Of a stretch of DNA of 54,938 nucleotides, positions 1 through 54,938 are shown one piece after another (within the stretch, counting starts at the first letter, position 1; each line of letters begins with the position of its first letter). This stretch comes from Candidatus Omnitrophota bacterium. GTDB lineage: Bacteria; Omnitrophota; Gorgyraeia; JAFGGP01. The translations under genes were made by a program, and so were the position numbers. A model generated the notes under the pieces. It was not told the DNA's origin, searched no databases, and worked only from the letters and a program-made list of their open reading frames with translations. The stretch is taken from assembly GCA_016930485.1 (NCBI GenBank), contig JAFGGP010000017.1:1-54938 (forward strand). The letters are read 5' to 3'.

Positions 1-3000
1 CTCTGACGGCATCTGTCCTGTATTACCCCAGTCATCGGTGACTGATTCACCGGCATCCTTGAGCTGGTAATCGTAGCTCACCGTGGTAGTCTGTGAATAG
101 TTTCCGCCAAAGATATCCACGCCTGAGGAGGTCGTGGTCTGCGAGGTCATCACGGCCTGGCCATGCATAATCGTATATATCTGCTCACCTGTCGTATAGG
201 AAGTATCTCCGAAGATATTGGTGGATGAGCCCTCGATGACACCATGAGCAGCAACCATCCCCCATCCTGACCTTATGGCCCCGCCTGCCGTTGCCCCCGG
301 CACTCTCTGATCCCCAACCTCTATAGGCCCATATTCATATGTTACCGTGGTCGTCTGATTCCATGCGCCGCCGAAGATATCAATGCCTGATGATACAGTT
401 GTCTGACTGACAAGGATTGCCTGACCATGAACAATCATGTACTCTTGAGTGCCTGAATTGAACGTGGTATCACCAAAGATATTGGTTGAAAAACCCTCGA
501 AAGAGCCTGTAGCACTCATTAATCCCCAGTAAAGCCTGGTAGTGGGCAGGCCTGTTTCAGAATCCAGTATCGGCTCTTCGTGATATATAGGATTCTCACT
601 GTTATCGCTCCGTTTAAGCTGACCATTAGGATCGATAAACCCGTATTGATAGACAACGGTCGACACCTGTTCCCAATAACCTCCAAACATATCATACCCC
701 GAAGAGGTGGTAACGGTCTCAACGGTATCTATCGCCCCGTAGATAGTAGGTAATACCCTGCCTTCGGCCTCAAAGGTTGTATAGGTTGTTTTACTCTCCG
801 CGGTGGTAGTATTGACGTCGCCAAAGATATTTTGAGATTCGGTCGTAGTGAGAGTTCTTGTGGCAAAGGCGCGTCCCTTAACAATGGTATATTCCGTCAC
901 TGTGGTCGTCGTTACAGTAGCACCGAATATATCCACCGTCGTGGTAATAAGGGGCTGAAGTTCTTCAACATTCACGAGGGCCGCTATTGATTTCTTCCCG
1001 TCTTCTGTTTCGTATTCACCATAGGTGTGCCTGACAATCGACGGCTGGGAGCTCGCCCATGTTTTGCCAAATATGTCCTCTCCCACGCTCTCGGTTATAA
1101 TATCGAGATAATCCATTACCCCCAAAATCGTCCCGGCCCTGTCCAGAATCTCGCCGTATAGGGCTTCGTCAAACTGGGCAATCTCATTCCACTCGGGCCT
1201 CTCTACCTCTTTATAGTGATACTGGCTGGTTGAAACGCTGGTATTCAGGGAACCGAAGACATCCATGGCAACGGTTGTGCTCACAACCACATCGCTGAAC
1301 GGTTTTCCGTTAATAAGTATATAGGTGGTTGAGGTGGTGGTGGTAACCGGATCACCGAAGATATTGACGCTTTCGGTGATCATTGGTTCGATTTCTTCAA
1401 CCGCGATCAATCCGGCAATTGTGGTCTTGCCTTCTTCCGTTGTCAGTTCCCCGAACTGGTGCCTTACCACCGACGGCTGCAGCGTCTCCCACGTCCTGCC
1501 GAATATATCAAGGCCTCTGTTTGAGCTGGTAATTTCGATATAATCCTGAACACCGAAGAGGGTCCTACCGTCATACTCAACCGTCTTGTAGTGGTATTCG
1601 CTGACCGTCTGCGAGTACGTATCAGAGCCAAAAATATCAACCTGGACAGAATCGGAAGTAACCACATCGGCAAGCGCTCTGCCTTTCACTATGGTGTAGG
1701 TGGTGGAGGTAGTGGTTGTTGTTAAGTTCCCAAATAAGTCTTGGGACAGCGTCACACCGCCAACAGCAGTTACCACCTCTTCTGTCCAGGGACTAATCAA
1801 ACTGACAGAAAGGTCCTCGGCCTTCTTAAGGAGACCCTGCCAGACCTTTCCTTCTTCGTTCACATAGAGCGGATCCGGAACCGTCTCAGGATCTTCGGTC
1901 CCGTTTGTATATTCGTAACGCATTGCGGTACGGGTCATAAAAGCGGTCCCGTACATATCAATCCCCAGGGTCGTAGTCACGGTCTCCAGGGGTTTTGACT
2001 GATTGTTGATGGCTAGGTAGTAGGTCTGGGTGGTGACGGCGCTCAGATTGCCGAAGATATCGCTGCTTATCGTAATGGTACCACCCACCCTCTCAAGAAA
2101 CTGCTCGATAAGGAGGGGATCGACATCCAGGAGCTCGCTCAGATCATCCGGAAGCACTATATCAGTTCCCGGAATCTGGATATTGGCGTCAAGATCCCTG
2201 GCACTCATGAGCAGACCGTGCCATAGCTCCCCGCTAGGCATCAGATAGATCGGATTGAGGTGCGCCAGCGGATCAAGACCGACCTCGCGCATGAGGTATG
2301 CCAGCTGCTCTGACAGGATCATCTCGTGCCACTCTTTTTCCTCAGGGAGATTATCCAGAGAGATCCCCAACGCCCCCTTCAAAAACTCTATGCGATCCGC
2401 GAAGGTCATGTGAGGCCAGTTTTCAGGAAGCGAGATCACCGTTGTACCGCCGGTAGTCTGGATTTCGACCGACCCGCCTGACTTGAGGAGCTCGAGCACA
2501 GCCGCCTTCTGGGCGTCGGTCATGCTGTCCCAGAGGATAGCCTCACCGTCGATGATCACATATTGCCCGCTGAGCACCTGGTCGATATAGTAATCGGTCA
2601 GGTCGCTTATCATCAGATAAACGTCTGAAAAGATAGCCGGGTCCTCCGCCCCGGTTGTATACCCGTATTCAAGAATGTTTCTGCTGAAATAGACACTTCC
2701 GAAGATGTCCGCGCCAACCGTATCAGTCGCCACAATCCCAGGTTTTGCCTGCCCGTCAACAATGGCATACGTGGTACTGGTTCTTACTATGGAGGAGCTG
2801 CCGAAGACATCGCTCCGCAGGGTCAGGCCACCGATCCCGGTAATGGTGTTGCCGGTCTCAGGGTCGTCAAGGCTTACTTCCATATCGTAGGCATTCTTTA
2901 AGAGGCCGATATAGACAGAAAGGTCTTCGGGGTTGACGTATCTCGAATCAGGCAGGTCAAAGGGGTCCTCGGTACCATCGGTATACTCATAGCCGACACG

Positions 3001-3770
3001 GGTAATCGTGATTGATGTCGACCCGTCCAGGCTGGTTCCGGTCGTCGTCGTAGTCGCCTCAATAACCTTTGCCTGGCCGTTGACAATGGCGTAGACATTG
3101 TCGGTGTGGGAATGCTGTTCATTGCCGAAGAGATCCGTGGTGATTGAATCGCTGTAGCCGTCGGCCCCGGTCAGATGGCCGACGCTGTCATACTCATAGT
3201 GCGTCACCGAGGTAGTGTCGGTCACTGATCCGTCGAGGCTGAACATAGTACTGGTCCCGCTTGCCTGGGACATGTGTGCCTCTGCCACCTGCGCCTCGTT
3301 GATAATAATCACGTAGTCGAAATCCGTCTCACCCTCGTGTTTATTTCCGAAGATATCGGAACCCGTGTATTCGTCGCCACCGTCCGAGCCTATCAGAAGA
3401 AGCGTATTGGGATCATAATCAAACGTCTGCCAGCCTATCTTGTGCTGTGTAGAGCCATCCATATTCTGAATGTCAGTCACGCTGTTAACCCGTACCACCT
3501 TTGCCTGACCATACATAATCTCGTATATATCGGTGGTAACCGTGGTGTAAGTATTACCAAATATGTCGAGGCCGTTCGTAACGCTTCCGCCCTCGGCCCC
3601 GATCAAGATGCCGTTTTCATCATAGAAGTACTCCACCCAGCTCACCGTATGGCTGGTAGAGCCGTCGGCATTCCAGCGGTAGGTATCCGTATCATACCGG
3701 TTAGTGTTACCGTCGGAATTGAGGTACTTGGTATAGTAGGTCTCGTTTGTGTTGCCAAAGTCGTCTTCGC
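1..3770 (-). repeat. Array of about 20 degenerate D/N-[IVLM]-F-G beta-repeats in the giant protein
   Basis: Recurrent units such as DIFGNTYTTVTTDIYEIMYGQAKVV, DIFGNKHEGETDFDYVIIINEAQV and DLFGNEQHSHTDNVYAIVNGQAKV. A few more copies at about 9790-10260. Confidence 0.85.
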
Positions 3771-6700
3771 CGCTTTCATAGCCTGTTTCCTCATCCGGCG
3801 TATCGGGCGGGGCAGGTGGTTCAGGCGGAGCCGGAGGTTCGGGAATGGGGGGCTCCTCGCTAACCGGTTCGATGCCAATATTTCTGACCCGTATCTCACC
3901 TTCCCAGTTGCCGTCCCAGCTGTCATTCGAAGCCACCTTGATGCCCAGTTGCAGTATCTGGTTCTCATCAAACTCGGCACCCTCGGGATAGGTGTCACCC
4001 TCTGAAAAGTCGAATGTCACTTTGACCCACGTCCCTGTCTCAAGATTGACCCACTCGCTGTAGCGTGATACCCATACGGTCCCGTCAGAGGTCTTGGCAA
4101 AAAGCTGGACCCCTGAAGGCGCTTCTTCAGAGCCGAATCCCGGATCCTCGACCATAATCTCTATAGTGAACTGCTTGTCGGTGTAATCGGTCGGGGCAAT
4201 AGTGAGATAGACCTCACCTTTCCGATAACCATCTACCGGACCATAGCTGCCGTACAGTCTCAGCTCATCATCGCCTGTTTCTATAACGCTCAGGGCCTTG
4301 CTGTCACCCTCGGTATAGCCCTGCCAGTCGCTTGAGGTCGATATATCCGGCTCCTCGGCCTCTTCTGCTTCCTGGGCCAGAGGCTGTTCCGGCTCTTCGG
4401 CCGGAGGTTCAACTGCAGGCGGTTCCTCTGCCGGCGGTTCAACTGCAGGCGGTTCCTCGACCGGAGGCTCTTCACCTCCCATAGTCTCTTCCGGTTCCTC
4501 AGCACTTAAACGGGCAAACAGATCTTCACTGTGACCATCGTAGGGCTCAAGATGGAGAACGAGATTGTCGCCTTCATAGTAAAGATACTCAACTTCGGCG
4601 TTTTCTGCTTCAATGGCTGCATAGATGTTATCAAGATCCGTTGCCTCAACTGTTCCTACATATACCCGGTTACCTCGGTGATCTTCTACAAAGACCCCGC
4701 CAACAGCCGCCCCGAATATCGGAGTTGTAATCGCCCCGGTAACAGGCATACCACCAACCGTATCATCCGGCACATACGCCCTGAAGGCCCTCTCGAGCGC
4801 CGCATCATACTCTGGCGTTCCTTTCTGAGATAGAATGGTGGATAGACCTGCCGTAGTTACAGCGTCGAACCACGCCTCAAGTCTCTCAGGAGCAACAGTT
4901 GTCACCTCCGGAATCACTATCAGGGATGAAGTTAGTTCAGGAAATTCTGCCTTGAGTGAACCCAGCACCGCCTCGGTAAGCCTGGCAAATTCTTCTGCGT
5001 CTATGCGTTCAAGCGGCTCTAGCACAAACTCAGGAAGGGGTTTTGAAGCATCCTGCGGGGTAAGCAAATAGAGGCCAAGAGGGGCCTCGCCCAGAGGCGT
5101 TTCTTTTGTAACTTCATCAGGAGTCAAGCCTTCCGGTGTGAATGACTCGCCCGTTGTTATGTCCATTTCCGGGGCAGCAATCATAAACGTCACCAGCTGA
5201 TACTCGGGAAGTTCCTTCGTAAGATATTGAGAAATCTCATGATAGGGAATTATTGTAAAATCGGCCTCCCTGTCCTCCTTTGGGATATCGCGAATCAGGA
5301 TCAACCGCGGGATAAACTGGACCGGGGTGGTTTCTGGATACGACGGCAGCTTAAGCAAGAGCACTGCACCTGCAGCATCCTGCAACAGAGAACTCTCCTG
5401 CAGCTTTTTAACCGTATCAATAACACTTATCTTAAATGATGGAACTAACTTAGCAACTAAATCCTCAACCGTATCATGAGGGCGCAGTGGTTCGCTCAGG
5501 GCAATCGGGAAAAGAGAGGGTGATATGGAAATAAGAACTGGGATAAACTCGTCAGGTGTAATTTTGGGTACCGGAGGCGCACGAAGGGTAATCACAATCC
5601 CCTGCCACTGGCCCAGGAAATCGCTCTGTGACACCTCATAGAGATTGCCGTCGATTTCCCTAACCAGCACAGTACCGTCCTCTTTAATCCCTTCAATCAC
5701 CACCCAGTGGTCTCCGCCCACATGGGCAATCACCGGCATATCCGCCTGTCTCAGTGCTTCAAAGCTGGTGCGGACCGTAACCATATCAAGGCCGAACTGC
5801 TCGGCAACTTCCCTAATCGCGATGTCCGAGGTATAGACAATATCAAATTGTGCCGGCCTGAGGATGCCGTTAATGATGTCGCTCACGATGGTCTGTGCCG
5901 CTATCTGTGTGGTAGAGACCTTGATACCGAACATCTCGAGTAACCGCTGCAGGGCCTTGGCGCCGCAGCTTATCACAAACTGACCCATCTTTGAGAGCCA
6001 GTCAACCACATTCTTGATGACTGCCAGATCAAGGATGCCTTCCTTAAACTGGTGCGCCTTCTCGGCGGCAATGTCAAGGAGTGTCTTTTCAACCTCATGG
6101 ACTACCTCGGCCGCCTGGTCAAGAAGCCCCTCGGCAGTCTTGTGAAAACTGAGAAGTAGCGTCACATTGCCTTCTGAATCCACGCGGGACTCAAGCACCA
6201 CCCGCGATTCAAGACCGTCCCTTATAACCGAGGCAGTGCCATCGCCATAGACGGTGATGTCAAGAGGGTTGCCGTCTCTGTCTGTGGTCCTGATATGCAG
6301 GTTGCCGTCCGAATCCCTCCACGTCCCATAGGTATCTGCCGAGAGCCCATCAGCACCCAGGGCAGGAAGGAATAATTTCATCTCGCCGTCCTCCTCTTTT
6401 AATATATAGGAAGACGACCCGTCTGCCGACAAACCGATGAGAATCGGGGTATGATAGCCGGCGCTGAGAAACGTCCCGGTAGCAACACCACCTACCTGAG
6501 GATGAGAATCGCTGCCTTCGCGGTTTTCTCCTTCCGGACCGCCGGGGAACGACGTGCCAATGTTCCCCTTATCATAATAAAACTGGGCATTCATGCGAGC
6601 AGTGCCTTTTGCAGTTGTAGCTTTGATAGTGGCGCCTACCATGGTATCCGGCAAGATATAAAGGGAGCCGTGAATAATGCCACCACCCGGGTCATCAATC

Positions 6701-9700
6701 GGGTCCTCTGTCGGGTCATCAGGGGGTACATCGTCCCATGGGTCATCATCCTGCGGGATATTAACCGTCGTGGGATTAAACTGATGTACTGAAAACCCTG
6801 AGAAGGTGTGCGATGCAGAGCCGCTATAGGCGGAGCCGCCCCCGCCCAAACCATACTTTCTGTATACCTCGACCGAGTACCATTTCTCCCCTGGTTCATC
6901 CTCATCGTCGTCAGCGCCGCCAGCTTCGTCATCGTCGTCATCGGCATCATCGTCGTCATCGTCGTCATCCGGAGGGTTATTGCCACCCGGGTCATCCGGG
7001 TCAAATTCCGGGGCACCGGCCGGTGCTACCAGGTCAATAAGTTTGGCAGTCTGAGTAAAGTCGTCCAGCAGTAGTGCGGCTGCCAAGGCCTCATTCGGGG
7101 TAAGGCCGCTGTCGCTGTTCTCTGCGATATAGGCCGCCTCCATCGCCCGCACCCACGCCTTTACCGCAGCGGCCGATATGGCCGATGAGGTGTCTCCTGA
7201 CGGGTTCATATTGACATGAAAGGCAAAATCGGCCACCTGGACCTTGGTAATTTTTTCACCATACTGGTATTGTGTCAGCTCTTCCTCCCAGGAAAGATCT
7301 TCCCAGAACTGTTGAATCGTCACCGATACACCGGTTGTCTTGTTTGTGCCTGTCACCTCTGTGAAGTCTCCGACTGAGCCATTTACGTTGCCATTGTAAT
7401 ACCCGACAAGTTGATACCAAGTGTCAGGTATATTGGGGTCAAGACCCTGGGGATCGATGTAATCGATATAGGAAGCTTGATTGCTGGGGTCAACAATAAT
7501 ATCAATGGTGGTCCCGGGATTGGCCGGGTCGTCAACCGTTACGGCATACGTGTAATTCATCGGGTTAACATTAGAGCCTTTCCCGGCATTGCTCCCATCC
7601 AAGGCGACATAGTCCCATTCACCAGCCTGGTGCGTAACCAGTCTGGTAACCGGGTTGCCATATTGATCACGGACAACCTCTCTGTTAACGTCGTACTGCC
7701 CCCTCTCCACCTTGACCGTAATGACCGCGTCCTTGGTCGGGTCAGGCTCGCCTGCCTCGTTCTCCCCGTAGGTAATAGTCATGGTAAAAGTGTACGTTAC
7801 CGTGTGTACCTGATTCCTATAAATGCGGAAGTCGCTGGACGGGTAAGCTGTGTGGCCTGTATCAGGGTTTTCATAGCGGGTGCCGGTGCCCCAGCTCTGT
7901 CCGGCAAGGTCGACCTCCACGGTTTTTGTCCACTCATAGCCGTTTTCAACCGGCTTGACTGCCAAGGCCGTACCCATCTGACCCTCATCAAACTCACCGA
8001 GTGGCGGATTCCACTCCAGGAGATTGATAGGAGGTGAGGCCACGGTCGGGTTGGTGCCATTTGCAAGCTTTGCAGAGGTATCCAGCACGCCGAAGGCCAG
8101 AAGCTGTATAAAACCGAACCCGTACGGGTCGGTGGTCCAGGCAGAATATGTCGTATTGGCTTTGTTAACGGTGTTGTCCATAAAAGTCGAACTAGGTCCC
8201 CAATGGTCTCCAAGATAATTGGGCGCAGACAGAGTCGAGACATTGCCCCACTGCTTGCCAAGGGAGTTTGAGGCAATCCACAGCTGACGGTCACTGGGGT
8301 CAATGTCATCTCCTACTACCCTCTTCACCGAGGCATACATCATGCCCAGGCCGCACGCCTTGACACACATGGCATCGATATTATATGCCAGGCTCCCGCC
8401 GCCCGTAGTACCGGTATAGGCACCAGTATTGCCGTCGCCTACTGCTGAATAGGCCTCGATCCTTGCCACAAACGCTGATTGGCCCTGCTGATTGCTCCAG
8501 GAATAATAATCCGCATACTCAATACCCGGTATGGCCTCACCACCTCCCCCCACATTATCCCTGGCGACTATCACGCACCTGCCCTGACCGCCAGTTTTTG
8601 ACATATACACATCAAGCCCATCAGCAAGTGTGAACGAGCTGCCGTCAGGGCCTGACTCATCAACCCAGACGTAGCGGCCTGTCGGGGTGGTGTCGCCGTT
8701 CCGGTAAAACTCTATAGTGTAATCCCCAAACTGGAAGTACCCGTACCGCGCGCCGTTTCCATAGTCATACCAGGTTCTGCCATTAGTCGATTGACCTATC
8801 CTATTGCCGTCGCCATCATACAAATCCCAGGCGATAATGCGGCCATTTGCCGGATTGATGCGTGGGTCCCAATGGCTGTTAGGGGGTGCCCAGGGGGGGA
8901 GGGGTGGCTCAGGTGGCGGCGTGTAATCATCATCATCATCATCGGCACCGCGTATCTGTTTCATGACCTCATCGGGGATTTCCCTGGCACCAGCGGGTTT
9001 TTCGCTGCTCAACACCACACCCTGCCACTTCTCCAGAAATTCCTCTTTTGTATAGATAATCACCTCGCCGTTTGTCTCAAGGACCTTGACCAGGTTGTCG
9101 GTCGCGCCAAGGACAATGACATAGTGGGTCGGGCTGAAATGCGCGATGACCGGCTGAGTAAGATTGACCAGTTCGTCATAGGTAAGTTCGAGGCCGTACA
9201 GTTCCACGCCATAGAGTTTTCCTACCTCCCTGAGCGATGACGCCGAAAGAATCAGCCTGCCGCTGGTAAGCGGGGTAATGACCCCGGTAAAGATATCGGT
9301 AAGGATGGTCTTGATCGCGATATCCGCGTAGTCGGTACCGGCAACGCCCAGTTGCATCAAGAGCCGCTGGATCGCCACAAAGGCGCTTGACCCGAAGTGC
9401 GCGTCCTGGTGCTCGAGCCAGTCGATGATAGCCCGCACACCCAGGGCAGTAAGCGAGACCGCGATATCCATAGTCAGGCCGAGTGCGGCAAGCATGGCCC
9501 GCTGCTCCTCAGGAGAAAGGGTGATAAAGCGCTCGAGCACCTCCCTCACCCGGTCAATAATGGTCTCGCGTGCCTCCTGCATCCGGGCATATTCATCGGA
9601 TGCCAGAAGTTCGCGGCGGACATCTTCGAGTGTCTTATCGCCCGAGAGGATTGCCTCCCGATACTGATCAAATTCCTGGGTCGTCGGGTCCCTCCCGAGG

Positions 9701-12075
9701 ATATCCTGGAAAAACTCAAATACCCTGGTTCTCACTAACTCTTCCGAGGGTTGCTGCGGTTGGACATCATACGGCTCCGTATCGCCGGACACGCCGCTCA
9801 CCGAGCGGACGAGCTTTGCCTGACCCAGGATAATCCGGTACTCTTCTACCGAATGGGAGCCGAACTCATTGCCGAAGATATCGTAGCCATGCTGGTCTTT
9901 TTCTCCGTTTGCGTCGATCAGCCTGCCGTCATCATCATACTCATAGGTGACCCAGCCGGTGCCGAAGGTGTCGCTCCCGTCGATCTTGAAGGCCTCTGAC
10001 TCATAGTCGTAGCGCAGTTTCTTGGGCTGGCCGAGGATAATTGCATACTGTACATCGCCGAAGGTATGTACGGTGCTGCCGAACATATCTTCGCTGTTCG
10101 TCTCCTCTGTCCCCGAGGCACCGACGAGGTAGCCGTTCCCGTCATAGGTGTAGTCGATGATCGTATGTGTGGTGCCGAAGGTGCCGTCGATCTCGTTATT
10201 GTATGAGGTGGTATCGGTCTGGATAAGGGTGTAGAGATGTCCGTTGATAATCTCGTAGCGGTTGACTACGTCGGTGCTGTGCTCTGACATAAAGAGCTCA
10301 CTCATGCCCTCTTCGTGGTAGCTCAGGATCTCGCCCCGCCTACCGTACAGGGTTTCTTTGCGGTCTGTGACATAAGGCATACCGCTGTGCTCCCCATCCT
10401 CATGATACCCGATAAGCTGGCCGATATCATTGTAGAGAATGTCCTTCCTCCAGAGATAGTAGTCGCCGAAGACCTCACTCTCCCCTGCCTCGGTATAGCC
10501 GAGCATCTGTTTCTGATCGTTGTAGAGCACCTCGTTAAAAAGACGATAGTAGTGGCCCTGGTCCTGCGTCCAGCCGATCTCGCGGTACTGCATGAGCCGG
10601 TCATACCGGTCATACTCTGCCTCTGTCCAGTCCCTGATCGAATCAGAGAGGCGCTCCTTGTCAACCTCTTCATGATAGCTTATAACCCTGCCGAACTCAT
10701 CGTACACCGCCCCGCTCCAGCTCAGGCTATAGTTTCCTTCGCCCTCGTTCCAGCCGATCTCGCTATAACTGAGGAGCTGATAGACCTTGTTGTACTCGTG
10801 GGCCTCCCAGCTCTTCCTCTGGGTATCGCCCATCGCGCCCACCGTTTCCTCCTCATAAGTCAGGGCCTGGGAAAGCGTGTCATAAGTGGTGTTGACCCGG
10901 GTGGTCAGGGTAGTAAAATCAAGCAGGCTGCCGTCTTCCCCCTGGCCAAAGGTATGAACGTTCTTGACAAATGACACCATGCGGTTGTGTTCATCATAAC
11001 CGTCGTTTGAAAACTGGGTGGTGGTGGTAACGCCGAAGTGATCGGTGACCGACTCGTTATAGCTCAGCAGGCGGTGTTTGCTGTCGTATACCGCATCTGT
11101 CCAGGTTTTGGTAGTGGCATTGCCGAGGCCATCGGTCAAAATCTCTTTATACCCGGTCATGCGACCCAGATGATCATATGTTCCCTCGGACCAGTCGCGC
11201 ATCAGGTGATTGCCGTGTGGGTCGATGATGTCTTCATGAAAACTGGTTAACTGACGGGTGCCATTGTATGTCGCGTTTGAGAAATAGGTGGTGGTAACCA
11301 GGCCAAGGACATCGGTCGTGCGCTTGGTGTATGTCTGCATATTCTTGCCACGGTAGGTGGCGTCGAAAAACTCGGTTTTCGTCACGTTGCCATTGGGGTC
11401 TATCACGGTCTCGGTGTACTGGGTCATATGCTTATTAGCGACCGTATTGACGGTGCCATAAAACACAGAATCAGGGGTGTAGACCGCGCCGGTCCACACG
11501 CCGTGCCAGACATTGCCGAAGGGATCCGTATCATCGTATTCATAATGGATCAAGAGGCGGCGGGCGTCGTATTCCATGTTGTACATGTGGCGTATTTTGG
11601 TGGGGCCCTGAGGGTTCTCGATTTTCTGATTTTCGATCTCAATAACAAAACCGTCCCGCATCCAGGTAACCTGTCCGTCTTCACTCAAGCTGTAGCGCAG
11701 CCCCTTCTGGCCGGCTATCTTCTGTTCCAACTCCTCGGCCTTCTTTTTGAGGGCCGCGTCAATTTGTTTCAGTTCGACCGCTTCCTGGACGACCTCCTGG
11801 TCGAGCTTGACCTTGCCTTCCTCAATCTTCTGACCGCGGAGCTGCTCAATCTCGGCGCGTTTCTGGATTACGTCATTTTGGCGTCTAATAATCTCTCTTA
11901 TTTCTTGGGGTGTTAAAAAACCCGAGGTTCCTCTGCGGTCTCCTCGGGTTCTAAATAGACTGGACAGGTCGTTCCCGGCAGCCCAGGCTACGTTGGACCA
12001 CAGGAACGTCTGAATCAGGATAATCGCAATAATGCGTATCCAGGGTCTACTATGCGGTTCTTGTGCCTCGATCAC
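1..12075 (-). CDS. Giant secreted multidomain protein, >4025 aa, 3' end outside window (YD/RHS-like and DIFG repeats, two C39-like domains, CBM-like domain)
   Basis: GTG at 12075 preceded by GGAGGG. N-terminus MIEAQEPHSRPWIRIIAIILIQTFLWSNVAWA is a Sec signal. Manual translation stays open in this frame over the segments read, including bases 1-60 (...KDAGESVTDDWGNTGQMPSE). The ORF track lists no stop-bounded ORF in this frame. Confidence 0.93.
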   Translation of the reverse strand, partial: MIEAQEPHSRPWIRIIAIILIQTFLWSNVAWAAGNDLSSLFRTRGDRRGTSGFLTPQEIREIIRRQNDVIQKRAEIEQLRGQKIEEGKVKLDQEVVQEAVELKQIDAALKKKAEELEQKIAGQKGLRYSLSEDGQVTWMRDGFVIEIENQKIENPQGPTKIRHMYNMEYDARRLLIHYEYDDTDPFGNVWHGVWTGAVYTPDSVFYGTVNTVANKHMTQYTETVIDPNGNVTKTEFFDATYRGKNMQTYTKRTTDVLGLVTTTYFSNATYNGTRQLTSFHEDIIDPHGNHLMRDWSEGTYDHLGRMTGYKEILTDGLGNATTKTWTDAVYDSKHRLLSYNESVTDHFGVTTTTQFSNDGYDEHNRMVSFVKNVHTFGQGEDGSLLDFTTLTTRVNTTYDTLSQALTYEEETVGAMGDTQRKSWEAHEYNKVYQLLSYSEIGWNEGEGNYSLSWSGAVYDEFGRVISYHEEVDKERLSDSIRDWTEAEYDRYDRLMQYREIGWTQDQGHYYRLFNEVLYNDQKQMLGYTEAGESEVFGDYYLWRKDILYNDIGQLIGYHEDGEHSGMPYVTDRKETLYGRRGEILSYHEEGMSELFMSEHSTDVVNRYEIINGHLYTLIQTDTTSYNNEIDGTFGTTHTIIDYTYDGNGYLVGASGTEETNSEDMFGSTVHTFGDVQYAIILGQPKKLRYDYESEAFKIDGSDTFGTGWVTYEYDDDGRLIDANGEKDQHGYDIFGNEFGSHSVEEYRIILGQAKLVRSVSGVSGDTEPYDVQPQQPSEELVRTRVFEFFQDILGRDPTTQEFDQYREAILSGDKTLEDVRRELLASDEYARMQEARETIIDRVREVLERFITLSPEEQRAMLAALGLTMDIAVSLTALGVRAIIDWLEHQDAHFGSSAFVAIQRLLMQLGVAGTDYADIAIKTILTDIFTGVITPLTSGRLILSASSLREVGKLYGVELYGLELTYDELVNLTQPVIAHFSPTHYVIVLGATDNLVKVLETNGEVIIYTKEEFLEKWQGVVLSSEKPAGAREIPDEVMKQIRGADDDDDDYTPPPEPPLPPWAPPNSHWDPRINPANGRIIAWDLYDGDGNRIGQSTNGRTWYDYGNGARYGYFQFGDYTIEFYRNGDTTPTGRYVWVDESGPDGSSFTLADGLDVYMSKTGGQGRCVIVARDNVGGGGEAIPGIEYADYYSWSNQQGQSAFVARIEAYSAVGDGNTGAYTGTTGGGSLAYNIDAMCVKACGLGMMYASVKRVVGDDIDPSDRQLWIASNSLGKQWGNVSTLSAPNYLGDHWGPSSTFMDNTVNKANTTYSAWTTDPYGFGFIQLLAFGVLDTSAKLANGTNPTVASPPINLLEWNPPLGEFDEGQMGTALAVKPVENGYEWTKTVEVDLAGQSWGTGTRYENPDTGHTAYPSSDFRIYRNQVHTVTYTFTMTITYGENEAGEPDPTKDAVITVKVERGQYDVNREVVRDQYGNPVTRLVTHQAGEWDYVALDGSNAGKGSNVNPMNYTYAVTVDDPANPGTTIDIIVDPSNQASYIDYIDPQGLDPNIPDTWYQLVGYYNGNVNGSVGDFTEVTGTNKTTGVSVTIQQFWEDLSWEEELTQYQYGEKITKVQVADFAFHVNMNPSGDTSSAISAAAVKAWVRAMEAAYIAENSDSGLTPNEALAAALLLDDFTQTAKLIDLVAPAGAPEFDPDDPGGNNPPDDDDDDDDADDDDDEAGGADDDEDEPGEKWYSVEVYRKYGLGGGGSAYSGSASHTFSGFSVHQFNPTTVNIPQDDDPWDDVPPDDPTEDPIDDPGGGIIHGSLYILPDTMVGATIKATTAKGTARMNAQFYYDKGNIGTSFPGGPEGENREGSDSHPQVGGVATGTFLSAGYHTPILIGLSADGSSSYILKEEDGEMKLFLPALGADGLSADTYGTWRDSDGNLHIRTTDRDGNPLDITVYGDGTASVIRDGLESRVVLESRVDSEGNVTLLLSFHKTAEGLLDQAAEVVHEVEKTLLDIAAEKAHQFKEGILDLAVIKNVVDWLSKMGQFVISCGAKALQRLLEMFGIKVSTTQIAAQTIVSDIINGILRPAQFDIVYTSDIAIREVAEQFGLDMVTVRTSFEALRQADMPVIAHVGGDHWVVIEGIKEDGTVLVREIDGNLYEVSQSDFLGQWQGIVITLRAPPVPKITPDEFIPVLISISPSLFPIALSEPLRPHDTVEDLVAKLVPSFKISVIDTVKKLQESSLLQDAAGAVLLLKLPSYPETTPVQFIPRLILIRDIPKEDREADFTIIPYHEISQYLTKELPEYQLVTFMIAAPEMDITTGESFTPEGLTPDEVTKETPLGEAPLGLYLLTPQDASKPLPEFVLEPLERIDAEEFARLTEAVLGSLKAEFPELTSSLIVIPEVTTVAPERLEAWFDAVTTAGLSTILSQKGTPEYDAALERAFRAYVPDDTVGGMPVTGAITTPIFGAAVGGVFVEDHRGNRVYVGTVEATDLDNIYAAIEAENAEVEYLYYEGDNLVLHLEPYDGHSEDLFARLSAEEPEETMGGEEPPVEEPPAVEPPAEEPPAVEPPAEEPEQPLAQEAEEAEEPDISTSSDWQGYTEGDSKALSVIETGDDELRLYGSYGPVDGYRKGEVYLTIAPTDYTDKQFTIEIMVEDPGFGSEEAPSGVQLFAKTSDGTVWVSRYSEWVNLETGTWVKVTFDFSEGDTYPEGAEFDENQILQLGIKVASNDSWDGNWEGEIRVRNIGIEPVSEEPPIPEPPAPPEPPAPPDTPDEETGYESGEDDFGNTNETYYTKYLNSDGNTNRYDTDTYRWNADGSTSHTVSWVEYFYDENGILIGAEGGSVTNGLDIFGNTYTTVTTDIYEIMYGQAKVVRVNSVTDIQNMDGSTQHKIGWQTFDYDPNTLLLIGSDGGDEYTGSDIFGNKHEGETDFDYVIIINEAQVAEAHMSQASGTSTMFSLDGSVTDTTSVTHYEYDSVGHLTGADGYSDSITTDLFGNEQHSHTDNVYAIVNGQAKVIEATTTTTGTSLDGSTSITITRVGYEYTDGTEDPFDLPDSRYVNPEDLSVYIGLLKNAYDMEVSLDDPETGNTITGIGGLTLRSDVFGSSSIVRTSTTYAIVDGQAKPGIVATDTVGADIFGSVYFSRNILEYGYTTGAEDPAIFSDVYLMISDLTDYYIDQVLSGQYVIIDGEAILWDSMTDAQKAAVLELLKSGGSVEIQTTGGTTVISLPENWPHMTFADRIEFLKGALGISLDNLPEEKEWHEMILSEQLAYLMREVGLDPLAHLNPIYLMPSGELWHGLLMSARDLDANIQIPGTDIVLPDDLSELLDVDPLLIEQFLERVGGTITISSDIFGNLSAVTTQTYYLAINNQSKPLETVTTTLGIDMYGTAFMTRTAMRYEYTNGTEDPETVPDPLYVNEEGKVWQGLLKKAEDLSVSLISPWTEEVVTAVGGVTLSQDLFGNLTTTTTSTTYTIVKGRALADVVTSDSVQVDIFGSDTYSQTVSEYHYKTVEYDGRTLFGVQDYIEITSSNRGLDIFGRTWETLQPSVVRHQFGELTTEEGKTTIAGLIAVEEIEPMITESVNIFGDPVTTTTSTTYILINGKPFSDVVVSTTVAMDVFGSLNTSVSTSQYHYKEVERPEWNEIAQFDEALYGEILDRAGTILGVMDYLDIITESVGEDIFGKTWASSQPSIVRHTYGEYETEDGKKSIAALVNVEELQPLITTTVDIFGATVTTTTVTEYTIVKGRAFATRTLTTTESQNIFGDVNTTTAESKTTYTTFEAEGRVLPTIYGAIDTVETVTTSSGYDMFGGYWEQVSTVVYQYGFIDPNGQLKRSDNSENPIYHEEPILDSETGLPTTRLYWGLMSATGSFEGFSTNIFGDTTFNSGTQEYMIVHGQAILVSQTTVSSGIDIFGGAWNQTTTVTYEYGPIEVGDQRVPGATAGGAIRSGWGMVAAHGVIEGSSTNIFGDTSYTTGEQIYTIMHGQAVMTSQTTTSSGVDIFGGNYSQTTTVSYDYQLKDAGESVTDDWGNTGQMPSE
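3871..4335 (-). other. Carbohydrate-binding-module-like beta-sandwich in the giant protein
   Basis: GVQLFAKT..WVSRYSEWVNLETGTWVKVTFDF..FDENQILQLGIKV..WEGEIRVRNIGI, flanked by Pro/Glu-rich linkers; pattern resembles CBM11/17/27-type modules. Confidence 0.55.
4401..4467 (-). repeat. 30-bp tandem repeat encoding an EEPPAVEPPA linker
   Basis: ccgg(a/c)ggttcaactgcaggcggttcctc occurs twice in tandem. Confidence 0.85.
5587..5985 (-). other. Peptidase C39 domain 2 (catalytic Cys and His intact)
   Basis: QFVISCGAKALQRLL...PVIAHVGGDHWVVI...VLVREIDG...DFLGQWQGIVI; Cys codon 5965-5967, His codon 5707-5709. Confidence 0.85.
9010..9410 (-). other. Peptidase C39-like domain 1 (Cys replaced by Phe, presumed inactive)
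   Basis: QDAHFGSSAFVAIQRLL...PVIAHFSPTHYVIVLG...EEFLEKWQGVVL; aligns with domain 2, Phe codon 9394-9396 at the Cys position. Confidence 0.8.
9580..9730 (-). other. DUF4214-like helical motif in the giant protein
   Basis: FFQDILGRDPTTQEFDQYREAILSGDKTLEDVRRELLASDEY matches the LGRxP...S-x-E-[FY] pattern. Confidence 0.55.
10300..11600 (-). repeat. YD/RHS-like repeats of about 30 aa in the giant protein
   Basis: WSEGTYDHLGRMTGYKE, WTDAVYDSKHRLLSYNE, WSGAVYDEFGRVISYHE, WTEAEYDRYDRLMQYRE, LYNDIGQLIGYHE. Confidence 0.8.
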
Positions 12076-12239
12076 TGTCCCTCCACCACCACTTTATCTC
12101 ACAATATAATCCATTTATTAATTGCCTATTATCTGGTAGTATTGATCTAAAGAGTTCTTTTTTATGCATTTTTGTTAAACTTTTTCATACTTAAAATGAA
12201 GGTTTTTAAAAGATTTTATTTAGTGCCTAAAAAAATAAC

Positions 12240-12280
12240 AAAAAAACCGGACTGCTTTACTCTTCTTTCGGCAGCCCGGC
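12240..12280 (-). terminator. Intrinsic terminator (riboswitch expression platform)
   Basis: Minus strand GCCGGGCUGC...GCAGUCCGGU followed by a U-run; the 5' arm is the 3' end of the aptamer. Confidence 0.85.
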
Positions 12281-12349
12281 TTTCCTAACTCATTTGGATC
12301 CGCGGCTTTGCGCCCCGCACTTCCGTGTGGTTTGCCTTTGTCGGGAAGT
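12262..12349 (-). ncRNA. c-di-GMP-I (GEMM) riboswitch
   Basis: Minus strand CGACAAAGGCAAACCACAC-GGAA-GUGCGGGGCGCAAAGCCGCGGAUCCAAA...GGAAAGCCGGGCUGCCG matches the GEMM consensus (GGCAAAC, GNRA loop, GCAAAG, CUGCCG). Confidence 0.92.
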
Positions 12350-12372
12350 CTGTCTTTTCAAAGATCACCTTA

Positions 12373-12401
12373 AGTATGCCATATTGTATATATAGTGTCA
12401 A
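12373..12401 (-). promoter_or_regulatory. sigma70 promoter of the riboswitch/giant gene
   Basis: TTGACA-17 bp-CATACT with TG extended -10, just upstream of the aptamer. Confidence 0.75.
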
Positions 12402-12730
12402 GAGGGAAAAAGGTGGAAAATAAAAATTTTTTAACTTTTTTTAAAACATTTTTCTATGTAGAGGACTTTTTTTTAATTGATATGGGTTTTTTTGCTTTTT
12501 TTGGCTCTCCTTATCCTGTGTCCTAGGCTTTTATTATTTTTTCATAGGTTCTCTAAAACAATAGTATTTCTCTTTAGTTTTGCATAATCATGCTTAAGAA
12601 TGCTACCAATGAAATAAGGTGACAATGGGGGATTGAGAGGTGATGAAACAGGCGGAAAAGCAAACGCGCATTATATTTTATGCGATGAACTGTTAAACGT
12701 AACTATTTTTAAATAAACGTCTTATAAAAA

Positions 12731-12751
12731 TGATACGGTTATGATACGGTT
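12731..12751. promoter_or_regulatory. Tandem TGATACGGTT direct repeat (candidate operator)
   Basis: TGATACGGTT-A-TGATACGGTT spans the RND stop codon; the same pair occurs at 24760 and 25316. Confidence 0.55.
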
Positions 12752-15700
12752 TCTGCAGCCTGTTTCAGTCTTTTCCGAAAGAATAAGAACGCCACTATGT
12801 TACTGAGCAACCTTCCAAACTGTTCAAAGAGAAGATACATCCCCGGGATAATGAAAAGCGTGAGGCATGTTGAGCTAATAAGTCCCCCTATGACGGTGAT
12901 CGCCAACGGGGACCACAGAGATGATGACTCACTCTTGCCAATAGCCATAGGCACAAGTCCTAAAACCGTGGTTAGGGTAGTCATCATAATGGGCCTAAGC
13001 CTGTCCTGAGATCCTACTACTATTGCCCGATGTAGCCGATACCCCTTTCTCCTGAGGAGATTGATATGGTCAACCATGACGATGGCGTTATTTACTACAA
13101 TCCCGGCAAGCATAATAGAGCCGATCATAACCCCCTGGGTAATGGAGGTGTGGGTTTTTATAAGGGCTATGGTAACCCCGATGGCGGCAAGGGGTACAGT
13201 GAGCATAATGAGAAATGGTTGAACATACGACTCAAAAAGCGAGGCAAGCACCAAATACACCAAAAGGACGGTAATCACAAATACAAAGATAAGTTGCTTG
13301 TAGCGCTCGAGGTTCTTATAGTAATCACCGCCTATCCGGTAATAATAATCCTTCGGAAAAGGCAGGTCCTTCAAGACCTCCCGGATCTGTTCAACCGCAC
13401 CATGCAGAGAAATGCCTGCGCAGTTGGCGCTGATGTGGATAATCCTGTTCTTATTCTGGCGGATAATTTCGCCTGGTACCAGCGAGGGGACAAACTGGGC
13501 AATCTCCTCAAGATACACCTGCTCCCCTTCCGGGGTACCGAGGGTTAATTTTCGTATTTCATCGATCGTATCCCGATATTCCCCCTGGAGGCGCACCACC
13601 GTTTCAACCTCGGTACCCTCGGTATGATACCGGGTGGCCCTGAGTCCGCGCATCTGGGCATGTAAGGTTTCGGCGACCTCCTTGACGGTCACCCCATAGA
13701 GCGCCGCCCTATCCTTTACTATCTCCACGCCCCATTCAGGCCTACCCTGTATCCTGGACATACGGACATCCTGCAGGCCCTGGATAGTAGACAGCCGTTC
13801 GGAGATCGACCCTGCCAGTTCCTTGAGTATTTTGTAGTCGAACCCGTAGAGGTCCACAATAACCTCTTCCATGCCGGATTCCTTAATTTCTGAAAAATAG
13901 ATAAATCCCCCTTTGTACTTCTTCTCAACGGCGGCCGCCTTTGAGCGGATGTAGTCGATGAGTTCCTGGGTTTCGCGCTGCCTCTGGGCCCGGGGAATCA
14001 AATTAACGTATACCTTGGAAGAACCAGCTTCAACATGGGAAGAGAAATTTTTAATCTCGGGGATCTCTTCAAGAAACTGCTCGATCTCCTTGGCCATATG
14101 ATCCGAGATATCCAGCTTTGCCCCTGGATCAAGATCGACAAATATGGTGAATCTTCCCTCTCCGGAACTGGTGGTAAACTGCTTATCCACCTTATTGGTC
14201 AGAAAGTAGACGGACAGCAAAAAGGCGAGAACAATGTCAAATATGATCAGAAATTTATACCGCAATACAAAAATCAGGACTTTTTTGTATATCCAGGTTA
14301 TGTCAAGGAGGCGGAGCAGAAAGGTTAAAAAACGTCCCCGCACCTTTTTTATCTTTTCTTTTAGCGGCGGCAATATGCGCGAGGCTAGCATAGGAACAAG
14401 GCTCATTGCCACAAAGAGAGAGGAAACCAGCGAGTAGGTCACGGTCATGGCGAGTCCCATCCACAGAATTTGAATCTCTTTATTGACAAAGATAAAGGGC
14501 AAAAAGACGACTATCGTCGTTACGGTTGAGGCGACGACCGCAAGCATAACCTCTTCGGTTCCCTCGACAACCGCCTTTCTTGTCGAAAGGCCGTCTGACC
14601 TGAGCTTGAAGATATTTTCCAGCACGACGATCGAGTTATCCACAAGCATACCAATTCCCAGTGCCAACCCGCTCAGTGTCATAATATTAAGTGTGATCTC
14701 CTGTTTAAAGAGTGTCCGGGACAGATACATAAAAAAGAAGGTTGCCATAACCGAAATGGGGATGGTAGTGGCAATAATAAACGTTGAGGGGATCTCTCGC
14801 AGAAAAAGAAAGAGGATAATGACTGCCAGTAAAGCCCCCTGCAGCAGTGATTCCTGCACCGTGTGAATGGCGTCCTTAATGGAGGTTGACTGATTGAATA
14901 TTGTTTTGATTTTAACCCCTTCAGGAAGTTCTATATGCTTCAATTCATCCAGGATGCCCTCACAGACTCCTATTGTATTGGCGGTGCTTTCTTTGTAGAT
15001 ATAGAGCGACACAACCGGCTGGATATCCACACGGGCATAGCTCTCCGGCTCAAGAAACGAATCATCCACCCGTGCCAGCTCCTTCAATCGAATCACCGAA
15101 CCCTGCGGGGTAGTGGCAACGCCGATATTCCGTACATCCTCGAGTGACTCGAATACCCCGATGGTCCTGATGAGCAGTTTGTTTTTCGTCTGTTTGACCT
15201 CACCGGCTACAAGATTCATATTGCTTCTGCCCAGAACGCTGATCACGCGTTCGATCGGGATGTTGTAGGCCTGGAGCTTTTTTTGGTCAACCTCTACCAG
15301 AATCTTACGCTGCTGACCACCGAATACATCAACGTTTGCCACCCCTTCAACACGTAACAACCGTTCTTTTACATCGGCATCAACGATCTGGCGCAATACC
15401 TCCGGTGAGTGATAGGTACCAGTAGTAGCCAGGAGGATAACGGGATAGTCCGACTGTTTATACTGGGCGATAACCGGTTTTTCTATCTCTTTGGGCAGTT
15501 TTTCCTTTACCGTGGAAAACTTCTCTCTGACCTCCAGTGCGGCAAAATCCATATTGACCCCTGGCTCGAATTCCAGCACCACCCGGGACTCGCCTTTCTT
15601 GGAACTTGAGCTCAGATTATCGAGATGGGTAACCGTACTGACCGCCTCTTCGACCGGTCGGGTCACCAGGGCCTCTACCTCTTCCGGAGGCATGCCGCCC

Positions 15701-15855
15701 CTGACGTGAATGATAATACTTATTGTGCCGAGACTCACATTGGGCATGAGCTCCACCGGAAGGCGCAAGAGGGAATTTGTGCCCAAAATGATGACCGCGA
15801 GAAAAACCATCGTAATGGTAACCGGCTTTTTTACCGAAAAATCGGGAAGGGCCAT
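12739..15855 (-). CDS. RND transporter, AcrB/SwrC-like (1038 aa)
   Basis: PEEVEALVTRPVEEA, GMLVDNSIVVLENI, GIVVNNAIV, RLRPIMMTT motifs; 12-TM layout. Confidence 0.95.
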   Translation of the reverse strand: MALPDFSVKKPVTITMVFLAVIILGTNSLLRLPVELMPNVSLGTISIIIHVRGGMPPEEVEALVTRPVEEAVSTVTHLDNLSSSSKKGESRVVLEFEPGVNMDFAALEVREKFSTVKEKLPKEIEKPVIAQYKQSDYPVILLATTGTYHSPEVLRQIVDADVKERLLRVEGVANVDVFGGQQRKILVEVDQKKLQAYNIPIERVISVLGRSNMNLVAGEVKQTKNKLLIRTIGVFESLEDVRNIGVATTPQGSVIRLKELARVDDSFLEPESYARVDIQPVVSLYIYKESTANTIGVCEGILDELKHIELPEGVKIKTIFNQSTSIKDAIHTVQESLLQGALLAVIILFLFLREIPSTFIIATTIPISVMATFFFMYLSRTLFKQEITLNIMTLSGLALGIGMLVDNSIVVLENIFKLRSDGLSTRKAVVEGTEEVMLAVVASTVTTIVVFLPFIFVNKEIQILWMGLAMTVTYSLVSSLFVAMSLVPMLASRILPPLKEKIKKVRGRFLTFLLRLLDITWIYKKVLIFVLRYKFLIIFDIVLAFLLSVYFLTNKVDKQFTTSSGEGRFTIFVDLDPGAKLDISDHMAKEIEQFLEEIPEIKNFSSHVEAGSSKVYVNLIPRAQRQRETQELIDYIRSKAAAVEKKYKGGFIYFSEIKESGMEEVIVDLYGFDYKILKELAGSISERLSTIQGLQDVRMSRIQGRPEWGVEIVKDRAALYGVTVKEVAETLHAQMRGLRATRYHTEGTEVETVVRLQGEYRDTIDEIRKLTLGTPEGEQVYLEEIAQFVPSLVPGEIIRQNKNRIIHISANCAGISLHGAVEQIREVLKDLPFPKDYYYRIGGDYYKNLERYKQLIFVFVITVLLVYLVLASLFESYVQPFLIMLTVPLAAIGVTIALIKTHTSITQGVMIGSIMLAGIVVNNAIVMVDHINLLRRKGYRLHRAIVVGSQDRLRPIMMTTLTTVLGLVPMAIGKSESSSLWSPLAITVIGGLISSTCLTLFIIPGMYLLFEQFGRLLSNIVAFLFFRKRLKQAAETVS

Positions 15856-15878
15856 GTGTTCATTTCCCTATCGATGCA

Positions 15879-16421
15879 TCACTTCTCTATCGATACATCT
15901 TGCTGTATTGTATCTGGTGTATTAACTCTTCTATCAAACGCCCCGTCCAAATCCGTATCTTGCTCCAATGCCACCATCTGTCCCTGCTGATAAAAACACC
16001 TGAGATCAACATTGCCGTCATAGTTTTTGTCAAGCTCTTGGCGGACAAGGTTATTGTCCTTAAAATAGGCCCATACATCAGGGGTGCCGTCGCCGTTTTT
16101 ATCTGCTGACTGATATTTGGTTGTCCCGTCCGGATTATAGGAAACCCATATCTCTGGTGTGCCGTTGTTGTCACTATCAACCTCTACTTCATATAGCAGT
16201 CCTTTGCGAAATGTGCCCCAGACATCCTTTTTGCCGTCTTGGTTTCTATCAACCTCGAAGTGCTGAGGCATGCCGTCTTCACTATAAAAAATCTTCATAT
16301 CGGGTGTGCCGTCTTTATCCCGGTCTAGTTCCTGCGCAATCTCCGCGGCATAACCAAAAAAAGGCACGCAAAGGATAAACACGCCACAAAAAACGAAGAT
16401 AAACAATAGGTTATGTTTCAC
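15879..16421 (-). CDS. Secreted protein with six DxDxDG (putative Ca2+-binding) repeats
   Basis: Signal peptide; DRDKDGTPD, DRNQDGKKD, DSDNNGTPE, DKNGDGTPD, DKNYDGNVD, DTDLDGAFD. Confidence 0.85.
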   Translation of the reverse strand: MKHNLLFIFVFCGVFILCVPFFGYAAEIAQELDRDKDGTPDMKIFYSEDGMPQHFEVDRNQDGKKDVWGTFRKGLLYEVEVDSDNNGTPEIWVSYNPDGTTKYQSADKNGDGTPDVWAYFKDNNLVRQELDKNYDGNVDLRCFYQQGQMVALEQDTDLDGAFDRRVNTPDTIQQDVSIEK

Positions 16422-16424
16422 GAA

Positions 16425-17306
16425 TCATAACTCCTTTTTTTCAAATATGTTATGCTTTTTCCCTTTGGTCGGCGCAAGTTCCTCAGGCACTCTTTGATCC
16501 AGCCCTTCTATGCTCTTCTCATCCTCCTCTTTTTTATCCTGTCGAGGCTCTTGCTGTAACTCGCCCGCTTCTTCTCCGGCACTCTCTATTTCATACGCTT
16601 CTTTGAGTGATGTCTCGGTCTCCTTGAGCGCCTCTTCAAGTTTCTCCGGTTCTTGTTTGTCTACCTCTTTGACGTTCTCTTCTTCCGCATCTTGTTCAGT
16701 CCCCTCTTGCAACTCACCGGCCTCCTCGGCAGTCTCTATGTCATAGGCCTCTTTGAGTGATGTCTCGGTCTCCTTGAGCGCCTCTTCAGGAATAACACTG
16801 ATAAAATATATCTCAGAAATACCGGAGCCTGTGATTCCCGTAACAAGGGTTTCGCTATACACAACATTAACCGGATCACCTATGTTAAGTTTTGTTATAT
16901 CGGACGGTGCCCCTTGTATCAGAATCTGGCTCTTCTCAAGATTAAAAATCGCTGTTATCTCCTCCTTGAAAAGACCGCTGCGGACCGTAATCGCATATGT
17001 CCCGTCATCCTTATGCCGGATAGCAGTAACCTTCCCAATCATCTGAGACATAAGCACCGGGGCAGGAAGAATGGTCTGTGTCGGCATCATAGGTACCGAT
17101 CCCATCGTTGTGGGGATATTCGGGGTCGTACGAGGCTGCATATACTGCTGGGGTAACGGTGGAGATGAAGGCTGCCGTATCTCGGCCGGCGTCTGAGGTA
17201 CAACCACGGTTGACGGGGTCCGCTGTCTGTTGTCCTGCGCAATGCTTTCTCCAACAATGCCCGTTAATAGGTATACACATACACAAAAAATGAACATTTT
17301 TTTCAT
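16425..17306 (-). CDS. Secreted hypothetical protein: Pro-rich linker, OB-fold-like core, acidic repeat tail
   Basis: Signal peptide ending SIA-Q; GGGAG 6 nt before ATG 17306; in operon. Confidence 0.8.
   Translation of the reverse strand: MKKMFIFCVCVYLLTGIVGESIAQDNRQRTPSTVVVPQTPAEIRQPSSPPLPQQYMQPRTTPNIPTTMGSVPMMPTQTILPAPVLMSQMIGKVTAIRHKDDGTYAITVRSGLFKEEITAIFNLEKSQILIQGAPSDITKLNIGDPVNVVYSETLVTGITGSGISEIYFISVIPEEALKETETSLKEAYDIETAEEAGELQEGTEQDAEEENVKEVDKQEPEKLEEALKETETSLKEAYEIESAGEEAGELQQEPRQDKKEEDEKSIEGLDQRVPEELAPTKGKKHNIFEKKEL
16600..16788. repeat. Internal duplication with 150-bp period (39 bp identical)
   Basis: tctttgagtgatgtctcggtctccttgagcgcctcttca at 16600 and 16750; EEALKETETSLKEAY twice. 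Confidence 0.9.
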
Positions 17307-17382
17307 TTTCAACTCCCATGATTGGTTCGCGGGCTACTCGGATTCTACGAGTTCGCGAGTTATTTTTTTCGTCCGTTCTTCT

Positions 17383-17412
17383 AATCGCTATCCGCTAGTC
17401 GCTAAACGCTAT
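17383..17412. repeat. Heptamer-periodic intergenic repeat (annCGCT x4)
   Basis: aatcgct atccgct agtcgct aaacgct. Confidence 0.7.
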
Positions 17413-17415
17413 AGC

Positions 17416-20400
17416 TTATTCTGCTAATTCATACCACCTGCCGGGACCAAGGGGCCCCTTCCCGTGCACCAGATTACGATCTACAAGGTCTTTAAGGTCC
17501 CGTGCAGCAGTAGGTACCGATACCTTAAATATCACTGAATACTGCTTTCTGGTAAGGCGTTTATACACCTTCAGGAATTCCAATGCCTTCTCCTGCCTCT
17601 CATTAAGCAGCCTCTCTTCAGACCCTGGAATAATAAAATCGGGGGGCGGTACCGGAAGCTGGCCGATATCAGGCTGCGGCGGCTCCAGTGCCTCAGTCTT
17701 CTCTTCCGCAGGCTGTTCCCCCACCGCTCCTTCTTCTCTCTGAATGCCCTCTTCCTGCTCCTTCTCAGATGACTGCGGCCCTTCTATTGGAGGCAGACGA
17801 TCTTCTTCCTCGGTGCGTTCCAGGTGCGGCTTTTCTTCAGGCTTCTCTTCTTCCGGTGACTCTGCCTGTCCTTCTTCAGGCTTTTTGTCTTCAAGCCTCT
17901 CTTCCTCCGGTGATTTTCTCCGTTCTTCTTCGGGTCCTTTTTCTTCCACCGGTTCTATCTCTCTTTCTTCCTGGAAGGACTCAAACGGTATCTCCTGCGA
18001 TGTCTCTTTCTCTTCTATCTCGCGAGAAACCTCGGTTGGCTCTGGCGAAAAAGCCCCCTTCTCTTCTTTCTCTGTGTCAGGTTCTTCTTGCACCTTTTCT
18101 TCTTTTTCTTCCCGCGGTCTCTTCTTCTTGCGTGCTATCGGATAGTCGAGTCGATCAAGCCAGGAGAGATCGGCAGGGCCCTTTCTTGTCGGTTCTGACG
18201 GGATATCCTCCTTCTGCTGAACCATTTCGTCTTGATGCGTCTCTTCCTGCCTCTCTATCGTGTCTTCTTTTTTTGTAACCCGCTGAAACCAGGGTCTTTC
18301 TCGCGGCAGCGACTCTTCTATATCATCATCTGAAGGGGAAAGAATATCCCGCATGCCCTTTAAAAAAAGCCCTATCATCTCGGAAAAGGACGAAAGCTGG
18401 CCGACGGCTGACAGCATCCCTCCCGGTGTCCCGGCCGGCTGAAATGCGAGGTCGCCTGCCCTAACGCCCATTCTCTCCCCCGCGCCTCCCCTGACATACT
18501 CAGCCGCGCACTCCCGGTCTTCTTTCTTGGAGGCAATGCCGAAGAAAATAACCGGAATGACTACGAGCGTCAAAAAGGTGGACACGATAAGACCGCCCAT
18601 AACCGTCAATGCCATTGGGGCCATAAGTCCGCCGCTTACTGCCATAGGAATCCATCCAAGCACTGTCGTCAGGGTAGTCATCAAAATAGGGCGTAACCGG
18701 CTCTGGGCTGCCTCCCGCACGGCATCAAAAAGCGTCTGTCCCTCAAGTCGCAGGAGATTAATGGTATCTATCAATACGATACCGTTATTGACCACGATTC
18801 CACCCAGAATAATAATTCCCAAAAGCACCACGGCGCTCATCGGGGTACCGGTCAATAGCAAAGTCCAGGCTATGCCTATCAGGGAAAGGGGTACGGTAAA
18901 CATAATAACAAAAGGTTGCCATAGACTTTCAAACAGTGACGCCATAATCATATAGACCAGCACGATCGCAAAGATCAGGGCAAAACGCAGGCTGCCGAAG
19001 GACTCCTCCATCTGTTGTCTCTCGCCCGTGAGGGAAACAACATAGTCTCCCTGCCGTTCTCCTGCGAGCCATTCCTCCTGAAAGGAGGCAAGGAATACAT
19101 CAACATCCTCCAGAATCTGGCTTAACGGCCGCTGCGTCACGTTGGCACTGATGAAGACAACGCGTTGCTGGTCAATTCTCTTGATCTCGCTGGGGCCTAC
19201 ATCCTTGGTAATGTACGCCACCTCCTTGAGTGGCACCTCAAGATCCAAGGGCGAATGCACCAATAACCCCCGCAACTGCACCAGATCCTTTCTGTCTCTT
19301 TCCTGAAGCCTGACCCGGATATCCGTTTCTTTTCCGCCCTCTTTAAACTTGCTTGCTATCGCCCCTTTCACCGCGATGTGCGTCGTGAGGGCAATCTCAT
19401 TGACCGCGAGCTGATAAAATGAGGCCTTATCCTTGATAACGTTAACCTTGATTTCCGGATGCGGAAGCGATAGGGAGGTCTTGACACCGTAGATCCCCTG
19501 AATCCTCAAAAGGCCCCGCTGGACCTCCTCTGCCCCGCGTTTCAGCTTATCAAGCTCTTTCCCCTTCAATTCAACAACGATCGGGCTGCCCCCCTGAAAG
19601 GCGGATGCGAATAAACTCTCCTGAGCAACATACTCTACCTCCGCCCCCTCAAGGGCCATCTTGTCGGTTTTGGCCTTGACCATCTGTATTAACTGATTGG
19701 TCGATATTGCCCTTTTTCCTTTCAGATTAACGATAATCTGGGCCTGATGCACACCGAGCGTTTCGATAACATCACCCGAGTCACGGCTCTTGGAAGAACC
19801 GATATTAACGGTGACGGACTCTACTGGATCGTACTCGCTTAAAAGCCGCTCGATTGCCTGAGAGACACGGTCTGTCACCTCAAGGCGGGTGCCGGTCGGC
19901 ATATTTACTTTTATAACAAACTGCCCTTCATCGACCTTCGGCATAAATTCCTTATTAATAACGGTGAACAACATCATGCTGACCACAAAGAGGATAGACA
20001 CTGACGACAGTATGAGAAAGCGCTTATTAAGGAGGCTGCCAATAACATCGGCATACATTTTTTCTATCTTGATGAAGGGGTGCGGTTTCTCTTCCTTTTT
20101 TTTCTGTGTCGCCTCTACTGCAATGGGAGCTCCGTCCTTCTGGCCGAGTGTCCGGGCCGCATCGCCTGCCACAAGACGCGGTATCAGGGAAAGGGCAACG
20201 AACACAGAGGCAGACAGGGAGAAAATAACGGTCCAGGCAAGCTCTTTAAATAACTGGCCCGCTACCCCGATAGAATACAGTATCATCGGTGCAAACACAC
20301 ATATTGTAGTAAGCGTGGACGCCCACACCGCGTTATTCATTTCGTTCGCTCCGTCGCGGGCGGCATCGACAATCCCTTTCCCTTCTTCCTGCAACCGGAA

Positions 20401-21702
20401 GATATTCTCCATGACCACAATGCTGTTATCAACCAGCATTCCTATGCCAAGCGCAAGCCCCATCAGGCTCATCATATTTATCGTGATACCGATAAAGTAC
20501 ATCAGGCTGAACGTAGCCAGAATCGAGATCGGTATCGAAGTGGCAACAATAAGCGAATTTTTTATGTCGCGGAGAAAAAAAAGCAGGACCAAAAATACAA
20601 GGACGCCTCCGATCAGAGCGGAATCCCTTACCTCATTGATTGATTTTTTGATGAACGCTGACTGGTCGTAGACAATGGCTATGTCCACATCCTGCGGAAG
20701 ATCTATCCTAAGCTGCTCGAGCCGTTTTTGAACAGCATTCGAAACGCTGATGGTATTGGCGCCGGCCTGCTTTAACACCGAAAGTGAGATATTTTCAATC
20801 CCGTTATAGCGTGATACACTCGTTTTTTCCCGGTATGTTTCTTTTACATCGCCGAGGTCGCCAAGGGCAATAAATCGTGAGGTGGTCTCAGACTCCTCTT
20901 TTTTGCCCCTAAGCATGCTTTTCCTTTCGTCCTCCGCCTCCCCGGTCTTCCGGCTCAGTTCTTCTACCCGAACCACCATTTTTTTCAGATCGCCCACTGT
21001 TTTAAACTCGCCCATCGTCCTGATGAGATATTCATAAAAACTCTCCTCAATGGTCCCGGCAGGATAATTTAAGTTTGACTTGCCGACTGCTTCATTAATC
21101 CGCGAAATCGGCACGTTATGTGCCTGAAGCCTGGCCTGATCGAGTTCGATCAGGATCTCGCGGTCGACGCCGCCGCTCAGACTTGCCGAGGCAACGCCCT
21201 CCACCTTCTCCAATTCATCCTTAATGCGCTTACGGACAAACTCTTTCAAATCCGCCGGGTGTCTCTCACCGGTAATACTTAACACCATGATCGGCAGCTC
21301 AAAGGGATTAAACTTCATCACGATGGGGTCGCTCGCCTCATTCGGCAGGCGCTCTTTTACCAGATCGATCTTTTCACGGACCGCAAGCGCGGCAAAATCC
21401 ATATTGGTGCCCCAGCCAAACTCGGCAACCACCAATGAGGTCCCCTCGCGTGACGTTGAACTTACCCGCTTCACCTTGCTGACGGTGCCGACACCTTCCT
21501 CGATAACCTTGGTAATGAGGGTTTCCACTTCTTCTGGGGCCGCGTTTTCGTAATTGGTGACGATGGAAAGTTGGGGATAGTTGAGGGCAGGAAATAATTC
21601 TTGAGGTAATTTACCGAGGGAAATAATACCCAGCAGCATTATCCCTATAAAAACCATGGTGATGGTAACAGGCCGCTGTACCGCTAGACTTGGCAAACTC
21701 AT
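17416..21702 (-). CDS. RND transporter (AcrB/SwrC-like) fused to an acidic tail of about 300 aa and a C-terminal winged helix-turn-helix
   Basis: RND motifs (GMLVDNSIVV, RLRPILMTT) over about 1055 aa; E/K/P-rich tail; terminal LNERQEKALEFLKVYKRLTRKQYSVIFKVSVPTAARDLKDLVDRNLVHGKGPLGPGRWYEL. Confidence 0.93.
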   Translation of the reverse strand: MSLPSLAVQRPVTITMVFIGIMLLGIISLGKLPQELFPALNYPQLSIVTNYENAAPEEVETLITKVIEEGVGTVSKVKRVSSTSREGTSLVVAEFGWGTNMDFAALAVREKIDLVKERLPNEASDPIVMKFNPFELPIMVLSITGERHPADLKEFVRKRIKDELEKVEGVASASLSGGVDREILIELDQARLQAHNVPISRINEAVGKSNLNYPAGTIEESFYEYLIRTMGEFKTVGDLKKMVVRVEELSRKTGEAEDERKSMLRGKKEESETTSRFIALGDLGDVKETYREKTSVSRYNGIENISLSVLKQAGANTISVSNAVQKRLEQLRIDLPQDVDIAIVYDQSAFIKKSINEVRDSALIGGVLVFLVLLFFLRDIKNSLIVATSIPISILATFSLMYFIGITINMMSLMGLALGIGMLVDNSIVVMENIFRLQEEGKGIVDAARDGANEMNNAVWASTLTTICVFAPMILYSIGVAGQLFKELAWTVIFSLSASVFVALSLIPRLVAGDAARTLGQKDGAPIAVEATQKKKEEKPHPFIKIEKMYADVIGSLLNKRFLILSSVSILFVVSMMLFTVINKEFMPKVDEGQFVIKVNMPTGTRLEVTDRVSQAIERLLSEYDPVESVTVNIGSSKSRDSGDVIETLGVHQAQIIVNLKGKRAISTNQLIQMVKAKTDKMALEGAEVEYVAQESLFASAFQGGSPIVVELKGKELDKLKRGAEEVQRGLLRIQGIYGVKTSLSLPHPEIKVNVIKDKASFYQLAVNEIALTTHIAVKGAIASKFKEGGKETDIRVRLQERDRKDLVQLRGLLVHSPLDLEVPLKEVAYITKDVGPSEIKRIDQQRVVFISANVTQRPLSQILEDVDVFLASFQEEWLAGERQGDYVVSLTGERQQMEESFGSLRFALIFAIVLVYMIMASLFESLWQPFVIMFTVPLSLIGIAWTLLLTGTPMSAVVLLGIIILGGIVVNNGIVLIDTINLLRLEGQTLFDAVREAAQSRLRPILMTTLTTVLGWIPMAVSGGLMAPMALTVMGGLIVSTFLTLVVIPVIFFGIASKKEDRECAAEYVRGGAGERMGVRAGDLAFQPAGTPGGMLSAVGQLSSFSEMIGLFLKGMRDILSPSDDDIEESLPRERPWFQRVTKKEDTIERQEETHQDEMVQQKEDIPSEPTRKGPADLSWLDRLDYPIARKKKRPREEKEEKVQEEPDTEKEEKGAFSPEPTEVSREIEEKETSQEIPFESFQEEREIEPVEEKGPEEERRKSPEEERLEDKKPEEGQAESPEEEKPEEKPHLERTEEEDRLPPIEGPQSSEKEQEEGIQREEGAVGEQPAEEKTEALEPPQPDIGQLPVPPPDFIIPGSEERLLNERQEKALEFLKVYKRLTRKQYSVIFKVSVPTAARDLKDLVDRNLVHGKGPLGPGRWYELAE

Positions 21703-21774
21703 ACGTTAAATACTTCACCCCCTTATACCACAACACTATGTGTCTCTTTACCAAGGTACACTCACGTTTATAGG

Positions 21775-22989
21775 TTAAATATCACTTTCTTTGATCTCGG
21801 TAATCTCAACCTCGCGTCCGTCTTTGAGTGTCTCGTGGGTCTCCACAACAACAAGCTCGCCTTCCTCTAACCCTGACTCAATCTGCGCGTAATCGGTGGT
21901 TACGTAACCGATCTGTATCTGCCGCTGTTTTGCCACCTTCTCGTCCTCCACAACAAAAACGCTGTATCCTTCCTCGGTCTTTTCGAGTGCCATGCTCGGC
22001 ATAACCAGTGCGTCTTCCATCTCGAAGATACGCACCATACACCTGGCAAACATGCCGGGAAGCAGTTGATTATCGGGATTTTCTATTTTTACCTTGACCG
22101 TCAGCGTCCTGGTTTTTCCTTCCAGGGCAGGGGTAATATTATCAACAAGGCCGGTAAATTTCTTTCCTGGATAGGCATCAACCTCAACCTCAACCTCCTG
22201 ATCAAAGGCGATCTTCTCGATATCCTTCTCGATCACCCCCAGCACGGCGTAGACCTCAAATATCTCGGTCAACTCAACGGTATCATTCTGAGGTGTGACA
22301 AACTCCCCGGGCTCAATTTTTTTAGAGGTGATAACACCAGCGGATGGGGCATGCAGTTTTGTCTTGGTAAGGTCGGATTCGGCGCTCTCCAGTTCTACCT
22401 GGGTAGCAGCAAGCTGTTTTTCGGCAACCTGGGCCTCTATCTCTACCTCCTTCACCTTGGCCTCGACGATCGCCCCCATTTCGTACAGTTGTCTGTGTAT
22501 CGCCAGCTTCTGCAGGGCCCCCTGATGAGATACCTCTGCGGATGCAACCTTGGAAGCAGCGTATTTGACTTTCAGCCGAGCATCCTTATCATCCAGCTCT
22601 CCGACAAGATCCCCTTTACTTACCAAATCGCCCTCTCGCACATAGAGCTGCGTCAAGACGCCGGAGATCTCGAACTTCAGCGGAATGGTAGATATGCCTT
22701 CGATAGTGCCCATAACAGGCAGATTATCCTCGAAATAGGTCCTTGCCACCCGGAATACCTTAACCGGTGCCGGCTTCTCTTCCTGCTGGGCCTCTTCTTC
22801 CTCTACCATGGTCTCTTGTTTTGTCCCGGTCCGTAACAGCGCGCTGATCTTGGCGCCGCCCGGCAGCTGTTCCAAAGGAATCTTATCTAAAATAGCCTCT
22901 CTCCCTACATAGATGATTACCATCGCGATAAAAAGTAAAAGTGAAATACTGAATATTCTCTTTCCAAATCTTGACCAACGGATCTTCAT
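21775..22989 (-). CDS. RND periplasmic adaptor (membrane fusion protein)
   Basis: N-terminal TM; lipoyl-like halves (VREGDLVSKGD, LHAPSAGVI); LLPGMFAR; start reassigned to MKIRWS. Confidence 0.93.
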   Translation of the reverse strand: MKIRWSRFGKRIFSISLLLFIAMVIIYVGREAILDKIPLEQLPGGAKISALLRTGTKQETMVEEEEAQQEEKPAPVKVFRVARTYFEDNLPVMGTIEGISTIPLKFEISGVLTQLYVREGDLVSKGDLVGELDDKDARLKVKYAASKVASAEVSHQGALQKLAIHRQLYEMGAIVEAKVKEVEIEAQVAEKQLAATQVELESAESDLTKTKLHAPSAGVITSKKIEPGEFVTPQNDTVELTEIFEVYAVLGVIEKDIEKIAFDQEVEVEVDAYPGKKFTGLVDNITPALEGKTRTLTVKVKIENPDNQLLPGMFARCMVRIFEMEDALVMPSMALEKTEEGYSVFVVEDEKVAKQRQIQIGYVTTDYAQIESGLEEGELVVVETHETLKDGREVEITEIKESDI

Positions 22990-23105
22990 GGTGTCTCTCC
23001 AGAAAAAGTCTCGTTGTAGATAACAATTTCCCGCCCTCGAAACCGCACCGATGGACTCGCGCAGGGGGGGCAATGGAGTCGTTGAGCCCTGTCAACGCCC
23101 CTTAT

Positions 23106-25226
23106 CTATTTTTCGCCTCTGTCAAAGTACCCGGTAATACCTACCACCTTGTTCAGTTCCGAAATCGCCGTATGGTGATCTGCCAACGCCTGATAATAAC
23201 TTGCGTTATTGTCCGCAAGCTCCAGCTCTGCCTTGAGGAGTTCGGTAATGGCGACTTCGTTTAGCTCCGTCATTGCCTGGTTTACCTTGACCTGTTCTTT
23301 GCTTAGCTCCAGCTTATTTTTTTCGTCCTTTAACGTCAGGAGCGATTTCTTGTATTTAAAGTAACTGTCCTTTACCTCGAAGTTAATGGTGAGTTCGGTC
23401 TTGTTGAGCTGCTCGAGCGCCTTATCATATTCAATAACAGCCGCTTTTTTATCGCTGTCGATCTTCATTGCCTCCGGGTCATACAGAGACATCTCGAGCG
23501 TATTCGTCTGGAATACGGTGCTGTCGGTCTGCCCTGCCTGAGGCACCCTGTCCTGGGCAAGCATCGAGTCTTTAAATGTGTGCTTTGACCATGGATACTT
23601 TACCTCAAGCCCCACAAACCACTCTTCGGTAAACTCCTTGGGTTCGGTTTCATAGGCCTCTGCACCCCAGCCGGCAAGACCGCTGAGACTGACCTGAGGC
23701 CTGCCGCGGGACTTGGCTATCCGTATCCCGTATGCGTTAAACTTAAGTAACAGTTCATTAATAGCAAGATCCGGCCTGTTGTTCCGGGCAAGCTCAAGGC
23801 ACTCATCTACCGTTTTACCGATCTCTATCTCATCCTCTACGGGCGTTGGATCGATAGCGATAAGTGCTTCATCACCCTTAATATTCAAATTATTCTGCAG
23901 GGTAAGCTGGGCCAGGGTAAGCTCGTTCTTGTTCTGTTCGCGCTTAAACTCAAGCTGATTCACCATTGACTGGGTTGTAAGCAATTCGAGCCTCCTGCTC
24001 AGGCCTGCCTCATACCGCTTCTCCACAATCTCCGAGATTCGGGCAGATTCATCAACCAACTCCTCATAAAGGTCCTCTTTTTTCACGCTGCCCGCCAGTG
24101 TATAGAAGGCCTTCTCCACCTCAAAGGTAAGGTCTTGTTTAATCTTTTCATACTTGGCCGCCGCCACTTCTACATTGACAACAGACTGCCGGTAGGAGTT
24201 CCTGATTTCGCCGCCCCTGTATAGAGGCTGTTGAAATTCGAACATATAACGCGTACCAAGAGAATCGACCATCCCCCCGCTCACCTCGCTTACCGATTCC
24301 TGCCACTTTAGGGTAGCCGTGGGGTACTTTGCGCGCTTTGCCTGATCTACCTTTAGCTGGGCCAATTCAACCTCTTTAAGGGCGATGCGGCATGGAGCAT
24401 GGTTTTCAAGACCTATGGTAATACACTCTTCGAGGGTAAGCGTCCGGCCGGCAAGATCCTCGGTTGTCTGAGGAATCTGGGCCCTCTTCACTGCGGATGG
24501 CCTGTTCGCATGAGAAGGCATGTATGGAGCCTTGGGAGGCTCAGGCGGTCTGGTGTGTTGTCTATAGGCTTCCGGGGGGCGTTTTGGGCTGACCATTCCC
24601 TGGGGTGCCTGAGGTAAACGATATGACGGGAGCTCACTCGCCATAGATTTCCTGGGGTAGGCCTCTGGGGTTTGTTTTTGCTGGGGAAGGGGACCGCTTT
24701 GACAGGTGTTTCCTGATGATGTACTTCTATAACTATCTGAAATTGAACAGGTTAAATTTTGATACGGTTTATGATACGGTTCATTCTTTGCTAGTTTCTT
24801 GGTTAATTGCGAAGATGCGGTAACATCGACTACTATCTGGTAAGTTGAGGAATTGACTGTGTACTGGGGATTGCCGTCAAAGATTACTGTTAACTGGTCT
24901 ATCTTGCTGCCGGCAGACGGAATGCCATTGGCGTAGAACGAAGGAATAACCTCTTTGACTCCTGCGATGTTAACCGGGATAGCACGTCTGTCAAGGTCAG
25001 TATAGATATTATCCCCGATAAGATCTATTACCAGGCGTTGAGGGTTTTCAAGTTTGAAATCAATAAACTCTAACGGGTGGCTCGATGGAATGATTAATTG
25101 AACCCCACTGTCTACCCTCTTGACGTGAACTCCGTATATCCTGACCACCCCTTCTCCATAAGCAGGATAAAAATAGGTAGTTACAAGAAAAAAACAGGTT
25201 GTTAAAATGCTATAAAGTCTTCTCAT
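23106..25226 (-). CDS. TolC-family outer membrane protein with N-terminal AMIN domain and Pro-rich linker
   Basis: Signal peptide; FKLENPQRLVIDL (AMIN signature); from LTLEECITIGLENH onward, two OEP-like helical repeats (QQPLYRGG, RRLELL, RPDL). Confidence 0.88.
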   Translation of the reverse strand: MRRLYSILTTCFFLVTTYFYPAYGEGVVRIYGVHVKRVDSGVQLIIPSSHPLEFIDFKLENPQRLVIDLIGDNIYTDLDRRAIPVNIAGVKEVIPSFYANGIPSAGSKIDQLTVIFDGNPQYTVNSSTYQIVVDVTASSQLTKKLAKNEPYHKPYQNLTCSISDSYRSTSSGNTCQSGPLPQQKQTPEAYPRKSMASELPSYRLPQAPQGMVSPKRPPEAYRQHTRPPEPPKAPYMPSHANRPSAVKRAQIPQTTEDLAGRTLTLEECITIGLENHAPCRIALKEVELAQLKVDQAKRAKYPTATLKWQESVSEVSGGMVDSLGTRYMFEFQQPLYRGGEIRNSYRQSVVNVEVAAAKYEKIKQDLTFEVEKAFYTLAGSVKKEDLYEELVDESARISEIVEKRYEAGLSRRLELLTTQSMVNQLEFKREQNKNELTLAQLTLQNNLNIKGDEALIAIDPTPVEDEIEIGKTVDECLELARNNRPDLAINELLLKFNAYGIRIAKSRGRPQVSLSGLAGWGAEAYETEPKEFTEEWFVGLEVKYPWSKHTFKDSMLAQDRVPQAGQTDSTVFQTNTLEMSLYDPEAMKIDSDKKAAVIEYDKALEQLNKTELTINFEVKDSYFKYKKSLLTLKDEKNKLELSKEQVKVNQAMTELNEVAITELLKAELELADNNASYYQALADHHTAISELNKVVGITGYFDRGEK
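24760..24781. promoter_or_regulatory. Tandem TGATACGGTT direct repeat inside the tolC-like gene
   Basis: TGATACGGTT-TA-TGATACGGTT, located in the inter-domain linker. Confidence 0.5.
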
Positions 25227-25268
25227 AATATTAAATTTGCTTAAACCTGTTCGAAATTGACAAAAAGA

Positions 25269-25297
25269 AGTGTATCACAAATATAGATTGACGTCAA
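25269..25297 (-). promoter_or_regulatory. sigma70 promoter of the export operon
   Basis: TTGACG-17 bp-TACACT with TG extension; the -35 lies in the palindrome TTGACGTCAA (25288-25297). Confidence 0.7.
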
Positions 25298-25315
25298 GAA
25301 ATATATGCAAAAAAA

Positions 25316-25337
25316 TGATACGGTTTCTGATACGCTT
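25316..25337. promoter_or_regulatory. Tandem TGATACG(G/C)TT direct repeat upstream of the export-operon -35
   Basis: TGATACGGTT-TC-TGATACGCTT, 19-40 bp upstream of the -35. Confidence 0.6.
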
Positions 25338-25406
25338 TTTTGATAAAAAAATTGATTATTTATCAATATGGCATCTCTTTTAACTATACTGTGTTCCTAG
25401 AGAGAG

Positions 25407-25440
25407 AAAAAAAGGGCGCCTTTTTTACCTAAAGGCGCCC
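25407..25440 (-). terminator. Intrinsic terminator
   Basis: GGGCGCCTTT/AAAGGCGCCC stem with a U-run on the minus strand. Confidence 0.8.
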
Positions 25441-25474
25441 CTACCTTCTGTTGGTAAAACCTATAAAAAACGCT

Positions 25475-25732
25475 CTAGAGAGAGCTGATGCCTTTTCCCT
25501 TCTCAGCCAGGCTTAAGATAACCGTAATCAGACAAGAAATAGTCATAAGCCACAAAAACTGAAACAGGCCGATGATTACCCAGCCAATGGCTGCTATTCT
25601 CGGCACATCCGGTGTACCTCCGGTAATTAGGATGGCAATCGGAACAATAATGCCGACTACCGCACCGACAACCCATGCTAAGACCTTAAAAATCTTGGCG
25701 GCCAGCGCTAAAAATTTAACGTTCTTTTCCAT
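25475..25732 (-). CDS. Small two-TM membrane protein
   Basis: AGGAGGAGG RBS; two hydrophobic helices. Confidence 0.8.
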   Translation of the reverse strand: MEKNVKFLALAAKIFKVLAWVVGAVVGIIVPIAILITGGTPDVPRIAAIGWVIIGLFQFLWLMTISCLITVILSLAEKGKGISSL

Positions 25733-25774
25733 GTCCCTCCCTCCTTTCTCTGCAGGTTTGCTATTATATAACCC

Positions 25775-25852
25775 TGGTAGCGCTAACGGGATTCGAACCC
25801 GTGTCTTCGGAATGAGAGTCCGATATCCTAGGCCGGGCTAGACGATAGCGCC
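25775..25852 (-). tRNA. tRNA-Glu(CTC)
   Basis: GGCGCTA...TCGGA-CTCTCAT-TCCGA...GGTTCGAATCC...TAGCGCTACCA. Confidence 0.97.
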
Positions 25853-25880
25853 GTGCGTTCTGCGCAATACATTTGAAACT

Positions 25881-25908
25881 ATTATATAAATTAAACCTTA
25901 TAAGTCAA
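25881..25908 (-). promoter_or_regulatory. Promoter of tRNA-Glu
   Basis: TTGACT-16 bp-TATAAT. Confidence 0.75.
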
Positions 25909-25985
25909 TAGTTAAATAAAAGTTAGGGGGTTCTGGAGAAAAAATGTGAAACTTCTTGTATAGAATTAAGGACTGCTAAAATCCA

Positions 25986-26014
25986 TTGACACGAAATACC
26001 TTACCCTAGATAAT
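25986..26014 (+). promoter_or_regulatory. Promoter of the FIST operon
   Basis: TTGACA-17 bp-GATAAT. Confidence 0.65.
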
Positions 26015-26037
26015 ATAGGAAAAAGCTGATATAACTA

Positions 26038-27255
26038 ATGGGCTTACAAATAGGTATTGGTTCAGGAAAAGGGCAGTCGCCTTTTAATATCGGCAGGCAA
26101 GCAGCGCGTGAGGCAATTAGTGCTATGCGGCGTCCCTTGCCGCATCAGGGAATCGCATTTACCTTTGCTTCCTCCCGATACGCCCCTGAGGATCTTCTGC
26201 GAGGGATTAAAACTGTATTAGGGGCGGTACCGGTTATCGGCGCAACTACCGCGGGAGAATTGAGCCCAAAAGGGGTTGATTCTGATACATGCATCGTCAT
26301 GTGCCTGTTTAGCGATAACTTAAATATTAGCATTGGATTGGGAGAAGAATGCGGGCGTAACAGCAGGGCAGCAGGACATCATTGTGCCCATGCAGCCAAT
26401 AAGGCGCTTCTTGAGCAAATTAAGAAATACTCGGTCTCTGGCAGAGAAAGACTCTGTTTTATCGCCTTATTCGACGGGCTGCGCGGGAATGGTTCAAATA
26501 TTATACGGGGTATTCAGGAGGCCCTCGGAACAAGCTTTCCTATCGTTGGTGGTGCAGCGGCCGATGATTTTTACTTTAATGAGACAAAACAGTTCTACGA
26601 CAGTGCGGTATATACCGATTCAGTAGCAGGGGTCCTTTTTGGCGGGGAGCTGTCAATCGGTATTGGGGCCCGGCACGGGTGGCGTCCACTTGGCAAGACA
26701 ATGACCGTAAGTCAGTCTATGGACAATATTGTGATGGAAATCGACGGCAGACCAGCCGCCAAAATTTACGAGCATTACTTTGAAAACGAAGTCCGTCTTA
26801 TCGGGAAAGAGCCTCTTACGAAGCTTGCTATTTTATATCCGGTTGGCATGTCAATACCGGGGGAGGAGGAATTTCTGATAAGGCACCCGATGAATATTAA
26901 ACAAAATGGGGCAATGGTCTTTGCAGGAGAGGTGCCAGAAGGAAGCGCTGTCAGACTGATGATGGGTTCCCGTGAATCAGCCCTTGAATCAGCAAAATTA
27001 GCGGCCTTAGAAGCAAAAAATAACCTGGCAGGAGCAGAGCCGCGGTTTCTTATCGTCTTTGATTCGGCTTCCCGACGAAGACTTTTGGGCAGAGAAGCAC
27101 CCAAGGAAATAGAGGCTATTCGTTCTGTATTTAACGACATCCCTTTTGTTGGTTTCTGCACCTATGGCGAGTTTGCGCCGTTAAAATCAGAGCTCCATGC
27201 GGGCACTTCCTATTTCCATAATGAGAGCATAGTCATCCTGGCAGTCGGATCGTAA
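26038..27255 (+). CDS. FIST_N/FIST_C sensor protein (NosP-like)
   Basis: GATTAGEL, VGGAAADD, HGWRPLG, EIDGRPA, GFCTYGEF, FHNES motifs. Confidence 0.93.
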   Translation: MGLQIGIGSGKGQSPFNIGRQAAREAISAMRRPLPHQGIAFTFASSRYAPEDLLRGIKTVLGAVPVIGATTAGELSPKGVDSDTCIVMCLFSDNLNISIGLGEECGRNSRAAGHHCAHAANKALLEQIKKYSVSGRERLCFIALFDGLRGNGSNIIRGIQEALGTSFPIVGGAAADDFYFNETKQFYDSAVYTDSVAGVLFGGELSIGIGARHGWRPLGKTMTVSQSMDNIVMEIDGRPAAKIYEHYFENEVRLIGKEPLTKLAILYPVGMSIPGEEEFLIRHPMNIKQNGAMVFAGEVPEGSAVRLMMGSRESALESAKLAALEAKNNLAGAEPRFLIVFDSASRRRLLGREAPKEIEAIRSVFNDIPFVGFCTYGEFAPLKSELHAGTSYFHNESIVILAVGS

Positions 27256-27268
27256 CGAAAGGGGCGGT

Positions 27269-28798
27269 ATGGGCAATATATCAAAGTTGTTGCTGGTATT
27301 GGGGCTCTCGGTTCTGGCCGGACTCTTTTTTACTAACAGCGCCTATGCAAAAATGATATATACTGTCCTGTTATTTATTATTATTGTAGCTCTGGCGGTA
27401 ATCGCCATAAAAGAGCAGGGGCGACGCCAAAACATCACACATGCCCTTAAAGAAGCAGAAAAAGCCTATGAGAAATTGGACGAACAGGCAAAAATGATCC
27501 TTCAAACTGACTTAAAATTGAATATGGCTCAGGAAGAGCTTGATAAACGCATAGAGGGGTTATACGGACTGCATGAATTGGGCAAAATTATCGGTAAGGT
27601 CTTTAATTTAAAGGAATTGCTAGAGCTGGTAGATGAGGAGCTGGTTTTTAGCCTTGGGTTTGACAAAAGCATCGTATTACTTTTGGATCCGGAACAGACA
27701 AAGATACGCTTCAGTTCAGCAGCGGGATACACCTCTGAAGAAATCCGCCATATAAAAGAAACGCTCTCTTCGGCACAAGCCATCGAGATGCTCAAAAATG
27801 AGCAACAGGTACAGGCGCTGTCACAGGATAAACCGTTCCTGAATGGATTGCTTAAGCTGAGGTCGGCCGTTATTGTACCGCTATCCATCAAAGAGCGGTG
27901 TTCTGGTCTTATCCTTATGGGCAGCGAGAAAAAAGGGGTTATCCAAAAAGAGGATAACGAATTGATTCAAATACTGGCTCAGCAGCTGTCGGCATCCATA
28001 GAAAACATCTACCTCTACGAAGAACTCTGGAATTCGCAAAGGGAACTCGAATTAAAGGTTCAGGAGCGCACAAAAGAGCTGCAACAGGCCTATGAAGATC
28101 TTAAAAAACTCGATGAGAAGAAAAAAGAATTTGTCTCTGCGGTTTCCCATGAGCTGCGAACACCCCTTACCTCAATCAAAGGGTACGCCAGTATTTTAAC
28201 AAGTGGCAAACTCGGTGATGTCACCGAAGAGCAAAAAGAGCGGCTGCAAAAAATTAACATACACTCCAATAAGCTGGTAAGCCTCGTCAACAATCTCCTT
28301 GACATATCGAGGATCGAATCAGGCAAGGTGGAGATGAATATTAAACCGGTTTTAGTAAAAACGCTTCTTGATGAAATTGCCGATATGATTGCCCCCCAGG
28401 TAAAAGAAAAAATGATAGAATTAAAGGTAGAAATCCCGTCGTCGATCGAAGAGGTCGGCGCGGACAAAGAACAGCTGTCTCGTGTATTTATTAATCTCTT
28501 GTCGAATGCGGTCAAATTCACGCCCGATAAAGGACATATTAAGATAACTGCCTCAAAAAAAGAGGGTTATCTACAGTTTGATATCGCCGATTCGGGAATT
28601 GGCATCTCTCGACAAGATCAAGAAAAGCTCTTTACTGAATTTTTCAGAACCCAGGATGCGATCGACAAGGGTATTAAGGGGACAGGGCTGGGCCTGTCCC
28701 TGGTAAAACGCATCGTGGAGGCACACAAAGGAACTATATGGGTAACCAGTGAAGTAGGCAAGGGCGCTGTATTTCATTTTACCTTACCCGCATACTAG
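27269..28798 (+). CDS. Membrane sensor histidine kinase (GAF-HisKA-HATPase)
   Basis: VSHELRTPLTSI H-box, NLLSNAVKFT, DSGIGI, GTGLGL. Confidence 0.95.
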   Translation: MGNISKLLLVLGLSVLAGLFFTNSAYAKMIYTVLLFIIIVALAVIAIKEQGRRQNITHALKEAEKAYEKLDEQAKMILQTDLKLNMAQEELDKRIEGLYGLHELGKIIGKVFNLKELLELVDEELVFSLGFDKSIVLLLDPEQTKIRFSSAAGYTSEEIRHIKETLSSAQAIEMLKNEQQVQALSQDKPFLNGLLKLRSAVIVPLSIKERCSGLILMGSEKKGVIQKEDNELIQILAQQLSASIENIYLYEELWNSQRELELKVQERTKELQQAYEDLKKLDEKKKEFVSAVSHELRTPLTSIKGYASILTSGKLGDVTEEQKERLQKINIHSNKLVSLVNNLLDISRIESGKVEMNIKPVLVKTLLDEIADMIAPQVKEKMIELKVEIPSSIEEVGADKEQLSRVFINLLSNAVKFTPDKGHIKITASKKEGYLQFDIADSGIGISRQDQEKLFTEFFRTQDAIDKGIKGTGLGLSLVKRIVEAHKGTIWVTSEVGKGAVFHFTLPAY

Positions 28799-28814
28799 GG
28801 CCAGGAGGAGTTAG

Positions 28815-29777
28815 ATGCCAAAAAAGAAAATTCTCGCAGCCGATGATGACCCGGATATTCTTGATATTATTAAACTTGCGCTTGAAGATGAATATAACGT
28901 CGTTATAGCTCATAATGGTGAAGAGGCGATTGAAGAGGTCTATAAGCAATCACCCGATTTGGTATTGCTTGATTACATCATGCCTAAGCTCAACGGGCTC
29001 GAGGTCTGCAGGCGCCTTAAGAGTGATATTTTGTTACGCCATATGCCAGTAGTCATGTTAACAGGGAAGGGGGAACTCAGGGATAAGGTAACCGGATTGG
29101 GGGCAGGGGCTGACGATTATATTGTCAAACCCTTTGAGCCTGAAGAGTTACTGGCGCGCATCAATACTATTATACGGCGTAGCGAGGCAGATCTCGACGC
29201 CAACCCCTTAAGCAAACTGCCGGGGAATGTCACTATAACCAAAGAACTCGAAAAACGCATTGGGGAAGGAGGCAGATTTGCTGTCTGTTATCTCGACCTG
29301 GATAATTTCAAGGCCTATAACGATACCTACGGTTTTAAAAAGGGGGATGAGATCATTCGTTACGCCGCACGCACCCTCCTTGACGTCATGCAAAACTGCG
29401 GAAATCGCGATGATTTTCTAGGCCATATCGGCGGCGATGATTTTGTCTATATTACCAATCCGGATCAGGCGGAGGGGCTGTGTCAGAAGATTATCAGTTC
29501 TTTTGACCTTAATATCGGTGAATTTTACAATGAAGAAGACCTGAAAAGGGGTTTTATTGTCTCAAAGGACAGAAAGGGGGAAACGCAGGAATTCCCTCTC
29601 ATCTCGATATCGATAGGTATTGTCTCAAATGAGGCGTTTGAACTGAAGCATCCGGCTGAAATCGGCGCTATCGGGGCTGAGTTAAAGGCATTTGCAAAGA
29701 CAATAATGGGCAGCTCTTATGTGAAAGAGCGTAGAAGCAAAAAAACAGACTCAGAAGAAACGCCAGAAATAGCTTAA
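28815..29777 (+). CDS. Response regulator REC-GGDEF diguanylate cyclase (GGDDF variant)
   Basis: REC domain (DDD, LLDYIMP, KPF); ANPLSKLPGN, DLDNFKAYNDTYG..GD, GHIGGDDF. Confidence 0.93.
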   Translation: MPKKKILAADDDPDILDIIKLALEDEYNVVIAHNGEEAIEEVYKQSPDLVLLDYIMPKLNGLEVCRRLKSDILLRHMPVVMLTGKGELRDKVTGLGAGADDYIVKPFEPEELLARINTIIRRSEADLDANPLSKLPGNVTITKELEKRIGEGGRFAVCYLDLDNFKAYNDTYGFKKGDEIIRYAARTLLDVMQNCGNRDDFLGHIGGDDFVYITNPDQAEGLCQKIISSFDLNIGEFYNEEDLKRGFIVSKDRKGETQEFPLISISIGIVSNEAFELKHPAEIGAIGAELKAFAKTIMGSSYVKERRSKKTDSEETPEIA

Positions 29778-29850
29778 TCGGTTCTATCTATAATAAAAAT
29801 CACAAAAACTGATAAATATTGGTACCGGTGTCACTTTTTTATTCAAAGAA

Positions 29851-29887
29851 AAAGTACCTTTTTCTTAGCACAAGAAAAAGGTACTTT
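29851..29887. terminator. 16-bp perfect inverted repeat, probable terminator
   Basis: aaagtacctttttctt-agcac-aagaaaaaggtacttt. Confidence 0.6.
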
Positions 29888-30268
29888 GTGAGATTTTAAT
29901 ACACATTTGAGCCTTAATAAAATATTTATCCCCTCATAAAAAACTCACATTTCTTTTCTAACCAGAAATTTTCCCTACTAAATAAAAAAAAGAGCTTTTG
30001 TGAGAATTTCATTCATATCATTAGTTAAAATTGAATCTTTTGCGTTCTTTATAAAAACTCACATTTTTTACCTAAATAAATAAACTATGTCACAAAAATC
30101 ATTAATAGAGAAAGGTGAGATTCGAATGAGGGAAAGGATAATGGAAAGCACTTTGTCCTTGCAAGACTCTTTGCCTTATGTTTCGAAATAGCCTGTCTAG
30201 CAAGTGCGCTCCCATATACATATTCCTGCAGGGCCATATACCAAGATAGGGTGAAGAAAGAGAGTGAG

Positions 30269-30355
30269 TGGTGCCCGGGGGGAGACTTGAACTCCCACGA
30301 GCTAACGCCCACTAGCCCCTCAAGCTAGCGTGTCTGCCAATTCCACCACCCGGGC
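30269..30355 (-). tRNA. tRNA-Leu(GAG)
   Basis: GCCCGGG...CTAGC-TTGAGGG-GCTAG, long variable arm, GTTCAAGTC, CCA end. Confidence 0.97.
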
Positions 30356-30360
30356 ATAAT

Positions 30361-30771
30361 TTAGCTGTGTTCTTGGGTAAGAAACCAATCGAGGAATTTT
30401 TTATCTGCAGGAGCCAATAGTATCGTGCTATCAAGAGCTTTCAGATTGACCCATGCAGTATCCTTGCACTCATAAGGTCTGGGTTCACCGTGACGTATCT
30501 CGCAACGATAGATGGAGACAACAATCTTTAAATCAGGGATTTCGTCTTCATAGACATGCAGTAACGGGCCCACGGCAACGTCTATGCCGAGTTCTTCCTG
30601 CAGTTCCCGTCGCAGGGCCTCCTGATGCGTCTCGCCATCCTCGACAACACCGCCGGGAAACTCCCAGTAAAGGCCGTAGCGGTCGTTTTCAAGCCGCTGT
30701 GCTATCAGATGCCTGCCATCTCGTTCGAGTAAACCGCTTACTACCTCCAGCACTGTCTGCTGCATGAACAT
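30361..30771 (-). CDS. MutT/NudG-like NUDIX hydrolase
   Basis: WEFPGGVVEDGETHQEALRRELQEELG Nudix box. Confidence 0.92.
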   Translation of the reverse strand: MFMQQTVLEVVSGLLERDGRHLIAQRLENDRYGLYWEFPGGVVEDGETHQEALRRELQEELGIDVAVGPLLHVYEDEIPDLKIVVSIYRCEIRHGEPRPYECKDTAWVNLKALDSTILLAPADKKFLDWFLTQEHS

Positions 30772-30866
30772 CTCTCTGTCTCAAAAAGTGAAGCTACTAT
30801 ACACTATTTTCCCTGGAAAGACAAGATATTTTCGTCCTCCCGCCCCTGACAAACACTACTCCCTCC

Positions 30867-31667
30867 TTAACTGGATGAAAAAGGCCTTAGGACCGACAGT
30901 GCGGAGAGAAACTGCTGCACCTCGAACTGGTTGTGTACAAAATAACGCGCCTTTGACTTCTGTGTTTTTTCGACACGCACCGATATATCCCGCTTGTGCA
31001 TTCTCCGAAATATATCCTCATCGGTCACATCGTCGCCGATATATATCGTCAGATCGTCTTTTTTCTTTTTGTATATCTTCTCAAAAAAATGTACCGCGTC
31101 AAATTTAGAAAACTGTCTGCGCGGCCTGACCTCGAGCATTCGTCTACCGGTACCTATCCTGACAATCTTCGCCCGCACATACGGAGAGACGACCCGTTGA
31201 CATATCTTCTTCAAACGAATAATATTCTGTACCGATGCCAACCGATAATGGATCGCAAATAGTATCTCTTTGTCTTCAAGTACAACGTGATCGATCCCCT
31301 TCAGTTGTTCCCCCAGCGTTTTTTTTATATCCTCCAAGGCGATAAGATACCGTTTTGTTATCTGAGACTCCCGTCTGTGGTCTTTGCCGCGCGCATAGAA
31401 CTCAAGGCCATGGCTGCCTGAATACAATACCCCCTTAAGCCCGACCTTTCTCTGGAGGTCATGCAAGCCTCTTCCGCTAATAATGCCTAAGATAAAACGT
31501 CTATTTTTAGACAACCTCCTGAGCAAACTCCTGGTATATTTATCAAGAAAGGCAAGGGCGGGACTCTCAATAAAGTCTGTCAGAGTACCGTCATAATCCA
31601 GAAATAAAAAAAGCCGCTTCGCGGTTTTAAAAAGTGTATTAAAATCCTCTTCGAATAAATATTTCAT
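30867..31667 (-). CDS. otsB: Trehalose-6-phosphate phosphatase (HAD)
   Basis: FLDYDGTL, ISGR, GSHGLE, LEVRP, GDDVTDED. Confidence 0.9.
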   Translation of the reverse strand: MKYLFEEDFNTLFKTAKRLFLFLDYDGTLTDFIESPALAFLDKYTRSLLRRLSKNRRFILGIISGRGLHDLQRKVGLKGVLYSGSHGLEFYARGKDHRRESQITKRYLIALEDIKKTLGEQLKGIDHVVLEDKEILFAIHYRLASVQNIIRLKKICQRVVSPYVRAKIVRIGTGRRMLEVRPRRQFSKFDAVHFFEKIYKKKKDDLTIYIGDDVTDEDIFRRMHKRDISVRVEKTQKSKARYFVHNQFEVQQFLSALSVLRPFSSS

Positions 31668-31701
31668 GGTTGTTCCGGGAGAAGGCCTTGAACGCCTTTT
31701 C

Positions 31702-32883
31702 TTACAATAATTTCTTGTAGAGGGACAAAATATCTTTTGTTACCCGTTCCTTTGTGTACTGGGATTCTACCATCTGCCTTCCGGTATAGCCGAGCCGCTC
31801 TCTGAGTGCGTCATCGGTCAATAGTTCACTGACACGCAGCGCCAGGCTTTCGAAGTCCCTGACCGGCACAACAAAACCGTTGATACCGTCCTGTATGACC
31901 TCCGGCATCCCGCCCATATTAGTCACTACCATCGGCCGGGCGCTTGCCATGGCTTCAAGCATCGTCAGCCCAAACGGTTCGTTCGAAGAGGAAGGATACA
32001 GACATACCTTGGAAAGGCCGTATATCTCTTTCACCTCATCCAAGCTATAGACATCAATCAGAATATGGTCGCGTAGTCCAAAATGATTGATTAAATGCAC
32101 CATATAGGCAATATCCTTCTGTTGTGTCCCGCCCCAATCGATAATATTCTTTGCCCCGGCCAAAACCAGCATGACATCCGGATGTTTCCTCCTGACCAGA
32201 TTGATCGCCTTGATGCTCACATCGCATCCCTTTGCCAACCCGATACGCGCCGGGTGAAAGATAACGTGTTTTCCCTTAAGGCGGGGATACTTCCGCAAAA
32301 TGGCCTGCGTATCTACGTTGGGACGAAATTTATCCTCATCGACCCCGTGATGAATGACGGTGATCTTCTTATCGTCAACCCCCACGCCGATTAGCTCCCG
32401 TTTAATAAAATGGCTCACCGCAACGATATGCGTCCAATTCACCTTGTGCGTCACCAGCTCGAGAAATTCCAGCTCATCCCAGACATTGTGGGCACTCAGG
32501 ACCAGAGGTACTCCTCTGCCACTGGCCAACTCCTCAAGAATACGGGCGTGTGTTTCGCTGAAATAATGCATATTATGGGCATGGATGACATCGGGTTCGA
32601 CCGTATGCAAAAAGTCGTAAAACGTCTTGAATATCTCCTCCTGCAACCCTGTTAACCCCCTCTTATATAACCAGTTCAGATCCATAATAGGGGTACGGTA
32701 GATCTGCACGCCTTCCCAGTCATATCGCCCTTGAACACCCTCGACAGCACCGGTCAAAAGACTTACCGAATGCCCTGATTTCACCATCTGAGGCAGCACA
32801 ATAGTAAGGTGCGTTTCAACGCCGCCGATAATGGGGGGAAATCCCCAGTGGAGGTGGGCGATATTCAATCTCTTTTTGCTCAT
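31702..32883 (-). CDS. GT4 glycosyltransferase
   Basis: FPPIIGGVETH, HAHN, EPFGLTMLEAMA. Confidence 0.92.
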   Translation of the reverse strand: MSKKRLNIAHLHWGFPPIIGGVETHLTIVLPQMVKSGHSVSLLTGAVEGVQGRYDWEGVQIYRTPIMDLNWLYKRGLTGLQEEIFKTFYDFLHTVEPDVIHAHNMHYFSETHARILEELASGRGVPLVLSAHNVWDELEFLELVTHKVNWTHIVAVSHFIKRELIGVGVDDKKITVIHHGVDEDKFRPNVDTQAILRKYPRLKGKHVIFHPARIGLAKGCDVSIKAINLVRRKHPDVMLVLAGAKNIIDWGGTQQKDIAYMVHLINHFGLRDHILIDVYSLDEVKEIYGLSKVCLYPSSSNEPFGLTMLEAMASARPMVVTNMGGMPEVIQDGINGFVVPVRDFESLALRVSELLTDDALRERLGYTGRQMVESQYTKERVTKDILSLYKKLL

Positions 32884-32904
32884 TGGTTTCGTCCTCTCCT
32901 TATA

Positions 32905-35241
32905 TCAACGCGCTTGAAACGGGTGCCTGCGTGACACAGGCCTTTTGGTGCAGACGTATTCTCTGCCTTCTGTGGTAAAGGAATACAGCCTGCCAAATAG
33001 AGAGATAACGACCTGCTTCTCCTTTTTGTGTACGATGGCAATCCTCGCCGTGTCATTGGTTAATGCGACGCGTAGTACGTTCCCCCTCCAATTCAACGAG
33101 AAGATCACCCTGCGCCAGCTACGCGGTATCTGAGGATGAATACAGAGCCTGCCCTTGATAACACGCACACCGGCAAAACCGAAAAGCACCGCCAGCCAGG
33201 TGCCCCCCAGCGACGCGGCATGCATCCCCTCTTTTGTATTGCCATACAGATTGCTGATATCGGCCCTCAAGGCAACGTTAAAAAGGCTGTACGCCCGGGG
33301 CAAATCTCCGCAGGTACAGGCAACAACGGCATTAAGGGGGGCACTTAACGACGATTTATGCACCGTTCGCCTGATATAAAAATCGTAATTATTTTTTTGC
33401 ATAAGCCGGCTAAAGAGCTCCGGGAAAAGATAGAAAAGCATAACTGTATCAGCCTGCTTTATCAACTGGGTTTTATTCACATCTTTTGTCTTTAAGTGAC
33501 TCGGAAAAAAAGGGATGCCGTTTTCGTCAACCTCTGTGAGGGTAACGTCTCTCAGTTTAAAAAATCCGTCAAACTGCTCGATAACCCCCGATCGCCTCTT
33601 ATGGATAAGGTGCATCTTGAGGGCCTTCTGTCTCCAGTCTTTTGTTTCTTTTAGCTGAAGGCCTATTTTTTTCTTAAGTATATAATACTGCCGCGGGCAG
33701 GTCTTTTTCAGCCGCGAACACTCCTGGGCCGCTATTAACATATTCCATCTGGCCATGATATTGGTAAACGCGTTATTATTGACATTGACATGAAATTCAT
33801 CGGGGCCGATCACATTCCTGATCTCGTAGACATCCCTTCTCCTGTTGTACGCCACCCGCGATGCCCAGAACCGCGCACTCTCAAAAAGCATCTCGTATCC
33901 GCACTCCTTCATAAACTGCAGATCACCGGTTATCAGAAAATACTGGTATACCGCGTAGGCAATATCAGCGGTGATGTGATGCTCAAAGGTGTGGGTGTGT
34001 ATCTTGACAATGCTTCCGTCAAGGTCCTTGGCCCACGTCGGGGTCTCCTCCTCCCCGGTCCCTGCCGATTCCCAGGGAAACATGGCCCCCTCATAACCGC
34101 GCTCTGTGGCAATGCGCCTCGCCTCATCGAGTCTCTGATATCGATAAAGCAGCATATTTTTTGCAACTTCAGGTAGTGTAAAAAGATAGAAAGGAAATAC
34201 AAAAATCTCACCGTCCCAGAAAATATGTCCCCGGTAGCCTTCGCCGGACAGTGTCCGGGCACCGATACTGGAAAACCCCGTGTCGTGGTGGGCACAGATT
34301 AAAAGGTGATAGAGGTTGAAGCGGAGATTGGTCTGGATATTGGCGGTGCCTTCGATGACCACATCCGCCTTATCCCACACCCTGCGCCAGGCCTGGGTAT
34401 GTCTGCGCAGGAGGGTGTCAAATGGGGTATGAAAAATTTTCTTAAATTTTTTGAGTGCTTTTGTCTTATGTCTTGAAAACTCCCGTTCTGAATTAAAGTG
34501 GGTGATGTAAAAAATCTTGGTGAAGGTAACAGCCTCGCCCCGTTTCAGCCGCAGGGTAAAGATATTGTCTTTTGCAAAAATCCTTTTCTTCCCCAACTCA
34601 TAGTAGAACCCGCTCCGATATAAAATAATATGGCGTTTTTCAAAGGTCTCCACTACCAGATAACCCGCATGTTCAAACTGCCCCAGCTCCTTGATTCTAA
34701 AGTGTTTTTTATTGCCCTCGGTCAACGTCCCGGTATTGTAGACAGATGTATCAATGCCCGTGTTGATGTCGATGCTGCATGCAGCGGCACACGGTGTAAA
34801 CTGGACCTGCATAACCCCCACATTCCTGTTATCCAGAGAGAGAAAACGCAGAGATTGATAATCATGGGCGCGCCTTTTGCTGTCCTGGTACTGTGTGTGC
34901 CGCACCAGTACTGCCCTGCGCATATTAAGAATACGTCTATGGTTGAGGACGTCCATAGTGGAGACATCAACCTTTTCCCCGTTCACCGTTACGCTAAAAT
35001 GAAACGGGTTGGGCAGATTCACCAGCTCCGCCACCTGTGAGGTCATCCTGTCGTACACCCCCGACAGGTACGTCCCCGGCATAGCACCATGAGGAATCTC
35101 TTCCAGCACCGCCCGCGTCCCGATATAGCCATTCCCCAGGGCAAACTGAGATTCCCGGATATTCTGCAGTTCTTTTTCATACTGCGCCTGTTTAATCAGC
35201 CAGAGATCGTCCTCTAACCAATCCGCATATCGTTCAATCAT
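32905..35241 (-). CDS. GH65 disaccharide phosphorylase (trehalose/kojibiose/maltose phosphorylase family)
   Basis: ALGNGYIG, GEGYRGHIFWD, PWES, GPDEFH, KQAD. Confidence 0.93.
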   Translation of the reverse strand: MIERYADWLEDDLWLIKQAQYEKELQNIRESQFALGNGYIGTRAVLEEIPHGAMPGTYLSGVYDRMTSQVAELVNLPNPFHFSVTVNGEKVDVSTMDVLNHRRILNMRRAVLVRHTQYQDSKRRAHDYQSLRFLSLDNRNVGVMQVQFTPCAAACSIDINTGIDTSVYNTGTLTEGNKKHFRIKELGQFEHAGYLVVETFEKRHIILYRSGFYYELGKKRIFAKDNIFTLRLKRGEAVTFTKIFYITHFNSEREFSRHKTKALKKFKKIFHTPFDTLLRRHTQAWRRVWDKADVVIEGTANIQTNLRFNLYHLLICAHHDTGFSSIGARTLSGEGYRGHIFWDGEIFVFPFYLFTLPEVAKNMLLYRYQRLDEARRIATERGYEGAMFPWESAGTGEEETPTWAKDLDGSIVKIHTHTFEHHITADIAYAVYQYFLITGDLQFMKECGYEMLFESARFWASRVAYNRRRDVYEIRNVIGPDEFHVNVNNNAFTNIMARWNMLIAAQECSRLKKTCPRQYYILKKKIGLQLKETKDWRQKALKMHLIHKRRSGVIEQFDGFFKLRDVTLTEVDENGIPFFPSHLKTKDVNKTQLIKQADTVMLFYLFPELFSRLMQKNNYDFYIRRTVHKSSLSAPLNAVVACTCGDLPRAYSLFNVALRADISNLYGNTKEGMHAASLGGTWLAVLFGFAGVRVIKGRLCIHPQIPRSWRRVIFSLNWRGNVLRVALTNDTARIAIVHKKEKQVVISLFGRLYSFTTEGREYVCTKRPVSRRHPFQAR

Positions 35242-35256
35242 AATCCGCGCACTCTC

Positions 35257-35907
35257 TTACCGGTTGATGTTGCGCTCCTCGCCATAGGTATAATTCACTA
35301 TTTCGCTCTTACTGAGATCGAGATTCGGGGCGATAATGATCGACCCATCATCGGCTAAAAACCGGGAACGCCGTATCCCGATATCAAGGACACTAACCAT
35401 CTCTCCCGAAGGAAGCTTTATCCGGTCATTGATGCGAAAGGGTTTGTCCACCATAATCAGAAACCCGGCGATAATATTCGCGATGGTATCCTGTGCCGCC
35501 AAGGCAATCGCCAGAGAGGCGACACCCAGCGTTGTGATTAACGCGCTTATATTGACCCCGTAAAGCGGGAGAATAGTGTGAAATGCGATTATCCACAGGG
35601 TAATCTTTAAAAACCGCCTGATCAAAGGGATGAAATCGTCGTCCAGACGGGAGAGGGTGTGAGATGCGATGTGTTCCTGATACCACAGGGTAAAGGCCTG
35701 CACCATCCGGTGGAGAATAAACGTCACGCTGATAATGAGGACCGCGGTAAAATGAATTTTTATGCGGCGCTGCACTTCGAGAGTAAGAGTTGACCGTACA
35801 TGAATGCTGTAACCTATGTAAAGTGCTATAATAACGGCAAAAATGGAAAGCGGCAAAAGGGTCTTCTTTAGCATCTCGCAGGAGAGTCTCCGGGAAATCT
35901 TGGTCAT
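35257..35907 (-). CDS. MscS-family mechanosensitive channel (short)
   Basis: LAIALAAQDTIANIIAG..DKPFRINDRI. Confidence 0.88.
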   Translation of the reverse strand: MTKISRRLSCEMLKKTLLPLSIFAVIIALYIGYSIHVRSTLTLEVQRRIKIHFTAVLIISVTFILHRMVQAFTLWYQEHIASHTLSRLDDDFIPLIRRFLKITLWIIAFHTILPLYGVNISALITTLGVASLAIALAAQDTIANIIAGFLIMVDKPFRINDRIKLPSGEMVSVLDIGIRRSRFLADDGSIIIAPNLDLSKSEIVNYTYGEERNINR

Positions 35908-36113
35908 ATCCTCCTCCTCTTTGAGCTTACATAAACGGGGGCAAAGGGGCCCAACGTGGAAATAGTATTATACTGGAATTGCGCAGAGATTGCAGTATTT
36001 TTAACAGGAAAAAAGGAAGGGTGCTAACATATTGTAACGCATGCTGTTAAATCAGCTCATCTCACAATAGACCTCTCCTGCGGATGGCTACCGGCTCACA
36101 CAGAAAGCCGTCG

Positions 36114-36659
36114 CTACTCCGTATATGTCATAACCTCCCCCAGAGAGGCGAAGTCCTTTGAAGAAACATGCATAAGGGGTTGCGCTGTCACAAGATCGAA
36201 CGCTTCGCCGTCAAAGAGTCCTTCGCGTACGCCGATGGCCGCGATCCTCCCTACTACAATCCAGTGATCCCCTGCCTGATATTCCGCCTCGAGCAGGCAC
36301 TCAAGGTTGGCAAGGCACTCTTTAATGCGCGGGGAACGCACCTTCTCAGAGGGAACCGCGGTCAGTCCGGCCTGTTCGATCTCGCTCACCCCTTCGGGAA
36401 ATGACTTCCCGCATATCCACGTCTCCCTGAGCAGGTCAACCGAAGGGATATTGACCACAAACTCCCCTGTCGCCCGGATATTCTTAAGGGTGTGCCGTGC
36501 CTCCACAGAGGCAAAGGCGATAAGCGGCGGATCTATCGAGACAGGCATAACGAAACTGAAGGGGGCCGCGTTAGATACCCCTTCTCGATTGACCGTTGAA
36601 ACCAGAATGGTCGCACGGGGTGCCAGAATCCGGTGCCACTTGGTAAGCAGTTTTTTCAT
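36114..36659 (-). CDS. Flavin reductase-like (flavoredoxin) protein
   Basis: NAAPFS, TLKNIRATGEFVVNI, GDH; start reassigned after a GGAGG RBS. Confidence 0.9.
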   Translation of the reverse strand: MKKLLTKWHRILAPRATILVSTVNREGVSNAAPFSFVMPVSIDPPLIAFASVEARHTLKNIRATGEFVVNIPSVDLLRETWICGKSFPEGVSEIEQAGLTAVPSEKVRSPRIKECLANLECLLEAEYQAGDHWIVVGRIAAIGVREGLFDGEAFDLVTAQPLMHVSSKDFASLGEVMTYTE

Positions 36660-36675
36660 AACCGCCCCTCCTTTC

Positions 36676-37053
36676 TCAGATATCGCGGTGAGAAACAATA
36701 TAGATAAGATGCGGGAGAATAATAACCGAAGAGGTAAAAAGTAACGTAAAGCGTATCCACGACTCACCTGCCAGGCGGGCAAGAAACAAATAAAACAGAG
36801 AAATCGCTACGGCTGATCCATCCAGATAAAGCGGTTCGTTGGCGCCCGGATAACAGCGCACTGTCCGCAGGAAAAGCCTTCCTGAAAAAAGAAGGGCGAT
36901 AATTCCGTATATCACATCAAGAGACGCACTGTAAACCATCATGACAACTTCGCACAGTACCACCAGAATGACCCAGTGACGTATATACCTCCACTGTCTC
37001 TCGGTAAGCGCGACCCGCCGGTCTTGTGTGACGTCTCCGCTCACAGTATGCAC
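36676..37053 (-). CDS. Hypothetical membrane protein
   Basis: Four hydrophobic segments; overlaps the upstream gene in the operon. Confidence 0.65.
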   Translation of the reverse strand: MHTVSGDVTQDRRVALTERQWRYIRHWVILVVLCEVVMMVYSASLDVIYGIIALLFSGRLFLRTVRCYPGANEPLYLDGSAVAISLFYLFLARLAGESWIRFTLLFTSSVIILPHLIYIVSHRDI

Positions 37054-37562
37054 TTTTTTAATGCCCGCCGCCTCCCCCGCCTTGGATAGGTACGCGCAAC
37101 GCCAACGGCAACCACAGCGGCCAGCTCAAGGTTCTTCGGCATATGAAGGAACGCACTCACCTTGTTTTTCCGGTTCACAATCTCGCCCAGCCAGCACCCG
37201 CCCAATCCCTTGGCATGGATCACAAGCAGCATATTCTGAATGGCGGCCCCGATCGCCATGCAATCCCTATCGCGGTTATAGCCGAGGTTGTGGTCTAGAA
37301 ATACCGCGATAACCGCATCGGCACCCTTAACAACCGATGCATAGTGCGTAAAGACGCCAATGGCATCCTTTTTCTCGCCTGCCAGTACCAGAAATTTCCA
37401 CGGCTGGTTATTTAAACCGGACGGTGCCCACCTGCCCGCCTCCAGAATATCCTCTATCACACCGGGGCGGAGGCGCGCCTTCCGGAACCGGCGCACCGAC
37501 CGTCTGTTCTGTATGGCCTCAATAACGGCCCTCTCATTTTTCTCCCCTACCTTACGCGCCAC
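37041..37562 (-). CDS. Nitroreductase family protein
   Basis: RRSVRRF, APSGLNNQPWKF, GLGGCW. Confidence 0.93.
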   Translation of the reverse strand: MARKVGEKNERAVIEAIQNRRSVRRFRKARLRPGVIEDILEAGRWAPSGLNNQPWKFLVLAGEKKDAIGVFTHYASVVKGADAVIAVFLDHNLGYNRDRDCMAIGAAIQNMLLVIHAKGLGGCWLGEIVNRKNKVSAFLHMPKNLELAAVVAVGVARTYPRRGRRRALKKCIL

Positions 37563-38128
37563 TCATACCCTCCGGTTGTCTTGTTGTAAACCTCGATAGG
37601 GGTCCCTCCCGGCACCTTCTCCTGCAGTTTCTGACTGTAAATCGACTGCACCTCCTGTACCGTAATGCCGTTTTTTTCGGCTATGGAACCATAGATGCTC
37701 ATCCTGTCCTGGTTTTCCTCCTGCACCACATTTTGTACCGCGGTACCGCCCTTGGCCCGGTCCCTTATCTCAAGGAGGCCGCGATGATTTTCCCCTATGA
37801 TCCCCTGTGCCCCCCAGGCAGTGATCTGGTTATAGCGCTCCCTGCGTCTGAGGGCCGCCTGTTCCACCTCCTGGCTCAGCTCGTCCTGGGCGTATGCGCT
37901 CTTTACGAACAAAGGAAGAAAACTGCTGTCATCGCCCGGCCCCGTCTTGGCGGGGTCTCCCGAAACCAGGTTTTCTATCGCATCAATATCCTGTATAACG
38001 TGTTGATAAATATCGAGCCGCATGGAGATATCGACCTTGATAGGCTCTTTCGGGGCCTCTACCTGAACACGGGCACACCCAAAATAAAACAGTACGGCAC
38101 AGACTACTATCACAAGAAACCGCTTCAT
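37547..38128 (-). CDS. YnbE-like lipoprotein fused to a YdbL/DUF1318-like domain
   Basis: Lipobox FGC; VEAPKEPIKVDISMRLDI; GENHRGLL, ENQDRMSIY. Confidence 0.75.
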   Translation of the reverse strand: MKRFLVIVVCAVLFYFGCARVQVEAPKEPIKVDISMRLDIYQHVIQDIDAIENLVSGDPAKTGPGDDSSFLPLFVKSAYAQDELSQEVEQAALRRRERYNQITAWGAQGIIGENHRGLLEIRDRAKGGTAVQNVVQEENQDRMSIYGSIAEKNGITVQEVQSIYSQKLQEKVPGGTPIEVYNKTTGGYEWRVR

Positions 38129-39309
38129 AATCCCTCCTTCTTAAAGATATTGTGGAACGTTAACTGTACATCCCTTTTTCCCTTTTCCCCGTCGAGGCCG
38201 ATCGTCGCAACTAACGCGTCCTTCTCTAACGATACATCCATGGCCCCGGCAGTAAAAGAGTAATCGGTAAATGCCGCCCGCACCAGATCAACCGATTGGC
38301 CCGTGCCGCGGGCAATGCGTTCTAAAAACTGTTCATCGGTCACATCAAGCACCCCGCCAGGCGCCTGAACAGTGCAGTGCCCTTTCACATCCTCCACGGC
38401 AGGGATCCTCCCCTCTGCCACCAGCACACCCGAGACAAGACCATCCATCCACAACCGTTTTTCAAGCTCTAATTCCCGGACGGCGTTCTCGAGATTCAGG
38501 TCTGTAAAGAAACCTCTGAGGGTAAAGGCCTTCTCGCCTGTCAGTGCGATAACCGCCCGCCCGCTCAAGTTGCCTCCAAAAAGGACTCCCCGGGTGATAT
38601 CCGCTGTAAGTTCGCCCTCTGAAAAGGCGAAAGAACCTGCAACCGTATCTATTGTAGCCTTCTGATAACCAATCTGTCTAACGGAAAACCTGTTCACCTC
38701 CTCCCCCGGATTCACCTCAAGGTATATATCCGTGTACGTAAAGGGGGCGTTTTTTAAGCTCGTAATCGTTGCCTGTAGAGAACGAAGGCCTGTTGTCTCA
38801 GGCCGCAGCTCACATGAGACCTCCCCGCTACAGGTAAGATCCTTTGTCTTAAGGAGCACAGAGACCCTGCTGCATACGACGGCCTGGATTGACACGCCAC
38901 CGGACGACGCCGCACTCTGTCGGACACCCTCTGCCGGTCCCACGAAGGGAAACTGGGCGAGCAGTTCCTGAGAGGGCCGGTTCGCTGCCTGAACACGAAT
39001 CACAGTATCCCCAAGGATGATTCCGGATATCCTTTTTTTCAATAACGAGAAAAGGTTATACTCTATCCTTATCTCCTTCACCTCGATGGTATAGAATGAC
39101 GTCTTCGTAATATAAATATCGGAGAAGAGGAGATATCGCCTCGGTGCAATCCGCAGGCCCCCTATCTGCGTGACGCTCCCCGGAAATAAACCTTCGATCC
39201 TGTCGCGGGCAGTTGCAAGCATAACGGGCCTGACCGAAACTATAAGACCGACAAGCACGCAAAACATAAAGGTAACAATGACGATACGGACTATAAAGGG
39301 CCTCTTCAT
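38125..39309 (-). CDS. YdbH/AsmA-like intermembrane bridge protein
   Basis: N-terminal TM, beta-rich body, C-terminal DYSF...LDGEKG; adjacent to the ynbE/ydbL-like gene. Confidence 0.65.
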   Translation of the reverse strand: MKRPFIVRIVIVTFMFCVLVGLIVSVRPVMLATARDRIEGLFPGSVTQIGGLRIAPRRYLLFSDIYITKTSFYTIEVKEIRIEYNLFSLLKKRISGIILGDTVIRVQAANRPSQELLAQFPFVGPAEGVRQSAASSGGVSIQAVVCSRVSVLLKTKDLTCSGEVSCELRPETTGLRSLQATITSLKNAPFTYTDIYLEVNPGEEVNRFSVRQIGYQKATIDTVAGSFAFSEGELTADITRGVLFGGNLSGRAVIALTGEKAFTLRGFFTDLNLENAVRELELEKRLWMDGLVSGVLVAEGRIPAVEDVKGHCTVQAPGGVLDVTDEQFLERIARGTGQSVDLVRAAFTDYSFTAGAMDVSLEKDALVATIGLDGEKGKRDVQLTFHNIFKKEGL

Positions 39310-39728
39310 CTTTTTGACACGTGACTCTTTTTAAAAAAAAGCCAGTTTGCGTCCTCGCTTTTTTTGGGCTTCATTTTAATAAGGCAGTACACGCCTTTTA
39401 GCCTTTTCCCCTCCAGATCAATCACCAGTTCGCCGGGTGAATCGGCAATCGGAAGATACGTCCCGCTGTCCCAGATGGTGACTGTCCCGGCACCGTACGA
39501 ACCCTCGGGGATCGTGCCTTCAAACTGCGCGTACGACAACTCGTGATCCGCCACCTGAATGGCCAACCTCTTAATACCCGGGACGCGCGGCGGCTCCTTG
39601 GGAATGGCCCAGCTTTTTAAAACAGCGTCTTTTTCGATACGGAAGTCATAGTGCAGGTGGGATGCCTGGTGTCTCTGGACAACAAATATGGGGTTTTTAG
39701 GTAAGAATGACATGCACGAAATATTCAC
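39306..39728 (-). CDS. Stand-alone LigD 3'-phosphoesterase domain protein
   Basis: FVVQRHQASHLHYDFR, SWAIPK, DHELSY, YGAGTV.IWD.G. Confidence 0.92.
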   Translation of the reverse strand: MNISCMSFLPKNPIFVVQRHQASHLHYDFRIEKDAVLKSWAIPKEPPRVPGIKRLAIQVADHELSYAQFEGTIPEGSYGAGTVTIWDSGTYLPIADSPGELVIDLEGKRLKGVYCLIKMKPKKSEDANWLFFKKSHVSKR

Positions 39729-39766
39729 TCCTTTTACTGCCGGCGTACACCGGTGGCCTGAGGGGG

Positions 39767-40210
39767 CTACGAAAGCCTTTTTTTGACCAGGGCGCTCACG
39801 GTCTGTGCCTCCGCACTGACGCCGACGCGGCCAAGCACCTCCTTCATGACCCTGCCCATATCCTTCATGGAGGAGGCACCGAGCTGGGCGATCGCCTCCT
39901 CGATAACGGCAACCAGTTCCTGTTCCTCAAGAAGCCGGGGCAGATACCCCTCAAGGATAGCCAGTTCCCTGTCGGTCTTCTCCAGCATATCGGTCCTCCC
40001 GGAGGGGACGATGCTCTGGCGGGCATCCTGAAGCTGCCTTTTTTGTTTGGCAAGGACGCCCAGGGTCTCCGCGTCGTCCAACCTCTGTGTCTTAAGCTCG
40101 ATAGCCCGGTTTTTGAGGGCGCCACGGATAAAACTCAGGAAATCGGCCTTTGGCCGGTCTTTCTGCTTCAGGGCATTGACGTAATCTTGGTAAATGTGTT
40201 CTTCTAACAT
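39767..40210 (-). CDS. GatB/YqeY domain protein
   Basis: ELAILEGYLP, MKDMGRVM. Confidence 0.92.
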   Translation of the reverse strand: MLEEHIYQDYVNALKQKDRPKADFLSFIRGALKNRAIELKTQRLDDAETLGVLAKQKRQLQDARQSIVPSGRTDMLEKTDRELAILEGYLPRLLEEQELVAVIEEAIAQLGASSMKDMGRVMKEVLGRVGVSAEAQTVSALVKKRLS

Positions 40211-40236
40211 ATCCTGTTCCTTGTCATAAGGTTCTG

Positions 40237-41097
40237 TTACAGGGCCTGCAGGCGGCGCTTAAATTCTTTCCAGGGAAAGTTTGTGCCGGGACACTCTGTG
40301 TGGGCACCGTTCACCTGACCGTGACCCATAATATTACTCAGGGGAATACCGTAATACTTTCTCAGTTTATCCACGAGATAGAGCAGGGCATGCATCTGTT
40401 TTTCCGAGAGCCGTTCCTTGCTGAAATTTCCCACCAGACAGATGCCGATACCATTATAATTCATGCCCCCTGCCTTGCAGTGAGCCCCGTCCTGCTGCTT
40501 GAGCCAGCGGGGAGAAACCTCGATATTGCCGGCCGGTTTGCCCTTTGTCCCGTTGTCGATCACAAAATGATATCCCAGCCCCTGGTTAAAACCGCGCTTG
40601 AAGTGCGCAAAATGAAAACCGAGAGCGCTGCCCTCGTCGGTCGCGCTGTGATGAATAATAATATACTTCCACTTCCTGGAGGGATAGAGCGGAATCACGG
40701 GTGTCATCGGCGCCGCATTGGGGATACGCAGGCGCTGGCCCATTGTCAGTTCATCGGGGTTGCCCAGCCGGTTGGCGCACGTAATAGTATCCATCGGTAC
40801 ATCATACATCTTGCTTAAACGCCACAGCGTCTCACCCGGGGCAACGATATGGTAGACGTCATGGCGCGCGCCGTAGGTAATCTCGGGGGAAATCAGGAGC
40901 GGCTGCTGGTCCAGAACCGGGGGCTCTGACACCTGAACCTCAGCCGTCTGGGAAGGGACCTCTAACGGCGGCGGACCGGTGGTGTAGATCGGTGCCGTTG
41001 CGCAGGCATCGAGGGATAGTGCACACACAACACTGAGACCCGCATACCACAGTCGCCGTGACTTAAGAGCCACTAAAGTGTTTTGTAATATATTCAT
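40237..41097 (-). CDS. LysM + N-acetylmuramoyl-L-alanine amidase (Amidase_2) lipoprotein
   Basis: Lipobox LDAC; LysM (GETLWRLS..Y); IIIHHSAT, GYHFVI, GHGQV..TECPG; start after AGGAG. Confidence 0.9.
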   Translation of the reverse strand: MNILQNTLVALKSRRLWYAGLSVVCALSLDACATAPIYTTGPPPLEVPSQTAEVQVSEPPVLDQQPLLISPEITYGARHDVYHIVAPGETLWRLSKMYDVPMDTITCANRLGNPDELTMGQRLRIPNAAPMTPVIPLYPSRKWKYIIIHHSATDEGSALGFHFAHFKRGFNQGLGYHFVIDNGTKGKPAGNIEVSPRWLKQQDGAHCKAGGMNYNGIGICLVGNFSKERLSEKQMHALLYLVDKLRKYYGIPLSNIMGHGQVNGAHTECPGTNFPWKEFKRRLQAL

Positions 41098-41677
41098 TGA
41101 GAACTCCTGTTGCCTCGTCCCTGCACTGGCCACACACCGTGCCCAGCTTTGTCCTTTCCTGGAGCTCATAGTATGTCCTCGCCCCCTCGAGCACCGCCTG
41201 CTCTATCTCGAGATCGGTCACGTTCATGCACTGACATACCAGGCGCGCCTTTTTGGTCTTTACCCGTTCGGCCATACCGTTCTTTACATAGTAGTCATCG
41301 ATAGCCGCCCTCAGCGCCTTATCCCCCAACACAGAGCAGTGTATTTTATGCTCTGGCAGTCCGCCCAGCCGGCCGGCAATATCCTTCGGTGAAAGCCGGT
41401 ACGCCTCTGTAAGCGGCATACCCTTGACCATCTCGGAGAGAATTGAGGTACTGGCGATGGCGCTGGCGCAGCCGTAGGTGCGCCACCTGCTCTCAAGAAT
41501 GGTCTCCTTTTGCCTGTCTACCTTGATAAAAAACTCCATCTGATCGCCGCACTTTATATTACCTACCGTGCCCCTTCCGTCAGCCTGAAAGGCATCCTCA
41601 TCCCGCAGGATATTGCGGGGATTCATAAAATGATCCTTCACCCTGTCCGTATATGCCCATCCGGGCTGTTCGTTCAT
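41063..41677 (-). CDS. nifU: IscU/NifU Fe-S scaffold with C-terminal BFD-like [2Fe-2S] domain
   Basis: CGD, GCASAIAS, HCS; CQC...CGQC. Confidence 0.9.
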   Translation of the reverse strand: MNEQPGWAYTDRVKDHFMNPRNILRDEDAFQADGRGTVGNIKCGDQMEFFIKVDRQKETILESRWRTYGCASAIASTSILSEMVKGMPLTEAYRLSPKDIAGRLGGLPEHKIHCSVLGDKALRAAIDDYYVKNGMAERVKTKKARLVCQCMNVTDLEIEQAVLEGARTYYELQERTKLGTVCGQCRDEATGVLNEYITKHFSGS

Positions 41678-42867
41678 GCCGCTTCCTTTTTTGTATAGCC
41701 GGTTGACATATCCCTGATCTTTTGTATCACTCCGGGCATCACGTCGATGACATATTCGATATCCTTCATCGTGGTGTCGCGCCCCAGGCTCAGTCGCACC
41801 GAACCATGTGCGGCCTCGGCAGAGACGCCTGTCGCCAGAAGTACGTGCGAGGGGTCCAGCGAACCAGAGGCACAGGCAGAACCGGTTGAAACGGCAATAC
41901 CCTCCAGGTCCAGATATAATAAAATCGCCTCACCCTCGGCCCCGTCACACGAGACATTGACCGTATTGGGAAGACAGTCGGTCGGATGTCCGTTAAAGGT
42001 AATATCGGGGATGCGTTCTTCGATCCCCTTTATCAGGGTCGCCCGCAACGCCTTAAGCCGCTTCCTTTCTTCATCCATCTCTCTCAGACGCATCTCGACG
42101 GCCTTGCCCAGGCCGATGATGCCGAGCGTATTCTCTGTGCCAGCACGCCTGCCCCTCTCCTGGTGTCCGCCGCGAATAAGGGGACAGAACGAGATGCCCT
42201 TCTTCACATAGAGCGCGCCGATTCCCTTCGGACCGTACATCTTGTGGCCGGAGAGTGTCAAAAAATCCACGTCAAGCTTCCTGACGTCAACCGGAATTCT
42301 GCCGACGGCCTGAACCGCGTCGGTGTGAAAAAGCGCACCGAGCCGGTGGGTAATCCGGGCCGCTTCTTTAATGTCCTGAATGGTCCCGATTTCATTATTG
42401 GCGGTCATCACCGAGACGAGCCCGGTCGTATCCGTTATCTTCGCTGCAAGGTCCTCCAGATCGATTTTTCCATACCTATCGACACCGAGATAGGAAACGT
42501 TAACCCCTCTGTCGCCGAGGCACCTGGCAGTCTCTAAAATACACGGGTGTTCAATGGCAGTCGTGAGAATATCCTTCGCCCCCTGACGGTGACACATACA
42601 GTGACCGGATGGACAGGCAAAGATGGAGAGTACCGTGTTATTGGCCTCTGAACCGCTCCCCACAAAGATAATCTCATCGGCGGTAGCATTGAGAAAAGCG
42701 GCGACCTCCTCCCGGGCCTCCTCCACACGCCTCCGCGCCTCCCTGCCGAACCCGTGCAGGCTCGAGGGGTTCCCGAAGAGCTCCATCGCCTCTGTTAGGG
42801 TCTTTTTTACCTCGGGATGGAGCGGGGTTGTCGCATTATAATCGAGGTATATCTGTCGCCGGCCCAT
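41674..42867 (-). CDS. nifS: Cysteine desulfurase
   Basis: YLDYNATT, HTDAVQ, SGHKMYGPKG, TGSACASG. Confidence 0.93.
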   Translation of the reverse strand: MGRRQIYLDYNATTPLHPEVKKTLTEAMELFGNPSSLHGFGREARRRVEEAREEVAAFLNATADEIIFVGSGSEANNTVLSIFACPSGHCMCHRQGAKDILTTAIEHPCILETARCLGDRGVNVSYLGVDRYGKIDLEDLAAKITDTTGLVSVMTANNEIGTIQDIKEAARITHRLGALFHTDAVQAVGRIPVDVRKLDVDFLTLSGHKMYGPKGIGALYVKKGISFCPLIRGGHQERGRRAGTENTLGIIGLGKAVEMRLREMDEERKRLKALRATLIKGIEERIPDITFNGHPTDCLPNTVNVSCDGAEGEAILLYLDLEGIAVSTGSACASGSLDPSHVLLATGVSAEAAHGSVRLSLGRDTTMKDIEYVIDVMPGVIQKIRDMSTGYTKKEAA

Positions 42868-42895
42868 AGGCGCCTCTTTCTTTTAAGCAGCCTTA

Positions 42896-43014
42896 TTTAC
42901 CCCGTTAGACCTAGAAAGCCCCGCTTTTCAGGGTGGGGAAATGAATGCGTTGTTACATGGCAATCAAACAAGAAAACTCCGGTCTTTATTAGGCCGGGGG
43001 GGTAACGGGGTTCA
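42896..43014. mobile_element. Palindromic MITE-like element, copy 1 (overlaps the mscS 3' end)
   Basis: TTTACCCCGTTA...TAACGGGGTTCA termini. Confidence 0.65.
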
Positions 43015-44053
43015 TATATAACGTCTGTGTCGGATAGGCAAACTCTATGCCATGTTCGCGAAACGCCTCAAAAATACCGAGATTGATCTTTTCCTGAATA
43101 TCCATATAGGTATTATAGTCCGGCCCGATAACGTAATAGACCACCTCAAAAATAAGACTGAAATCACCGTATGAAAAGAAGTGGGCCCGGTCAAAGACCG
43201 TATTGTCCACGCCCCTGATAATCTCCTTGATGATGCCGGGGATCTCCTTTATCTTTTCGAGCGGGGTTTGATACACAACACCGAGGCGGAACAGAACGCG
43301 GCGTTGTTCCATTCGCTTATAATTCCGAATGCGCGAATTGGTAAGGTCGGTATTGGAAAAGACAAGCTGCTCGCCTCCCAGTGAACGTATCCGGGTAGTC
43401 TTGATGCCGATGTGCTCTACGGCACCGAGATAATCACCGATAATGATGAAGTCGCCGATCTCAAAGGGGCGGTCGAAGAGAATGGCGAAATAACTGAAGA
43501 GATCCCCCAGAATTGCCTGGGCGGCCAGCGCGACCGCGACGCCGCCGATGCCCAGACCGGCAATAACCGCCGAGATCTGGAATCCCAGGTTATCAAGAAA
43601 AAAGATAACGGCAAGCGCCCAAATCAGAGCCTTCAGTACCCGCAGGATACCGTTGAGGCTCTTCTCAAGCACAAGGTCACTCCCCTGTCTCTTCCAATAG
43701 AGGCTAAAACCATAGGTCAGAAAAATAGTCACAAACCGCGCGGTAAAGATGGTCAGGAGCGCCATGCCGGTAATGTCGACGGCCTTTTTTATCTGCGGCC
43801 CAAGGGTAAGCACCGAGACACTGAAATAAAAAAGCCCGATAAAGGCGAGAGGAAACACGATGCGCTGTATAAGGTCGGCAAGGAAGTCGTCCAGACTCGT
43901 CGCGGTCCTGCTCGCCCATTCCTTTAGGCGGCGCAAGACGACAAACTCAATGATTTTAAGCAGGATAAAACCGGCTATCAGGATTCCCGCCGCTATCAGA
44001 TAATCGACGATGCGGTTACCCCAGATCATCTGTGTTGCAATCTGTTCCATCAT
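42989..44053 (-). CDS. mscS: MscS-family mechanosensitive channel
   Basis: GLGIGGVAVALAAQ, DRPFEIGDFI, IGIKTTRIRSL, FAYPTQT. Confidence 0.93.
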   Translation of the reverse strand: MMEQIATQMIWGNRIVDYLIAAGILIAGFILLKIIEFVVLRRLKEWASRTATSLDDFLADLIQRIVFPLAFIGLFYFSVSVLTLGPQIKKAVDITGMALLTIFTARFVTIFLTYGFSLYWKRQGSDLVLEKSLNGILRVLKALIWALAVIFFLDNLGFQISAVIAGLGIGGVAVALAAQAILGDLFSYFAILFDRPFEIGDFIIIGDYLGAVEHIGIKTTRIRSLGGEQLVFSNTDLTNSRIRNYKRMEQRRVLFRLGVVYQTPLEKIKEIPGIIKEIIRGVDNTVFDRAHFFSYGDFSLIFEVVYYVIGPDYNTYMDIQEKINLGIFEAFREHGIEFAYPTQTLYMNPVTPPA

Positions 44054-44148
44054 GATCCGTCTCCCTGTTATTGAGTAAAAACCGTCTCCTGTAATAGAAT
44101 GAAAGCCCTTCTGCGCAGGGAAAAAATATTATAGTATATTTGAGGAAA

Positions 44149-45210
44149 CTATTCCATCTTTTTGCAGCACGTCTGCCGGCACCCGGTAAGGCGAAATTGT
44201 TCGATCAGATCCATCATCTCACTCTCATTTTTCGCATACTTTACCGCTGACCTGAGCGAACGGACATGCGAAAACCCGCGGGTATACCATATATAAAATT
44301 TGCGGAAACGCACTACGCCTCTTGCCGCTCCATAAAATGCAAGACAAGAGCGGAAATGTTCCTTGAGTACGCCAACGACTTCTTCTATATCCGGAAGAGC
44401 CGGTTCGGCACTGCCCTCCAAGACAGCGTGTATCTGGGTAAAAATCCAGGGATTGCCCCAGGCACCCCGGGCAACCATCACCGCGTCACAGCCGGTCTCA
44501 TCAAACATTTTCTTCGCCATCTGCGCACTAAAGATATCGCCGCTGGCGATAACCGGGACCGCCACCGCGCCCTTTACCGTCTTAATAGCCCGGTAATCAA
44601 CCCTTCCCCGGAACCCCTGAACCGCTGTCCTGCCATGCACCGTTATGGCGCTTATCCCGGTATCCTCCAGAGAGCGGACAAGGTCGCCGAGGCCCTCGGG
44701 CGAATCCCAGCCTGAGCGGATTTTGACCGTCACCGGAACGTGCGAGTGCCGCACCAAAAGTCTCAATAACTCCCGTAGCCTCCCGGGTTCCTTTAACAAA
44801 TCGGCCCCCTCGCCGCGGGCAAGCACCTTTTTTTTAGGACAGCCGGCGTTAAAGTCAAGCATATCGAACGGGTACTCCTTAAGCCGTTCCAGCGCCTTAA
44901 GGAGAAAGCGGGGCTCGCTCCCCAACAGCTGTATGCCGAGCGGGCGGTCCCTGTCGTCGGTGCGGAGCATCTCCCTCGTCTGTCTGCTCAGGTAGCTGAG
45001 CGAGCGTGCGTTTATCATCTCCAGAAAAGCGCATCCACAGCCATAGGAGCGGTTGATCACCCGGAACGGAAGAGAGGTGATGCCTGCCATGGGGGCAAGT
45101 ATACAGCGAGAAGAAAGGCGTACATTGCCAAGGGTTAACCCCGTTAAAGAGACTCTATATGATGACGATTCCGGATTATTATTGGAAAACTTCTCTAGTG
45201 GGGTAAACAT
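44149..45210 (-). CDS. dusB: tRNA-dihydrouridine synthase DusB-like
   Basis: LAPMAGIT, NAGCP, TVKIRSGW, VHGRT, ARGAWGNPW; start uncertain (ATG 45210 chosen). Confidence 0.9.
   Translation of the reverse strand: MFTPLEKFSNNNPESSSYRVSLTGLTLGNVRLSSRCILAPMAGITSLPFRVINRSYGCGCAFLEMINARSLSYLSRQTREMLRTDDRDRPLGIQLLGSEPRFLLKALERLKEYPFDMLDFNAGCPKKKVLARGEGADLLKEPGRLRELLRLLVRHSHVPVTVKIRSGWDSPEGLGDLVRSLEDTGISAITVHGRTAVQGFRGRVDYRAIKTVKGAVAVPVIASGDIFSAQMAKKMFDETGCDAVMVARGAWGNPWIFTQIHAVLEGSAEPALPDIEEVVGVLKEHFRSCLAFYGAARGVVRFRKFYIWYTRGFSHVRSLRSAVKYAKNESEMMDLIEQFRLTGCRQTCCKKME
45135..45207. mobile_element. Palindromic MITE-like element, copy 2 (in frame in the dusB 5' end)
   Basis: TTAACCCCGTTAAAGA...TCTCTAGTGGGGTAAA. 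Confidence 0.65.
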
Positions 45211-45341
45211 GAGTGTTGTAGTGTGGCATTTGAGATTTGAAATTGGTCGTTCTGGTTCCTCCAGGTTAGGGGCTATTGTATAGAGAAATGGTAGGTGTGT
45301 CAACCACTGCAATACGCGGGTAGAGTGTCGGCGGGAAGGTG

Positions 45342-45812
45342 TTAAAAACGGTTCTCCTCTATCTCTCCGGTAGAGGTATTAGCCCAGACCTGACCGGCAT
45401 CTGCCTTGCCGGGGCCCGAGGCCTGCGGCCTATAGGCCCAGCCCCCTGATGAACCGATCACCGTTCCCTGTGGCTCTGTCGTGGCTAAAACAACGTTCTG
45501 GGCATTGCCGTCATAATCAAAGGGATTGACCGGCAGGAGACCGTCCATCGTAATGTGACTCCCGCCCCCCTCTTCTGAAAATTCCTCAAGGGTCGGAAAA
45601 CGAGCGCTGCCATTGGCGGCCTGGGCCGCATAAAAATCCCACACGCCTTGCCTCATAACCCCGAGGCTGCTCTTCACCATCGCTGCCCGGGCGCTCATAA
45701 TCAGATCCTGCAATTTAATGATGGCATAGACACTCAAGATGCTGACAAGAATCATGACAATGACCACTTCCATCAAACTTTTTCCCTGTTGTAATCTTCT
45801 TATGCTTTTCAT
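45342..45812 (-). CDS. Type IV pilin / T2SS pseudopilin-like protein
   Basis: Basic leader, G|KSLMEVVIVMILVSIL, FPTL, LPVNPF, GGWAY. Confidence 0.8.
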   Translation of the reverse strand: MKSIRRLQQGKSLMEVVIVMILVSILSVYAIIKLQDLIMSARAAMVKSSLGVMRQGVWDFYAAQAANGSARFPTLEEFSEEGGGSHITMDGLLPVNPFDYDGNAQNVVLATTEPQGTVIGSSGGWAYRPQASGPGKADAGQVWANTSTGEIEENRF

Positions 45813-45821
45813 AACAGGCAC

Positions 45822-46268
45822 CTATGAGAGTTTGCCTTGCCCTTTGAGCTCGGCCAGTTCCATGGACATCTTATTAATCCAGTCAACGAGCTGTTTCAGC
45901 TCGTCCTTTTCCCTGAGATGAAACTGCTTGCCCACATCACCCTTTCCAAGATCTGCCAGAAACCGCTCAAGCCGCACAAAAGGGCCGATCACCCGGTGCG
46001 TCAAGATAATGCCGCAGAATAAAATCAGCGGCACCGCTACCGCCAGTTGAAAACTACTCATAAAGCCGATTGTCTTATAAATAATATCCAGCGTATCGCC
46101 CGTTGCAACCCCGGCCTGTTCCATGCTCATCCTCAGCACAATGAAACCGATCAGATTTCCCACCGAGATAACGTACATACAGAGGATTAACACCATCCGT
46201 ATATACTTAAACTGAAAGGTCTTATCAACTACGAAAACTCTCCGTTTAAACTTTTTCTGCTCCACCAT
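45822..46268 (-). CDS. Two-TM HAMP-domain membrane protein
   Basis: THRVIGPFVRL...LREKDELKQL. Confidence 0.8.
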   Translation of the reverse strand: MVEQKKFKRRVFVVDKTFQFKYIRMVLILCMYVISVGNLIGFIVLRMSMEQAGVATGDTLDIIYKTIGFMSSFQLAVAVPLILFCGIILTHRVIGPFVRLERFLADLGKGDVGKQFHLREKDELKQLVDWINKMSMELAELKGQGKLS

Positions 46269-46336
46269 AACAGGATCCTTTCGTTAGAGAATAGCGTAAA
46301 CCGGGTTTATATCTGTGGTATTCTATCGAAACACTT

Positions 46337-46522
46337 TCAGCCCGTTCCCGTCTTCCGGCCGTCGTTGTCTATAAACGCACACACCGCCTCTTCCAGTTTC
46401 TGCTTTGCCCTGCGCACCGGACCCGGAAGATGCATATTTTTCCCCGAGGTTACCGCATTATACATATCACTCAGCAACCATATAATGCCAATCCAGAAAA
46501 GAAACTGAAGCACTCCGAGCAT
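46337..46522 (-). CDS. Small hypothetical membrane protein
   Basis: Single TM, co-oriented in a gene gap; weak support. Confidence 0.45.
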   Translation of the reverse strand: MLGVLQFLFWIGIIWLLSDMYNAVTSGKNMHLPGPVRRAKQKLEEAVCAFIDNDGRKTGTG

Positions 46523-46546
46523 AGACCACCGACGCCGGTTAATGCG

Positions 46547-46942
46547 TCATTTTTTGAGATTGTCCTCGGTTTTTTCGAGTATCTGCTGCGACCTGCCCCT
46601 GTCCCCCATAACGCCGACCCGTATCACCATCTTGGTGGCGTTGGCGGTAATAGCATCCAGATCGATCCACACGTTTGCCCCATCGGCAAACTCTGTCCTG
46701 ATACGGGCGGTCAGCCTGTCCTTTCTGTCTTCGGTAGGCTCGAGCTCAAGCTCTGCCAGTGCCTTAAGTGTCGCCTCGTATACCTGGGTCAGGGAGGCGT
46801 CTATATCCTTATGCAATCTCCCGTACGCCCATACCCCGGTACCGGCTGCCGCTGCCGCTGTCCCAACCACCGCTGCCGCGCACCCGGCTGTGTGAATGGC
46901 AAAAACACCTATAAAGAGTATCTTAAAAATTCTTTGAACCAT
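46547..46942 (-). CDS. DUF3568-like lipoprotein
   Basis: Lipobox AGC; AAAAGTGVWAYG; IRVGVMGD. Confidence 0.8.
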   Translation of the reverse strand: MVQRIFKILFIGVFAIHTAGCAAAVVGTAAAAAGTGVWAYGRLHKDIDASLTQVYEATLKALAELELEPTEDRKDRLTARIRTEFADGANVWIDLDAITANATKMVIRVGVMGDRGRSQQILEKTEDNLKK

Positions 46943-47030
46943 AGTCTCTTCCGTCGGTTATAGTACATACAACCTGTAATATAGAATACTCCTCGTCCGC
47001 CCTCTTTGCAACTAAAAATCGCCGTAGCAC

Positions 47031-47453
47031 TCAGCCTATCTTAAGGATCCAGATCCCCAATACCACCAGGACAATACCGGCGCCCTTCACCGGGGTCATC
47101 GTCTCGCCGATACACAAGACGCCAAGGAGAAACGCAATCAAGGGGTATGACCCGGAAACCGGGACCACCCGCGATATCTCGCCGGTCTTGAGTGCCTGAT
47201 AAAACGCCAGCTGTCCTACGAAACTCGCGAGAAATCCCCCGAGAATCAGCCATGCCGCCGAACGGATATCGACCGATTTTATCTGCTGCGGCCTGAGCAT
47301 CACGGTACTTAATAGCACAAATCCGAGAATAACCCCCGTGCATCGGTAAAACAGCCCGACAATCGCGTCAACGTGCGACAGGCCGGTTTTTTCAAGAAGC
47401 GGCACCACCCCCCAGATACATGCCGTCAGAAAAGCCCACCAGAACCAGTTCAT
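47031..47453 (-). CDS. EamA/DMT family transporter (single domain)
   Basis: Five TM; ALKTGEISRVVP, LGE; start after GGAGG. Confidence 0.88.
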   Translation of the reverse strand: MNWFWWAFLTACIWGVVPLLEKTGLSHVDAIVGLFYRCTGVILGFVLLSTVMLRPQQIKSVDIRSAAWLILGGFLASFVGQLAFYQALKTGEISRVVPVSGSYPLIAFLLGVLCIGETMTPVKGAGIVLVVLGIWILKIG

Positions 47454-47548
47454 CGGCGCCTCCTCCTTTTCTTGTGTGTTAGCCACTGCCGTTTTCCCTG
47501 CAAAAACACTGAACAATCCTGCGCCGGGCACGCGGGGCACAGGCTTTT

Positions 47549-49150
47549 TCAGCGCTTCATCACCTCGTAGACCTCGGCGCTCTTGCCGTTTGACCGGAAA
47601 GACCGCACTAATCTTGTATTCAGCTCTTCGGTTATCAGTTTCCGCATACGCAGCGAATGATAACTTGATTGATAGGAAAAATAGATCAGGTCGATTTTCT
47701 TCTTATAATCCTCCCCGATAGTATCGGCATCAACAACATGAAGCGGCCGGGTAACATAACCCATCTCCGGACGGGTCAGCTCGTATGCCTGCGGCCAGTT
47801 TGTATAGACGGTGCTCTGTGGATAGTATTTTTCGATAAAGTTGCAGGCCGCGGCGTGTGTCTTTACCACATCGAGATACTCCATATTTGATTCCAAGACA
47901 GGCCCGCTGTTGGGGGTCTCCAGCATATGGGGCGTGTTATAAAGACCGTACCAGTTGGTTATGAGCAGCGCCGTAAAAAGTGCCGTCGCAACCGGAATAA
48001 CATATTTCCTCTTTTCAAACAGCACCACCAGCGAGTAGGCGCCGACGAGGTAGTAAAAGGGATACGCAATAAGTACATATCTGGGTAGAAGCTCGATATG
48101 AAAAGACAGCGAGAAGAGACTTAAAAATATAACTGTAAAAGGCAGCAGGAACTGCTTCTTTTTTGACACCAGGTGTACCACTGTTATCAGGTAGGGTATA
48201 AGAAAAAGAGCGAAAAGGTTGCCACCCCCAATCCCGAGTACCAGCACCGCAAGCGAGAAAAACAGGCTATAGAGGAACGGGTACACCGCGTGTATCTCTT
48301 TGTCGCGCAATCTATTAAGAAAAAGCAGCGTAAGCGTCATGCCGGATAAGAAAAAACGGTAGTTCCCGACAAAAAGTATCTTCATCCTGTTCTGCAGGAG
48401 TGGCATAATATCCCCTATGCGGTAAGCATACCTCCTGGGAACAAACAGCCACCCGGTTGCCCATTGATGATATGTCAGCCAGACCGCGAAGACAGCGATG
48501 GGGATGGCGTAAATAAGGAGTTTCTCAACCAGTACCTTTTTGGGCAGGCGATAACCGGTAGAGAGCACATACAGCAGGATGCTAAAGATTACTACAAGCC
48601 CAGGCGCCTTTGTCAGCACCAGACAGGATCCGCAAAAGAGATACCACGGTGTCTTTTTCTCCAGGGCGAAATACACCGTCATAACCGCAAGGGCGGTGAG
48701 AGGGATAGAAAGATTAACGATGCCCGATTGCGCGAAATAGAGCGGCGAGAAAAACAAAAACAGAGCCGCTATCACACCGGTCTTTCTATCCATCAGCAAA
48801 ACTCCCACAAGATAGGTAAAATACACCCCCAGAAAAGAGAAGATGATGATAACCAGATGGGATATCCACCGTGAATAACTAAAGACCGCCCAGACAAACG
48901 CCAGGGTTTCATGAACGAACGGCGGGTGTCCGGCGTCGAACGGCCCCAAGAGAGGAATGCATCTGTTGCAATATATGAATAAAGCACCCGGTATATTGAA
49001 ACTGATTGCGTCGAGGTAATAAGGCTGGTTGATGATGGGCAGTTTAAAAAGGAGGACACCGAGAAAAAAAAGAAGCGCCTGTACCGCCGCATGCGAAGCA
49101 ATGCTGCGCGCCAGGGCCCTGACAGAAAGGAGATTAACCGGTTTTGACAT
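47549..49150 (-). CDS. ArnT/PMT-like (GT-C) membrane glycosyltransferase
   Basis: Multi-TM; GHPP, LTK, PRY motifs; next to a GT2 gene. Confidence 0.8.
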   Translation of the reverse strand: MSKPVNLLSVRALARSIASHAAVQALLFFLGVLLFKLPIINQPYYLDAISFNIPGALFIYCNRCIPLLGPFDAGHPPFVHETLAFVWAVFSYSRWISHLVIIIFSFLGVYFTYLVGVLLMDRKTGVIAALFLFFSPLYFAQSGIVNLSIPLTALAVMTVYFALEKKTPWYLFCGSCLVLTKAPGLVVIFSILLYVLSTGYRLPKKVLVEKLLIYAIPIAVFAVWLTYHQWATGWLFVPRRYAYRIGDIMPLLQNRMKILFVGNYRFFLSGMTLTLLFLNRLRDKEIHAVYPFLYSLFFSLAVLVLGIGGGNLFALFLIPYLITVVHLVSKKKQFLLPFTVIFLSLFSLSFHIELLPRYVLIAYPFYYLVGAYSLVVLFEKRKYVIPVATALFTALLITNWYGLYNTPHMLETPNSGPVLESNMEYLDVVKTHAAACNFIEKYYPQSTVYTNWPQAYELTRPEMGYVTRPLHVVDADTIGEDYKKKIDLIYFSYQSSYHSLRMRKLITEELNTRLVRSFRSNGKSAEVYEVMKR

Positions 49151-49832
49151 ATCTGCCTTTGTGAAGGAGATAACGAAAAAGCAGCGCTGCCATCGGAAGG
49201 CGAACAGAGAGGTTAAATTTCGATTCCCCTGTCTCTCTGGGCCTGTGGTTTACTACTACTTCACCTATCCGGCACCCGCGTGCCAGCAAAATTCCGGTCA
49301 GCATAAAATACATACCGTCTGACAGATTCAGGTTTTTCAGGACGGTGCTCCTGTAGACACGGAGTGCGCAGCAGACATCGTGGATTTTCTCACCGAGGAT
49401 TATCCTGCGTGAGATATTGGCGACCTTGGAGAGCAGCCTTACCCCAGCGGAATCCTTTCTCTCTCTCCTCCAGCCGCAGACCACATCGTACCCTTCTTCC
49501 AGTTTCTCAAGAAGCCGCGGGATATCGCGGGGATCGTTCTGCAGGTCCGCGTCCAGGCTTATGACTATCTCCCCCTGCGCCCGGCGAAATCCTTCCGCAA
49601 ACGCCTCGGACTGCCCCCTGTTTTCCGGAAAGCATACAGGGCGTACCGCGTCATCGCTGGCCGATATGTCTTCCAGCAGCTGCCGGGTACTGTCCGTGGA
49701 GGCATCGTCAACGAAGATAATCTCGTACGGGCGGGCAGCCCCGTCCATCACCTCTTTCAGGCTGCGGTACAGCCCGCCTATGGCTTCCTCCTCGTTATAT
49801 GCCGGGATAACGACTGAATAGTGTGTGTGCAT
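49134..49832 (-). CDS. GT2 glycosyltransferase (ArnC/DPM synthase-like)
   Basis: SVVIPAYNEE, VDDASTD, LDADLQNDP. Confidence 0.92.
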   Translation of the reverse strand: MHTHYSVVIPAYNEEEAIGGLYRSLKEVMDGAARPYEIIFVDDASTDSTRQLLEDISASDDAVRPVCFPENRGQSEAFAEGFRRAQGEIVISLDADLQNDPRDIPRLLEKLEEGYDVVCGWRRERKDSAGVRLLSKVANISRRIILGEKIHDVCCALRVYRSTVLKNLNLSDGMYFMLTGILLARGCRIGEVVVNHRPRETGESKFNLSVRLPMAALLFRYLLHKGRYVKTG

Positions 49833-49913
49833 GACAAAAGAAAAACGGACAGAGCATGCCCTTTACCATGAGAATACTATCGGTACTGCCTTGCATTACC
49901 TTTTACAATCAGG

Positions 49914-50040
49914 TTTACCCCGTTAGACCTCGATCTCTCGGCCGGGGCTTGCTTGCTGTTTAGGAAACTATGACAATAGACATCGCCGGCATCAAAGATA
50001 CCCATGCTCAGTGCTGCAGGAGCAAGTCTCACGGGGTAAA
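49914..50040. mobile_element. Palindromic MITE-like element, copy 3 (intergenic)
   Basis: TTTACCCCGTTAGAC...GTCTCACGGGGTAAA, 14/15-bp terminal inverted repeat. Confidence 0.7.
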
Positions 50041-50247
50041 TTGTAGCAGTTTTCAGACGGGGTGTATAGGCTTTTAAAAAATGCGGGCACTCTTGGCCTG
50101 ATACGGGGATTTCTTCTTTTTGAATGAGCAAACTCACCGACCCTCACATCCGGTCCACCCTTTCTCTTTGCGAAAACCCACCTCGTACTCCGATGCAAAA
50201 TAGGGGTCAGGTTTTCAGGCGCTCTTTATGACTCGGGTGACTGCCTC

Positions 50248-50568
50248 TTAAGGTTGCCGATTATGGTCCTTGAGAACTAAACGGTCGCCGTCTCCCCTGT
50301 TTTCCATAATTGTGTGCTGTTCCTTCGCCATATCTACTAAAAATCTTCTCCAGAGTCCGACAATCAGCCCGCACAGTCCCCCAATTACTAAGAAAAGGCC
50401 AAACAAAGACCAGATAACCCAGACTATAATATCAAAACCGGTCGGCCCTTCCCGCCAGGCATCCCAAGAGACAAGACAAATCAACAGGCCTACACCTAAT
50501 GCAATAATGCCAAAAAATATATCGAGCGCCACCCCTATGATAAACCTCTGTCTTACTGACAGGCCCAT
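50248..50568 (-). CDS. Hypothetical two-TM membrane protein
   Basis: GGAGGAG RBS; hydrophobic helices. Confidence 0.7.
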   Translation of the reverse strand: MGLSVRQRFIIGVALDIFFGIIALGVGLLICLVSWDAWREGPTGFDIIVWVIWSLFGLFLVIGGLCGLIVGLWRRFLVDMAKEQHTIMENRGDGDRLVLKDHNRQP

Positions 50569-50586
50569 GGCACATCTCCTCCCTCT

Positions 50587-51201
50587 TTAAGCCCCGCTTT
50601 CTTTAATAATCAAGGTGTCAATTAGATGTTCAAATGCCGGCTGATAGGTGAGAAAGTCGCGGGCATCATTAACTATCAGGGACAGCTCAAAGATATTCTG
50701 TCCCTCAATTACTTTTACGGTGCGGCCGCGTCCGCCATTACTTCTTTCTACGTCCTCAATGAGGCCTGGTTTATTGTCAACCGTGGTTATTTCCAGCTGA
50801 TGCACCCTGGTAACGTCACCGCCCGCCTCTGCATCTCTATACACCCCCTGACGCTCTTTCAGTAAATCCTGGACACTGACCGTATCCCGGCGGGTTGATC
50901 TGGTAATCATAAAACACGCCGTCCCGCGGGGAGCCACTATCATAGAAAACTCCAATATCGTTATTCCAAAGGGATTTAGTTGTTCCTGCACGTTTTTTTT
51001 CATCAGGTCAAGTCTCTCCCGAGGATGTTCCTGCCACTCACCGGGATATTCGAACTCCATCCCCCCTCTTGAAAAAGAGGCGTATTGAGTGGAAGGGGTC
51101 CGGGCAGTTTCTTGCGCAATGGCCGTGCCTGCACACCCCCATAGTACAATAAACAAAATAAGACTGCCTGCTCTTACAGCCTTCACGTCGCCTTGAGACA
51201 T
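50587..51201 (-). CDS. Secreted PsbP/Mog1-like protein
   Basis: AGGAGG RBS; signal peptide; FEYPGEW...FEHLIDTL pattern. Confidence 0.7.
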   Translation of the reverse strand: MSQGDVKAVRAGSLILFIVLWGCAGTAIAQETARTPSTQYASFSRGGMEFEYPGEWQEHPRERLDLMKKNVQEQLNPFGITILEFSMIVAPRGTACFMITRSTRRDTVSVQDLLKERQGVYRDAEAGGDVTRVHQLEITTVDNKPGLIEDVERSNGGRGRTVKVIEGQNIFELSLIVNDARDFLTYQPAFEHLIDTLIIKESGA

Positions 51202-51242
51202 ATCCCCTCCTTTTACATGAGACCACAATACACAGATGGTTT

Positions 51243-51896
51243 TTATTGTGCGACCCTGCACTCCACAATAGCCTTCAGCCCGGCCTCTTCTACGACAATG
51301 CGGGCATACCCCTCCTTCAGCGCTGTAATATTCACGTTGTCTCCGGCAGGCGGGTCTATATGTACAATGCCGGCGGCACCGTCCGGTCTCCAATGAGGAA
51401 AAGAACCTGTCAATTCCCTTCCGTCAGGACCGACAAAGATACACCTCATCTCATACGTCTGGCCCTCTTTCAAAATCAGCTCGTCACCCGCAAACTCGGT
51501 ATCCCTGAATCCATAATCCACCTTTTGGGAAATGAGCCTGGCCTTTATCGACAGGTTCTGCCGCAGATCCATCGTTGAGCTAATGTCTATCTGCACAGTT
51601 CCCTTAATAGCCTTGGCGAGCGGCAGATACACAAGGCGCACCGTCATACCCAAGGCAAAGATAATGGTAATGCCCCCTATCATTGTGATTACATGAGGAT
51701 TAATCATCGTTCTGCTGTGCGGCTTTTGTCGGATCCCGAAATCTTCAACTAGTCTATCCAGATAACAAAGCGCAAGACCTCCTAACACTAAAGGAGGCGC
51801 CGTCGCGCAAATGCCATAGAACAAGAAATACGCCGGTGCGGAAAACCTCTGTTTTGGGGCGAGGATTATATTATAAGGATCTATCTTTCCTGTCAT
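51243..51896 (-). CDS. Hypothetical membrane protein with a C-terminal Ig-like segment
   Basis: Two TM; ILKEGQTY...ITALKEGYARIVV. Confidence 0.6.
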   Translation of the reverse strand: MTGKIDPYNIILAPKQRFSAPAYFLFYGICATAPPLVLGGLALCYLDRLVEDFGIRQKPHSRTMINPHVITMIGGITIIFALGMTVRLVYLPLAKAIKGTVQIDISSTMDLRQNLSIKARLISQKVDYGFRDTEFAGDELILKEGQTYEMRCIFVGPDGRELTGSFPHWRPDGAAGIVHIDPPAGDNVNITALKEGYARIVVEEAGLKAIVECRVAQ

Positions 51897-52116
51897 CAGG
51901 CTTCCTTATAAGAAAAAAAGCGGCCCCTGTTTTCGAGAAGCTCGCCTTTGATTGAGATCGTACCGCCTTCATGCCAGCACCTTTATATTATATAGTGCTA
52001 TTCGTATTTAATCCGTTGGCATTATACTAGTGATGGGGAATTAACACTATTTATTTTGGGCGGCTTTATATTATTCGCCGAGGTCTTTTTTAGCAAACAG
52101 GCATTGTCATTTTCGC

Positions 52117-52653
52117 TCACTTCATCTTTGAAGGAAAAGCAATAATCTTCCCTGCCACACTGAAATTGCCTCTGCCGTGATGATGAATTGTCTTCGGAAT
52201 ATTTCCGGTGGGTTTTATCCATGCCTTCAGCACCTCAAGGATAAAGAGATTGTATGCCCTGATCATTCTCCGGTCCGCTACCCGGCACTCAAGGTTCGCA
52301 TAACACTCATCAATAAGCGGGGAGGCAACCATCCGGGCAGACCGCGGGGTGAGTGTATACGTCTTAAATTTGTCAACTTTGTCTCCGTGTGTGTTGCCGC
52401 AGGCAACGACTTTTTCGGTAAGTTCAACAGTTGGTATATTGATAACACACTCTCCGGTTTTGCGTAGAATATCAAATGTGCGGTTACGATTGCTTATCAC
52501 ACAGCCTACAAGAGGCGGTTCAAACTCAAGCATAGTATGCCACGACATGGTCATAATGTTGGACCGCTTTTTATATGCCGTTGAAACCAGTACCACCGGA
52601 CCGGTTTCAAGTAAACCATAGACCTTTGATAAAGGATAACTCTTTTTCTTCAC
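52117..52653 (-). CDS. Flavin reductase-like protein
   Basis: ETGPVVLVST, NIMTMSWH, ECVINIP, ECYANLEC; GTG start after GGAGGAG. Confidence 0.9.
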   Translation of the reverse strand: MKKKSYPLSKVYGLLETGPVVLVSTAYKKRSNIMTMSWHTMLEFEPPLVGCVISNRNRTFDILRKTGECVINIPTVELTEKVVACGNTHGDKVDKFKTYTLTPRSARMVASPLIDECYANLECRVADRRMIRAYNLFILEVLKAWIKPTGNIPKTIHHHGRGNFSVAGKIIAFPSKMK

Positions 52654-52932
52654 GTCTATTCTCCTCCGTTGGCAGTACGTAATATCAAGCTTTATTATAA
52701 CAGCCATCTTTGGCAAAATCAGCCTCATTTTGGCGTTACATAGGGTCCATTAAATTAGGCGCCATTTAGAGATATCGAGAGGTTGTGTACATGCATTTGA
52801 AGCAGAGAATTGCAGCTAAAAGAAAGAGAGAGGTTGGCTTTATGCGGTGAGCTTACGCCAAAAGCGCCTAAGGCTTTGACGTGTGGCGAGATAGGCAACC
52901 GTTTGGAATTTGTAATTTGGTTATTGGAAATT

Positions 52933-52962
52933 AAAAAGCCCGTTATCTCTAACGGGCTTTTT
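52933..52962. terminator. Bidirectional intrinsic terminator
   Basis: aaaaagcccgtta-tctc-taacgggcttttt. Confidence 0.85.
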
Positions 52963-52965
52963 TAG

Positions 52966-52986
52966 TGGCTGCCCCGCTTGGACTCG
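52966..52986 (-). repeat. Duplicated 3' 21 nt of tRNA-Gln (att-like)
   Basis: tggctgccccgcttggactcg identical to 53166-53186. Confidence 0.9.
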
Positions 52987-53165
52987 GCGCCTCCGCCTTC
53001 GCAGGTGCTCAGGCTCCGGTCGGCCACTCGGCCGCTGACGGGCGGTCATTCCTGACATACGCCCTTTTCCTTCGGCGCGGCCTCACTTCTTGTCCTTCGC
53101 TGTGGCTCAACCGTATATAGATACGGGGGCTCTACTCAAAAGAGTGAAGCCCCCGCATATCAAGA

Positions 53166-53240
53166 TGGCTGCCCCGCTTGGACTCGAACCAAGAATAACT
53201 GATCCAGAGTCAGTCGTGTTGCCAATTACACTACGGGGCA
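53166..53240 (-). tRNA. tRNA-Gln(CTG)
   Basis: TGCCCCG...ACTGA-CTCTGGA-TCAGT...GGTTCGAGTCC...CGGGGCAGCCA. Confidence 0.97.
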
Positions 53241-53251
53241 GCGGTTTTTAA

Positions 53252-53421
53252 AAACTCTAAATCCAAAACCCTAAATCATAAACTCTACCCTATTCTCGTA
53301 ATTAGTAACTGGTACTTAGTAATTGAACTGCTTATTTTTTTAGTTACGAATTTTGTTATTTTGAGTTTTGATATTTGGGTTTTGTGCTTGTTTAGAGTTT
53401 CGGGTTTAGTGTTTAGAGTTT
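53252..53421. repeat. Heptamer-periodic inverted repeat arrays
   Basis: aaactct aaatcca aaaccct aaatcat aaactct / gtaatta gtaactg gtactta gtaattg / tttagag tttcggg tttagtg tttagag. Confidence 0.75.
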
Positions 53422-53423
53422 AT

Positions 53424-54743
53424 TCACATACATAAATGGTCTGCTGCGTACCGCAATCGCTCAAGCACTTTTCTTTTCCCTAACAGAATGATTACATCAA
53501 AAAGTCCGGGGCTTGCGGTCTTTCCCGTGAGGGCCACGCGTATAGGCTGCATCACAACCTTTGCCTTGATGCCCCTCTCATCGGCATAGCCGCGTATGCA
53601 ACCTTCGAGGCCCGCTTCATCAAACGTCTCCAGACCCTCGAGCCTGGCCGCTATCTCCAAAAGATACTCCCTGGCGCCTTCGCTCTTCAGGTGTTTCTCG
53701 ACAGCCTCCGTATTATACTTGTCTTTCTTGAATTCGTCAAAAAAAACAAAGTCCGCCTCGGTGACAAAATCATTCAGTGACCGCATCCGTTGCTTGAACG
53801 CCGCCACGACCCGTAACAGCCACTCTCTCTTCAACGCCCCTTCCGAAGCAAGTCCCGCCTCCTCAAGAAAAGGCAGTGCACGCTGCAAAAGTTCCTCATC
53901 GGATAACTTCATGATATACTGTCCGTTCATCCACTCGAGTTTCGTGAGGTCAAAGGTGGCACCGGTCTTATTAATGTCCTTGATCTGAAACCTCGCGACG
54001 ATTTCCTCTTTCGATAAAACCTCGCTGTCGTCCTTGGGCGACCATCCTAAAAGTGCCAGATAGTTAAAGAGCGCACCAGATAATATTCCCTTTTGGCGGT
54101 ATTCGGTTACCGAAACCGCCCCGTGCCTTTTTGAAAGACGGGACCGGTCGGGCGCAAGAATAAGCGGCAGGTGCGCAAACTGCGGCACCTCACAACCCAG
54201 CGCCCGGTAAAGCAGTACCTGCTTCGGCGTATTGGTGATATGGTCCTCGCCGCGAACAATATGGGTAATGCCCATGGTAAGATCGTCGACCACGCAGGCA
54301 AAGTTGTAAGTTGTCGAACCGTCTGATTTTACGATAACCAGGTCGTCGAACTGCTCCGTGTCTATACTAATCTCGCCCCGTATCAGATCTTTAAAGGTAA
54401 CCTTTTCCTCCTTCGGTATCCTGAACCTGAGCGCCTCTGTCTCGCCTGGCTGGTCATAGTAGGCAAGGCCGCTTTCAAGCAGCCTCCGGGCGTATTCCTT
54501 GTGCATGCCCTCGCGTTCGCTCTGAAAATAGGGGCCCTCGTCCCACTCAAGGCCCAGCCACCTGAGTGAGTCAAGGATATCGTCCAGGTATTTTTTCTCC
54601 GAGCGCTGCCTGTCGGTGTCTTCTATCCTCAGAATGAAGACGCCCTTTTGCGACCGGGCAAAGAGCCAGTTAAAGAGCGCGGTCCGCGCCCCTCCTACAT
54701 GGAGATATCCGGTTGGTGACGGGGCAAATCGTACTCGTACCAT
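53424..54743 (-). CDS. gltX: Glutamate--tRNA ligase
   Basis: RFAPSPTGYLHVGG, RIEDTD, RGEDH, LSKR. Confidence 0.97.
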   Translation of the reverse strand: MVRVRFAPSPTGYLHVGGARTALFNWLFARSQKGVFILRIEDTDRQRSEKKYLDDILDSLRWLGLEWDEGPYFQSEREGMHKEYARRLLESGLAYYDQPGETEALRFRIPKEEKVTFKDLIRGEISIDTEQFDDLVIVKSDGSTTYNFACVVDDLTMGITHIVRGEDHITNTPKQVLLYRALGCEVPQFAHLPLILAPDRSRLSKRHGAVSVTEYRQKGILSGALFNYLALLGWSPKDDSEVLSKEEIVARFQIKDINKTGATFDLTKLEWMNGQYIMKLSDEELLQRALPFLEEAGLASEGALKREWLLRVVAAFKQRMRSLNDFVTEADFVFFDEFKKDKYNTEAVEKHLKSEGAREYLLEIAARLEGLETFDEAGLEGCIRGYADERGIKAKVVMQPIRVALTGKTASPGLFDVIILLGKRKVLERLRYAADHLCM

Positions 54744-54792
54744 AGAGATGTAGATCCTTTTTCAGGTCACAAGTCACCGGGTCGCCAATAAT

Positions 54793-54920
54793 AAATTTCC
54801 AATTCCAAATGACAAATCTCAAATGAATCATCTAATGCCAAATTCCAAAAAAAGAATTAAAAAGATTTTTTGATTTATTTGGGTTTTGGATTTCATTTGG
54901 ATTTTGTCATTTGTCATTGA
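54793..54920. repeat. Heptamer-periodic inverted repeat arrays
   Basis: aaatttc caattcc aaatgac aaatctc ... tttgggt tttggat ... tttgtca tttgtca. Confidence 0.7.
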
Positions 54921-54938
54921 GCGGTCACCTGTGTCATA

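What the first reader, a model, noticed from the sequence alone, without database searches (positions are those of the whole stretch)
1..29777. Candidate integrated system: sensor, c-di-GMP, riboswitch, self-processing giant protein and a dedicated AMIN-TolC/dual-RND exporter
Seen in one contiguous 30 kb: a FIST-HK-REC/GGDEF operon, a divergent export operon, a c-di-GMP-I riboswitch with terminator, and a >4000-aa secreted protein. Established: GGDEF domains make c-di-GMP, GEMM-I aptamers bind it, FIST/NosP proteins feed kinases that control biofilm formation, and RND pumps can capture substrates from the periplasm. Inference: a local circuit switches on a giant adhesin/effector. The Sec-exported, C39-processed protein or its fragments may use an RND-TolC machine instead of the ABC-type T1SS usually paired with C39 domains. 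No ABC transporter is present in the window. I know of no described system with this architecture.
Basis: partly seen in the sequence, partly recalled or inferred. Interest (0 to 1): 0.92.

Follow-up and report, generated by a model that had tools for sequence, protein, structure and literature searches.

The report
Riboswitch-controlled giant protein beside efflux pump
In this Omnitrophota genome a c-di-GMP-sensing RNA switch controls a giant secreted protein, but the neighbouring efflux pump and sensor operon look like separately conserved modules, not one dedicated system.

Summary
The "integrated system" is mostly juxtaposition.

- **Riboswitch and giant gene (solid):** a c-di-GMP-I riboswitch with its own promoter and an aptamer-overlapping terminator sits upstream of a Sec-signal-bearing ORF of at least 4025 aa. 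The ORF has two C39 peptidase domains.
- **The link recurs:** the genome has 9 such riboswitches. At least 6 of 29 C39-bearing giant ORFs in 60 class-level relatives have one directly upstream.
- **Already published:** C39 giants and the self-cleavage idea are in print for Omnitrophota. Riboswitch control was not in the two papers I searched.
- **Pump:** TolC-MFP-RND-RND is an MdtABC-like operon found in all 20 relatives' loci fetched around their best TolC matches. It has no large gene beside it in 21 of 28 loci. None of the 29 C39 giants shares a contig with it.
- **Residual signal:** 7 of 28 pump loci have an ORF over 1200 aa just downstream, against about 1.3% of genes. Six are secreted-type giants from three families.
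- **Sensor operon:** FIST, GAF-kinase and REC-GGDDF form a three-gene unit in 12 of 12 loci but lie beside the pump in 0 of 20.
- **Lineage feature:** the DeoR-like wHTH tail on the RND permease is real; all named matches are Omnitrophota.

The parts
1..12075 (-). Giant ORF, at least 4025 aa, 3' end cut by the contig end. Acidic, 4 Cys in total, with one strongly hydrophobic N-terminal segment.
   Evidence: no continuation found in the assembly
11977..12075 (-). N-terminal Sec-type signal region (basic residues, hydrophobic core, AWA|AG). Its motif is shared with other giants of this genome and of relatives.
   Evidence: read from the sequences; no signal-peptide predictor was run
8956..9420 (-). 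C39-like domain 1. Ser replaces the catalytic Cys; His is kept.
5551..6018 (-). C39 peptidase domain 2 with Cys and His intact.
   Evidence: model pLDDT 94.2; fold matches LahT, PCAT1 and ComA peptidase domains
1..3765 (-). C-terminal array of D-x-F-G ... Y-x-I-x-x-G-Q-A-K-type repeats, residues about 2771-4025. Three more copies lie at residues 663-750.
   Evidence: shared with the G059 and G022 homologues
12239..12287 (-). Intrinsic terminator: GC-rich 9-bp core extended by A/U pairs, 15-nt loop, U7. Its 5' arm is the 3' strand of the aptamer.
   Evidence: compared with the aptamer alignment
12266..12345 (-). c-di-GMP-I (GEMM-I) riboswitch aptamer.
12373..12401 (-). Sigma-70-like promoter TTGACA-17-CATACT (10 of 12) about 30 nt upstream of the aptamer.
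   Evidence: consensus match only
12739..15855 (-). RND permease 2, 1038 aa. Its best NCBIfam equivalog is MdtC, below the cut-off.
15879..16421 (-). Secreted 180-aa protein with D-x-D-G-type repeats. Weak match to the Lsa25.6 family.
   Evidence: not seen at this position in the relatives' loci
16425..17312 (-). Secreted 295-aa protein: Pro-rich, then an acidic repeat tail. No family match.
17416..21702 (-). RND permease 1, 1428 aa. Best equivalog is MdtB/MuxB, below the cut-off. It carries an acidic linker of about 300 aa and a C-terminal DeoR-like wHTH (about 17419-17630).
21775..23073 (-). RND-type membrane-fusion (adaptor) protein.
   Evidence: TIGR01730, 237 bits, above its cut-off
23106..25226 (-). 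TolC-family outer-membrane factor with an N-terminal AMIN domain and a Pro-rich linker.
25775..25852 (-). tRNA-Glu(CTC), between the pump and sensor operons.
26038..27255 (+). FIST_N+FIST_C sensor protein, a distant relative of NosP.
27269..28798 (+). GAF-HisKA-HATPase histidine kinase.
28815..29777 (+). Response regulator: REC plus a divergent GGDEF domain whose motif reads GGDDF.

Best explanation
The 30 kb holds three separately conserved Omnitrophota modules that happen to lie side by side.

(1) Riboswitch and giant gene. A transcription unit with its own promoter carries a c-di-GMP-I riboswitch that acts as an ON switch. When c-di-GMP is bound, the aptamer holds the strand that would otherwise form the 5' arm of the terminator. 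Transcription then reads through into the giant gene. The giant is Sec-exported, acidic, nearly Cys-free and repeat-rich. It has one Cys-His C39 peptidase domain and one Ser-His variant, and it belongs to the published class of C39-bearing Omnitrophota giants. It is one target of a genome-wide c-di-GMP regulon that also covers pseudopilin operons and other giants.

(2) Pump. TolC-MFP-RND-RND is a conserved MdtABC/MuxABC-like efflux pump. Its lineage-specific additions are an AMIN, TPR or TonB_C head on the TolC protein and a DeoR-like wHTH tail on the first RND. It is not a dedicated exporter of the giant.

(3) Sensor operon. FIST, GAF-kinase and REC-GGDDF form a conserved three-gene signalling operon that probably feeds the cellular c-di-GMP pool.

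Shown here: the domains, the RNA family, the competing folds and the synteny counts. Inferred: ligand, ON polarity, Sec export, proteolysis and cyclase activity.
For: Riboswitch:
- Both c-di-GMP-I models score above their cut-offs.
- A promoter-like site lies about 30 nt upstream.
- The minimum-free-energy fold forms a terminator from the aptamer's 3' strand plus U7.

Regulon:
- The genome has 9 RF01051 matches above cut-off. They precede giants (C31, C6), pseudopilin-like operons (C35, C23, tandem in C45) and small secreted proteins.
- 53 of 61 genomes of the class (G000 included) have matches.
- In 8 of 40 sampled riboswitch-downstream stretches, the longest ORF is at least 1000 aa or runs at least 800 aa into a contig end.
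- 6 of 29 C39-bearing frames of at least 1000 aa in 60 relatives have a listed riboswitch directly upstream. This is a lower bound, because one search listed 150 of 256 matches.

C39 domains:
- Pfam E 7.2e-26.
- Model pLDDT 94.2, matching the LahT, PCAT1 and ComA peptidase domains with target-normalised TM 0.74-0.76.
- Across 151 aligned domains, the nucleophile position is Cys in 122 and Ser in 29, and His is kept in 149.

Pump:
- TolC, MFP and RND1 are present in 20 of 20 relatives' loci. RND2 is present in 17 of 20; 2 are cut by contig ends and 1 lacks it.
- The same order appears wherever those genes lie within the 12 further loci, several of which are cut by contig ends.
- Profile order is MdtA-, MdtB-, then MdtC-like.
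- 21 of 28 loci with a visible downstream neighbour show no large ORF. They show a solute-binding protein, a ROK regulator, a glucoamylase or CBM proteins instead.
- 0 of 29 C39 giant frames lie on the TolC contig.

Sensor operon:
- FIST is followed by GAF-kinase in 11 of 11 loci.
- All three genes are present in 12 of 12 extended loci, with GGDDF kept in 11.
- 0 of 20 pump loci contain the operon.
- A GGDDF enzyme has been shown to be active (PMC8835794, passages read).
Against: - 7 of 28 relatives' pump loci carry an ORF over 1200 aa directly downstream of RND2. About 1.3% of genes in this genome are that long. Six of the seven are signal-bearing giants from three mutually unrelated families. 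Chance alone does not explain this.
- The closest homologues of the window's giant, in G059 and G022, are both pump-adjacent. G059 and G031 also have a riboswitch between pump and giant.
- In G059 and G014 the FIST operon lies on the pump contig, 31 kb and 15 kb away.
- No C39-ABC transporter was found in the genome, which is 89% complete. The export route across the outer membrane is therefore unknown.
- ON polarity rests on a thermodynamic fold with z-score only -1.97.
- The window's own wHTH reaches only E 0.018 in Pfam. The family-level signal carries that call.
Confidence: 0.7

Rival explanations
1. The AMIN-TolC/MFP/dual-RND machine is the dedicated outer-membrane exporter of the Sec-exported, C39-processed giant or its fragments. 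It would replace the ABC-type T1SS usually paired with C39 domains.
For: - A large ORF lies directly downstream of RND2 in 7 of 28 relatives' loci and in the window, involving three unrelated giant families.
- No C39-ABC transporter was found in the genome.
- No ABC gene lies on the contig.
Against: - The pump operon was present in all 20 relatives' loci fetched around their best TolC matches. In 21 of 28 loci it has no large neighbour.
- 0 of 29 Pfam-detected C39 giant frames share a contig with the pump.
- The giant has its own promoter and riboswitch after a 394-nt spacer.
- The other giants of this genome (C6, C9, C42, C44) have no RND, MFP or TolC genes beside them.
- By profile, the pump is closest to the small-molecule pumps MdtABC/MuxABC.
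- The genome holds 6 secretins and a TolC-MFP-ABC (670-aa frame) cluster on C35.
- In relatives the pump borders carbohydrate-uptake genes, which is where giants are reported to sit. That gives an indirect reason for the adjacency.
Confidence: 0.08
2. Local circuit. The adjacent FIST/GAF-kinase/REC-GGDDF operon is the specific input that switches this particular riboswitch and giant gene on.
For: - The two are adjacent in the window.
- The operon is a conserved unit whose GGDDF motif is kept in 11 of 12 loci, which suggests function.
- A GGDDF cyclase can be active.
- In G059 and G014 the operon lies 31 and 15 kb from the pump.
- In G059 a c-di-GMP-I riboswitch precedes a kinase/REC/FIST gene string.
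Against: - 0 of 20 pump loci contain the operon.
- Where both were located, they are on different contigs in G022, G036, G011, G052, G028 and G039.
- c-di-GMP is diffusible (established knowledge).
- The genome has 9 riboswitches, 5 canonical GGDEF domains (156-170 bits, against 57 for this one) and 12 PilZ matches.
- tRNA-Glu and a small ORF separate the operons.
Confidence: 0.15
3. The wHTH tail of RND1 is a membrane-tethered regulator that couples pump state to transcription of neighbouring genes, which could include the giant gene.
For: - The tail is conserved in 16 of 28 orthologues with 12 invariant residues.
- HTH_DeoR matches 17 of 17 tails, best E 2.5e-11.
- 33 further RND clusters carry it.
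Against: - The tail does not track the giant neighbour. It is present in 3 of 7 loci with a large downstream ORF and in 13 of 21 without.
- No DNA target is known, and DNA binding was not tested.
Confidence: 0.05

Closest known systems
C39-bearing giant proteins of Omnitrophota (West-Roberts et al. 2023, bioRxiv 10.1101/2023.11.21.568195; the 24-protein PF03412 architecture cluster in bioRxiv 10.64898/2026.06.07.730766). I read passages and one section of the first paper and one passage of the second.
   Same: - Omnitrophota host.
- Size in the thousands of residues.
- N-terminal signal.
- Embedded C39 domains, for which self-cleavage has been proposed.
- A link to c-di-GMP: the paper reports PilZ genes downstream and GGDEF domains inside giants.
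   Different: - Here a c-di-GMP-I riboswitch sits upstream. The words riboswitch, c-di-GMP, RND, TolC and efflux gave 0 occurrences in both main texts, although section 11 of the first paper spells out cyclic di-GMP.
- The upstream neighbour is an RND pump, not the reported type II secretion-like locus.
- No SecA domain or multiple TM segments appear in the 4025 aa available.
c-di-GMP riboswitch control of adhesin and pilus genes in Clostridioides difficile and Vibrio cholerae (recalled from memory, not checked here).
   Same: A c-di-GMP aptamer in the 5' leader of surface-protein genes, acting through transcription termination.
   Different: The controlled gene is a giant of over 4000 aa in an ultrasmall Omnitrophota genome. 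The density is 9 aptamers in 1.9 Mb.
MdtABC-TolC / MuxABC-OpmB heteromeric RND efflux pumps.
   Same: One adaptor plus two tandem RND permeases with an outer-membrane factor. Best NCBIfam equivalogs are MdtA/MuxA, MdtB/MuxB and MdtC, in gene order.
   Different: - All scores are far below the equivalog cut-offs.
- The TolC protein carries an N-terminal AMIN domain.
- RND1 carries a linker plus a wHTH tail.
- Two secreted ORFs are inserted between the RND genes.
NosP/NahK-type FIST-kinase signalling and PleD-type REC-GGDEF cyclases.
   Same: A FIST sensor next to a histidine kinase, and a REC-GGDEF output regulator.
   Different: - The NosP equivalog scores 107 bits against a cut-off of 450.
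- The kinase has a GAF domain and no REC domain.
- The cyclase motif is GGDDF.
- The I-site R-x-x-D is not visible by eye (positions recalled from PleD).
Lap system of Pseudomonas: giant adhesin LapA, T1SS LapBCE, c-di-GMP receptor LapD and protease LapG (recalled, not checked here).
   Same: It works in a similar way: c-di-GMP decides whether a giant surface protein is displayed, and a cysteine protease and a TolC-family protein are involved.
   Different: - Control here is transcriptional, through an RNA.
- The protease domain is inside the giant.
- No ABC component lies at the locus.
- The giant has an N-terminal Sec-type signal.

Membership tests
c-di-GMP-I riboswitch (Rfam RF01051) | Covariance-model score at or above the gathering cut-off | tested here: met
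   64.8 bits against a cut-off of 35
c-di-GMP-I riboswitch (Rfam RF01051) | Lies in a 5' leader on the strand of the downstream gene, with an expression platform | tested here: met
   190 nt upstream of the giant ORF; a terminator overlaps the aptamer
c-di-GMP-I riboswitch (Rfam RF01051) | Binds c-di-GMP | not testable with these tools
   Needs in-line probing or ITC
c-di-GMP-I-GGC variant (Rfam RF03167) | Score above cut-off, plus the variant nucleotides that distinguish it from RF01051 | tested here: inconclusive
   62.8 bits against a cut-off of 59. Where the RF03167 consensus reads CGCGAAG, the window reads CGCAAAG (alignment). That this is the variant-defining position is recalled, not checked.
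Peptidase C39 (double-glycine peptidase domain) | Profile match and papain-like C39 fold | tested here: met
   Pfam E 7.2e-26; model pLDDT 94.2; Foldseek matches to 6mpz, 7n87 and 3k8u with target-normalised TM 0.68-0.76
Peptidase C39 (double-glycine peptidase domain) | Catalytic Cys and His | tested here: met
   Domain 2 has Cys and His. Domain 1 has Ser and His, a variant seen in 29 of 151 aligned domains. His aligns with the His of the ComA and LahT chains.
Peptidase C39 (double-glycine peptidase domain) | N-terminal domain of an ABC exporter that cleaves a double-glycine leader | tested here: not met
   The domains lie inside a giant secreted protein, and the genome has no other C39 match. 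Substrate sites were not tested.
Type I secretion system | ABC transporter together with MFP and TolC at the locus | tested here: not met
   No ABC_tran or ABC_membrane match on the contig
MdtABC/MuxABC-type RND pump | Adaptor plus two tandem RND permeases, conserved as an operon | tested here: met
MdtABC/MuxABC-type RND pump | NCBIfam equivalog cut-offs for MdtA, MdtB and MdtC | tested here: not met
   121 of 391, 382 of 1584 and 403 of 1774 bits
Diguanylate cyclase (GGDEF) | GGDEF domain above the Pfam cut-off | tested here: met
   56.6 bits against a cut-off of 23.8, covering profile positions 6-105 of 161 only
Diguanylate cyclase (GGDEF) | Canonical GG[DE]EF active-site motif | tested here: not met
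   The motif is GGDDF. It is conserved in 11 of 12 orthologues. One GGDDF enzyme has been reported active.
NosP (FIST) sensor | FIST_N and FIST_C domains next to a histidine kinase | tested here: met
   kinase adjacent in 11 of 11 loci
NosP (FIST) sensor | NCBIfam NosP equivalog cut-off | tested here: not met
   107.4 bits against a cut-off of 450
Omnitrophota giant-gene loci as described by West-Roberts et al. | Type II secretion-like locus upstream; PilZ and solute-binding genes downstream | tested here: inconclusive
   The upstream neighbour is the RND pump, and no secretin lies on the contig. The downstream side is lost at the contig end.

The most novel reading that the evidence does not exclude
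The slot directly downstream of the conserved TolC-MFP-RND-RND operon is a preferred site for giant secreted-protein genes in Omnitrophota. It holds a large ORF in the window and in 7 of 28 relatives' loci, six of them secreted-type giants from three unrelated families, because the pump is functionally coupled to giant-protein display. The pump has a peptidoglycan-anchoring TolC head and a DNA-binding RND tail. It might export C39-released fragments across the outer membrane. Alternatively, it might signal envelope state through the wHTH tail.
Probability: 0.08. Interest if true: 0.85.

Novelty: new member of a known kind. Interest (0 to 1): 0.4.

Why it matters
- **Regulation of giant genes.** Omnitrophota giant proteins are proposed tools of a predatory or host-dependent lifestyle, and how they are regulated is unknown. 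A c-di-GMP riboswitch in front of this giant recurs in front of at least 6 other C39 giants and of pseudopilin operons. That gives a concrete and testable rule: high c-di-GMP turns on giants and pili together. It fits the PilZ and GGDEF links already reported.
- **What it removes.** The analysis takes away an attractive but unsupported idea, RND-mediated protein export.
- **What stays unexplained.** Giant genes lie beside the pump operon more often than the baseline predicts.
- **An undescribed fusion.** An RND permease is fused to a DeoR-like wHTH domain. All matches that carry a source name are Omnitrophota. I found no description of it, and current annotation calls these proteins only 'efflux RND transporter permease'.

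Tried and rejected
- **Paralogues and continuation:** the whole giant had no other match among this genome's ORFs at E below 1e-5. I found no continuation of the cut gene, either by DNA overlap of the contig end or with the last 700 aa.
- **Giant against PDB sequences:** the whole protein gave nothing. The single C39 pieces gave only spurious repeat matches. A 4-sequence profile reached the C39 chains.
- **The search for homologous proteins on the C39 region at 'near' lengths:** no hit among 254 candidates. The exhaustive representative search then found 361.
- **ESM Atlas on the repeat array:** top scores 0.83-0.89, below the useful range, all in unnamed clusters.
- **Metagenome scan with the first 500 aa of the giant:** 81 pattern matches, none confirmed.
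- **Expression:** no RNA holder listed. The two metatranscriptome runs of the source study hold next to none of the sampled words.
- **Rfam on 14 pump loci of relatives:** no riboswitch found.
- **Literature:** 'AMIN domain'+'TolC' returned 4 papers, none about an AMIN-TolC fusion. 'RND'+'efflux'+'winged helix'+'fused'+'permease' returned 6 papers, none about such a fusion. Both judgements rest on titles and abstracts only. 'Omnitroph'+'c-di-GMP'+'riboswitch' returned only the ComFB papers.
- **Supplements:** supplementary files of the giant-gene preprints are closed. They may list gene neighbours or RNA elements that I could not see.
- **C9 ABC exporter rejected:** I considered the ABC exporter upstream of the C9 giant as a T1SS. 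It sits in a string of radical-SAM-like ORFs, judged by eye from CxxxCxxC N-termini with no family search.
- **G036 ORF reclassified:** I first counted the G036 pump-adjacent large ORF as a secreted giant. It is a TPR plus glycosyltransferase-2 protein.

Full report
**Setting.** The window is the whole contig C31 of a 57-contig, 1.92-Mb metagenome-assembled genome that is 89% complete. The held collection has no member of the same family. The 60 'relatives' are of the same class, each from another genus. The closest RND2 orthologues in named records, at 47-51% identity, are mostly labelled Candidatus Omnitrophica/Omnitrophota or Candidatus Saelkia. The named RND-tail matches carry the same labels. 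I therefore treat the organism as Omnitrophota.

**Observation check.**
- The minus-strand ORF 1..12075 gives at least 4025 aa and runs off the contig.
- Pfam finds Peptidase_C39 twice in it (E 7.2e-26).
- Rfam finds a c-di-GMP-I-class aptamer at 12266-12345(-). RF03167 scores 62.8 bits and RF01051 scores 64.8 bits.
- Upstream on the same strand lie RND2, two small secreted ORFs, a 1428-aa RND, an adaptor and an AMIN+OEP outer-membrane factor.
- Divergent from these lie FIST, GAF-kinase and REC-GGDEF.
- No ABC ATPase or ABC membrane domain lies on the contig.
- The rest of the window (30-55 kb) holds trehalose, MscS, glycosyltransferase and housekeeping genes.

**Riboswitch.**
- A TTGACA-17-CATACT site ends about 30 nt before the aptamer. 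The giant gene therefore has its own promoter, 394 nt after the RND2 stop.
- The minimum-free-energy fold of 12215-12350(-) pairs the aptamer's 3' strand (…AAAGCCGGGCUGC) with GCAGUCCGG followed by U7. This is a terminator that cannot coexist with the aptamer drawn.
- I infer a transcriptional ON switch. The inference is thermodynamic only (z-score -1.97).
- At the one position where the RF03167 consensus reads G (CGCGAAG), the window reads A. I therefore call it a c-di-GMP-I aptamer, not the GGC variant. The meaning of that position is recalled, not tested.

**A genome-wide regulon, not a local device.**
- The genome holds 9 RF01051 matches above cut-off.
- By inspection of downstream ORFs, they precede the C31 and C6 giants, pseudopilin-like operons on C35 and C23, a tandem pair on C45, and small secreted proteins. 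A sub-threshold match precedes the C9 giant.
- There are 7 GGDEF matches, 5 of them full-length at 156-170 bits, and 12 PilZ matches.
- Among 61 genomes of the class (G000 included), 53 have c-di-GMP-I matches.
- I fetched the DNA downstream of 40 of the best-scoring matches in relatives. In 8 of the 40, the longest ORF starting within 1.7 kb is at least 1000 aa or runs at least 800 aa into a contig end. This is a crude measure.
- Pfam C39 hits in the 60 relatives fall in 29 distinct open frames of at least 1000 aa. Six of them have a listed riboswitch directly upstream on the same strand: G021:C5, G044:C4, G052:C7, G014:C38, G005:C17 and G038:C131. This is a lower bound, since one search listed 150 of 256 matches.

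**The giant protein.**
- It begins with a Sec-type signal region, has one strongly hydrophobic segment in 4025 aa, is acidic and has 4 Cys in total.
- It contains YD-like stretches and about 25 D-x-F-G repeats.
- Domain 2 (residues about 2020-2175) keeps Cys and His. Domain 1 has Ser and His.
- In 151 aligned domains, drawn from the best 150 of 361 representative hits that are mostly 1000-7800 aa long, the nucleophile column is Cys in 122 and Ser in 29. His is kept in 149.
- An AlphaFold model of domain 2 (pLDDT 94.2) matches the double-glycine peptidase domains of LahT, PCAT1 and ComA.
- C39 domains near the N-terminus of Omnitrophota giants, and the idea that they cut the giant into pieces, are already in print (passages). 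A 24-protein PF03412 giant cluster is also reported (passage).
- Self-processing remains an inference both here and there.

**The pump.**
- I fetched 20-kb stretches around the 20 best TolC orthologues. TolC, MFP and RND1 are present in 20 of 20. RND2 is present in 17, with 2 cut by contig ends and 1 (G019) lacking it.
- Twelve further independent loci, with no match of at least 95% identity to the first set, show the same order wherever those genes lie within the locus; several are cut by contig ends.
- The best NCBIfam equivalogs are MdtA/MuxA, MdtB/MuxB and MdtC in gene order, all below their cut-offs.
- The N-terminal head of the TolC protein varies: AMIN in 7, TPR_2 in 8 and TonB_C in 2 of 25.
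- The RND1 tail is a DeoR-like wHTH. It is present in 16 of 28 orthologues, has 12 invariant residues, and HTH_DeoR matches 17 of 17 tails.
- 33 further RND clusters carry the tail, and every one that has a source name is Omnitrophica/ota.

**Is the pump tied to giants?**
- The gene after RND2 is visible in 28 loci: 16 and 12. Seven have an ORF over 1200 aa there, all in the first set: G030, G036, G020, G059, G048, G031 and G022.
- In this genome about 1.3% of genes are that long (21 of about 1584).
- G036's ORF is a TPR plus glycosyltransferase-2 protein.
- The other six carry a signal-like N-terminus and fall into three families. Family A is G059 and G022, homologous to the window's giant (E 4e-35 and 5e-46). 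Family B is G030 and G048, homologous to this genome's C9 and C44 giants, which are not pump-adjacent. Family C is G020 and G031.
- A riboswitch lies between pump and giant in G059 and G031 only.
- Against a functional tie: 21 of 28 loci have no large neighbour. There, RND2 is followed by a solute-binding protein, a ROK regulator, a glucoamylase-CBM9 protein or CBM proteins.
- The G048 giant is itself followed by a sugar ABC permease, GH130, an MFS sugar transporter and GH113.
- The C42 giant of this genome follows ROK-like and lipoprotein ORFs, judged by eye.
- West-Roberts et al. report giants next to carbohydrate-import genes (section read). A shared neighbourhood can therefore explain the adjacency.
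- None of the 29 Pfam-detected C39 giant frames lies on the TolC contig of its genome. Fragmented assemblies weaken this count.
- Alternative routes exist outside the window: 6 secretin matches, 3 ABC exporters and a TolC-MFP-ABC cluster on C35.

**The sensor operon.**
- FIST is followed by GAF-kinase in 11 of 11 orthologous loci.
- A REC-GGDEF-type regulator follows in 12 of 12 extended loci, with GGDDF in 11 and GGDEF in 1. Three loci have an extra REC protein in between.
- GGDDF is thus conserved, not decayed. One GGDDF enzyme, GSU1937, was shown to be active (passages).
- None of the 20 pump loci contains this operon. It lies on the pump contig only in G059 (31 kb away) and G014 (15 kb away).
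- In the window, tRNA-Glu and a small ORF lie between the two operons.

**Verdict.**
- The riboswitch-giant unit is real and recurrent. It is a new member of known kinds: c-di-GMP riboswitches and C39 Omnitrophota giants. The main texts of the two giant-gene papers hold none of the words riboswitch, RND, TolC or efflux. Supplements were not seen.
- The 'dedicated RND exporter' and the 'local circuit' are not supported.
- Two things remain unexplained and are worth a phylum-wide test: the excess of giant genes in the slot after the pump, and the RND-wHTH fusion.

Noticed in passing
window 11977-12075(-); G000 C9:83547, C44:29588 and C44:86572; loci L069, L071, L072, L168, L175, L181: Giants of unrelated families share an N-terminal signal region with a recurring pattern: basic residues, then I/V-rich residues, then F-L-W-x-N/Q-V-x-W-A-A. 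Examples are ...LIQTFLWSNVAWAAG, ...LFIWNQVAFAAP and ...FLFQQVSWAAD. This may be a lineage-specific sorting signal for giant proteins.
   Followed up: partly
window 17419-17630(-) and 33 further protein clusters: An RND permease is fused through a variable acidic linker to a conserved DeoR-like wHTH domain. Every match that carries a source name is Omnitrophica/ota, and they are annotated only as efflux permeases. Two keyword searches found no paper describing it.
   Followed up: partly
L134 (G059:C9:60000-73000), riboswitch at about 2817-2913: In G059 a c-di-GMP-I riboswitch precedes a 944-aa kinase-like ORF. Three REC-only genes and the FIST/GAF-kinase/REC-GGDDF operon follow on the same strand. 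This could be a c-di-GMP feedback loop on its own candidate synthase operon.
   Followed up: no
G000 C45:15051-15150 and 15314-15413 (-): Two c-di-GMP-I aptamers lie in tandem upstream of a 359-aa membrane protein.
   Followed up: no
Relatives' riboswitch list (e.g. G040:C3:12-88, G040:C19:32-108, G035:C20:17-99): Many c-di-GMP-I matches lie within a few kb of contig ends. This fits riboswitch-controlled repetitive giant genes breaking short-read assemblies.
   Followed up: no
G000 C35:34175-36900 (-): The genome's second TolC-family gene and second MFP sit next to a 670-aa ABC ATPase frame. This is a MacAB-TolC-like tripartite exporter outside the window.
   Followed up: no
G000 C47:10135-10470 (-): A small PilZ gene (125-aa frame) lies about 2.4 kb downstream of the end of the C47 giant fragment. 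This matches the published pattern of PilZ genes after giant genes.
   Followed up: no
window 15879-17312 (-): Two secreted ORFs are inserted between the two RND genes. One has D-x-D-G calcium-binding-like repeats and a weak Lsa25.6 match. The other is Pro-rich with an acidic repeat tail. This insertion appears in this genome only; in L051 and L064 a different ORF sits between MFP and RND1.
   Followed up: partly
L076:20667-22451 and L078:20918-21931 (-): In two further Omnitrophota-like genomes, a protein carrying the family-B giant N-terminal domain (594 aa in L076; a 337-aa 5'-open fragment in L078; E 1e-43 and 1e-29) lies about 8 kb downstream of the pump on the opposite strand.
   Followed up: no

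What the first reader, a model, noticed from the sequence alone, without database searches (positions are those of the whole stretch)
1..12075. Hidden giant ORF (>4025 aa) absent from the ORF track
One minus-strand frame is open from GTG 12075 to the window edge. All short ORFs listed in 1-12 kb are shadows of it. Order of parts: signal peptide, coiled coil, YD-like repeats, DIFG repeats, DUF4214-like motif, dead C39, GA site, passenger, active C39, helical region, CBM-like domain, DIFG array. Giant genes are reported in Omnitrophota and linked there to host attachment or predation; that role here is inference.
Basis: partly seen in the sequence, partly recalled or inferred. Interest (0 to 1): 0.8.

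Follow-up and report, generated by a model that had tools for sequence, protein, structure and literature searches.

The report
Giant riboswitch-led C39 surface protein gene
This is a real gene, cut short by the assembly, for a giant secreted repeat protein of an Omnitrophota-type bacterium; the kind is already described, but it sits behind a c-di-GMP riboswitch and carries its own protease-plus-cleavage-site module.

Summary
Minus-strand frame 12075..1 is open for 4025 codons, starting at a GTG with a GGAGG Shine-Dalgarno. It ends only because contig C31 ends. An independent assembly of the same reads reproduces it with 0 differences and breaks at the same high-copy repeat.

It belongs to a collinear family of "partial" C39-domain giant proteins from Candidatus Omnitrophota MAGs, a kind already in print. 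The first C39 is a Cys-to-Ser variant (Ser897, His984 kept), the "helical region" is unsupported, and "CBM-like" and "YD-like" have fold-level support only.

- A c-di-GMP-I riboswitch (12345..12266) with a competing terminator sits in the leader. Strong same-strand copies precede 16 of 21 relatives whose N-terminus is present.
- Each C39 domain is typically followed by a double-glycine-leader-like motif (G at -2 in 126 of 152 copies). Here it is IPDEVMKQIRGA(1044), and homology to RHS-C39 proteins stops there.

Best reading: a c-di-GMP-induced, Sec-exported, self-processing giant surface protein. Its role in attachment or attack is inferred. The gene is a new member of a known kind; the regulatory link was not found in print.

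The parts
12373..12401 (-). Promoter-like site TTGACA-17-CATACT with a TG extension, upstream of the riboswitch
   Evidence: 10 of 12 matches. The scan as a whole is not above shuffles (3 found, 2.3 expected), so this is a candidate only.
12266..12345 (-). c-di-GMP-I clan riboswitch aptamer in the 5' leader of the giant gene
   Evidence: RF03167 scores 62.8 bits (cut-off 59) over the full model. RF01051 scores 64.8 bits (cut-off 35). 9 of 17 predicted pairs covary across 19 copies.
12229..12283 (-). Intrinsic terminator (13-bp stem, 15-nt loop, U-run). Its 5' arm is the 3' strand of aptamer helices P2 and P1, which makes it the expression platform of an ON switch.
   Evidence: The MFE fold and the sequence. 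The same design appears in 3 of 3 relatives' leaders folded.
12073..12084 (-). Shine-Dalgarno GGAGG (12084-12080) and start codon GTG (12075-12073)
   Evidence: In-frame TAA at 12096-12094.
1..12075 (-). Giant ORF, 4025 codons, 3' end cut by the contig end (protein P0001)
11977..12075 (-). aa 1-33: Sec-type signal peptide (R10, R14; hydrophobic 15-33; AWA, with predicted cleavage after A32, inferred)
   Evidence: Hydropathy, helix 11-33, conserved in the family consensus. No SignalP was available.
11710..11910 (-). aa 56-122: two long helices (putative coiled coil)
   Evidence: H56-92 and H95-122, at block-mean pLDDT about 39-65.
10306..11700 (-). aa 126-590: YD-like beta-hairpin array with a 30-aa period
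   Evidence: 10 Y[DNE]xxxx[LMVI]xx[YF] motifs. Hairpins at pLDDT 70-90 for residues 126-425, while 425-596 is modelled poorly. Foldseek top hit is Rhs 8qja_D, E 6.5e-13, TM 0.07.
9787..10290 (-). aa 596-763: first two DIFG units (D[IM]FG ... Y.II.GQ[AP])
   Evidence: pLDDT 74-92. Internal repeats with the C-terminal array.
9409..9744 (-). aa 778-889: helical pre-domain, including a DUF4214-like motif. It forms one conserved unit with the first C39.
   Evidence: Pfam DUF4214 E 0.046, 14.2 bits, below cut-off. Helices. The homology block q770-1044 is shared with RHS-C39 proteins.
9001..9408 (-). aa 890-1025: C39 domain 1, Cys-to-Ser variant (Ser897, His984, Glu1000)
   Evidence: Pfam 46 bits against 22. 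Column analysis. VIA Z 15.3, rmsd 2.1 A over 119 aa to LahT 6mpz_B. Codon AGC.
8944..8979 (-). aa 1033-1044: double-glycine-leader-like motif IPDEVMKQIRGA. Cleavage is predicted after Ala1044 and is followed by DDDDDD.
   Evidence: Family consensus L-S-D-x-E-M-K-x-I-R-G-[ASG], with G at -2 in 126 of 152 copies. 7 of 8 alignments to RHS-C39 proteins end at 1043 or 1044. Block-mean pLDDT is 87-88 for residues 1011-1040, 52 for 1041-1050 and about 26-31 beyond.
6124..8943 (-). aa 1045-1984: acidic and Pro-rich linker, then the 'passenger' of unknown fold, with poly-Asp at 1703-1727
   Evidence: No Pfam or NCBIfam hit. No usable atlas hit for 1045-1700. Only about 1100-1340 (8 loci) and 1755-1990 (1 locus) have homologs.
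5566..6123 (-). aa 1985-2170: C39 domain 2 with Cys2037, His2123 and Glu2140, and no G-[GAS] site after it
   Evidence: Pfam 59 bits against 22..
   Evidence: No homologs. Single-sequence model at pLDDT 30-45, mixed helix and strand.
3865..4323 (-). aa 2585-2737: all-beta, CBM-like or galactose-binding-like domain (lead only), flanked by Pro/Glu-rich linkers
   Evidence: Atlas neighbours Exop_C, CBM27, CBM30 and SGBP_B_XBD at 0.93-0.94. Foldseek on a pLDDT 50-67 model hits MAM and CBM27/28/22/29/15/16/4 at E 8e-5 to 3e-3.
1..3738 (-). aa 2780-4025+: C-terminal DIFG repeat array (20 of the 22 motifs), running off the contig
   Evidence: Shared with P0002-P0013.

Best explanation
The frame is a genuine gene, truncated by the assembly, for a giant secreted or surface repeat protein of an Omnitrophota-lineage bacterium.

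Shown:
- It is a member of a collinear family of C39-domain giant proteins.
- A canonical c-di-GMP-I riboswitch aptamer sits in its leader.
- The terminator hairpin uses the aptamer's 3' strand.
- This riboswitch-gene unit is conserved in most relatives.
- Each C39 domain in the family is typically followed by a double-glycine-leader-like motif.

Inferred mechanism:
1. At high c-di-GMP the aptamer folds, the terminator cannot form, and transcription reads into the 12+ kb gene.
2. The product is exported by Sec.
3. A C39 domain cuts after Gly1043-Ala1044. This separates the N-terminal Rhs-like hairpin module (about residues 33-1044) from the downstream part: the unknown 'passenger', the second C39, the CBM-like domain and the DIFG array.
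4. In this protein the site-adjacent domain carries Ser897 instead of Cys. The cut is therefore made either by a Ser nucleophile or by the distal Cys2037 domain.
5. The processed protein acts at the cell surface, in attachment to or attack on a partner cell.
For: Gene reality.

Family: the HMMER search found 174 proteins at E<=1e-3, and the top hits P0003-P0012 are collinear with P0001. 9 of the 10 proteins looked up have source names; 8 name Candidatus Omnitrophota/Omnitrophica or Ca. Gorgyraea, 1 only 'bacterium'; 8 are flagged partial.

Riboswitch:
- Over the cut-off for two clan models, with canonical GCAAAG where the GGC model has GCGAAG.
- Mutually exclusive terminator in the window and in 3 of 3 relatives folded.
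- Of 21 related loci with the N-terminus and at least 150 nt upstream, 16 have a same-strand, full-length aptamer (58.9-70.9 bits) ending within 70 nt of the start. 2 have weak hits and 3 have none.
- 9 of 17 pairs covary.
- In the same genome, copies also precede the C6 giant ORF, a pilin-like cluster and predicted secreted proteins. A sub-threshold copy precedes the C9 giant ORF.

Processing:
- C39 fold at Z 15.3.
- Cys column C128, S23, V1 of 152; His in 149 of 152; G at -2 in 126 of 152.
- The first copy in 8 of 8 collinear relatives is C-H-(D/E/Q) plus I-x-G-[AS], while last copies lack the site.
- The motif fits LSXXELXXIXGG, which the BAGEL paper's table lists alongside C39 protease (PMC1538908).
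- Homology to RHS-C39 proteins ends at 1043 or 1044 in 7 of 8.
- Confidence collapses just after the site.
- StbD shows Cys-dependent C39 cis auto-processing after Gly-Gly in a large exoprotein (preprint 10.64898/2026.05.07.723447, section 7).

Export and surface:
- Conserved signal peptide.
- Only three 19-residue windows with mean hydropathy of 1.6 or more.
- Only 4 Cys in 4025 aa.
- CBM-like leads.

Precedent for an ON-type c-di-GMP-I riboswitch in front of an adhesin: Bc2-Cap (PMC4933901, abstract).
Against: - The C-terminus is missing, so anchoring, the export route beyond Sec and any terminal effector are unknown.
- No cleavage, ligand binding or expression has been observed.
- The site-adjacent C39 has Ser, not Cys, and the Cys-bearing copy lacks an adjacent site.
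- Solved C39 domains that lack the Cys (HlyB CLD 3zua, Z 14.5) are described as C39-like domains, not as proteases.
- 3 of 21 relatives show no riboswitch.
- A second promoter-like site (12241-12213) lies at the terminator, and the promoter scan is not above shuffles.
- ON logic rests on thermodynamic folds only.
- Rhs likeness is local only: TM 0.07 and no Pfam RHS hit.
- The CBM-like call rests on a model with mean pLDDT 45.9.
- About 1,600 residues (about 1340-1755, 2190-2530 and most of the passenger) have no homolog or fold assignment.
- In 20 other genomes of the class, 19 of 20 top riboswitches precede ORFs of 77-688 aa. The riboswitch marks surface or secreted genes in general, not giant genes as such.
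Confidence: 0.6

Rival explanations
1. It is a polymorphic-toxin-like contact weapon. Rhs-like hairpin arrays form the carrier, the C39 plus G-A module is a releasing peptidase, and the payload is the dark 'passenger' or a toxin domain in the missing C-terminus.
For: - The template of trafficking domain, repeats, releasing peptidase and C-terminal toxin, plus a Tox-PL-C39 domain, is in Zhang et al. 2012 (PMC3482391, passages).
- Distant relatives P0273-P0280 (3192-4941 aa) share only the q770-1044 module. The Pfam hits on record list RHS_repeat in 5 of the 8. The module is followed by roughly 810-1030 unrelated residues, and the alignment ends at the G-A site in 7 of 8.
- The top Foldseek hit is a T6SS Rhs protein.
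- StbD is a C39 toxin with auto-processing.
Against: - No toxin or immunity domain was found in 4025 residues.
- What follows the site here is at least 2,980 residues with a second repeat array, unlike a compact toxin tip.
- Pfam RHS_repeat does not hit, and a closed shell is not modelled (TM 0.07).
- The downstream genes, where an immunity gene would lie, are off the contig.
Confidence: 0.22
2. It is an unprocessed structural adhesin or fibre. Both C39 domains are non-catalytic binding or chaperone-like modules, as in the HlyB C39-like domain, and the G-A motif is a docking element that is not cut.
For: - Ser897 replaces the nucleophile in domain 1.
- Domain 1 superposes on the HlyB C39-like domain as well as on active peptidases (3zua Z 14.5 against 6mpz Z 15.3).
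- 23 of 152 copies carry Ser, and 20 of those keep the G-[GAS] site. This fits binding without cleavage.
- West-Roberts et al. note the chaperone-like role of such domains (passage).
Against: - 128 of 152 copies keep Cys together with His.
- The first copy in 8 of 8 collinear relatives has a full triad next to the site.
- Domain 2 here has Cys2037, one of only 4 Cys in 4025 residues.
Confidence: 0.15
3. The aptamer senses a ligand other than c-di-GMP, because cmscan's clan competition assigns it to the c-di-GMP-I-GGC variant family.
For: RF03167 is the reported best clan member at 62.8 bits, over its cut-off of 59.
Against: - RF01051 scores higher in bits (64.8) and far above its cut-off of 35.
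- At the one core column where the variant model differs (GCGAAG), the window and all 10 aligned copies have the canonical GCAAAG or GCAAAA.
- That this column names the variant is recalled, not taken from a call.
Confidence: 0.08
4. It is an assembly chimera or a decaying pseudogene, not a functional gene.
For: The contig breaks in a repeat with depth above 1000. All relatives are also fragments.
Against: - 4025 codons without a stop.
- A second assembler gives the same 12.4 kb with 0 differences.
- Order of parts is collinear with relatives.
- The leader, signal peptide, catalytic residues and motifs are conserved.
Confidence: 0.03

Closest known systems
C39-domain giant proteins of Omnitrophota (West-Roberts et al. 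2023, bioRxiv 10.1101/2023.11.21.568195; the 24-protein PF03412 architecture cluster of Nielsen and Lui 2026, bioRxiv 10.64898/2026.06.07.730766)
   Same: Same phylum label. Very long ORFs that break assemblies. C39 domains in the N-terminal part, after a signal peptide. The published suggestion that C39 may cut the giant protein (passages). The NCBI relatives are named 'cysteine peptidase family C39 domain-containing protein, partial'.
   Different: The full length here is unknown (at least 4025 aa). None of the enzyme domains listed for Archaeovorins was found. Only three hydrophobic windows were found, against the many transmembrane segments described. The word 'riboswitch' occurs 0 times in either main text. 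Their supplements were not seen.
Bc2 c-di-GMP-I riboswitch upstream of the collagen adhesion protein Cap in Bacillus thuringiensis (PMC4933901)
   Same: A class I aptamer in the 5' UTR of a surface adhesion gene. The ON switch works by anti-termination (abstract). The design matches.
   Different: Different phylum. The gene controlled here is at least 12 kb and of another family. Nothing has been tested experimentally here.
Double-glycine peptidase domains of PCAT/ComA/LahT ABC transporters (PDB 6mpz, 4ry2, 3k8u)
   Same: Same fold (Z 14-15, rmsd about 2 A). Over the Pfam PF03412 cut-off. Cys and His at the aligned columns in domain 2. The substrate-like motif fits LSXXELXXIXGG.
   Different: Not fused to an ABC transporter. 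The domain is embedded in a Sec-exported giant protein. The substrate motif lies in cis, about 20 residues after the domain. Domain 1 has Ser for Cys. The acidic residue is Glu in both copies.
StbD, a CdiA-like protein of Citrobacter rodentium with a C39 toxin that auto-processes (bioRxiv 10.64898/2026.05.07.723447; PDB 8ssk)
   Same: A C39 domain inside a very large exoprotein. Cis auto-cleavage after a Gly-Gly-type motif in an adjacent linker, dependent on Cys (section 7). Structural match at Z 11.9.
   Different: The StbD site lies upstream of the domain and the peptidase itself is the toxin. Here the site lies downstream and the domain is internal.
Rhs/YD-repeat polymorphic toxins (for example T6SS Rhs, PDB 8qja; template in PMC3482391)
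   Same: YD-type motifs, beta-hairpin repeats and the top Foldseek hit. A peptidase module before a variable downstream part. Distant relatives combine Pfam RHS_repeat with the same C39 module.
   Different: No Pfam RHS hit. A 30-aa rather than a roughly 20-aa period (the latter is recalled). No closed shell modelled. No toxin tip seen.
HlyB C39-like domain (PDB 3zua)
   Same: C39 fold without the catalytic Cys (Z 14.5).
   Different: Ser, not Tyr, replaces the Cys (the Tyr is recalled). His is kept. It is not part of a type I secretion ABC transporter.

Membership tests
Peptidase C39 (PF03412) | Profile match over the curated cut-off | tested here: met
   Domain 1 scores 46 bits and domain 2 scores 59 bits, against a cut-off of 22.
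Peptidase C39 (PF03412) | Papain-like C39 fold that superposes on solved members | tested here: met
   Domain 1: Z 15.3, rmsd 2.1 A, 119 aa to 6mpz_B; Z 14.2 to ComA 3k8u. Domain 2 was not folded.
Peptidase C39 (PF03412) | Catalytic Cys | tested here: inconclusive
   Domain 2 has Cys2037 (met). Domain 1 has Ser897, codon AGC (not met). The column is C128, S23, V1 of 152.
Peptidase C39 (PF03412) | Catalytic His and acidic residue | tested here: met
   His984 and His2123 (column H in 149 of 152). Glu1000 and Glu2140 (column D 104, E 33).
Peptidase C39 (PF03412) | N-terminal domain of an ABC exporter (PCAT type) | tested here: not met
   No ABC transmembrane or ATPase domain in the ORF. NCBIfam exporter models match only their peptidase part, at 20-33 bits against cut-offs of 500-853.
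Peptidase C39 (PF03412) | Cleavage after a double-glycine-type motif | not testable with these tools
   A motif that fits the consensus is present in cis. Cleavage itself needs an experiment.
c-di-GMP-I riboswitch (RF01051, clan CL00126) | Covariance-model score over the gathering cut-off, full length | tested here: met
   64.8 bits against 35, model positions 1-87. RF03167 scores 62.8 against 59.
c-di-GMP-I riboswitch (RF01051, clan CL00126) | Helices kept by compensatory change | tested here: met
   9 of 17 predicted pairs show changes on both sides in 19 copies. That alignment was fitted to model R1.
c-di-GMP-I riboswitch (RF01051, clan CL00126) | 5' leader position with an expression platform | tested here: met
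   Same strand, 190 nt before the start. The terminator shares the aptamer's 3' strand. The same holds in 3 of 3 relatives folded.
c-di-GMP-I riboswitch (RF01051, clan CL00126) | Binds c-di-GMP | not testable with these tools
   Needs in-line probing or ITC.
c-di-GMP-I-GGC variant (RF03167) | Variant nucleotide in the core (the model has GCGAAG) | tested here: not met
   The window and all aligned copies have GCAAAG or GCAAAA. That this column defines the variant is recalled.
RHS/YD repeat (PF05593) | Profile match | tested here: not met
   No hit at E<=5 in the slice covering aa 130-790, nor in the whole protein.
RHS/YD repeat (PF05593) | Beta-hairpin repeat fold like solved Rhs proteins | tested here: inconclusive
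   Foldseek rank 1 is 8qja_D, E 6.5e-13, probability 1.00, but TM 0.07 and rmsd 28 A.
RHS/YD repeat (PF05593) | Closed shell with terminal autoproteolysis and an encapsulated toxin (recalled) | not testable with these tools
   The C-terminus is missing and no coordinates were available.
Omnitrophota giant proteins, C39 group | Encoded in an Omnitrophota genome | tested here: met
   8 of the 9 relatives with a source name are labelled Candidatus Omnitrophota/Omnitrophica or Ca. Gorgyraea. Class-level relative G014 is identical over 12,326 bp to a record labelled Candidatus Omnitrophota. gltX alone is undecided.
Omnitrophota giant proteins, C39 group | Length in the published 'giant' range (10 kAA and above in Nielsen and Lui) | not testable with these tools
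   Only 4025 aa are on the contig.
Carbohydrate-binding module / galactose-binding-like | Profile or fold match | tested here: inconclusive
   No Pfam hit. Atlas neighbours at 0.93-0.94. Foldseek CBM and MAM hits at E 8e-5 to 3e-3, on a model with pLDDT 50-67 in that part.
DUF4214 (PF13946) | Profile match over the cut-off | tested here: not met
   14.2 bits against 23.2, E 0.046.
Autotransporter ('passenger' in the strict sense) | C-terminal beta-barrel translocator | not testable with these tools
   The C-terminus is missing. Nothing of the kind occurs in the 4025 residues.

The most novel reading that the evidence does not exclude
The C39 domain plus its downstream double-glycine-leader-like site is a self-contained releasing-peptidase cassette. 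Omnitrophota (and RHS-bearing relatives) use it to cut giant Rhs-like surface proteins after export. In this family the whole weapon or adhesin is licensed by c-di-GMP through a vertically inherited ON riboswitch. In the window's protein the cassette has split its labour: a Ser897 domain holds the site and the distal Cys2037 domain cuts it. That would directly link second-messenger sensing to the deployment of giant proteins in host-dependent nanobacteria.
Probability: 0.15. Interest if true: 0.75.

Novelty: new member of a known kind. Interest (0 to 1): 0.5.

Why it matters
Giant genes of Omnitrophota are a current puzzle. Their regulation and maturation are unknown, and published ideas rest on domain lists.

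This locus gives two concrete, testable handles that apply to a whole family.
- **Regulation:** a conserved c-di-GMP-I ON riboswitch in the leader. An 80-nt RNA and a terminator can be assayed in vitro without cultivating the organism.
- **Maturation:** a built-in C39 substrate motif marks a precise predicted cleavage site (Gly1043-Ala1044 / Asp1045). It can be checked by expressing a 320-residue fragment.

The riboswitch fits the published observation of pilZ genes next to giant genes and GGDEF domains inside them. It suggests that c-di-GMP governs when these very costly proteins are made.

The survey adds that c-di-GMP-I riboswitches are common in this class. 85 of 101 sampled genomes have one over the cut-off, with up to 17 matches per 1-2.7 Mb genome.

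Tried and rejected
- **Missing C-terminus.** tblastn of P0001, whole and in 8 slices, against all 57 contigs found only C31 itself.
- **PDB by sequence.** The C39#2 slice hit only designed repeat proteins through a 35-residue stretch, which is spurious. The C39#1 slice hit nothing.
- **Atlas search of the passenger (aa 1045-1700).** No usable hit.
- **gltX taxonomy.** The best non-self hits are 50-55% identical, and the names mix Ca. Brocadia/Planctomycetota with Ca. Omnitrophota. This is undecided.
- **RND operon as exporter of the giant protein.** Rejected. AcrB, MFP and TolC-like genes lie upstream, but they are separated by a terminator-like site, a promoter-like site and the riboswitch. 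AcrB synteny recurs in only 2 of the 36 loci searched (L009, L068).
- **'Riboswitches of this class mark giant genes in general'.** Rejected. Only 1 of 20 top riboswitches from 20 other genomes precedes a long ORF (996+ aa, off its contig). The other 19 precede ORFs of 77-688 aa. 6 of the 20 had under 2.6 kb of downstream sequence.
- **GGC-variant reading.** Rejected on the core nucleotide.
- **Complex prediction of C39#2 (1985-2175) with the site segment (1021-1062).** No verdict: score 0.01 against a mark of 0.34, and the controls were not run. This is neither for nor against.
- **Expression.** No RNA holder was listed. RNA runs X2 and X3 gave only two 32-37 nt pieces on the poly-Asp repeat. 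This says nothing about expression.
- **VIA second look.** The Rhs entry is not among the 50 rows shown. The hairpin arrays align to generic beta-barrels (TOM40, porins, TonB receptors) at rmsd about 8 A. This does not exclude Rhs.
- **Second fold (aa 2190-2750).** Too poor (mean pLDDT 45.9) to say anything about 2190-2530.
- **The search of earlier findings.** It was closed, so no earlier findings were used.
- **Supplements.** They may list this family, or riboswitches.

Full report
**Observation**

With open ends allowed, the ORF list gives one frame, 1..12075 on the minus strand: 4025 codons, GTG start, 3' open. Its translation has no stop. GGAGG lies 4 nt before the GTG, and an in-frame TAA lies 7 codons upstream, so this GTG is the first possible start. 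The window is the first 54,938 bases of contig C31 of a 1.92-Mb, 57-contig genome (89% complete, 0.42% contamination). The frame therefore ends at a contig end.

The default ORF listing leaves out frames that run off the source. It shows 32 ORFs of 61-243 aa in this span instead. That is why the gene looked 'hidden'.

One public DNA run, X1 (probably the source sample), holds the stretch. Its independently built contig of 16,494 bp covers window 136-12500 with 0 other letters and 0 gaps. It stops where 31-98 nt unitigs reach depth above 1000. The truncation is therefore a repeat-induced assembly break, not a biological end. No other contig carries the missing part.

The genome holds 21 stop-to-stop frames of at least 1200 codons. 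12 of them run off a contig end, including one of 9878 codons on C44.

**What the protein is**

Pfam finds only two Peptidase_C39 domains, at 46 and 59 bits against a cut-off of 22. NCBIfam finds only the peptidase parts of bacteriocin exporters, far below their cut-offs.

A full HMMER scan with residues 1001-2200 found 174 proteins at E<=1e-3. The best, P0003-P0012 (1478-3237 aa), are collinear with P0001: N-terminal module, YD-like and DIFG block, first C39, proximal passenger to about residue 1330, pre-C39 segment plus second C39, and DIFG array. Residues about 1330-1800 and 2250-2770 have no counterpart.

Of the 10 proteins looked up, 9 have source names; 8 of these name Candidatus Omnitrophota/Omnitrophica or Ca. 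Gorgyraea atricola, 1 only 'bacterium'; 8 are flagged partial. Only class-level relatives of the genome are held, and 2 of those 40 carry the repeat family. One of them, G014, is identical over 12,326 bp to a record labelled Candidatus Omnitrophota. gltX alone is undecided at 50-55% identity, with mixed Brocadia and Omnitrophota names.

**Parts, checked one by one**

- **Signal peptide.** Basic residues, a hydrophobic stretch at 15-33 and AWA. It is conserved in the 21-sequence alignment. No predictor was available.
- **Helices 56-122.** Present, at low confidence.
- **YD-like block.** 10 motifs with a 30-residue period. They are modelled as regular beta-hairpins at pLDDT 70-90 for residues 126-425. 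Foldseek ranks a T6SS Rhs protein first (E 6.5e-13) but with TM 0.07, and Pfam RHS_repeat does not hit. 'YD-like' therefore stands as a repeat-level likeness only.
- **DIFG repeats.** 22 motifs, 2 before the first C39 and 20 from residue 2837 onward, often in pairs 34 residues apart.
- **DUF4214.** Sub-threshold.
- **C39 domain 1.** It superposes on LahT, PCAT1, ComA and the HlyB C39-like domain at Z 14-15, rmsd about 2 A.
- **The 'helical region' (2190-2530).** No homologs and a poor, mixed model.
- **Residues 2585-2737.** All-beta. Atlas neighbours (Exop_C, CBM27, CBM30, SGBP_B_XBD at 0.93-0.94) and Foldseek hits to CBMs and MAM domains both point to a CBM-like jelly roll. The model is weak, though, at pLDDT 50-67.
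- **Overall.** The protein has only three 19-residue windows with mean hydropathy of 1.6 or more, and only 4 Cys.

**The C39 modules**

I aligned 152 C39 domain copies, taken from 166 phmmer domain hits in the fetched proteins. The 14 copies with under 100 aligned positions were dropped.

- The nucleophile column is C in 128, S in 23 and V in 1.
- His is present in 149 of 152.
- The acidic column is D in 104 and E in 33.

P0001 domain 2 has Cys2037, His2123 and Glu2140. Domain 1 has Ser897, His984 and Glu1000. Ser897 is codon AGC, one base from TGC.

About 20 residues after the domain the family has a motif, L-S-D-x-E-M-K-x-I-R-G-[ASG], with G at -2 in 126 of 152 copies. It fits the double-glycine leader consensus LSXXELXXIXGG, which the BAGEL paper's table lists alongside C39 protease (PMC1538908, one passage). 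In P0001 the motif reads IPDEVMKQIRGA (1033-1044), followed by six Asp.

In 8 of 8 collinear relatives the first copy has C-H-(D/E/Q) plus I-x-G-[AS], and the last copy has Cys but no such site. Ser copies mostly keep the site (20 of 23).

Eight longer proteins (3192-4941 aa) share only residues about 770-1044 with P0001. The Pfam hits on record list RHS_repeat in 5 of them. 7 of the 8 alignments end at residue 1043 or 1044, and roughly 810-1030 unrelated residues follow in those proteins.

In the model, block-mean confidence is 87-88 for residues 1011-1040, 52 for 1041-1050 and about 26-31 beyond.

Together this marks a C39-plus-site cassette with a predicted cut after Ala1044. A Cys-dependent cis cut after Gly-Gly by a C39 domain inside a large exoprotein has been shown for StbD (preprint, abstract and section 7). 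Cleavage here is inferred.

**The leader**

Between the upstream AcrB gene and the start codon lie four elements:

- a promoter-like site at 12401-12373
- a c-di-GMP-I clan aptamer at 12345-12266
- a 13-bp terminator hairpin
- a U-run

RF03167 scores 62.8 bits against 59, and RF01051 scores 64.8 against 35. At the core column where the GGC-variant model has G, the window has the canonical A.

The terminator's 5' arm is the 3' strand of the aptamer helices, so the two folds exclude each other. This predicts an ON switch. Three relatives' leaders fold the same way.

**Conservation of the riboswitch-gene unit**

A scan of one genome per species returned 35 related loci. A model built from 10 aptamers, nine from this genome and one from G014, was run over them.

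23 loci contain the gene's N-terminus. I set aside L047 (the training copy) and L048 (only 93 nt of upstream sequence), which leaves 21.

- 16 have a full-length, same-strand aptamer of 58.9-70.9 bits ending within 70 nt of the start.
- 2 have weak hits (about 29 bits, 35-36 bits by Rfam) about 620 nt upstream.
- 3 have none, and Rfam finds no other riboswitch there.

9 of 17 predicted pairs show compensatory changes.

In the window's own genome, 9 copies pass the RF01051 cut-off. They precede this gene, the 3069+ aa C6 protein (Ig-like, fn3 and FecR domains, a different family), a pilin-like cluster and several predicted secreted or membrane proteins. A sub-threshold copy precedes the 3581+ aa C9 protein.

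Across the class, 85 of 101 sampled genomes have at least one copy over the cut-off.

Against a general rule: in 20 other genomes the best-scoring copy precedes an ordinary ORF (77-688 aa) in 19 cases, and a long, truncated one in 1.

**Literature**

West-Roberts et al. 2023 (passages read) describe the following:

- C39 domains near the signal peptides of giant Omnitrophota proteins
- the suggestion that these domains cleave the proteins
- pilZ genes downstream
- GGDEF domains inside

Nielsen and Lui 2026 (passages) report a 24-protein PF03412 architecture cluster. Neither main text contains 'riboswitch' (0 occurrences).

Full-text searches for Omnitrophota + riboswitch and for Omnitrophica + c-di-GMP returned only papers that, by their listings, do not make the link. 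Supplements were not seen.

The regulatory precedent is Bc2-Cap in B. thuringiensis (abstract). The polymorphic-toxin template and Tox-PL-C39 are in Zhang et al. 2012 (passages).

**Verdict**

The gene is a new, divergent member of an already described kind. It is 22-49% identical in BLAST segments to its relatives and has lineage-specific inserts and a Cys-to-Ser first C39.

What is new is family-level: a conserved c-di-GMP ON riboswitch, and a built-in C39 substrate site that predicts where the protein is cut.

The function at the cell surface, whether attachment or contact-dependent attack, remains inference. The missing C-terminus is the main gap.

Noticed in passing
G000 contigs C44:3-29636(-), C9:83442-94289(+), C49, C6:1-9231(-), C29, C42, C47, C15, C8, C18, C54: The 1.9-Mb genome has 21 frames of at least 1200 codons, and 12 run off contig ends. 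One on C44 is 9878 codons with its 3' end still open. The C6 protein has Big_6, Glucodextran_B, fn3 and FecR domains. The C9 protein has no Pfam domain.
   Followed up: partly
G000:C45:15051-15150 and 15314-15413 (-): Two c-di-GMP-I aptamers in tandem (61-64 bits by RF03167, 70-71 by RF01051) lie upstream of a 359-aa predicted membrane protein.
   Followed up: no
G000:C35:58422-58520 (-): The best RF01051 hit in the genome (75.2 bits) precedes a cluster of short prepilin-like genes, whose N-termini have a TLIELI-type motif.
   Followed up: no
window 26038-29777 (+): FIST sensor, GAF histidine kinase and a response regulator with a GGDEF domain. This is a candidate diguanylate cyclase module 14 kb from the riboswitch.
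   Followed up: no
window 12739-25226 (-): RND efflux operon: a TolC-like protein with an N-terminal AMIN domain, a HlyD-type adaptor, a 1428-aa AcrB with about 370 extra C-terminal residues, a 295-aa ORF with no Pfam hit, and a second AcrB. AcrB lies before the riboswitch-led DIFG gene also in L009 and L068.
   Followed up: partly
L009 (G022:C11) 5548-7566 and 7224-15959 (+): In this relative the giant gene appears as two overlapping ORFs (672 aa and 2912+ aa) behind a 45-nt partial aptamer match (33 bits). This may be a frameshift, a sequencing error or a real split.
   Followed up: no
window 110-165: Unitigs of 31-98 nt with depth 1134-1300, against 11 for the contig, sit where both assemblies break. 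This is a very high-copy short repeat inside the DIFG array, or one shared across organisms in the sample.
   Followed up: no
window 30867-35241 (-): Trehalose-phosphatase, a GT4 glycosyltransferase and a GH65 phosphorylase lie in a row. This looks like a compatible-solute or disaccharide cluster.
   Followed up: no
L060-L066, L069, L058, L061, L062 (records labelled Elusimicrobia): DIFG-type repeats (matches to q566-837 only) also occur in very long ORFs, up to 6277+ aa, of genomes labelled Elusimicrobia. No riboswitch hit was found there.
   Followed up: partly
class survey, G001-G100: c-di-GMP-I riboswitches are unusually dense in this class: up to 17 matches in genomes of 1-2.7 Mb, and 85 of 101 genomes over the cut-off.
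   Followed up: partly

What the first reader, a model, noticed from the sequence alone, without database searches (positions are those of the whole stretch)
5521..9410. Complementary C39 pair: the dead domain is followed by a double-glycine site, the active domain is not
C39-like domain 1 has Phe at the catalytic Cys position and is followed directly by EIPDEVMKQIRGA|DDDDDD (8944-8982). This has I(-12), M(-7), I(-4), G(-2), A(-1), the spacing of double-glycine leaders cut by C39 peptidases. Domain 2, about 1100 aa downstream, keeps Gln/Cys2037/His2123 (Glu where Asp is usual). Its equivalent downstream segment (KITPDEFIPVLIS) has no GG/GA. Inference: the protein cuts itself after Ala1044 using domain 2, while domain 1 holds or shields the site, turning bacteriocin-leader chemistry into internal polyprotein processing.
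Basis: partly seen in the sequence, partly recalled or inferred. Interest (0 to 1): 0.85.

Follow-up and report, generated by a model that had tools for sequence, protein, structure and literature searches.

The report
C39 peptidase domain with own cleavage tail
A giant secreted bacterial protein carries a bacteriocin-type peptidase domain that is followed by its own conserved double-glycine cut-site motif, a cassette shared by hundreds of giant proteins, which predicts where such proteins may be cut into pieces.

Summary
The motif is real. IPDEVMKQIRGA|DDDDDD (aa 1033-1044, window 8944-8979, minus strand) follows C39-like domain 1 of a >4025-aa ORF. A matrix built from 145 homologous tails scores it 21.2 bits. 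The next best position in the protein scores 12.9, 200 shuffles reach at most 13.5, and it is the top hit in the whole genome.

One detail is wrong. Cys2037 of domain 2 aligns with Ser897, not Phe. Domain 1 belongs to a large Ser-type subfamily (H-F-G-x-S-A) that keeps Ser, His and an acidic residue almost without exception.

The motif follows C39-like domains in 136 of 151 evaluable Ser- or Cys-type homologous domains (Ser-type 111 of 114, Cys-type 25 of 37), against 0.12 expected per window. The module occurs in 184 of 301 sampled genomes of the phylum. AlphaFold2 docks the tail on domain 1 in cis (pLDDT 93).

Seven near-complete genomes were checked, and each has only one C39 domain, with its own tail. 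A separate "live" domain is therefore not generally needed.

Best reading: a self-processing cassette that cuts after Ala1044, probably through domain 1 itself. Cutting by domain 2, or an uncleaved latch, are not excluded. This is a new variant of a known kind.

The parts
1..12075 (-). Giant ORF (P0001), 4025 aa seen. The C-terminus is cut by the contig end.
11977..12033 (-). N-terminal hydrophobic segment (aa 15-33, IIAIILIQTFLWSNVAWAA), read as a signal peptide or anchor. It is the only N-terminal TM-like stretch. No signal-peptide predictor was run.
   Evidence: Kyte-Doolittle scan. A similar N-terminal string occurs in P0002.
9010..9444 (-). C39-like domain 1 core (aa 878-1022), Ser-type subfamily
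   Evidence: Pfam, genome search, AF2 model pLDDT 93.1, Foldseek top hits PCAT1, ComA and LahT peptidase domains
9385..9387 (-). Ser897 (AGC) at the catalytic Cys position. It lies in the signature A-H-F-G-S-S-A (aa 892-898).
9124..9126 (-). His984, the catalytic His position of domain 1
   Evidence: (invariant H125 of A1)
9076..9078 (-). Glu1000, 16 residues after His984, on the column of the PCAT1 Asp. The family has D or E here in 150 of 167 Ser- or Cys-type copies.
8980..9009 (-). Linker aa 1023-1032 between the domain core and the tail. The tail starts 16 residues after the conserved Trp1017, the shortest spacing seen apart from one outlier at 12.
8944..8979 (-). Double-glycine-type tail IPDEVMKQIRGA (aa 1033-1044, P12-P1). 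The predicted scissile bond is Ala1044|Asp1045, between window bases 8944 and 8943.
   Evidence: (Gly1043 invariant in 41 of 41 rows)
8875..8943 (-). Poly-Asp and Pro-rich linker (aa 1045-1067, DDDDDDYTPPPEPPLPPWAPPNS). Modelled confidence falls below 50 here.
5581..6027 (-). C39 domain 2 (aa 2017-2165), Cys-type, B-type
5965..5967 (-). Cys2037 (TGC), one of only 4 Cys in 4025 aa. Partner residues: Gln2032 (5980-5982), His2123 (5707-5709), Glu2140 (5656-5658).
5527..5580 (-). Tail of domain 2 (aa 2166-2183, APPVPKITPDEFIPVLIS). It keeps the start I-x-P-D-E but has no G-[AGS]. It looks like a decayed copy of the site.
   Evidence: The model has low confidence here.

Best explanation
Domain 1 and the 12 residues that follow its short linker form one conserved cassette: a C39-fold peptidase domain with its own double-glycine-type substrate tail.

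Inferred mechanism, step by step:
1. The tail folds back onto the domain that precedes it. Its P12, P7 and P4 side chains sit in the leader groove, and R-G-A lies extended in the narrow active-site cleft.
2. The chain is then cut once, after Ala1044.
3. This splits the secreted giant protein into two parts. The N-terminal part is about 1044 aa (repeat region plus the C39 domain, with its new C-terminus still docked). The remainder begins DDDDDDYTPPP.
4. The catalyst is most likely domain 1 itself, using Ser897, His984 and Glu1000 in a single-turnover cis reaction.

What is shown: the motif, its conservation, its fixed position, the conserved triad positions, and the confident cis-docked model.

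What is inferred: that the bond is cut at all, that Ser acts as the nucleophile, and that the cut is in cis.

The confidence given is for cis self-cleavage by domain 1. I put about 0.9 on the tail being a selected C39 recognition element of domain 1, and about 0.6-0.65 on the bond being cut by some C39 domain.
For: 1. Specificity of the site. It scores 21.2 bits on a matrix built from 145 other tails. The next position in the protein scores 12.9, and the maximum of 200 shuffles is 13.5. It is also the best hit in 1.59 million residues of six-frame ORFs of the own genome, where the next hit scores 16.4.

2. Conservation.
- The strict motif is present after 111 of 114 evaluable Ser-type and 25 of 37 evaluable Cys-type domains, against 0.12 expected per window.
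- Gly at P2 is invariant in a MAFFT alignment of 41 rows that was made without using the motif.
- All 11 non-self loci from other genomes show the motif.
- 53 loci were found only through the nucleophile-region pattern. Of the 52 evaluable, 48 have the motif within 260 aa. Three more have it after large inserts, and one locus ends too early.
- Sequence similarity stops at P1. Many alignments end at query position 184-186, and what follows ranges from acidic linkers to hydrophobic stretches.

3. The motif fits what C39 peptidases read. The family shows P12 L/I, P8 E/Q, P4 I/V, P2 G and P1 A/S (P12, P4, P2 and P1 were partly fixed by the search pattern). Published work gives Leu(-12)-x3-Glu(-8)-Leu(-7) for ComA. 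In the LahT150 co-crystal, P1-P3 are linear and positions -4 to -11 are helical, with -4, -7 and -12 in a hydrophobic groove. The last 13 leader residues suffice (passages of PMC6363468).

4. Cis docking.
- The AF2 model of aa 860-1058 has mean pLDDT 93.1 and pTM 0.88. Block means are 98 for aa 1030-1039, 79 for aa 1040-1049 and 47 after that.
- It shows a helix at aa 1035-1038 and extended residues at aa 1042-1043.
- The tail never starts closer than 16 residues after the conserved Trp, apart from one outlier at 12.

5. Domain 1 does not look like a decayed domain.
- In the Ser-type, Ser is present in 125 of 125 copies, His in 115 of 115 ungapped copies, and D or E in 113 of 115. An extra His four residues before the Ser is present in 124 of 125.
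- The Ser codons come from both families: TCN 39 and AGC 14 in 53 loci, and TCN 6 and AGY 4. That pattern fits lasting selection for Ser.
- The tree needs 6 Ser/Cys switches by parsimony, and well-supported branches force at least 2.

6. No other enzyme is at hand in relatives.
- G001, G036 and G080 are 95-97% complete. Their single C39 match is a Ser-type domain with a tail.
- G149, G091, G103 and G097 each have a single Cys-type domain with its own tail, inside ORFs of 7,952 to 44,145 aa.

7. Precedent. The C39 domain of StbD-CT cuts itself in cis after Gly-Gly in the adjacent linker. That was shown with C183A and Gly-to-Ser variants, mass spectrometry and a mixing test (sections 7 and 13 of bioRxiv 10.64898/2026.05.07.723447).
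Against: - No cleavage has been observed. Everything here is sequence and model.
- Domain 1 lacks the usual Cys and the Gln of the oxyanion position (Ala892). I know of no C39 member shown to work with Ser (recalled; no search was made for this point).
- I could not see model coordinates, so the distance from Ser897 to the Ala1044 carbonyl is unknown.
- A narrow cleft would select Gly and small residues in a non-cleaved docked tail as well.
- This protein does hold an intact Cys-type domain 2 that has no site of its own, and only one strong site exists in the genome.
- The placement of domain 1 in the tree is unresolved.
- Related sequences are not independent, so the counts overstate the number of independent observations.
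Confidence: 0.42

Rival explanations
1. Domain 1 is a catalytically dead holder that presents the tail. The intact Cys-type domain 2 (Gln2032, Cys2037, His2123, Glu2140), from the same chain or a neighbouring copy, cuts after Ala1044.
For: - Domain 2 keeps all four canonical positions, and its relatives keep Cys, His and the acidic residue. In A2, C30 and H116 are invariant and E133 nearly so.
- Domain 2 has no site of its own.
- The protein and the 89%-complete genome hold only one strong site, so this site is the obvious candidate substrate.
- Domain 1 lacks Cys and the Gln.
Against: - Of 153 proteins, 122 have Ser-type domains only, each with the tail. Only 3 proteins mix Ser- and Cys-types.
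- Genomes exist with a single Ser-type domain and no other C39 match.
- In the closest two-domain relatives, the domain that carries the tail is itself Cys-type.
- The model buries the tail on domain 1. It would have to be released before another domain could reach it.
Confidence: 0.2
2. An uncleaved latch. The Ser-type domain is a binding module only, like the C39-like domains of haemolysin-type exporters. It clamps its own leader-like tail permanently, as a structural joint, a hinge next to the membrane, or an autoinhibitory plug. The chain is not cut.
For: - The Cys and the Gln are absent.
- The docking is confident.
- The HlyB C39-like domain is among the fold and profile matches (3zua).
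- Small residues at P1 and P2 would be needed for docking alone.
Against: - Ser, His and the acidic residue are kept almost without exception, and both Ser codon families are used. A pure binding module has no evident need for them.
- Cys-type members with full triads carry the same tail at the same spacing. The one tested C39 domain with an adjacent Gly-Gly linker does cut itself.
- Homology ends exactly at P1.
Confidence: 0.25
3. The motif is a chance match, or a leader for export by a separate peptidase-containing ABC transporter.
For: Short motifs of this kind do occur by chance. The loose pattern has 7 matches in this protein.
Against: - The matrix score is far above the shuffles.
- The motif is conserved at a fixed position in well over 100 homologs.
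- The own genome has no C39 match outside this ORF.
- Pfam finds no ABC-transporter domain in this protein or in five relatives.
Confidence: 0.02

Closest known systems
Peptidase domains of AMS/PCAT ABC transporters (MEROPS/Pfam C39: ComA, LahT, PCAT1)
   Same: - Same fold. The Foldseek top hits are 7n87, 5xe8, 6mpz and 3k8u. The profile hits are 7n87 at 1.1e-9 and 6mpz at 8.9e-7.
- Same His and acidic spacing of 16 residues.
- The substrate element has the same pattern as a double-glycine leader: P12, P8, P7, P4, then G-[AGS].
   Different: - It is not part of an ABC transporter.
- The leader-like element is internal, sits C-terminal to the domain in the same chain, and is about 1040 aa from the N-terminus.
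- Domain 1 has Ser for Cys and Ala for Gln.
- The protein has an N-terminal signal-like segment, so the domain is probably outside the cytoplasm (inference).
Auto-processing C39 toxin domains (StbD-CT of Citrobacter rodentium; Cpe1)
   Same: A C39 domain cuts its own chain in cis after a Gly-Gly in the neighbouring linker. The structures appear among the matches (8ssk, 8ssm, 9l5u).
   Different: - There the site lies N-terminal to the domain, the nucleophile is Cys, and the domain goes on to act as a toxin on GyrB and ParE.
- Here the site is C-terminal, it carries a full 12-residue leader-like helix, and no further substrate is known.
C39-like domains (CLD) of haemolysin-type type I secretion transporters (HlyB)
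   Same: C39 fold without the catalytic Cys, and substrate binding without need of the thiol (3zua among the matches).
   Different: - The CLD is fused to an ABC transporter and has no conserved replacement nucleophile (recalled: Tyr in HlyB).
- Here Ser, His and the acidic residue are nearly invariant, and the bound element is a double-glycine tail in cis.
C39 domains reported in giant Omnitrophota proteins (West-Roberts et al. 2023 preprint; 2026 complete-genome preprint)
   Same: The same kind of proteins. The record titles of 30 of 53 related loci name Candidatus Omnitrophota or Omnitrophica. Relatives hold the module in ORFs of up to 68,606 aa. The 2023 preprint already proposes that the C39 domains may cut the giants into smaller polypeptides (passages). 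The 2026 preprint lists a 24-protein PF03412 architecture group (one passage).
   Different: The 2023 preprint states that no information on cleavage points was available. In the passages I read, neither preprint mentions a double-glycine site ('double-glycine': 0 occurrences in both) or a Ser-type subfamily.

Membership tests
Peptidase C39 (Pfam PF03412) | Match to the family profile above the curated cut-off | tested here: met
   91 bits against a cut-off of 22, with two stretches. The genome search gives 52.6 bits (domain 2) and 46.4 bits (domain 1).
Peptidase C39 (Pfam PF03412) | C39 / papain-like fold | tested here: met
   Domain 1: AF2 pLDDT 93.1. Foldseek probability is 1.00 to the PCAT1, ComA and LahT peptidase domains, with TM (target-normalised) 0.61-0.75. 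Domain 2: the model is too poor to judge (pLDDT 64).
Peptidase C39 (Pfam PF03412) | Catalytic Cys on the first helix | tested here: not met
   Domain 1 has Ser897. Domain 2 meets this feature with Cys2037.
Peptidase C39 (Pfam PF03412) | Catalytic His, and an Asp 16 residues later | tested here: met
   His984 and His2123 are present. The acidic position holds Glu in both domains (Glu1000, Glu2140), not Asp. The family column has D or E.
Peptidase C39 (Pfam PF03412) | Gln upstream of the nucleophile (proposed oxyanion residue) | tested here: not met
   Domain 1 has Ala892. Domain 2 has Gln2032. The column is mostly L, T or I in the family. The role of this Gln is itself questioned for LahT.
Peptidase C39 (Pfam PF03412) | Cleaves after the G-[GAS] of a double-glycine leader | not testable with these tools
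   A matching motif is present and conserved. Cleavage needs an experiment.
AMS/PCAT transporter | Peptidase domain fused to an ABC transmembrane domain and an ATPase | tested here: not met
   Pfam finds no ABC domains. The NCBIfam matches are partial and far below cut-off, 50.6 against 853.3 bits.
C39-like domain (CLD) of type I secretion ABC transporters | C39 fold without the catalytic Cys, N-terminal to an ABC transporter, binding but not cutting the substrate | tested here: inconclusive
   The Cys is absent in domain 1 (met). The fusion to an ABC transporter is absent (not met). Binding without cutting cannot be tested here.
Cis auto-processing C39 domains (StbD-CT type) | Gly-Gly-type site in the linker next to the domain, cut in cis by the domain's Cys | tested here: inconclusive
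   An adjacent site is present, but on the C-terminal side. Cis docking is modelled. The nucleophile is Ser, not Cys. Cleavage was not tested.

The most novel reading that the evidence does not exclude
The Ser-type domains are working serine-nucleophile enzymes on a papain/C39 fold. Each makes one intramolecular cut after G-[AS] of its own tail.

In most family members this would sever a giant extracellular part from a hydrophobic, membrane-embedded C-terminal region that starts at P1' (100 of 110 Ser-type tails). The switch from Cys to Ser would then be an adaptation to working outside the cytoplasm.

This would give the first concrete cleavage map for the giant proteins of Omnitrophota, and a new catalytic type within family C39.
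Probability: 0.35. Interest if true: 0.8.

Novelty: new variant of a known kind. Interest (0 to 1): 0.62.

Why it matters
Whether the giant proteins of Omnitrophota act as single chains or are cut into pieces is an open question. The preprint that describes them says that no cleavage points are known.

The cassette found here predicts one exact bond per C39 domain. In this protein it is Ala1044|Asp1045. The prediction extends to the 184 of 301 sampled genomes of the phylum that hold the module.

That makes the question testable in three ways: with one recombinant fragment, with point mutants, or with a search of metaproteomes for the predicted termini.

The work also brings up a large C39 subfamily in which Ser replaces the catalytic Cys while His and the acidic residue stay conserved. 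That is either a new catalytic variant of a cysteine peptidase family or a new kind of self-binding pseudo-enzyme.

Tried and rejected
- **Single-sequence PDB searches.** The search with domain 2 gave only designed repeat proteins, matched on a 28-35-residue strand motif. I treat those as spurious. Domain 1 gave nothing. The profile search was used instead.

- **Complex prediction.** I ran domain 2 (A2, residues 1-160) with the tail of domain 1 (A1, residues 164-199). The result was no verdict: score 0.00 in two runs against a mark of 0.32, and the controls were not run. It counts neither for nor against binding.

- **AF2 of domain 2 with its tail.** The alignment had 10 rows, the mean pLDDT was 64.0, and the tail was below 50. 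This is too weak to say whether its groove is free. The alignment is much shallower than that for domain 1, so the two models are not a fair comparison.

- **Word-index search limited to proteins of 2213-7044 aa.** It found only 2 proteins. The exhaustive search found 397.

- **My first guess for the third catalytic residue.** I took Asn1002 and Asp2142. The profile alignment to PCAT1 and the 16-residue spacing point to Glu1000 and Glu2140 instead, so I dropped it.

- **N-to-O acyl-shift autoproteolysis.** Rejected. P1' is mostly F, G, C or D, not a conserved Ser, Thr or Cys.

- **Relation of the region after the tail to ABC transporters.** Pfam finds nothing there in P0022, P0025 or P0074.

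- **Literature.** The two searches for an already described site or a self-cleaving C39 and the two earlier ones found the StbD-CT preprint and the two Omnitrophota preprints. They found no paper describing a double-glycine site after the C39 domains of giant proteins. Supplements were closed, and those of the two Omnitrophota preprints might hold domain tables that bear on this.

No earlier findings were used.

Full report
**What is there**

The window is the first 54,938 bases of contig C31 of a 1.9-Mb genome that is 89% complete. Bases 1-12075 on the minus strand form one open frame of 4025 codons, which runs off the contig end, so the C-terminus is missing.

Pfam finds only Peptidase_C39, in two stretches. 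NCBIfam gives partial matches to peptidase-containing ABC exporters that lie far below their cut-offs.

The protein starts with one hydrophobic segment (aa 15-33). Only two other, weaker stretches reach the same cut-off (aa 860-880 inside domain 1, and aa 2445-2463). It contains only four Cys residues, one of which is Cys2037. I read it as a secreted or anchored surface protein. That is an inference; no signal-peptide predictor was run.

Upstream on the same strand lie genes for two AcrB-type pumps, a membrane-fusion protein and an outer-membrane factor.

**Checking the observation**

The coordinates are right. EIPDEVMKQIRGA is aa 1032-1044 (window 8944-8982), followed by six Asp and a Pro-rich stretch.

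The two domains are 29% identical over 160 residues (E 1e-25). The alignment has no gap across the nucleophile region and pairs Cys2037 with Ser897, not with Phe899. His984 pairs with His2123.

A profile of the family aligned to PCAT1 places the PCAT1 Asp, 16 residues after its His, on the column that holds Glu1000 in domain 1. Together with alignment A2, it places it on Glu2140 in domain 2. "Phe at the Cys position" does not.

**Is the motif more than chance?**

I built a position matrix from the tails of 145 homologous domains, leaving this protein out.
- The site scores 21.2 bits.
- The next best position in the 4025 residues scores 12.9 and lies in a repeat.
- The best score in 200 shuffles of the protein is 13.5.
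- Across all six-frame ORFs of at least 60 aa in the own genome (1.59 million residues), it is the top hit and the next scores 16.4.

**The family**

An exhaustive search with aa 860-1100 found 397 proteins at E <= 0.001. Most of the 150 listed are 2000-6300 aa long. A local profile finds 182 domain copies in the 153 proteins held.

At the nucleophile column there are 125 Ser, 42 Cys, 3 other residues and 12 gaps. His is present in 168 copies.

The two types have distinct signatures:
- Ser-type: H-F-G-x-S-A. The extra His is present in 124 of 125 copies.
- Cys-type: N-[VI]-[IV]-N-C-A.

Both types keep an invariant or nearly invariant Asp in the second helix region, the His, and D or E at the third triad position. 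Domain 1 of this protein (A-H-F-G-S-S-A) is a regular Ser-type member. Domain 2 is Cys-type.

**The tail in the family**

A strict pattern ([LIVM]-x7-[LIVM]-x-G-[AGS]) within 75 residues after the conserved Trp gives these counts:
- present in 111 of 114 evaluable Ser-type copies;
- present in 25 of 37 evaluable Cys-type copies;
- 16 Ser- or Cys-type copies were not evaluable because the protein ends or the Trp column is gapped, and 15 copies with another residue or a gap at the nucleophile column are not counted above;
- 0.12 matches are expected per window.

A MAFFT alignment of 41 domain-plus-tail segments, made without reference to the pattern, has only six invariant columns. One of them is the P2 Gly, Gly1043 here.

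The tail starts 16-17 residues after the Trp in 72 of 146 cases. Apart from one outlier at 12, it never starts closer than 16.

Similarity ends at P1. After it come acidic or Pro-rich linkers, as here and in the closest two-domain relatives. In most Ser-type proteins, a hydrophobic Gly-rich stretch begins exactly at P1'. That holds for 100 of 110 Ser-type tails and 0 of 24 Cys-type tails.

Most of the Cys-type copies without a tail are the second domains of two-domain relatives. These share the ending R-A-P-P with domain 2 here. The tail of domain 2 still begins I-T-P-D-E, like I-P-D-E of the real site. It looks like a decayed copy.

**Independent samples**

In 301 genomes sampled from the phylum, 184 have the module at E <= 1e-5. 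It often lies in open frames of thousands to tens of thousands of codons, up to 68,606. All 11 non-self loci returned show the tail.

A scan of species-representative genomes used only the Ser-type nucleophile pattern and returned 53 loci. Their record titles name Candidatus Omnitrophota or Omnitrophica in 30 cases, "uncultured Planctomycetia" in 15, "uncultured bacterium" in 6, and other names in 2.

Of the 52 evaluable loci:
- 48 have the tail within 260 residues of the Ser;
- 3 more have it after large insertions in the domain;
- 1 locus ends too early.

The Ser codon is TCN in 39 loci and AGC in 14. In this window it is AGC. The two codon families are two base changes apart, with Cys (TGY) one step from each. 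This fits long selection for Ser and exchange through Cys.

A FastTree tree of 157 domains was built with the nucleophile neighbourhood left out. It needs 6 Ser/Cys changes by parsimony, and well-supported branches force at least 2. The placement of domain 1 is unresolved.

**Structure**

AlphaFold2 on aa 860-1058 with the 41-row alignment gives mean pLDDT 93.1 and pTM 0.88. Confidence stays at 98 over aa 1030-1039, is 79 over aa 1040-1049 and drops to 47 after that. The model has a short helix at aa 1035-1038 and extended residues at aa 1042-1043.

This mirrors the LahT150 leader complex. There P1-P3 are linear, residues -4 to -11 are helical, and -4, -7 and -12 fill a hydrophobic groove (passages of PMC6363468).

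Foldseek places the model with the PCAT1, ComA and LahT peptidase domains, the StbD toxin and the HlyB C39-like domain.

I could not read coordinates, so the geometry at Ser897 is not known. The model of domain 2 is poor.

**Who cuts?**

Four near-complete genomes (G149, G091, G103, G097) have a single C39 match each. It is a Cys-type domain followed by its own tail, inside ORFs of 7,952-44,145 codons.

Five further genomes (95-97% complete) had one module match each. PF03412 matched in three of them (G001, G036, G080), at the place of that same domain, and found nothing in the other two. The three checked are Ser-type with a tail.

Of the 153 proteins, 122 hold Ser-type domains only. Only three, including this one, mix Ser- and Cys-types.

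So the cassette normally has no other C39 enzyme to rely on. The simplest reading is that each domain acts on its own tail. For a Cys-type C39 domain, cis auto-processing after Gly-Gly in the neighbouring linker has been shown experimentally in StbD-CT.

For the Ser-type, the near-invariant Ser, His and acidic residue argue for catalysis. The loss of the Cys and the Gln argues for caution.

In this particular protein an intact Cys-type domain 2 is present, and only one strong site exists.

**Comparison and novelty**

The fold, the triad spacing and the recognition pattern are those of family C39. The setting is not. There is no ABC transporter, the "leader" is internal and C-terminal to the enzyme in the same chain, the nucleophile of domain 1 is Ser, and the location is probably outside the cytoplasm.

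The idea that C39 domains cut giant Omnitrophota proteins is already in print, with the explicit remark that cleavage points are unknown. My four literature searches found no description of the site or of the Ser-type. Supplements were not available.

I rate it a new variant of a known kind.

**Verdict**

My estimates:
- about 0.9 that the tail is a selected recognition element of domain 1;
- about 0.6-0.65 that the bond after Ala1044 is cut;
- about 0.42 that domain 1 cuts it in cis;
- about 0.2 that domain 2 cuts it;
- about 0.25 that it is an uncleaved latch.

Noticed in passing
window 12739-25226 (-): Directly upstream of the giant gene, on the same strand, lie two AcrB-family pumps (1038 and 1428 aa), two small ORFs without Pfam matches, a HlyD-type membrane-fusion protein, and an outer-membrane factor with an AMIN domain. 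Whether this tripartite pump has anything to do with export of the giant protein is unknown.
   Followed up: partly
homologs P0018-P0153; loci L024-L076: In most Ser-type proteins the residue after the predicted cut begins a hydrophobic, Gly-rich stretch. There are a few recurring forms (FFPLLF..., CLPFLF..., GWWxxFWKGIV..., FWGSILG...). The stretch opens a C-terminal region of about 800-1000 aa with no Pfam match. Ser-type and membrane-adjacent go together (100 of 110 against 0 of 24), but related sequences are not independent.
   Followed up: partly
P0054, P0060, P0067, P0082, P0084, P0094, P0098, P0102, P0113, P0152; L046, L059, L070: In some homologs the C39-like domain is split by an insertion. 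The N-terminal half carries the Ser. The C-terminal half carries the His and the tail. In most of these the insert is roughly 250-450 aa.
   Followed up: no
window 9570-9732 (-), aa 781-835: Just before domain 1 lies a segment (VRTRVFEFFQDILGRDP...SDEY). A similar string stands before the C39-like domain of P0002. It recalls DUF4214-type repeats (from memory), but Pfam gave no match at E <= 0.1.
   Followed up: no
window 11977-12033 (-) and the N-terminus of P0002: The N-terminal hydrophobic segment ends FLWSNVAWAAG here and FLWNQIVWAGD in P0002, a protein that is otherwise only distantly related. This may be a family-specific signal or anchor.
   Followed up: no
window 1-3570 (-), aa ~2837-4025, and aa 663-732: There are 19 copies of a [DN]-[IML]-F-G motif, about 35-110 residues apart, mostly in the last 1200 residues seen. 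The N-terminal 800 residues have YD/RHS-like repeats that Pfam does not score. P0002 has a weak RHS_repeat match.
   Followed up: no
window 6895-6969 (-), aa 1703-1727: A second, longer acidic run (DDDDDDDDADDDDDE...DDDEDE) and two Pro/Glu-rich linkers (aa 2535-2558 and 2736-2765) divide the protein into blocks. None of them has a double-glycine-type site.
   Followed up: partly
G222:C1, G111:C9, G091:C1, G155:C2, G149:C1: Relatives in the same class carry the module inside open frames of 39,687 to 68,606 codons, in genomes of only about 1.5-2 Mb.
   Followed up: no
P0004 aa 1854-2036, P0006 aa 1624-1806, P0010 aa 1787-1971: Some second or third domains of relatives are followed by a degenerate tail (for example ...IMTSGT...IMLSGE). 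After it comes a Pro-rich linker ending PEW..HW that resembles the linker after domain 1 here (PPPEPPLPPWAPPNSHW). Domain order may have been shuffled between these proteins.
   Followed up: no
window 26038-29777 (+): A FIST-domain protein, a GAF histidine kinase and a response regulator with a GGDEF domain lie in a row on the other strand.
   Followed up: no

Follow-up and report, generated by a model that had tools for sequence, protein, structure and literature searches.

A ten-base-pair word, TGATACGGTT (hereafter the box), recurs in head-to-tail pairs one helical turn apart in and around an export operon of an Omnitrophota bacterium. We infer that it is bound by a DeoR/Fic-type winged helix-turn-helix (wHTH) at the tail of one of the operon's own products, the first RND permease (17416-21702), and it is probably the operator of this membrane-tethered, pump-borne domain. 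Its role is most likely autoregulation, and possibly also the holding of the locus at the membrane. We found no description of the box in the literature searched. The operon lies in a window of 54,938 nucleotides, the whole stretch of DNA analyzed, and consists of the following genes and predicted elements:

25269-25297, minus strand: predicted sigma-70-type operon promoter (TTGACG, 17-nt spacer, TACACT, with TG before the -10), from a consensus scan only
23106-25226, minus strand: outer-membrane factor (OEP/TolC-like) with an N-terminal AMIN domain, by Pfam
21775-23073, minus strand: membrane-fusion protein (HlyD_D23), by Pfam
17416-21702, minus strand: RND permease with C-terminal linker and wHTH, 1428 residues, a single open frame with no stop; residues 5-1054 are the RND core (Pfam ACR_tran)
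17605-18540, minus strand: acidic low-complexity linker of ~310 residues leading from the RND core to the wHTH
17419-17658, minus strand: last 80 codons of the first RND gene, including the wHTH, the candidate binder
12739-15855, minus strand: second RND permease (RND2), 1038 residues, without a wHTH, by open reading frame and Pfam

The last ~62 residues of the first permease are a wHTH with recognition helix SVPTAARDLKDLV, the sole copy found in the genome, and the single 1428-residue frame joins DNA-binding and integral membrane domains in one polypeptide. An AF2 model of the domain (pLDDT 85.8) shows a winged-helix fold of three helices (18-30, 35-42, 46-58) and a beta-hairpin (strands 62-65, 73-76), and its fold matches are wHTH regulators (TM 0.6-0.73). 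Among solved structures, the C-terminal wHTH of a Fic protein comes closest (8cil; profile E 7.9e-5, fold TM 0.69-0.71). HTH_DeoR (PF08220) gives 15.6 bits on the window's own domain, below the curated cutoff of 21, and 28.2 and 26.5 bits, above it, on the homologs in genomes G363 and G014; several database homologs carry a precomputed PF08220. No DeoR effector or oligomerisation domain is present in the 1428-residue protein, where Pfam gives only ACR_tran/MMPL with the HTH last, and Pfam matches no Trans_reg_C or receiver domain even at E up to 5. Besides the RND wHTH, no DNA-binding domain was detected in the operon.

A scan of the window recovers exact boxes on the plus strand at 12731, 12742, 24760, 24772 and 25316, a further match at 25328 that reads TGATACGCTT and has one mismatch to the box, and exact copies on the minus strand at 2716, 4756, 5410 and 5467. 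All the coordinates given in a preliminary description of this DNA, for the pairs 12731/12742, 24760/24772 and 25316/25328 and for the four inverted copies, are right. The 11-bp unit of the box is ATGATACGGTT, and the periods of the three tandem pairs are 11, 12 and 12 bp:

12731-12751, plus strand: tandem pair 1, two exact boxes, period 11
24760-24781, plus strand: tandem pair 2, two exact boxes, period 12, within the AMIN-TolC frame
25316-25337, plus strand: tandem pair 3, one exact and one single-mismatch box, period 12

When up to one mismatch is allowed, the window holds 21 matches; 100 dinucleotide shuffles give 3.06 +/- 1.63 and at most 8, so that none of the 100 reaches 21. Pair 1 overlaps the RND2 stop codon (12739-12741) and lies 656 bp upstream of the start (12075) of a giant gene that follows the operon. 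Pair 2 sits in the low-complexity linker of the AMIN-TolC frame. Pair 3 is 90 bp upstream of the TolC ATG (frame 23106-25226). Relative to the predicted operon promoter it spans about -54 to -75, upstream of the -35 and clear of the core promoter. The reading frames are also as first described, pair 1 spanning the stop of 12739-15855 (...E T V S *) and pair 2 encoding EPYHKPYQ. The genome (1,917,213 bp in 57 contigs, 50.1% GC) contains 19 exact 10-mers, of which nine are in the window and 12 belong to six tandem pairs, namely the three above plus C42:20161, C43:11237 and C57:2123, the last with a period of 20; the word is therefore not evenly over-represented. The earlier view that the constraint is on the DNA is borne out: the word is found in either orientation, within and outside coding sequence and in more than one frame, and it is conserved across families of the class.

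Of 401 genomes of the class, 40 carry the exact tandem (spacer 1-4) and none its reversed control. Close homologs of the wHTH (E <= 1e-12) are present in 92 of the 401; almost all of them terminate an open frame of 1100-1660 residues, and they follow a linker of 80 to ~600 residues. The tandem occurs in 37 of these 92 genomes versus 3 of the 309 wHTH-negative ones (Fisher odds ratio 69, with kin that are not independent, so that the co-occurrence is partly shared ancestry); counted by family, it is present in 11 of 22 wHTH-positive and 1 of 49 wHTH-negative families. Exact 10-mers average 6.6 per genome in the 92 wHTH-positive genomes versus 3.2 for the control, and 3.8 versus 3.45 in a sample of 40 genomes lacking the domain. 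The copies are scattered in five wHTH-negative genomes that have high counts, among which we saw a single close pair. The word travels with the pump-fused DNA-binding domain and is for this reason probably that domain's binding site.

The correspondence has exceptions on both sides. An exact tight tandem is missing from 55 of the 92 wHTH-positive genomes; in at least families f31, f44 and f6 the boxes stand at other spacings (15-30 bp) or singly. Three tandem-positive genomes have no close homolog: G260 and G399 give no match and G367 a weak one, and these genomes are 85-89% complete. The 54 distinct tandem sites have a period of 11 bp in 40 cases, 12 in 12 and 10 in two, and beyond these tight tandems there are other spacings (15-30 bp) and inverted copies. 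The ten positions of the box are nearly invariant among sites gathered by exact search, and outside them only A-2 and T-1 are conserved.

The placement of the boxes in orthologous operons points in the same direction. Box clusters are found at both the promoter and the 3' boundary of the TolC-MFP-RND(wHTH)-RND2 operon in six families (f15, f23, f29, f31, f44, f52); boxes mark the operon 5' end in these and in f1, and a box at the RND2 3' end, ahead of a large downstream gene, is also seen in f23, f52, f44 and f65. Twelve operon loci of 15 kb (f15, f23, f29, f31, f44) contain 78 boxes with up to one mismatch versus 13 control matches, concentrated at the operon 5' end and the RND2 3' end. Promoter-side sites are also present in G014, G052, G250, G145, G293 and G157. 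In 17 genomes of f23 and f65, 28 of 53 exact 10-mers lie less than 10 kb from the wHTH codons (hand tally), and in G181, G264, G117 and G320 the genome's sole exact copy is at the pump operon. In two f31 loci (L084, L085) the box falls within the promoter spacer, between -35 and -10 (TTGACA-NN-AACCGTATCA-N5-TAAAGT), and a third (L086) shows the start of the same arrangement.

Two families depart from this pattern. The recognition helix of f22 reads LP[VI]AD[KR]EL in place of VPTAARDL; the tandem is absent from all 18 genomes of this family and the exact box from all six operon loci, and single 10-mers show a roughly two-fold excess over control (106 vs 55, hand sum). In f6 no box was found at the two operon loci, though the recognition helix is conserved; in this family the boxes lie at yidC-parA and close to another gene of TolC type. 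The link between word and RND wHTH that the preliminary description had drawn thus gains indirect support from phyletic co-occurrence, from placement at the promoter and 3' end in six families, and from the loss of boxes where the recognition helix has changed.

The boxes extend into the giant gene downstream of the operon:

12373-12401, minus strand: predicted giant-gene promoter (TTGACA, 17-nt spacer, CATACT, with TG before the -10), from a consensus scan only
1-12075, minus strand: giant gene, >4025 residues, running off the window
2716-2725, 4756-4765, 5410-5419 and 5467-5476, minus strand: single boxes in the giant gene, on its sense strand, in frame as D-T-V

Pair 1 is about 330-380 bp upstream of the predicted giant-gene promoter, and the site at 12731 is as much the upstream region of the giant gene as the end of the operon. 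Homologs of the N-terminal part of the giant gene in other families either follow the RND operon or have boxes upstream. Four of the gene's five DTV tripeptides use GAT-ACG-GTT, for which its own codon usage predicts ~2.6% each, and the fifth is encoded by GATACCGTT. Among 2000 synonymous-codon shuffles of the gene the mean is 0.16 boxes and the largest number two, and none reaches four. The four inverted copies thus do all encode D-T-V in frame, as had been noted, but codon usage, offered then as a possible cause, fails to account for them.

Further copies are found at loci outside the operon. Our site entries include 12 directly upstream of parA and 19 at yidC, where some boxes are written into the coding sequence, and others upstream of giant-gene homologs and at a few other loci. 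These recurrences at yidC/parA and giant-gene homologs indicate a regulon wider than the export operon. To regard the word as special to that operon was too narrow. The boxes at yidC/parA and inside the giant gene do not fit simple autoregulation.

In the mechanism that we propose, the first RND subunit would end in the cytoplasm with the wHTH, carried on a long, acidic, disordered-looking linker. Since the domain lacks a dimerisation module, we expect each copy to read one box, and two tails of one pump oligomer could bind head-to-tail boxes one helical turn apart on the same DNA face and gain avidity. Through the boxes at the promoter and 3' boundary of its own operon, the level of the pump may feed back on pump synthesis; a site between -35 and -10, as in f31, is usually repressive. 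The boxes upstream of and inside the giant gene and at yidC-parA might place these loci under common control or hold them at the membrane. We infer both the stoichiometry and the direction of the regulatory effect.

Somewhat doubtfully, the wHTH might in addition be a docking device, with RND tails gripping the boxes of their own operon, those within and upstream of the giant gene, and those at yidC, so that these loci would be held at the inner membrane and long or membrane-bound products made beside the export and insertion machinery. Such docking would amount to a dedicated, sequence-specific form of transertion. Promoter control alone hardly explains the four codon-constrained boxes of the giant gene and those in the yidC coding sequence.

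A different reading is that the box is the operator of another DNA-binding protein, co-inherited with the RND-wHTH operon, the pump domain binding some other target or no DNA. All the evidence for the wHTH is correlative, the regulon takes in yidC/parA and loci unrelated to efflux, and the f6 operon lacks the box despite its conserved helix. One other candidate was considered, a 289-residue protein with a wHTH and a TM segment (C42) whose own gene contains a box pair. However, with the query used this protein was found in two of five box-rich genomes, once weakly, versus five of five for the RND wHTH, which is present in 37 of the 40 tandem-bearing genomes. No further DNA-binding domain was detected in the box-carrying operon, and boxes at an operon's own promoter, here in six families, are the usual signature of an autoregulated factor. 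We consider this reading unlikely.

The sites upstream of parA and at yidC, genes that are typically origin-proximal, could also suggest a centromere-like or origin-region element, such as a non-canonical parS for ParB or another segregation factor, the more so as G000 has a canonical ParB yet no canonical parS at up to two mismatches. However, canonical parS is a 16-bp palindrome, TGTTNCACGTGAAACA, and the boxes are direct repeats of an unrelated word with no palindrome. Moreover, f15 genomes have both elements (parS in 19 of 22, the tandem in 17 of 22), with parS 1.3-1.5 kb from a box pair on the same contig (G014:C36:12525 vs 13880; also G196, G229 and G157), and G250, a genome in a single contig, has parA at 221 kb and the boxes at 629, 708 and 901 kb. 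An element of this kind appears very improbable.

Finally, the word might be a by-product, whether of codon or coding bias (D-T-V), of a signal in RNA, of a REP-like or other small mobile repeat, or of chance. This is scarcely credible, for although single 10-mers number three to four per genome without the domain (10-13 in some) and several copies encode DTV, the synonymous shuffles and the reversed control argue against it, the pairs include non-coding ones and use at least two reading frames, the word has both orientations relative to neighbouring genes, and the restriction of flank conservation to A-2 and T-1 in the 54 sites indicates that the box is no transposed unit.

If the reading of the box as the operator of the pump-borne wHTH is true, we have a transporter carrying its own sequence-specific DNA-binding domain and governing a small conserved regulon that takes in the pump, the region of the YidC insertase and ParA, and a giant protein that is secreted or at the surface. 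This would be the first testable pair of transcription factor and operator for uncultivated Omnitrophota, would connect their giant genes, a subject of much discussion, with one particular export operon and control element, and would offer a clean natural case in which to ask whether membrane-tethered DNA binding places genes at the membrane. The box is short, nearly invariant and tractable in vitro with a domain of 65-80 residues.

Several known systems share parts of this arrangement. Boxes of the OmpR/PhoB family, such as the Pho box, are head-to-tail direct repeats with a period of ~11 bp at or just upstream of the -35, on which winged-helix domains align along one DNA face. The likeness lies in the direct repeats, which recur after roughly one helical turn; however, the present domain is not Trans_reg_C, has no receiver and is the tail of a transporter, and nearly all ten positions of its box are fixed, in sites collected by exact search. 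ToxR, CadC and TcpP combine an N-terminal OmpR-type wHTH with one TM helix and a periplasmic sensor. Here too the DNA-binding winged helix and the inner-membrane protein form one covalent chain, which obliges target genes to come to the membrane, but the present wHTH is of DeoR/Fic type and C-terminal, following a linker, on a 12-TM RND permease. The FtsK gamma domain, a weak match of the RND wHTH, is likewise a small wHTH at the far C-terminus of a membrane-anchored protein, which it joins through a long low-complexity linker. Each oligomer has several copies of it, and these read short oriented words (KOPS) that number hundreds per genome with strand skew; in contrast, our protein has no translocase motor and its box is present at ~19 copies per genome in local clusters. 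The closest relatives in sequence and fold, the C-terminal wHTH of the Fic family (8cil) and DeoR HTH (PF08220), differ in that the present domain has no attached Fic or DeoR sensor domain; we know of no DNA target for the Fic-type wHTH. PutA, a membrane-associated enzyme that represses its own operon through a ribbon-helix-helix and shuttles between DNA and membrane, is similarly a working membrane protein with its own DNA-binding domain for autoregulation, but the present domain is permanently tied to an integral pump. Lastly, RND pumps of the MdtB2C type are heterotrimeric and resemble our operon in having two RND genes; if the present pump is also a 2:1 heterotrimer, two tails per pump would fit the predominance of box pairs.

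A search of the window recovered every copy of the 10-bp box TGATACGGTT that the preliminary description had listed. Exact copies lie on the forward strand at 12731, 12742, 24760, 24772 and 25316, with a further copy at 25328 that carries one mismatch, and on the reverse strand at 2716, 4756, 5410 and 5467. The forward copies form three head-to-tail pairs about one helical turn apart (pair 1, 12731/12742; pair 2, 24760/24772; pair 3, 25316/25328). When up to one mismatch is allowed, the window holds 21 matches versus 3.06 +/- 1.63 in dinucleotide shuffles, a number reached by 0 of 100 shuffles. The surrounding genes, all on the reverse strand and delimited by open reading frame (ORF) and Pfam searches (the last by ORF only), are:

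23106-25226 (-): AMIN-TolC gene
21775-23073 (-): membrane-fusion protein (MFP) gene
17416-21702 (-): RND permease gene, 1428 aa
16425-17312 (-): ORF, no Pfam match
15879-16421 (-): ORF, no Pfam match
12739-15855 (-): second RND permease gene (RND2)
12075 to beyond position 1 (-): giant gene, separated from RND2 by 663 bp of AT-rich spacer

The pairs were also said to occupy both non-coding and coding DNA, and this is the case: pair 1 covers the stop codon of RND2, pair 2 translates as EPYHKPYQ within the TolC linker, and pair 3 is intergenic, with the TolC ATG 90 bp downstream. Pair 3 lies at about -54 to -75 relative to the predicted operon promoter, a promoter-like site on the reverse strand (25297-25269, TTGACG-17-TACACT with TG). 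In the outer-membrane factor (23106-25226), the OEP repeats are preceded by an AMIN domain at the N-terminus (residues 33-94) and by a ~110-residue P/Q-rich linker. The two ORFs without a Pfam match (180 and 295 aa, 15879-17312) stand between both RND genes; in the 16 ORF-mapped operon loci of other families, RND2 directly follows the first RND gene.

Concerning the giant gene, its ORF encodes five DTV tripeptides, four of them by GAT-ACG-GTT, each with a T before, and the fifth by GATACCGTT. By the codon usage of the gene itself, GAT-ACG-GTT is expected in ~2.6% of cases, and 2000 synonymous-codon shuffles gave a mean of 0.16 copies and a maximum of 2, four being reached in none. Codon usage, to which these copies had been tentatively ascribed, does not account for them, and they are also under constraint at the DNA level. 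A c-di-GMP-I (GGC-type) riboswitch aptamer (12266-12345, reverse strand; 62.8 bits versus a gathering score of 59) is located in the giant-gene 5' leader, just downstream of a predicted promoter (12401-12373), which suggests that c-di-GMP also controls this gene.

The whole assembly (1.92 Mb, 57 contigs, 50.1% GC, 89% complete) has 19 exact copies, of which nine are in the window, and six tandem pairs, of which three are in the window. The word is thus rare and clustered, and the even over-representation that had been named as an argument against an operator is not seen. The three other pairs are located as follows:

Contig C42, 20161: inside the gene of a 289-aa protein with a winged helix-turn-helix (wHTH) and a transmembrane (TM) helix; a second giant gene lies 487 bp downstream
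Contig C43, 11237: spacer between yidC and gidA-parA-parB
Contig C57, 2123: period 20, between convergent genes

The 289-aa protein of C42 (L002, 4803-5672, forward strand) combines a winged helix at its N-terminus (weakly matched by HTH_20) with a single predicted TM helix and a long tail; the box pair in its own coding sequence is read as TTVSSTVSS, and its gene is directly upstream of the second giant gene (>1777 aa).

We compared 401 genomes of the class, the relatives all belonging to other families. The exact arrangement GATACGGTT-N(1-4)-GATACGGTT is present in 40 of the 401, and its reversed-word control in none; it is concentrated in certain families, such as f15 (17/22). With their flanks, 54 distinct sites were compared: 40 have a period of 11, 12 a period of 12 and two a period of 10. 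The base before the core is T in 53 sites and the one before that is A in 40, which gives ATGATACGGTT as the unit; beyond it the flanks are otherwise unconserved. The mean number of exact single copies per genome is 6.6 versus 3.2 for the control in the 92 genomes with a close homologue of the wHTH described below, and 3.8 versus 3.45 in the first 40 genomes lacking any match to it; class-wide single-box counts are noisy and the reversed word is an imperfect control. Five wHTH-negative genomes that have high counts were inspected; their copies are dispersed, the only close pair seen being in a genome that is 85% complete. Family f22 shows a two-fold excess of single boxes over the control.

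The first RND protein of the operon (1428 aa) consists of an ACR_tran core (residues 5-1054), a ~310-residue acidic low-complexity stretch and a C-terminal domain ending in ...LNERQEKALEFLKVYKRLTRKQYSVIFKVSVPTAARDLKDLVDRNLVHGKGPLGPGRWYELAE. An AlphaFold2 model of this domain, built with 23 homologues, has a pLDDT of 85.8 and displays three helices and a beta-hairpin, and the domain is accordingly modelled as a winged helix. Its HTH_DeoR score is 15.6 bits, below the cutoff of 21, two homologues reaching 28.2 and 26.5 bits; among solved structures, the wHTH at the C-terminus of a Fic protein (8cil) is the best relative both by sequence profile and by Foldseek fold search of the PDB. We found no further copies of the wHTH in this genome besides the RND-borne one. 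Pumps of the AcrB type are trimeric, with a cytoplasmic C-terminus. Homologues of the pump protein in a large protein collection bear Candidatus Omnitrophota as source name.

A close homologue of the wHTH (match to the last 80 residues, E <= 1e-12) occurs in 92 of the 401 genomes, where it nearly always ends an open frame of 1100-1660 aa. It is present in 37 of the 40 tandem-positive genomes, and the tandem is found in 3 of the 309 genomes without it (odds ratio 69) and, by family, in 11/22 wHTH-positive versus 1/49 wHTH-negative, figures that overstate the case as relatives are not independent. The three exceptions are 85-89% complete; two have no wHTH match (G260, G399) and one has a weak match only (G367). 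The box is probably recognised by the pump-borne wHTH. That it is bound instead by another co-inherited factor appears unlikely: the 289-aa wHTH-plus-TM protein of C42 would be a candidate, but with this query it was found in only two of five box-rich genomes.

If the pump-borne wHTH is indeed the binder, its tails, which have no dimerisation module, would each read one box, and direct repeats one turn apart would accommodate two tails of one pump side by side. RND pumps assembled as 2:1 heterotrimers are known, and the two RND genes of the operon recall them; such a heterotrimer would provide two tails per pump.

The gene order TolC-MFP-RND(wHTH)-RND2 is kept in f6, f15, f22, f23, f29, f31 and f44, where a large gene often comes next. 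A very large gene follows on the same strand in f22, f23 and f31 (L077-L086, L071-L072), as in the window (1-25226), and this recurring order suggests that the pump and the giant protein may form a functional unit. The motif is not absent from orthologous operons, a finding that would have spoken against the initial proposal: twelve 15-kb operon loci (f15, f23, f29, f31, f44) contain 78 boxes when at most one mismatch is allowed, versus 13 for the control; the boxes cluster at the operon 5' end and the RND2 3' end, in both orientations. On the promoter side, G014, G052, G250, G145 and G293 have sites with 0-2 mismatches, and f23 also uses the variant GAGACGGTT. In the 17 f23/f65 genomes listed in full, 28 of 53 exact copies lie, by hand tally, no more than 10 kb from the wHTH codons; in ~10 of the 17, a box lies 3.2-3.5 kb past the wHTH, which corresponds to the end of RND2. 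In G181, G264, G117 and G320 the sole exact copy of the genome is at the operon.

Two f31 loci (L084, L085) have one box between -35 and -10, TTGACA-NN-AACCGTATCA-N5-TAAAGT, with more copies on both sides, and a third (L086) has the same -35 followed by a box. This position in the promoter spacer points to repression as its likely role; unlike it, pair 3 of the window is upstream of the -35. In f44 one inverted copy precedes the promoter, and two direct copies that lie 19 bp apart follow it. In f22, where the recognition helix reads LP[VI]AD[KR]EL versus VPTAARDL, the tandem occurs in 0/18 genomes and an exact box in 0/6 operon loci, a hint that helix and box may co-vary. Two of three f22 operon promoters (L071, L072; not clear in L076) carry t-AACCTAT right after the -35 TTGAC[AT], where f31 has AACCGTATCA; this could be a variant box of the diverged helix, but is only a hint. 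Two f6 operon loci lack a box although the recognition helix is conserved, which counts against the model; boxes of this family are found instead at yidC-parA in G152 and, in G363, close to a second TolC-like gene.

The tandem sites lie next to the following genes (counts are site-neighbour entries, a few of which duplicate one locus):

yidC, 19 entries: in the part of the gene that codes for the N-terminus, where they encode xDTVxDTV by the same codons, or in the stretch from yidC to parA
parA, 12 entries: directly upstream, always in the same orientation
Homologues of the N-terminal part of the giant gene, 11 entries: 164-718 bp upstream
RND gene stop codon or 3' end, 4 entries
Small 81-84-aa membrane protein, 4 entries; a tRNA gene also adjoins two of them (L030, L038)
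TolC homologue (G157), 1 entry: 59 bp upstream, like pair 3

The xDTVxDTV pair was observed in the YidC N-terminal part of L005, L024, L058, L060 and L015 (f29, f40); YidC of G028 has four copies, and the GAT-ACG-GTT codons are common to families. The small protein (L030, L031, L033, L038; f15, f68) is conserved, has two TM helices and is divergently encoded 55-63 bp from the pair, the other side of which is abutted by the tRNA gene 3' end in L030 and L038. In L042 and L054 (G203, G293), a MerR-like gene of 177-202 aa ends 11-37 bp ahead of the pair, which is followed by an MshEN-PilZ gene. L043 and L044 (G321, contig C11) are inverted copies, ~12 kb apart on a single contig, of a stretch with an M50 peptidase, two pairs 135 bp apart and a giant-gene homologue, and this inverted duplication may be genuine or an artefact of assembly.

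Boxes inside the giant gene and within yidC fit promoter control poorly, which keeps alive the reading that the pump may hold the boxed loci at the membrane. A promoter element was considered, as a GTTAYA hexamer occurs 7-8 bp upstream of the pair in ~20 of the 54 sites, mostly f15, but over all sites the upstream columns are poor in information (0.03-0.4 bits), except A -2 and T -1. A leaderless parA was considered for three f15 loci, where 3-7 bp separate the end of the pair from the parA ATG, but the distance from the best -10-like hexamer fitted poorly.

This genome encodes a canonical ParB (ParB_N, HTH_ParB, ParB_C; L001, 8151-9008), and its 89%-complete assembly has no canonical parS with up to two mismatches (at three, 9 matches versus ~7 by chance, a hand estimate), which prompted the idea of the box as a replacement centromere. 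Canonical parS with up to one mismatch occurs in 65/401 class genomes. This idea was rejected because in f15 (G014, G196, G229, G157) a canonical parS and the box pair stand 1.3-1.5 kb apart on the same contig. In the single-contig genome G250, parA lies at 221 kb and the boxes at 629, 708 and 901 kb.

A literature search for the word and its complement gave only unrelated matches, mostly primer sequences, among the matches listed; likewise, none of those listed joined Omnitrophota with RND or helix-turn-helix, and no paper was found that joins membrane-tethered transcription with an RND transporter. The terms TolC, RND, efflux, helix-turn-helix and AcrB are absent from the main texts of two preprints on giant genes, as is 'promoter' from one (10.1101/2023.11.21.568195) and 'operator' from the other (10.64898/2026.06.07.730766); passages of the former place type II secretion-like loci upstream of Omnitrophota giant genes and pilZ genes downstream. 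An RND permease that carries a putative DNA-binding domain and has a conserved putative operator, together with a small regulon in which a giant gene and yidC/parA take part, has no description in the literature searched; membrane-tethered regulators and direct-repeat wHTH operators are themselves of known kinds.
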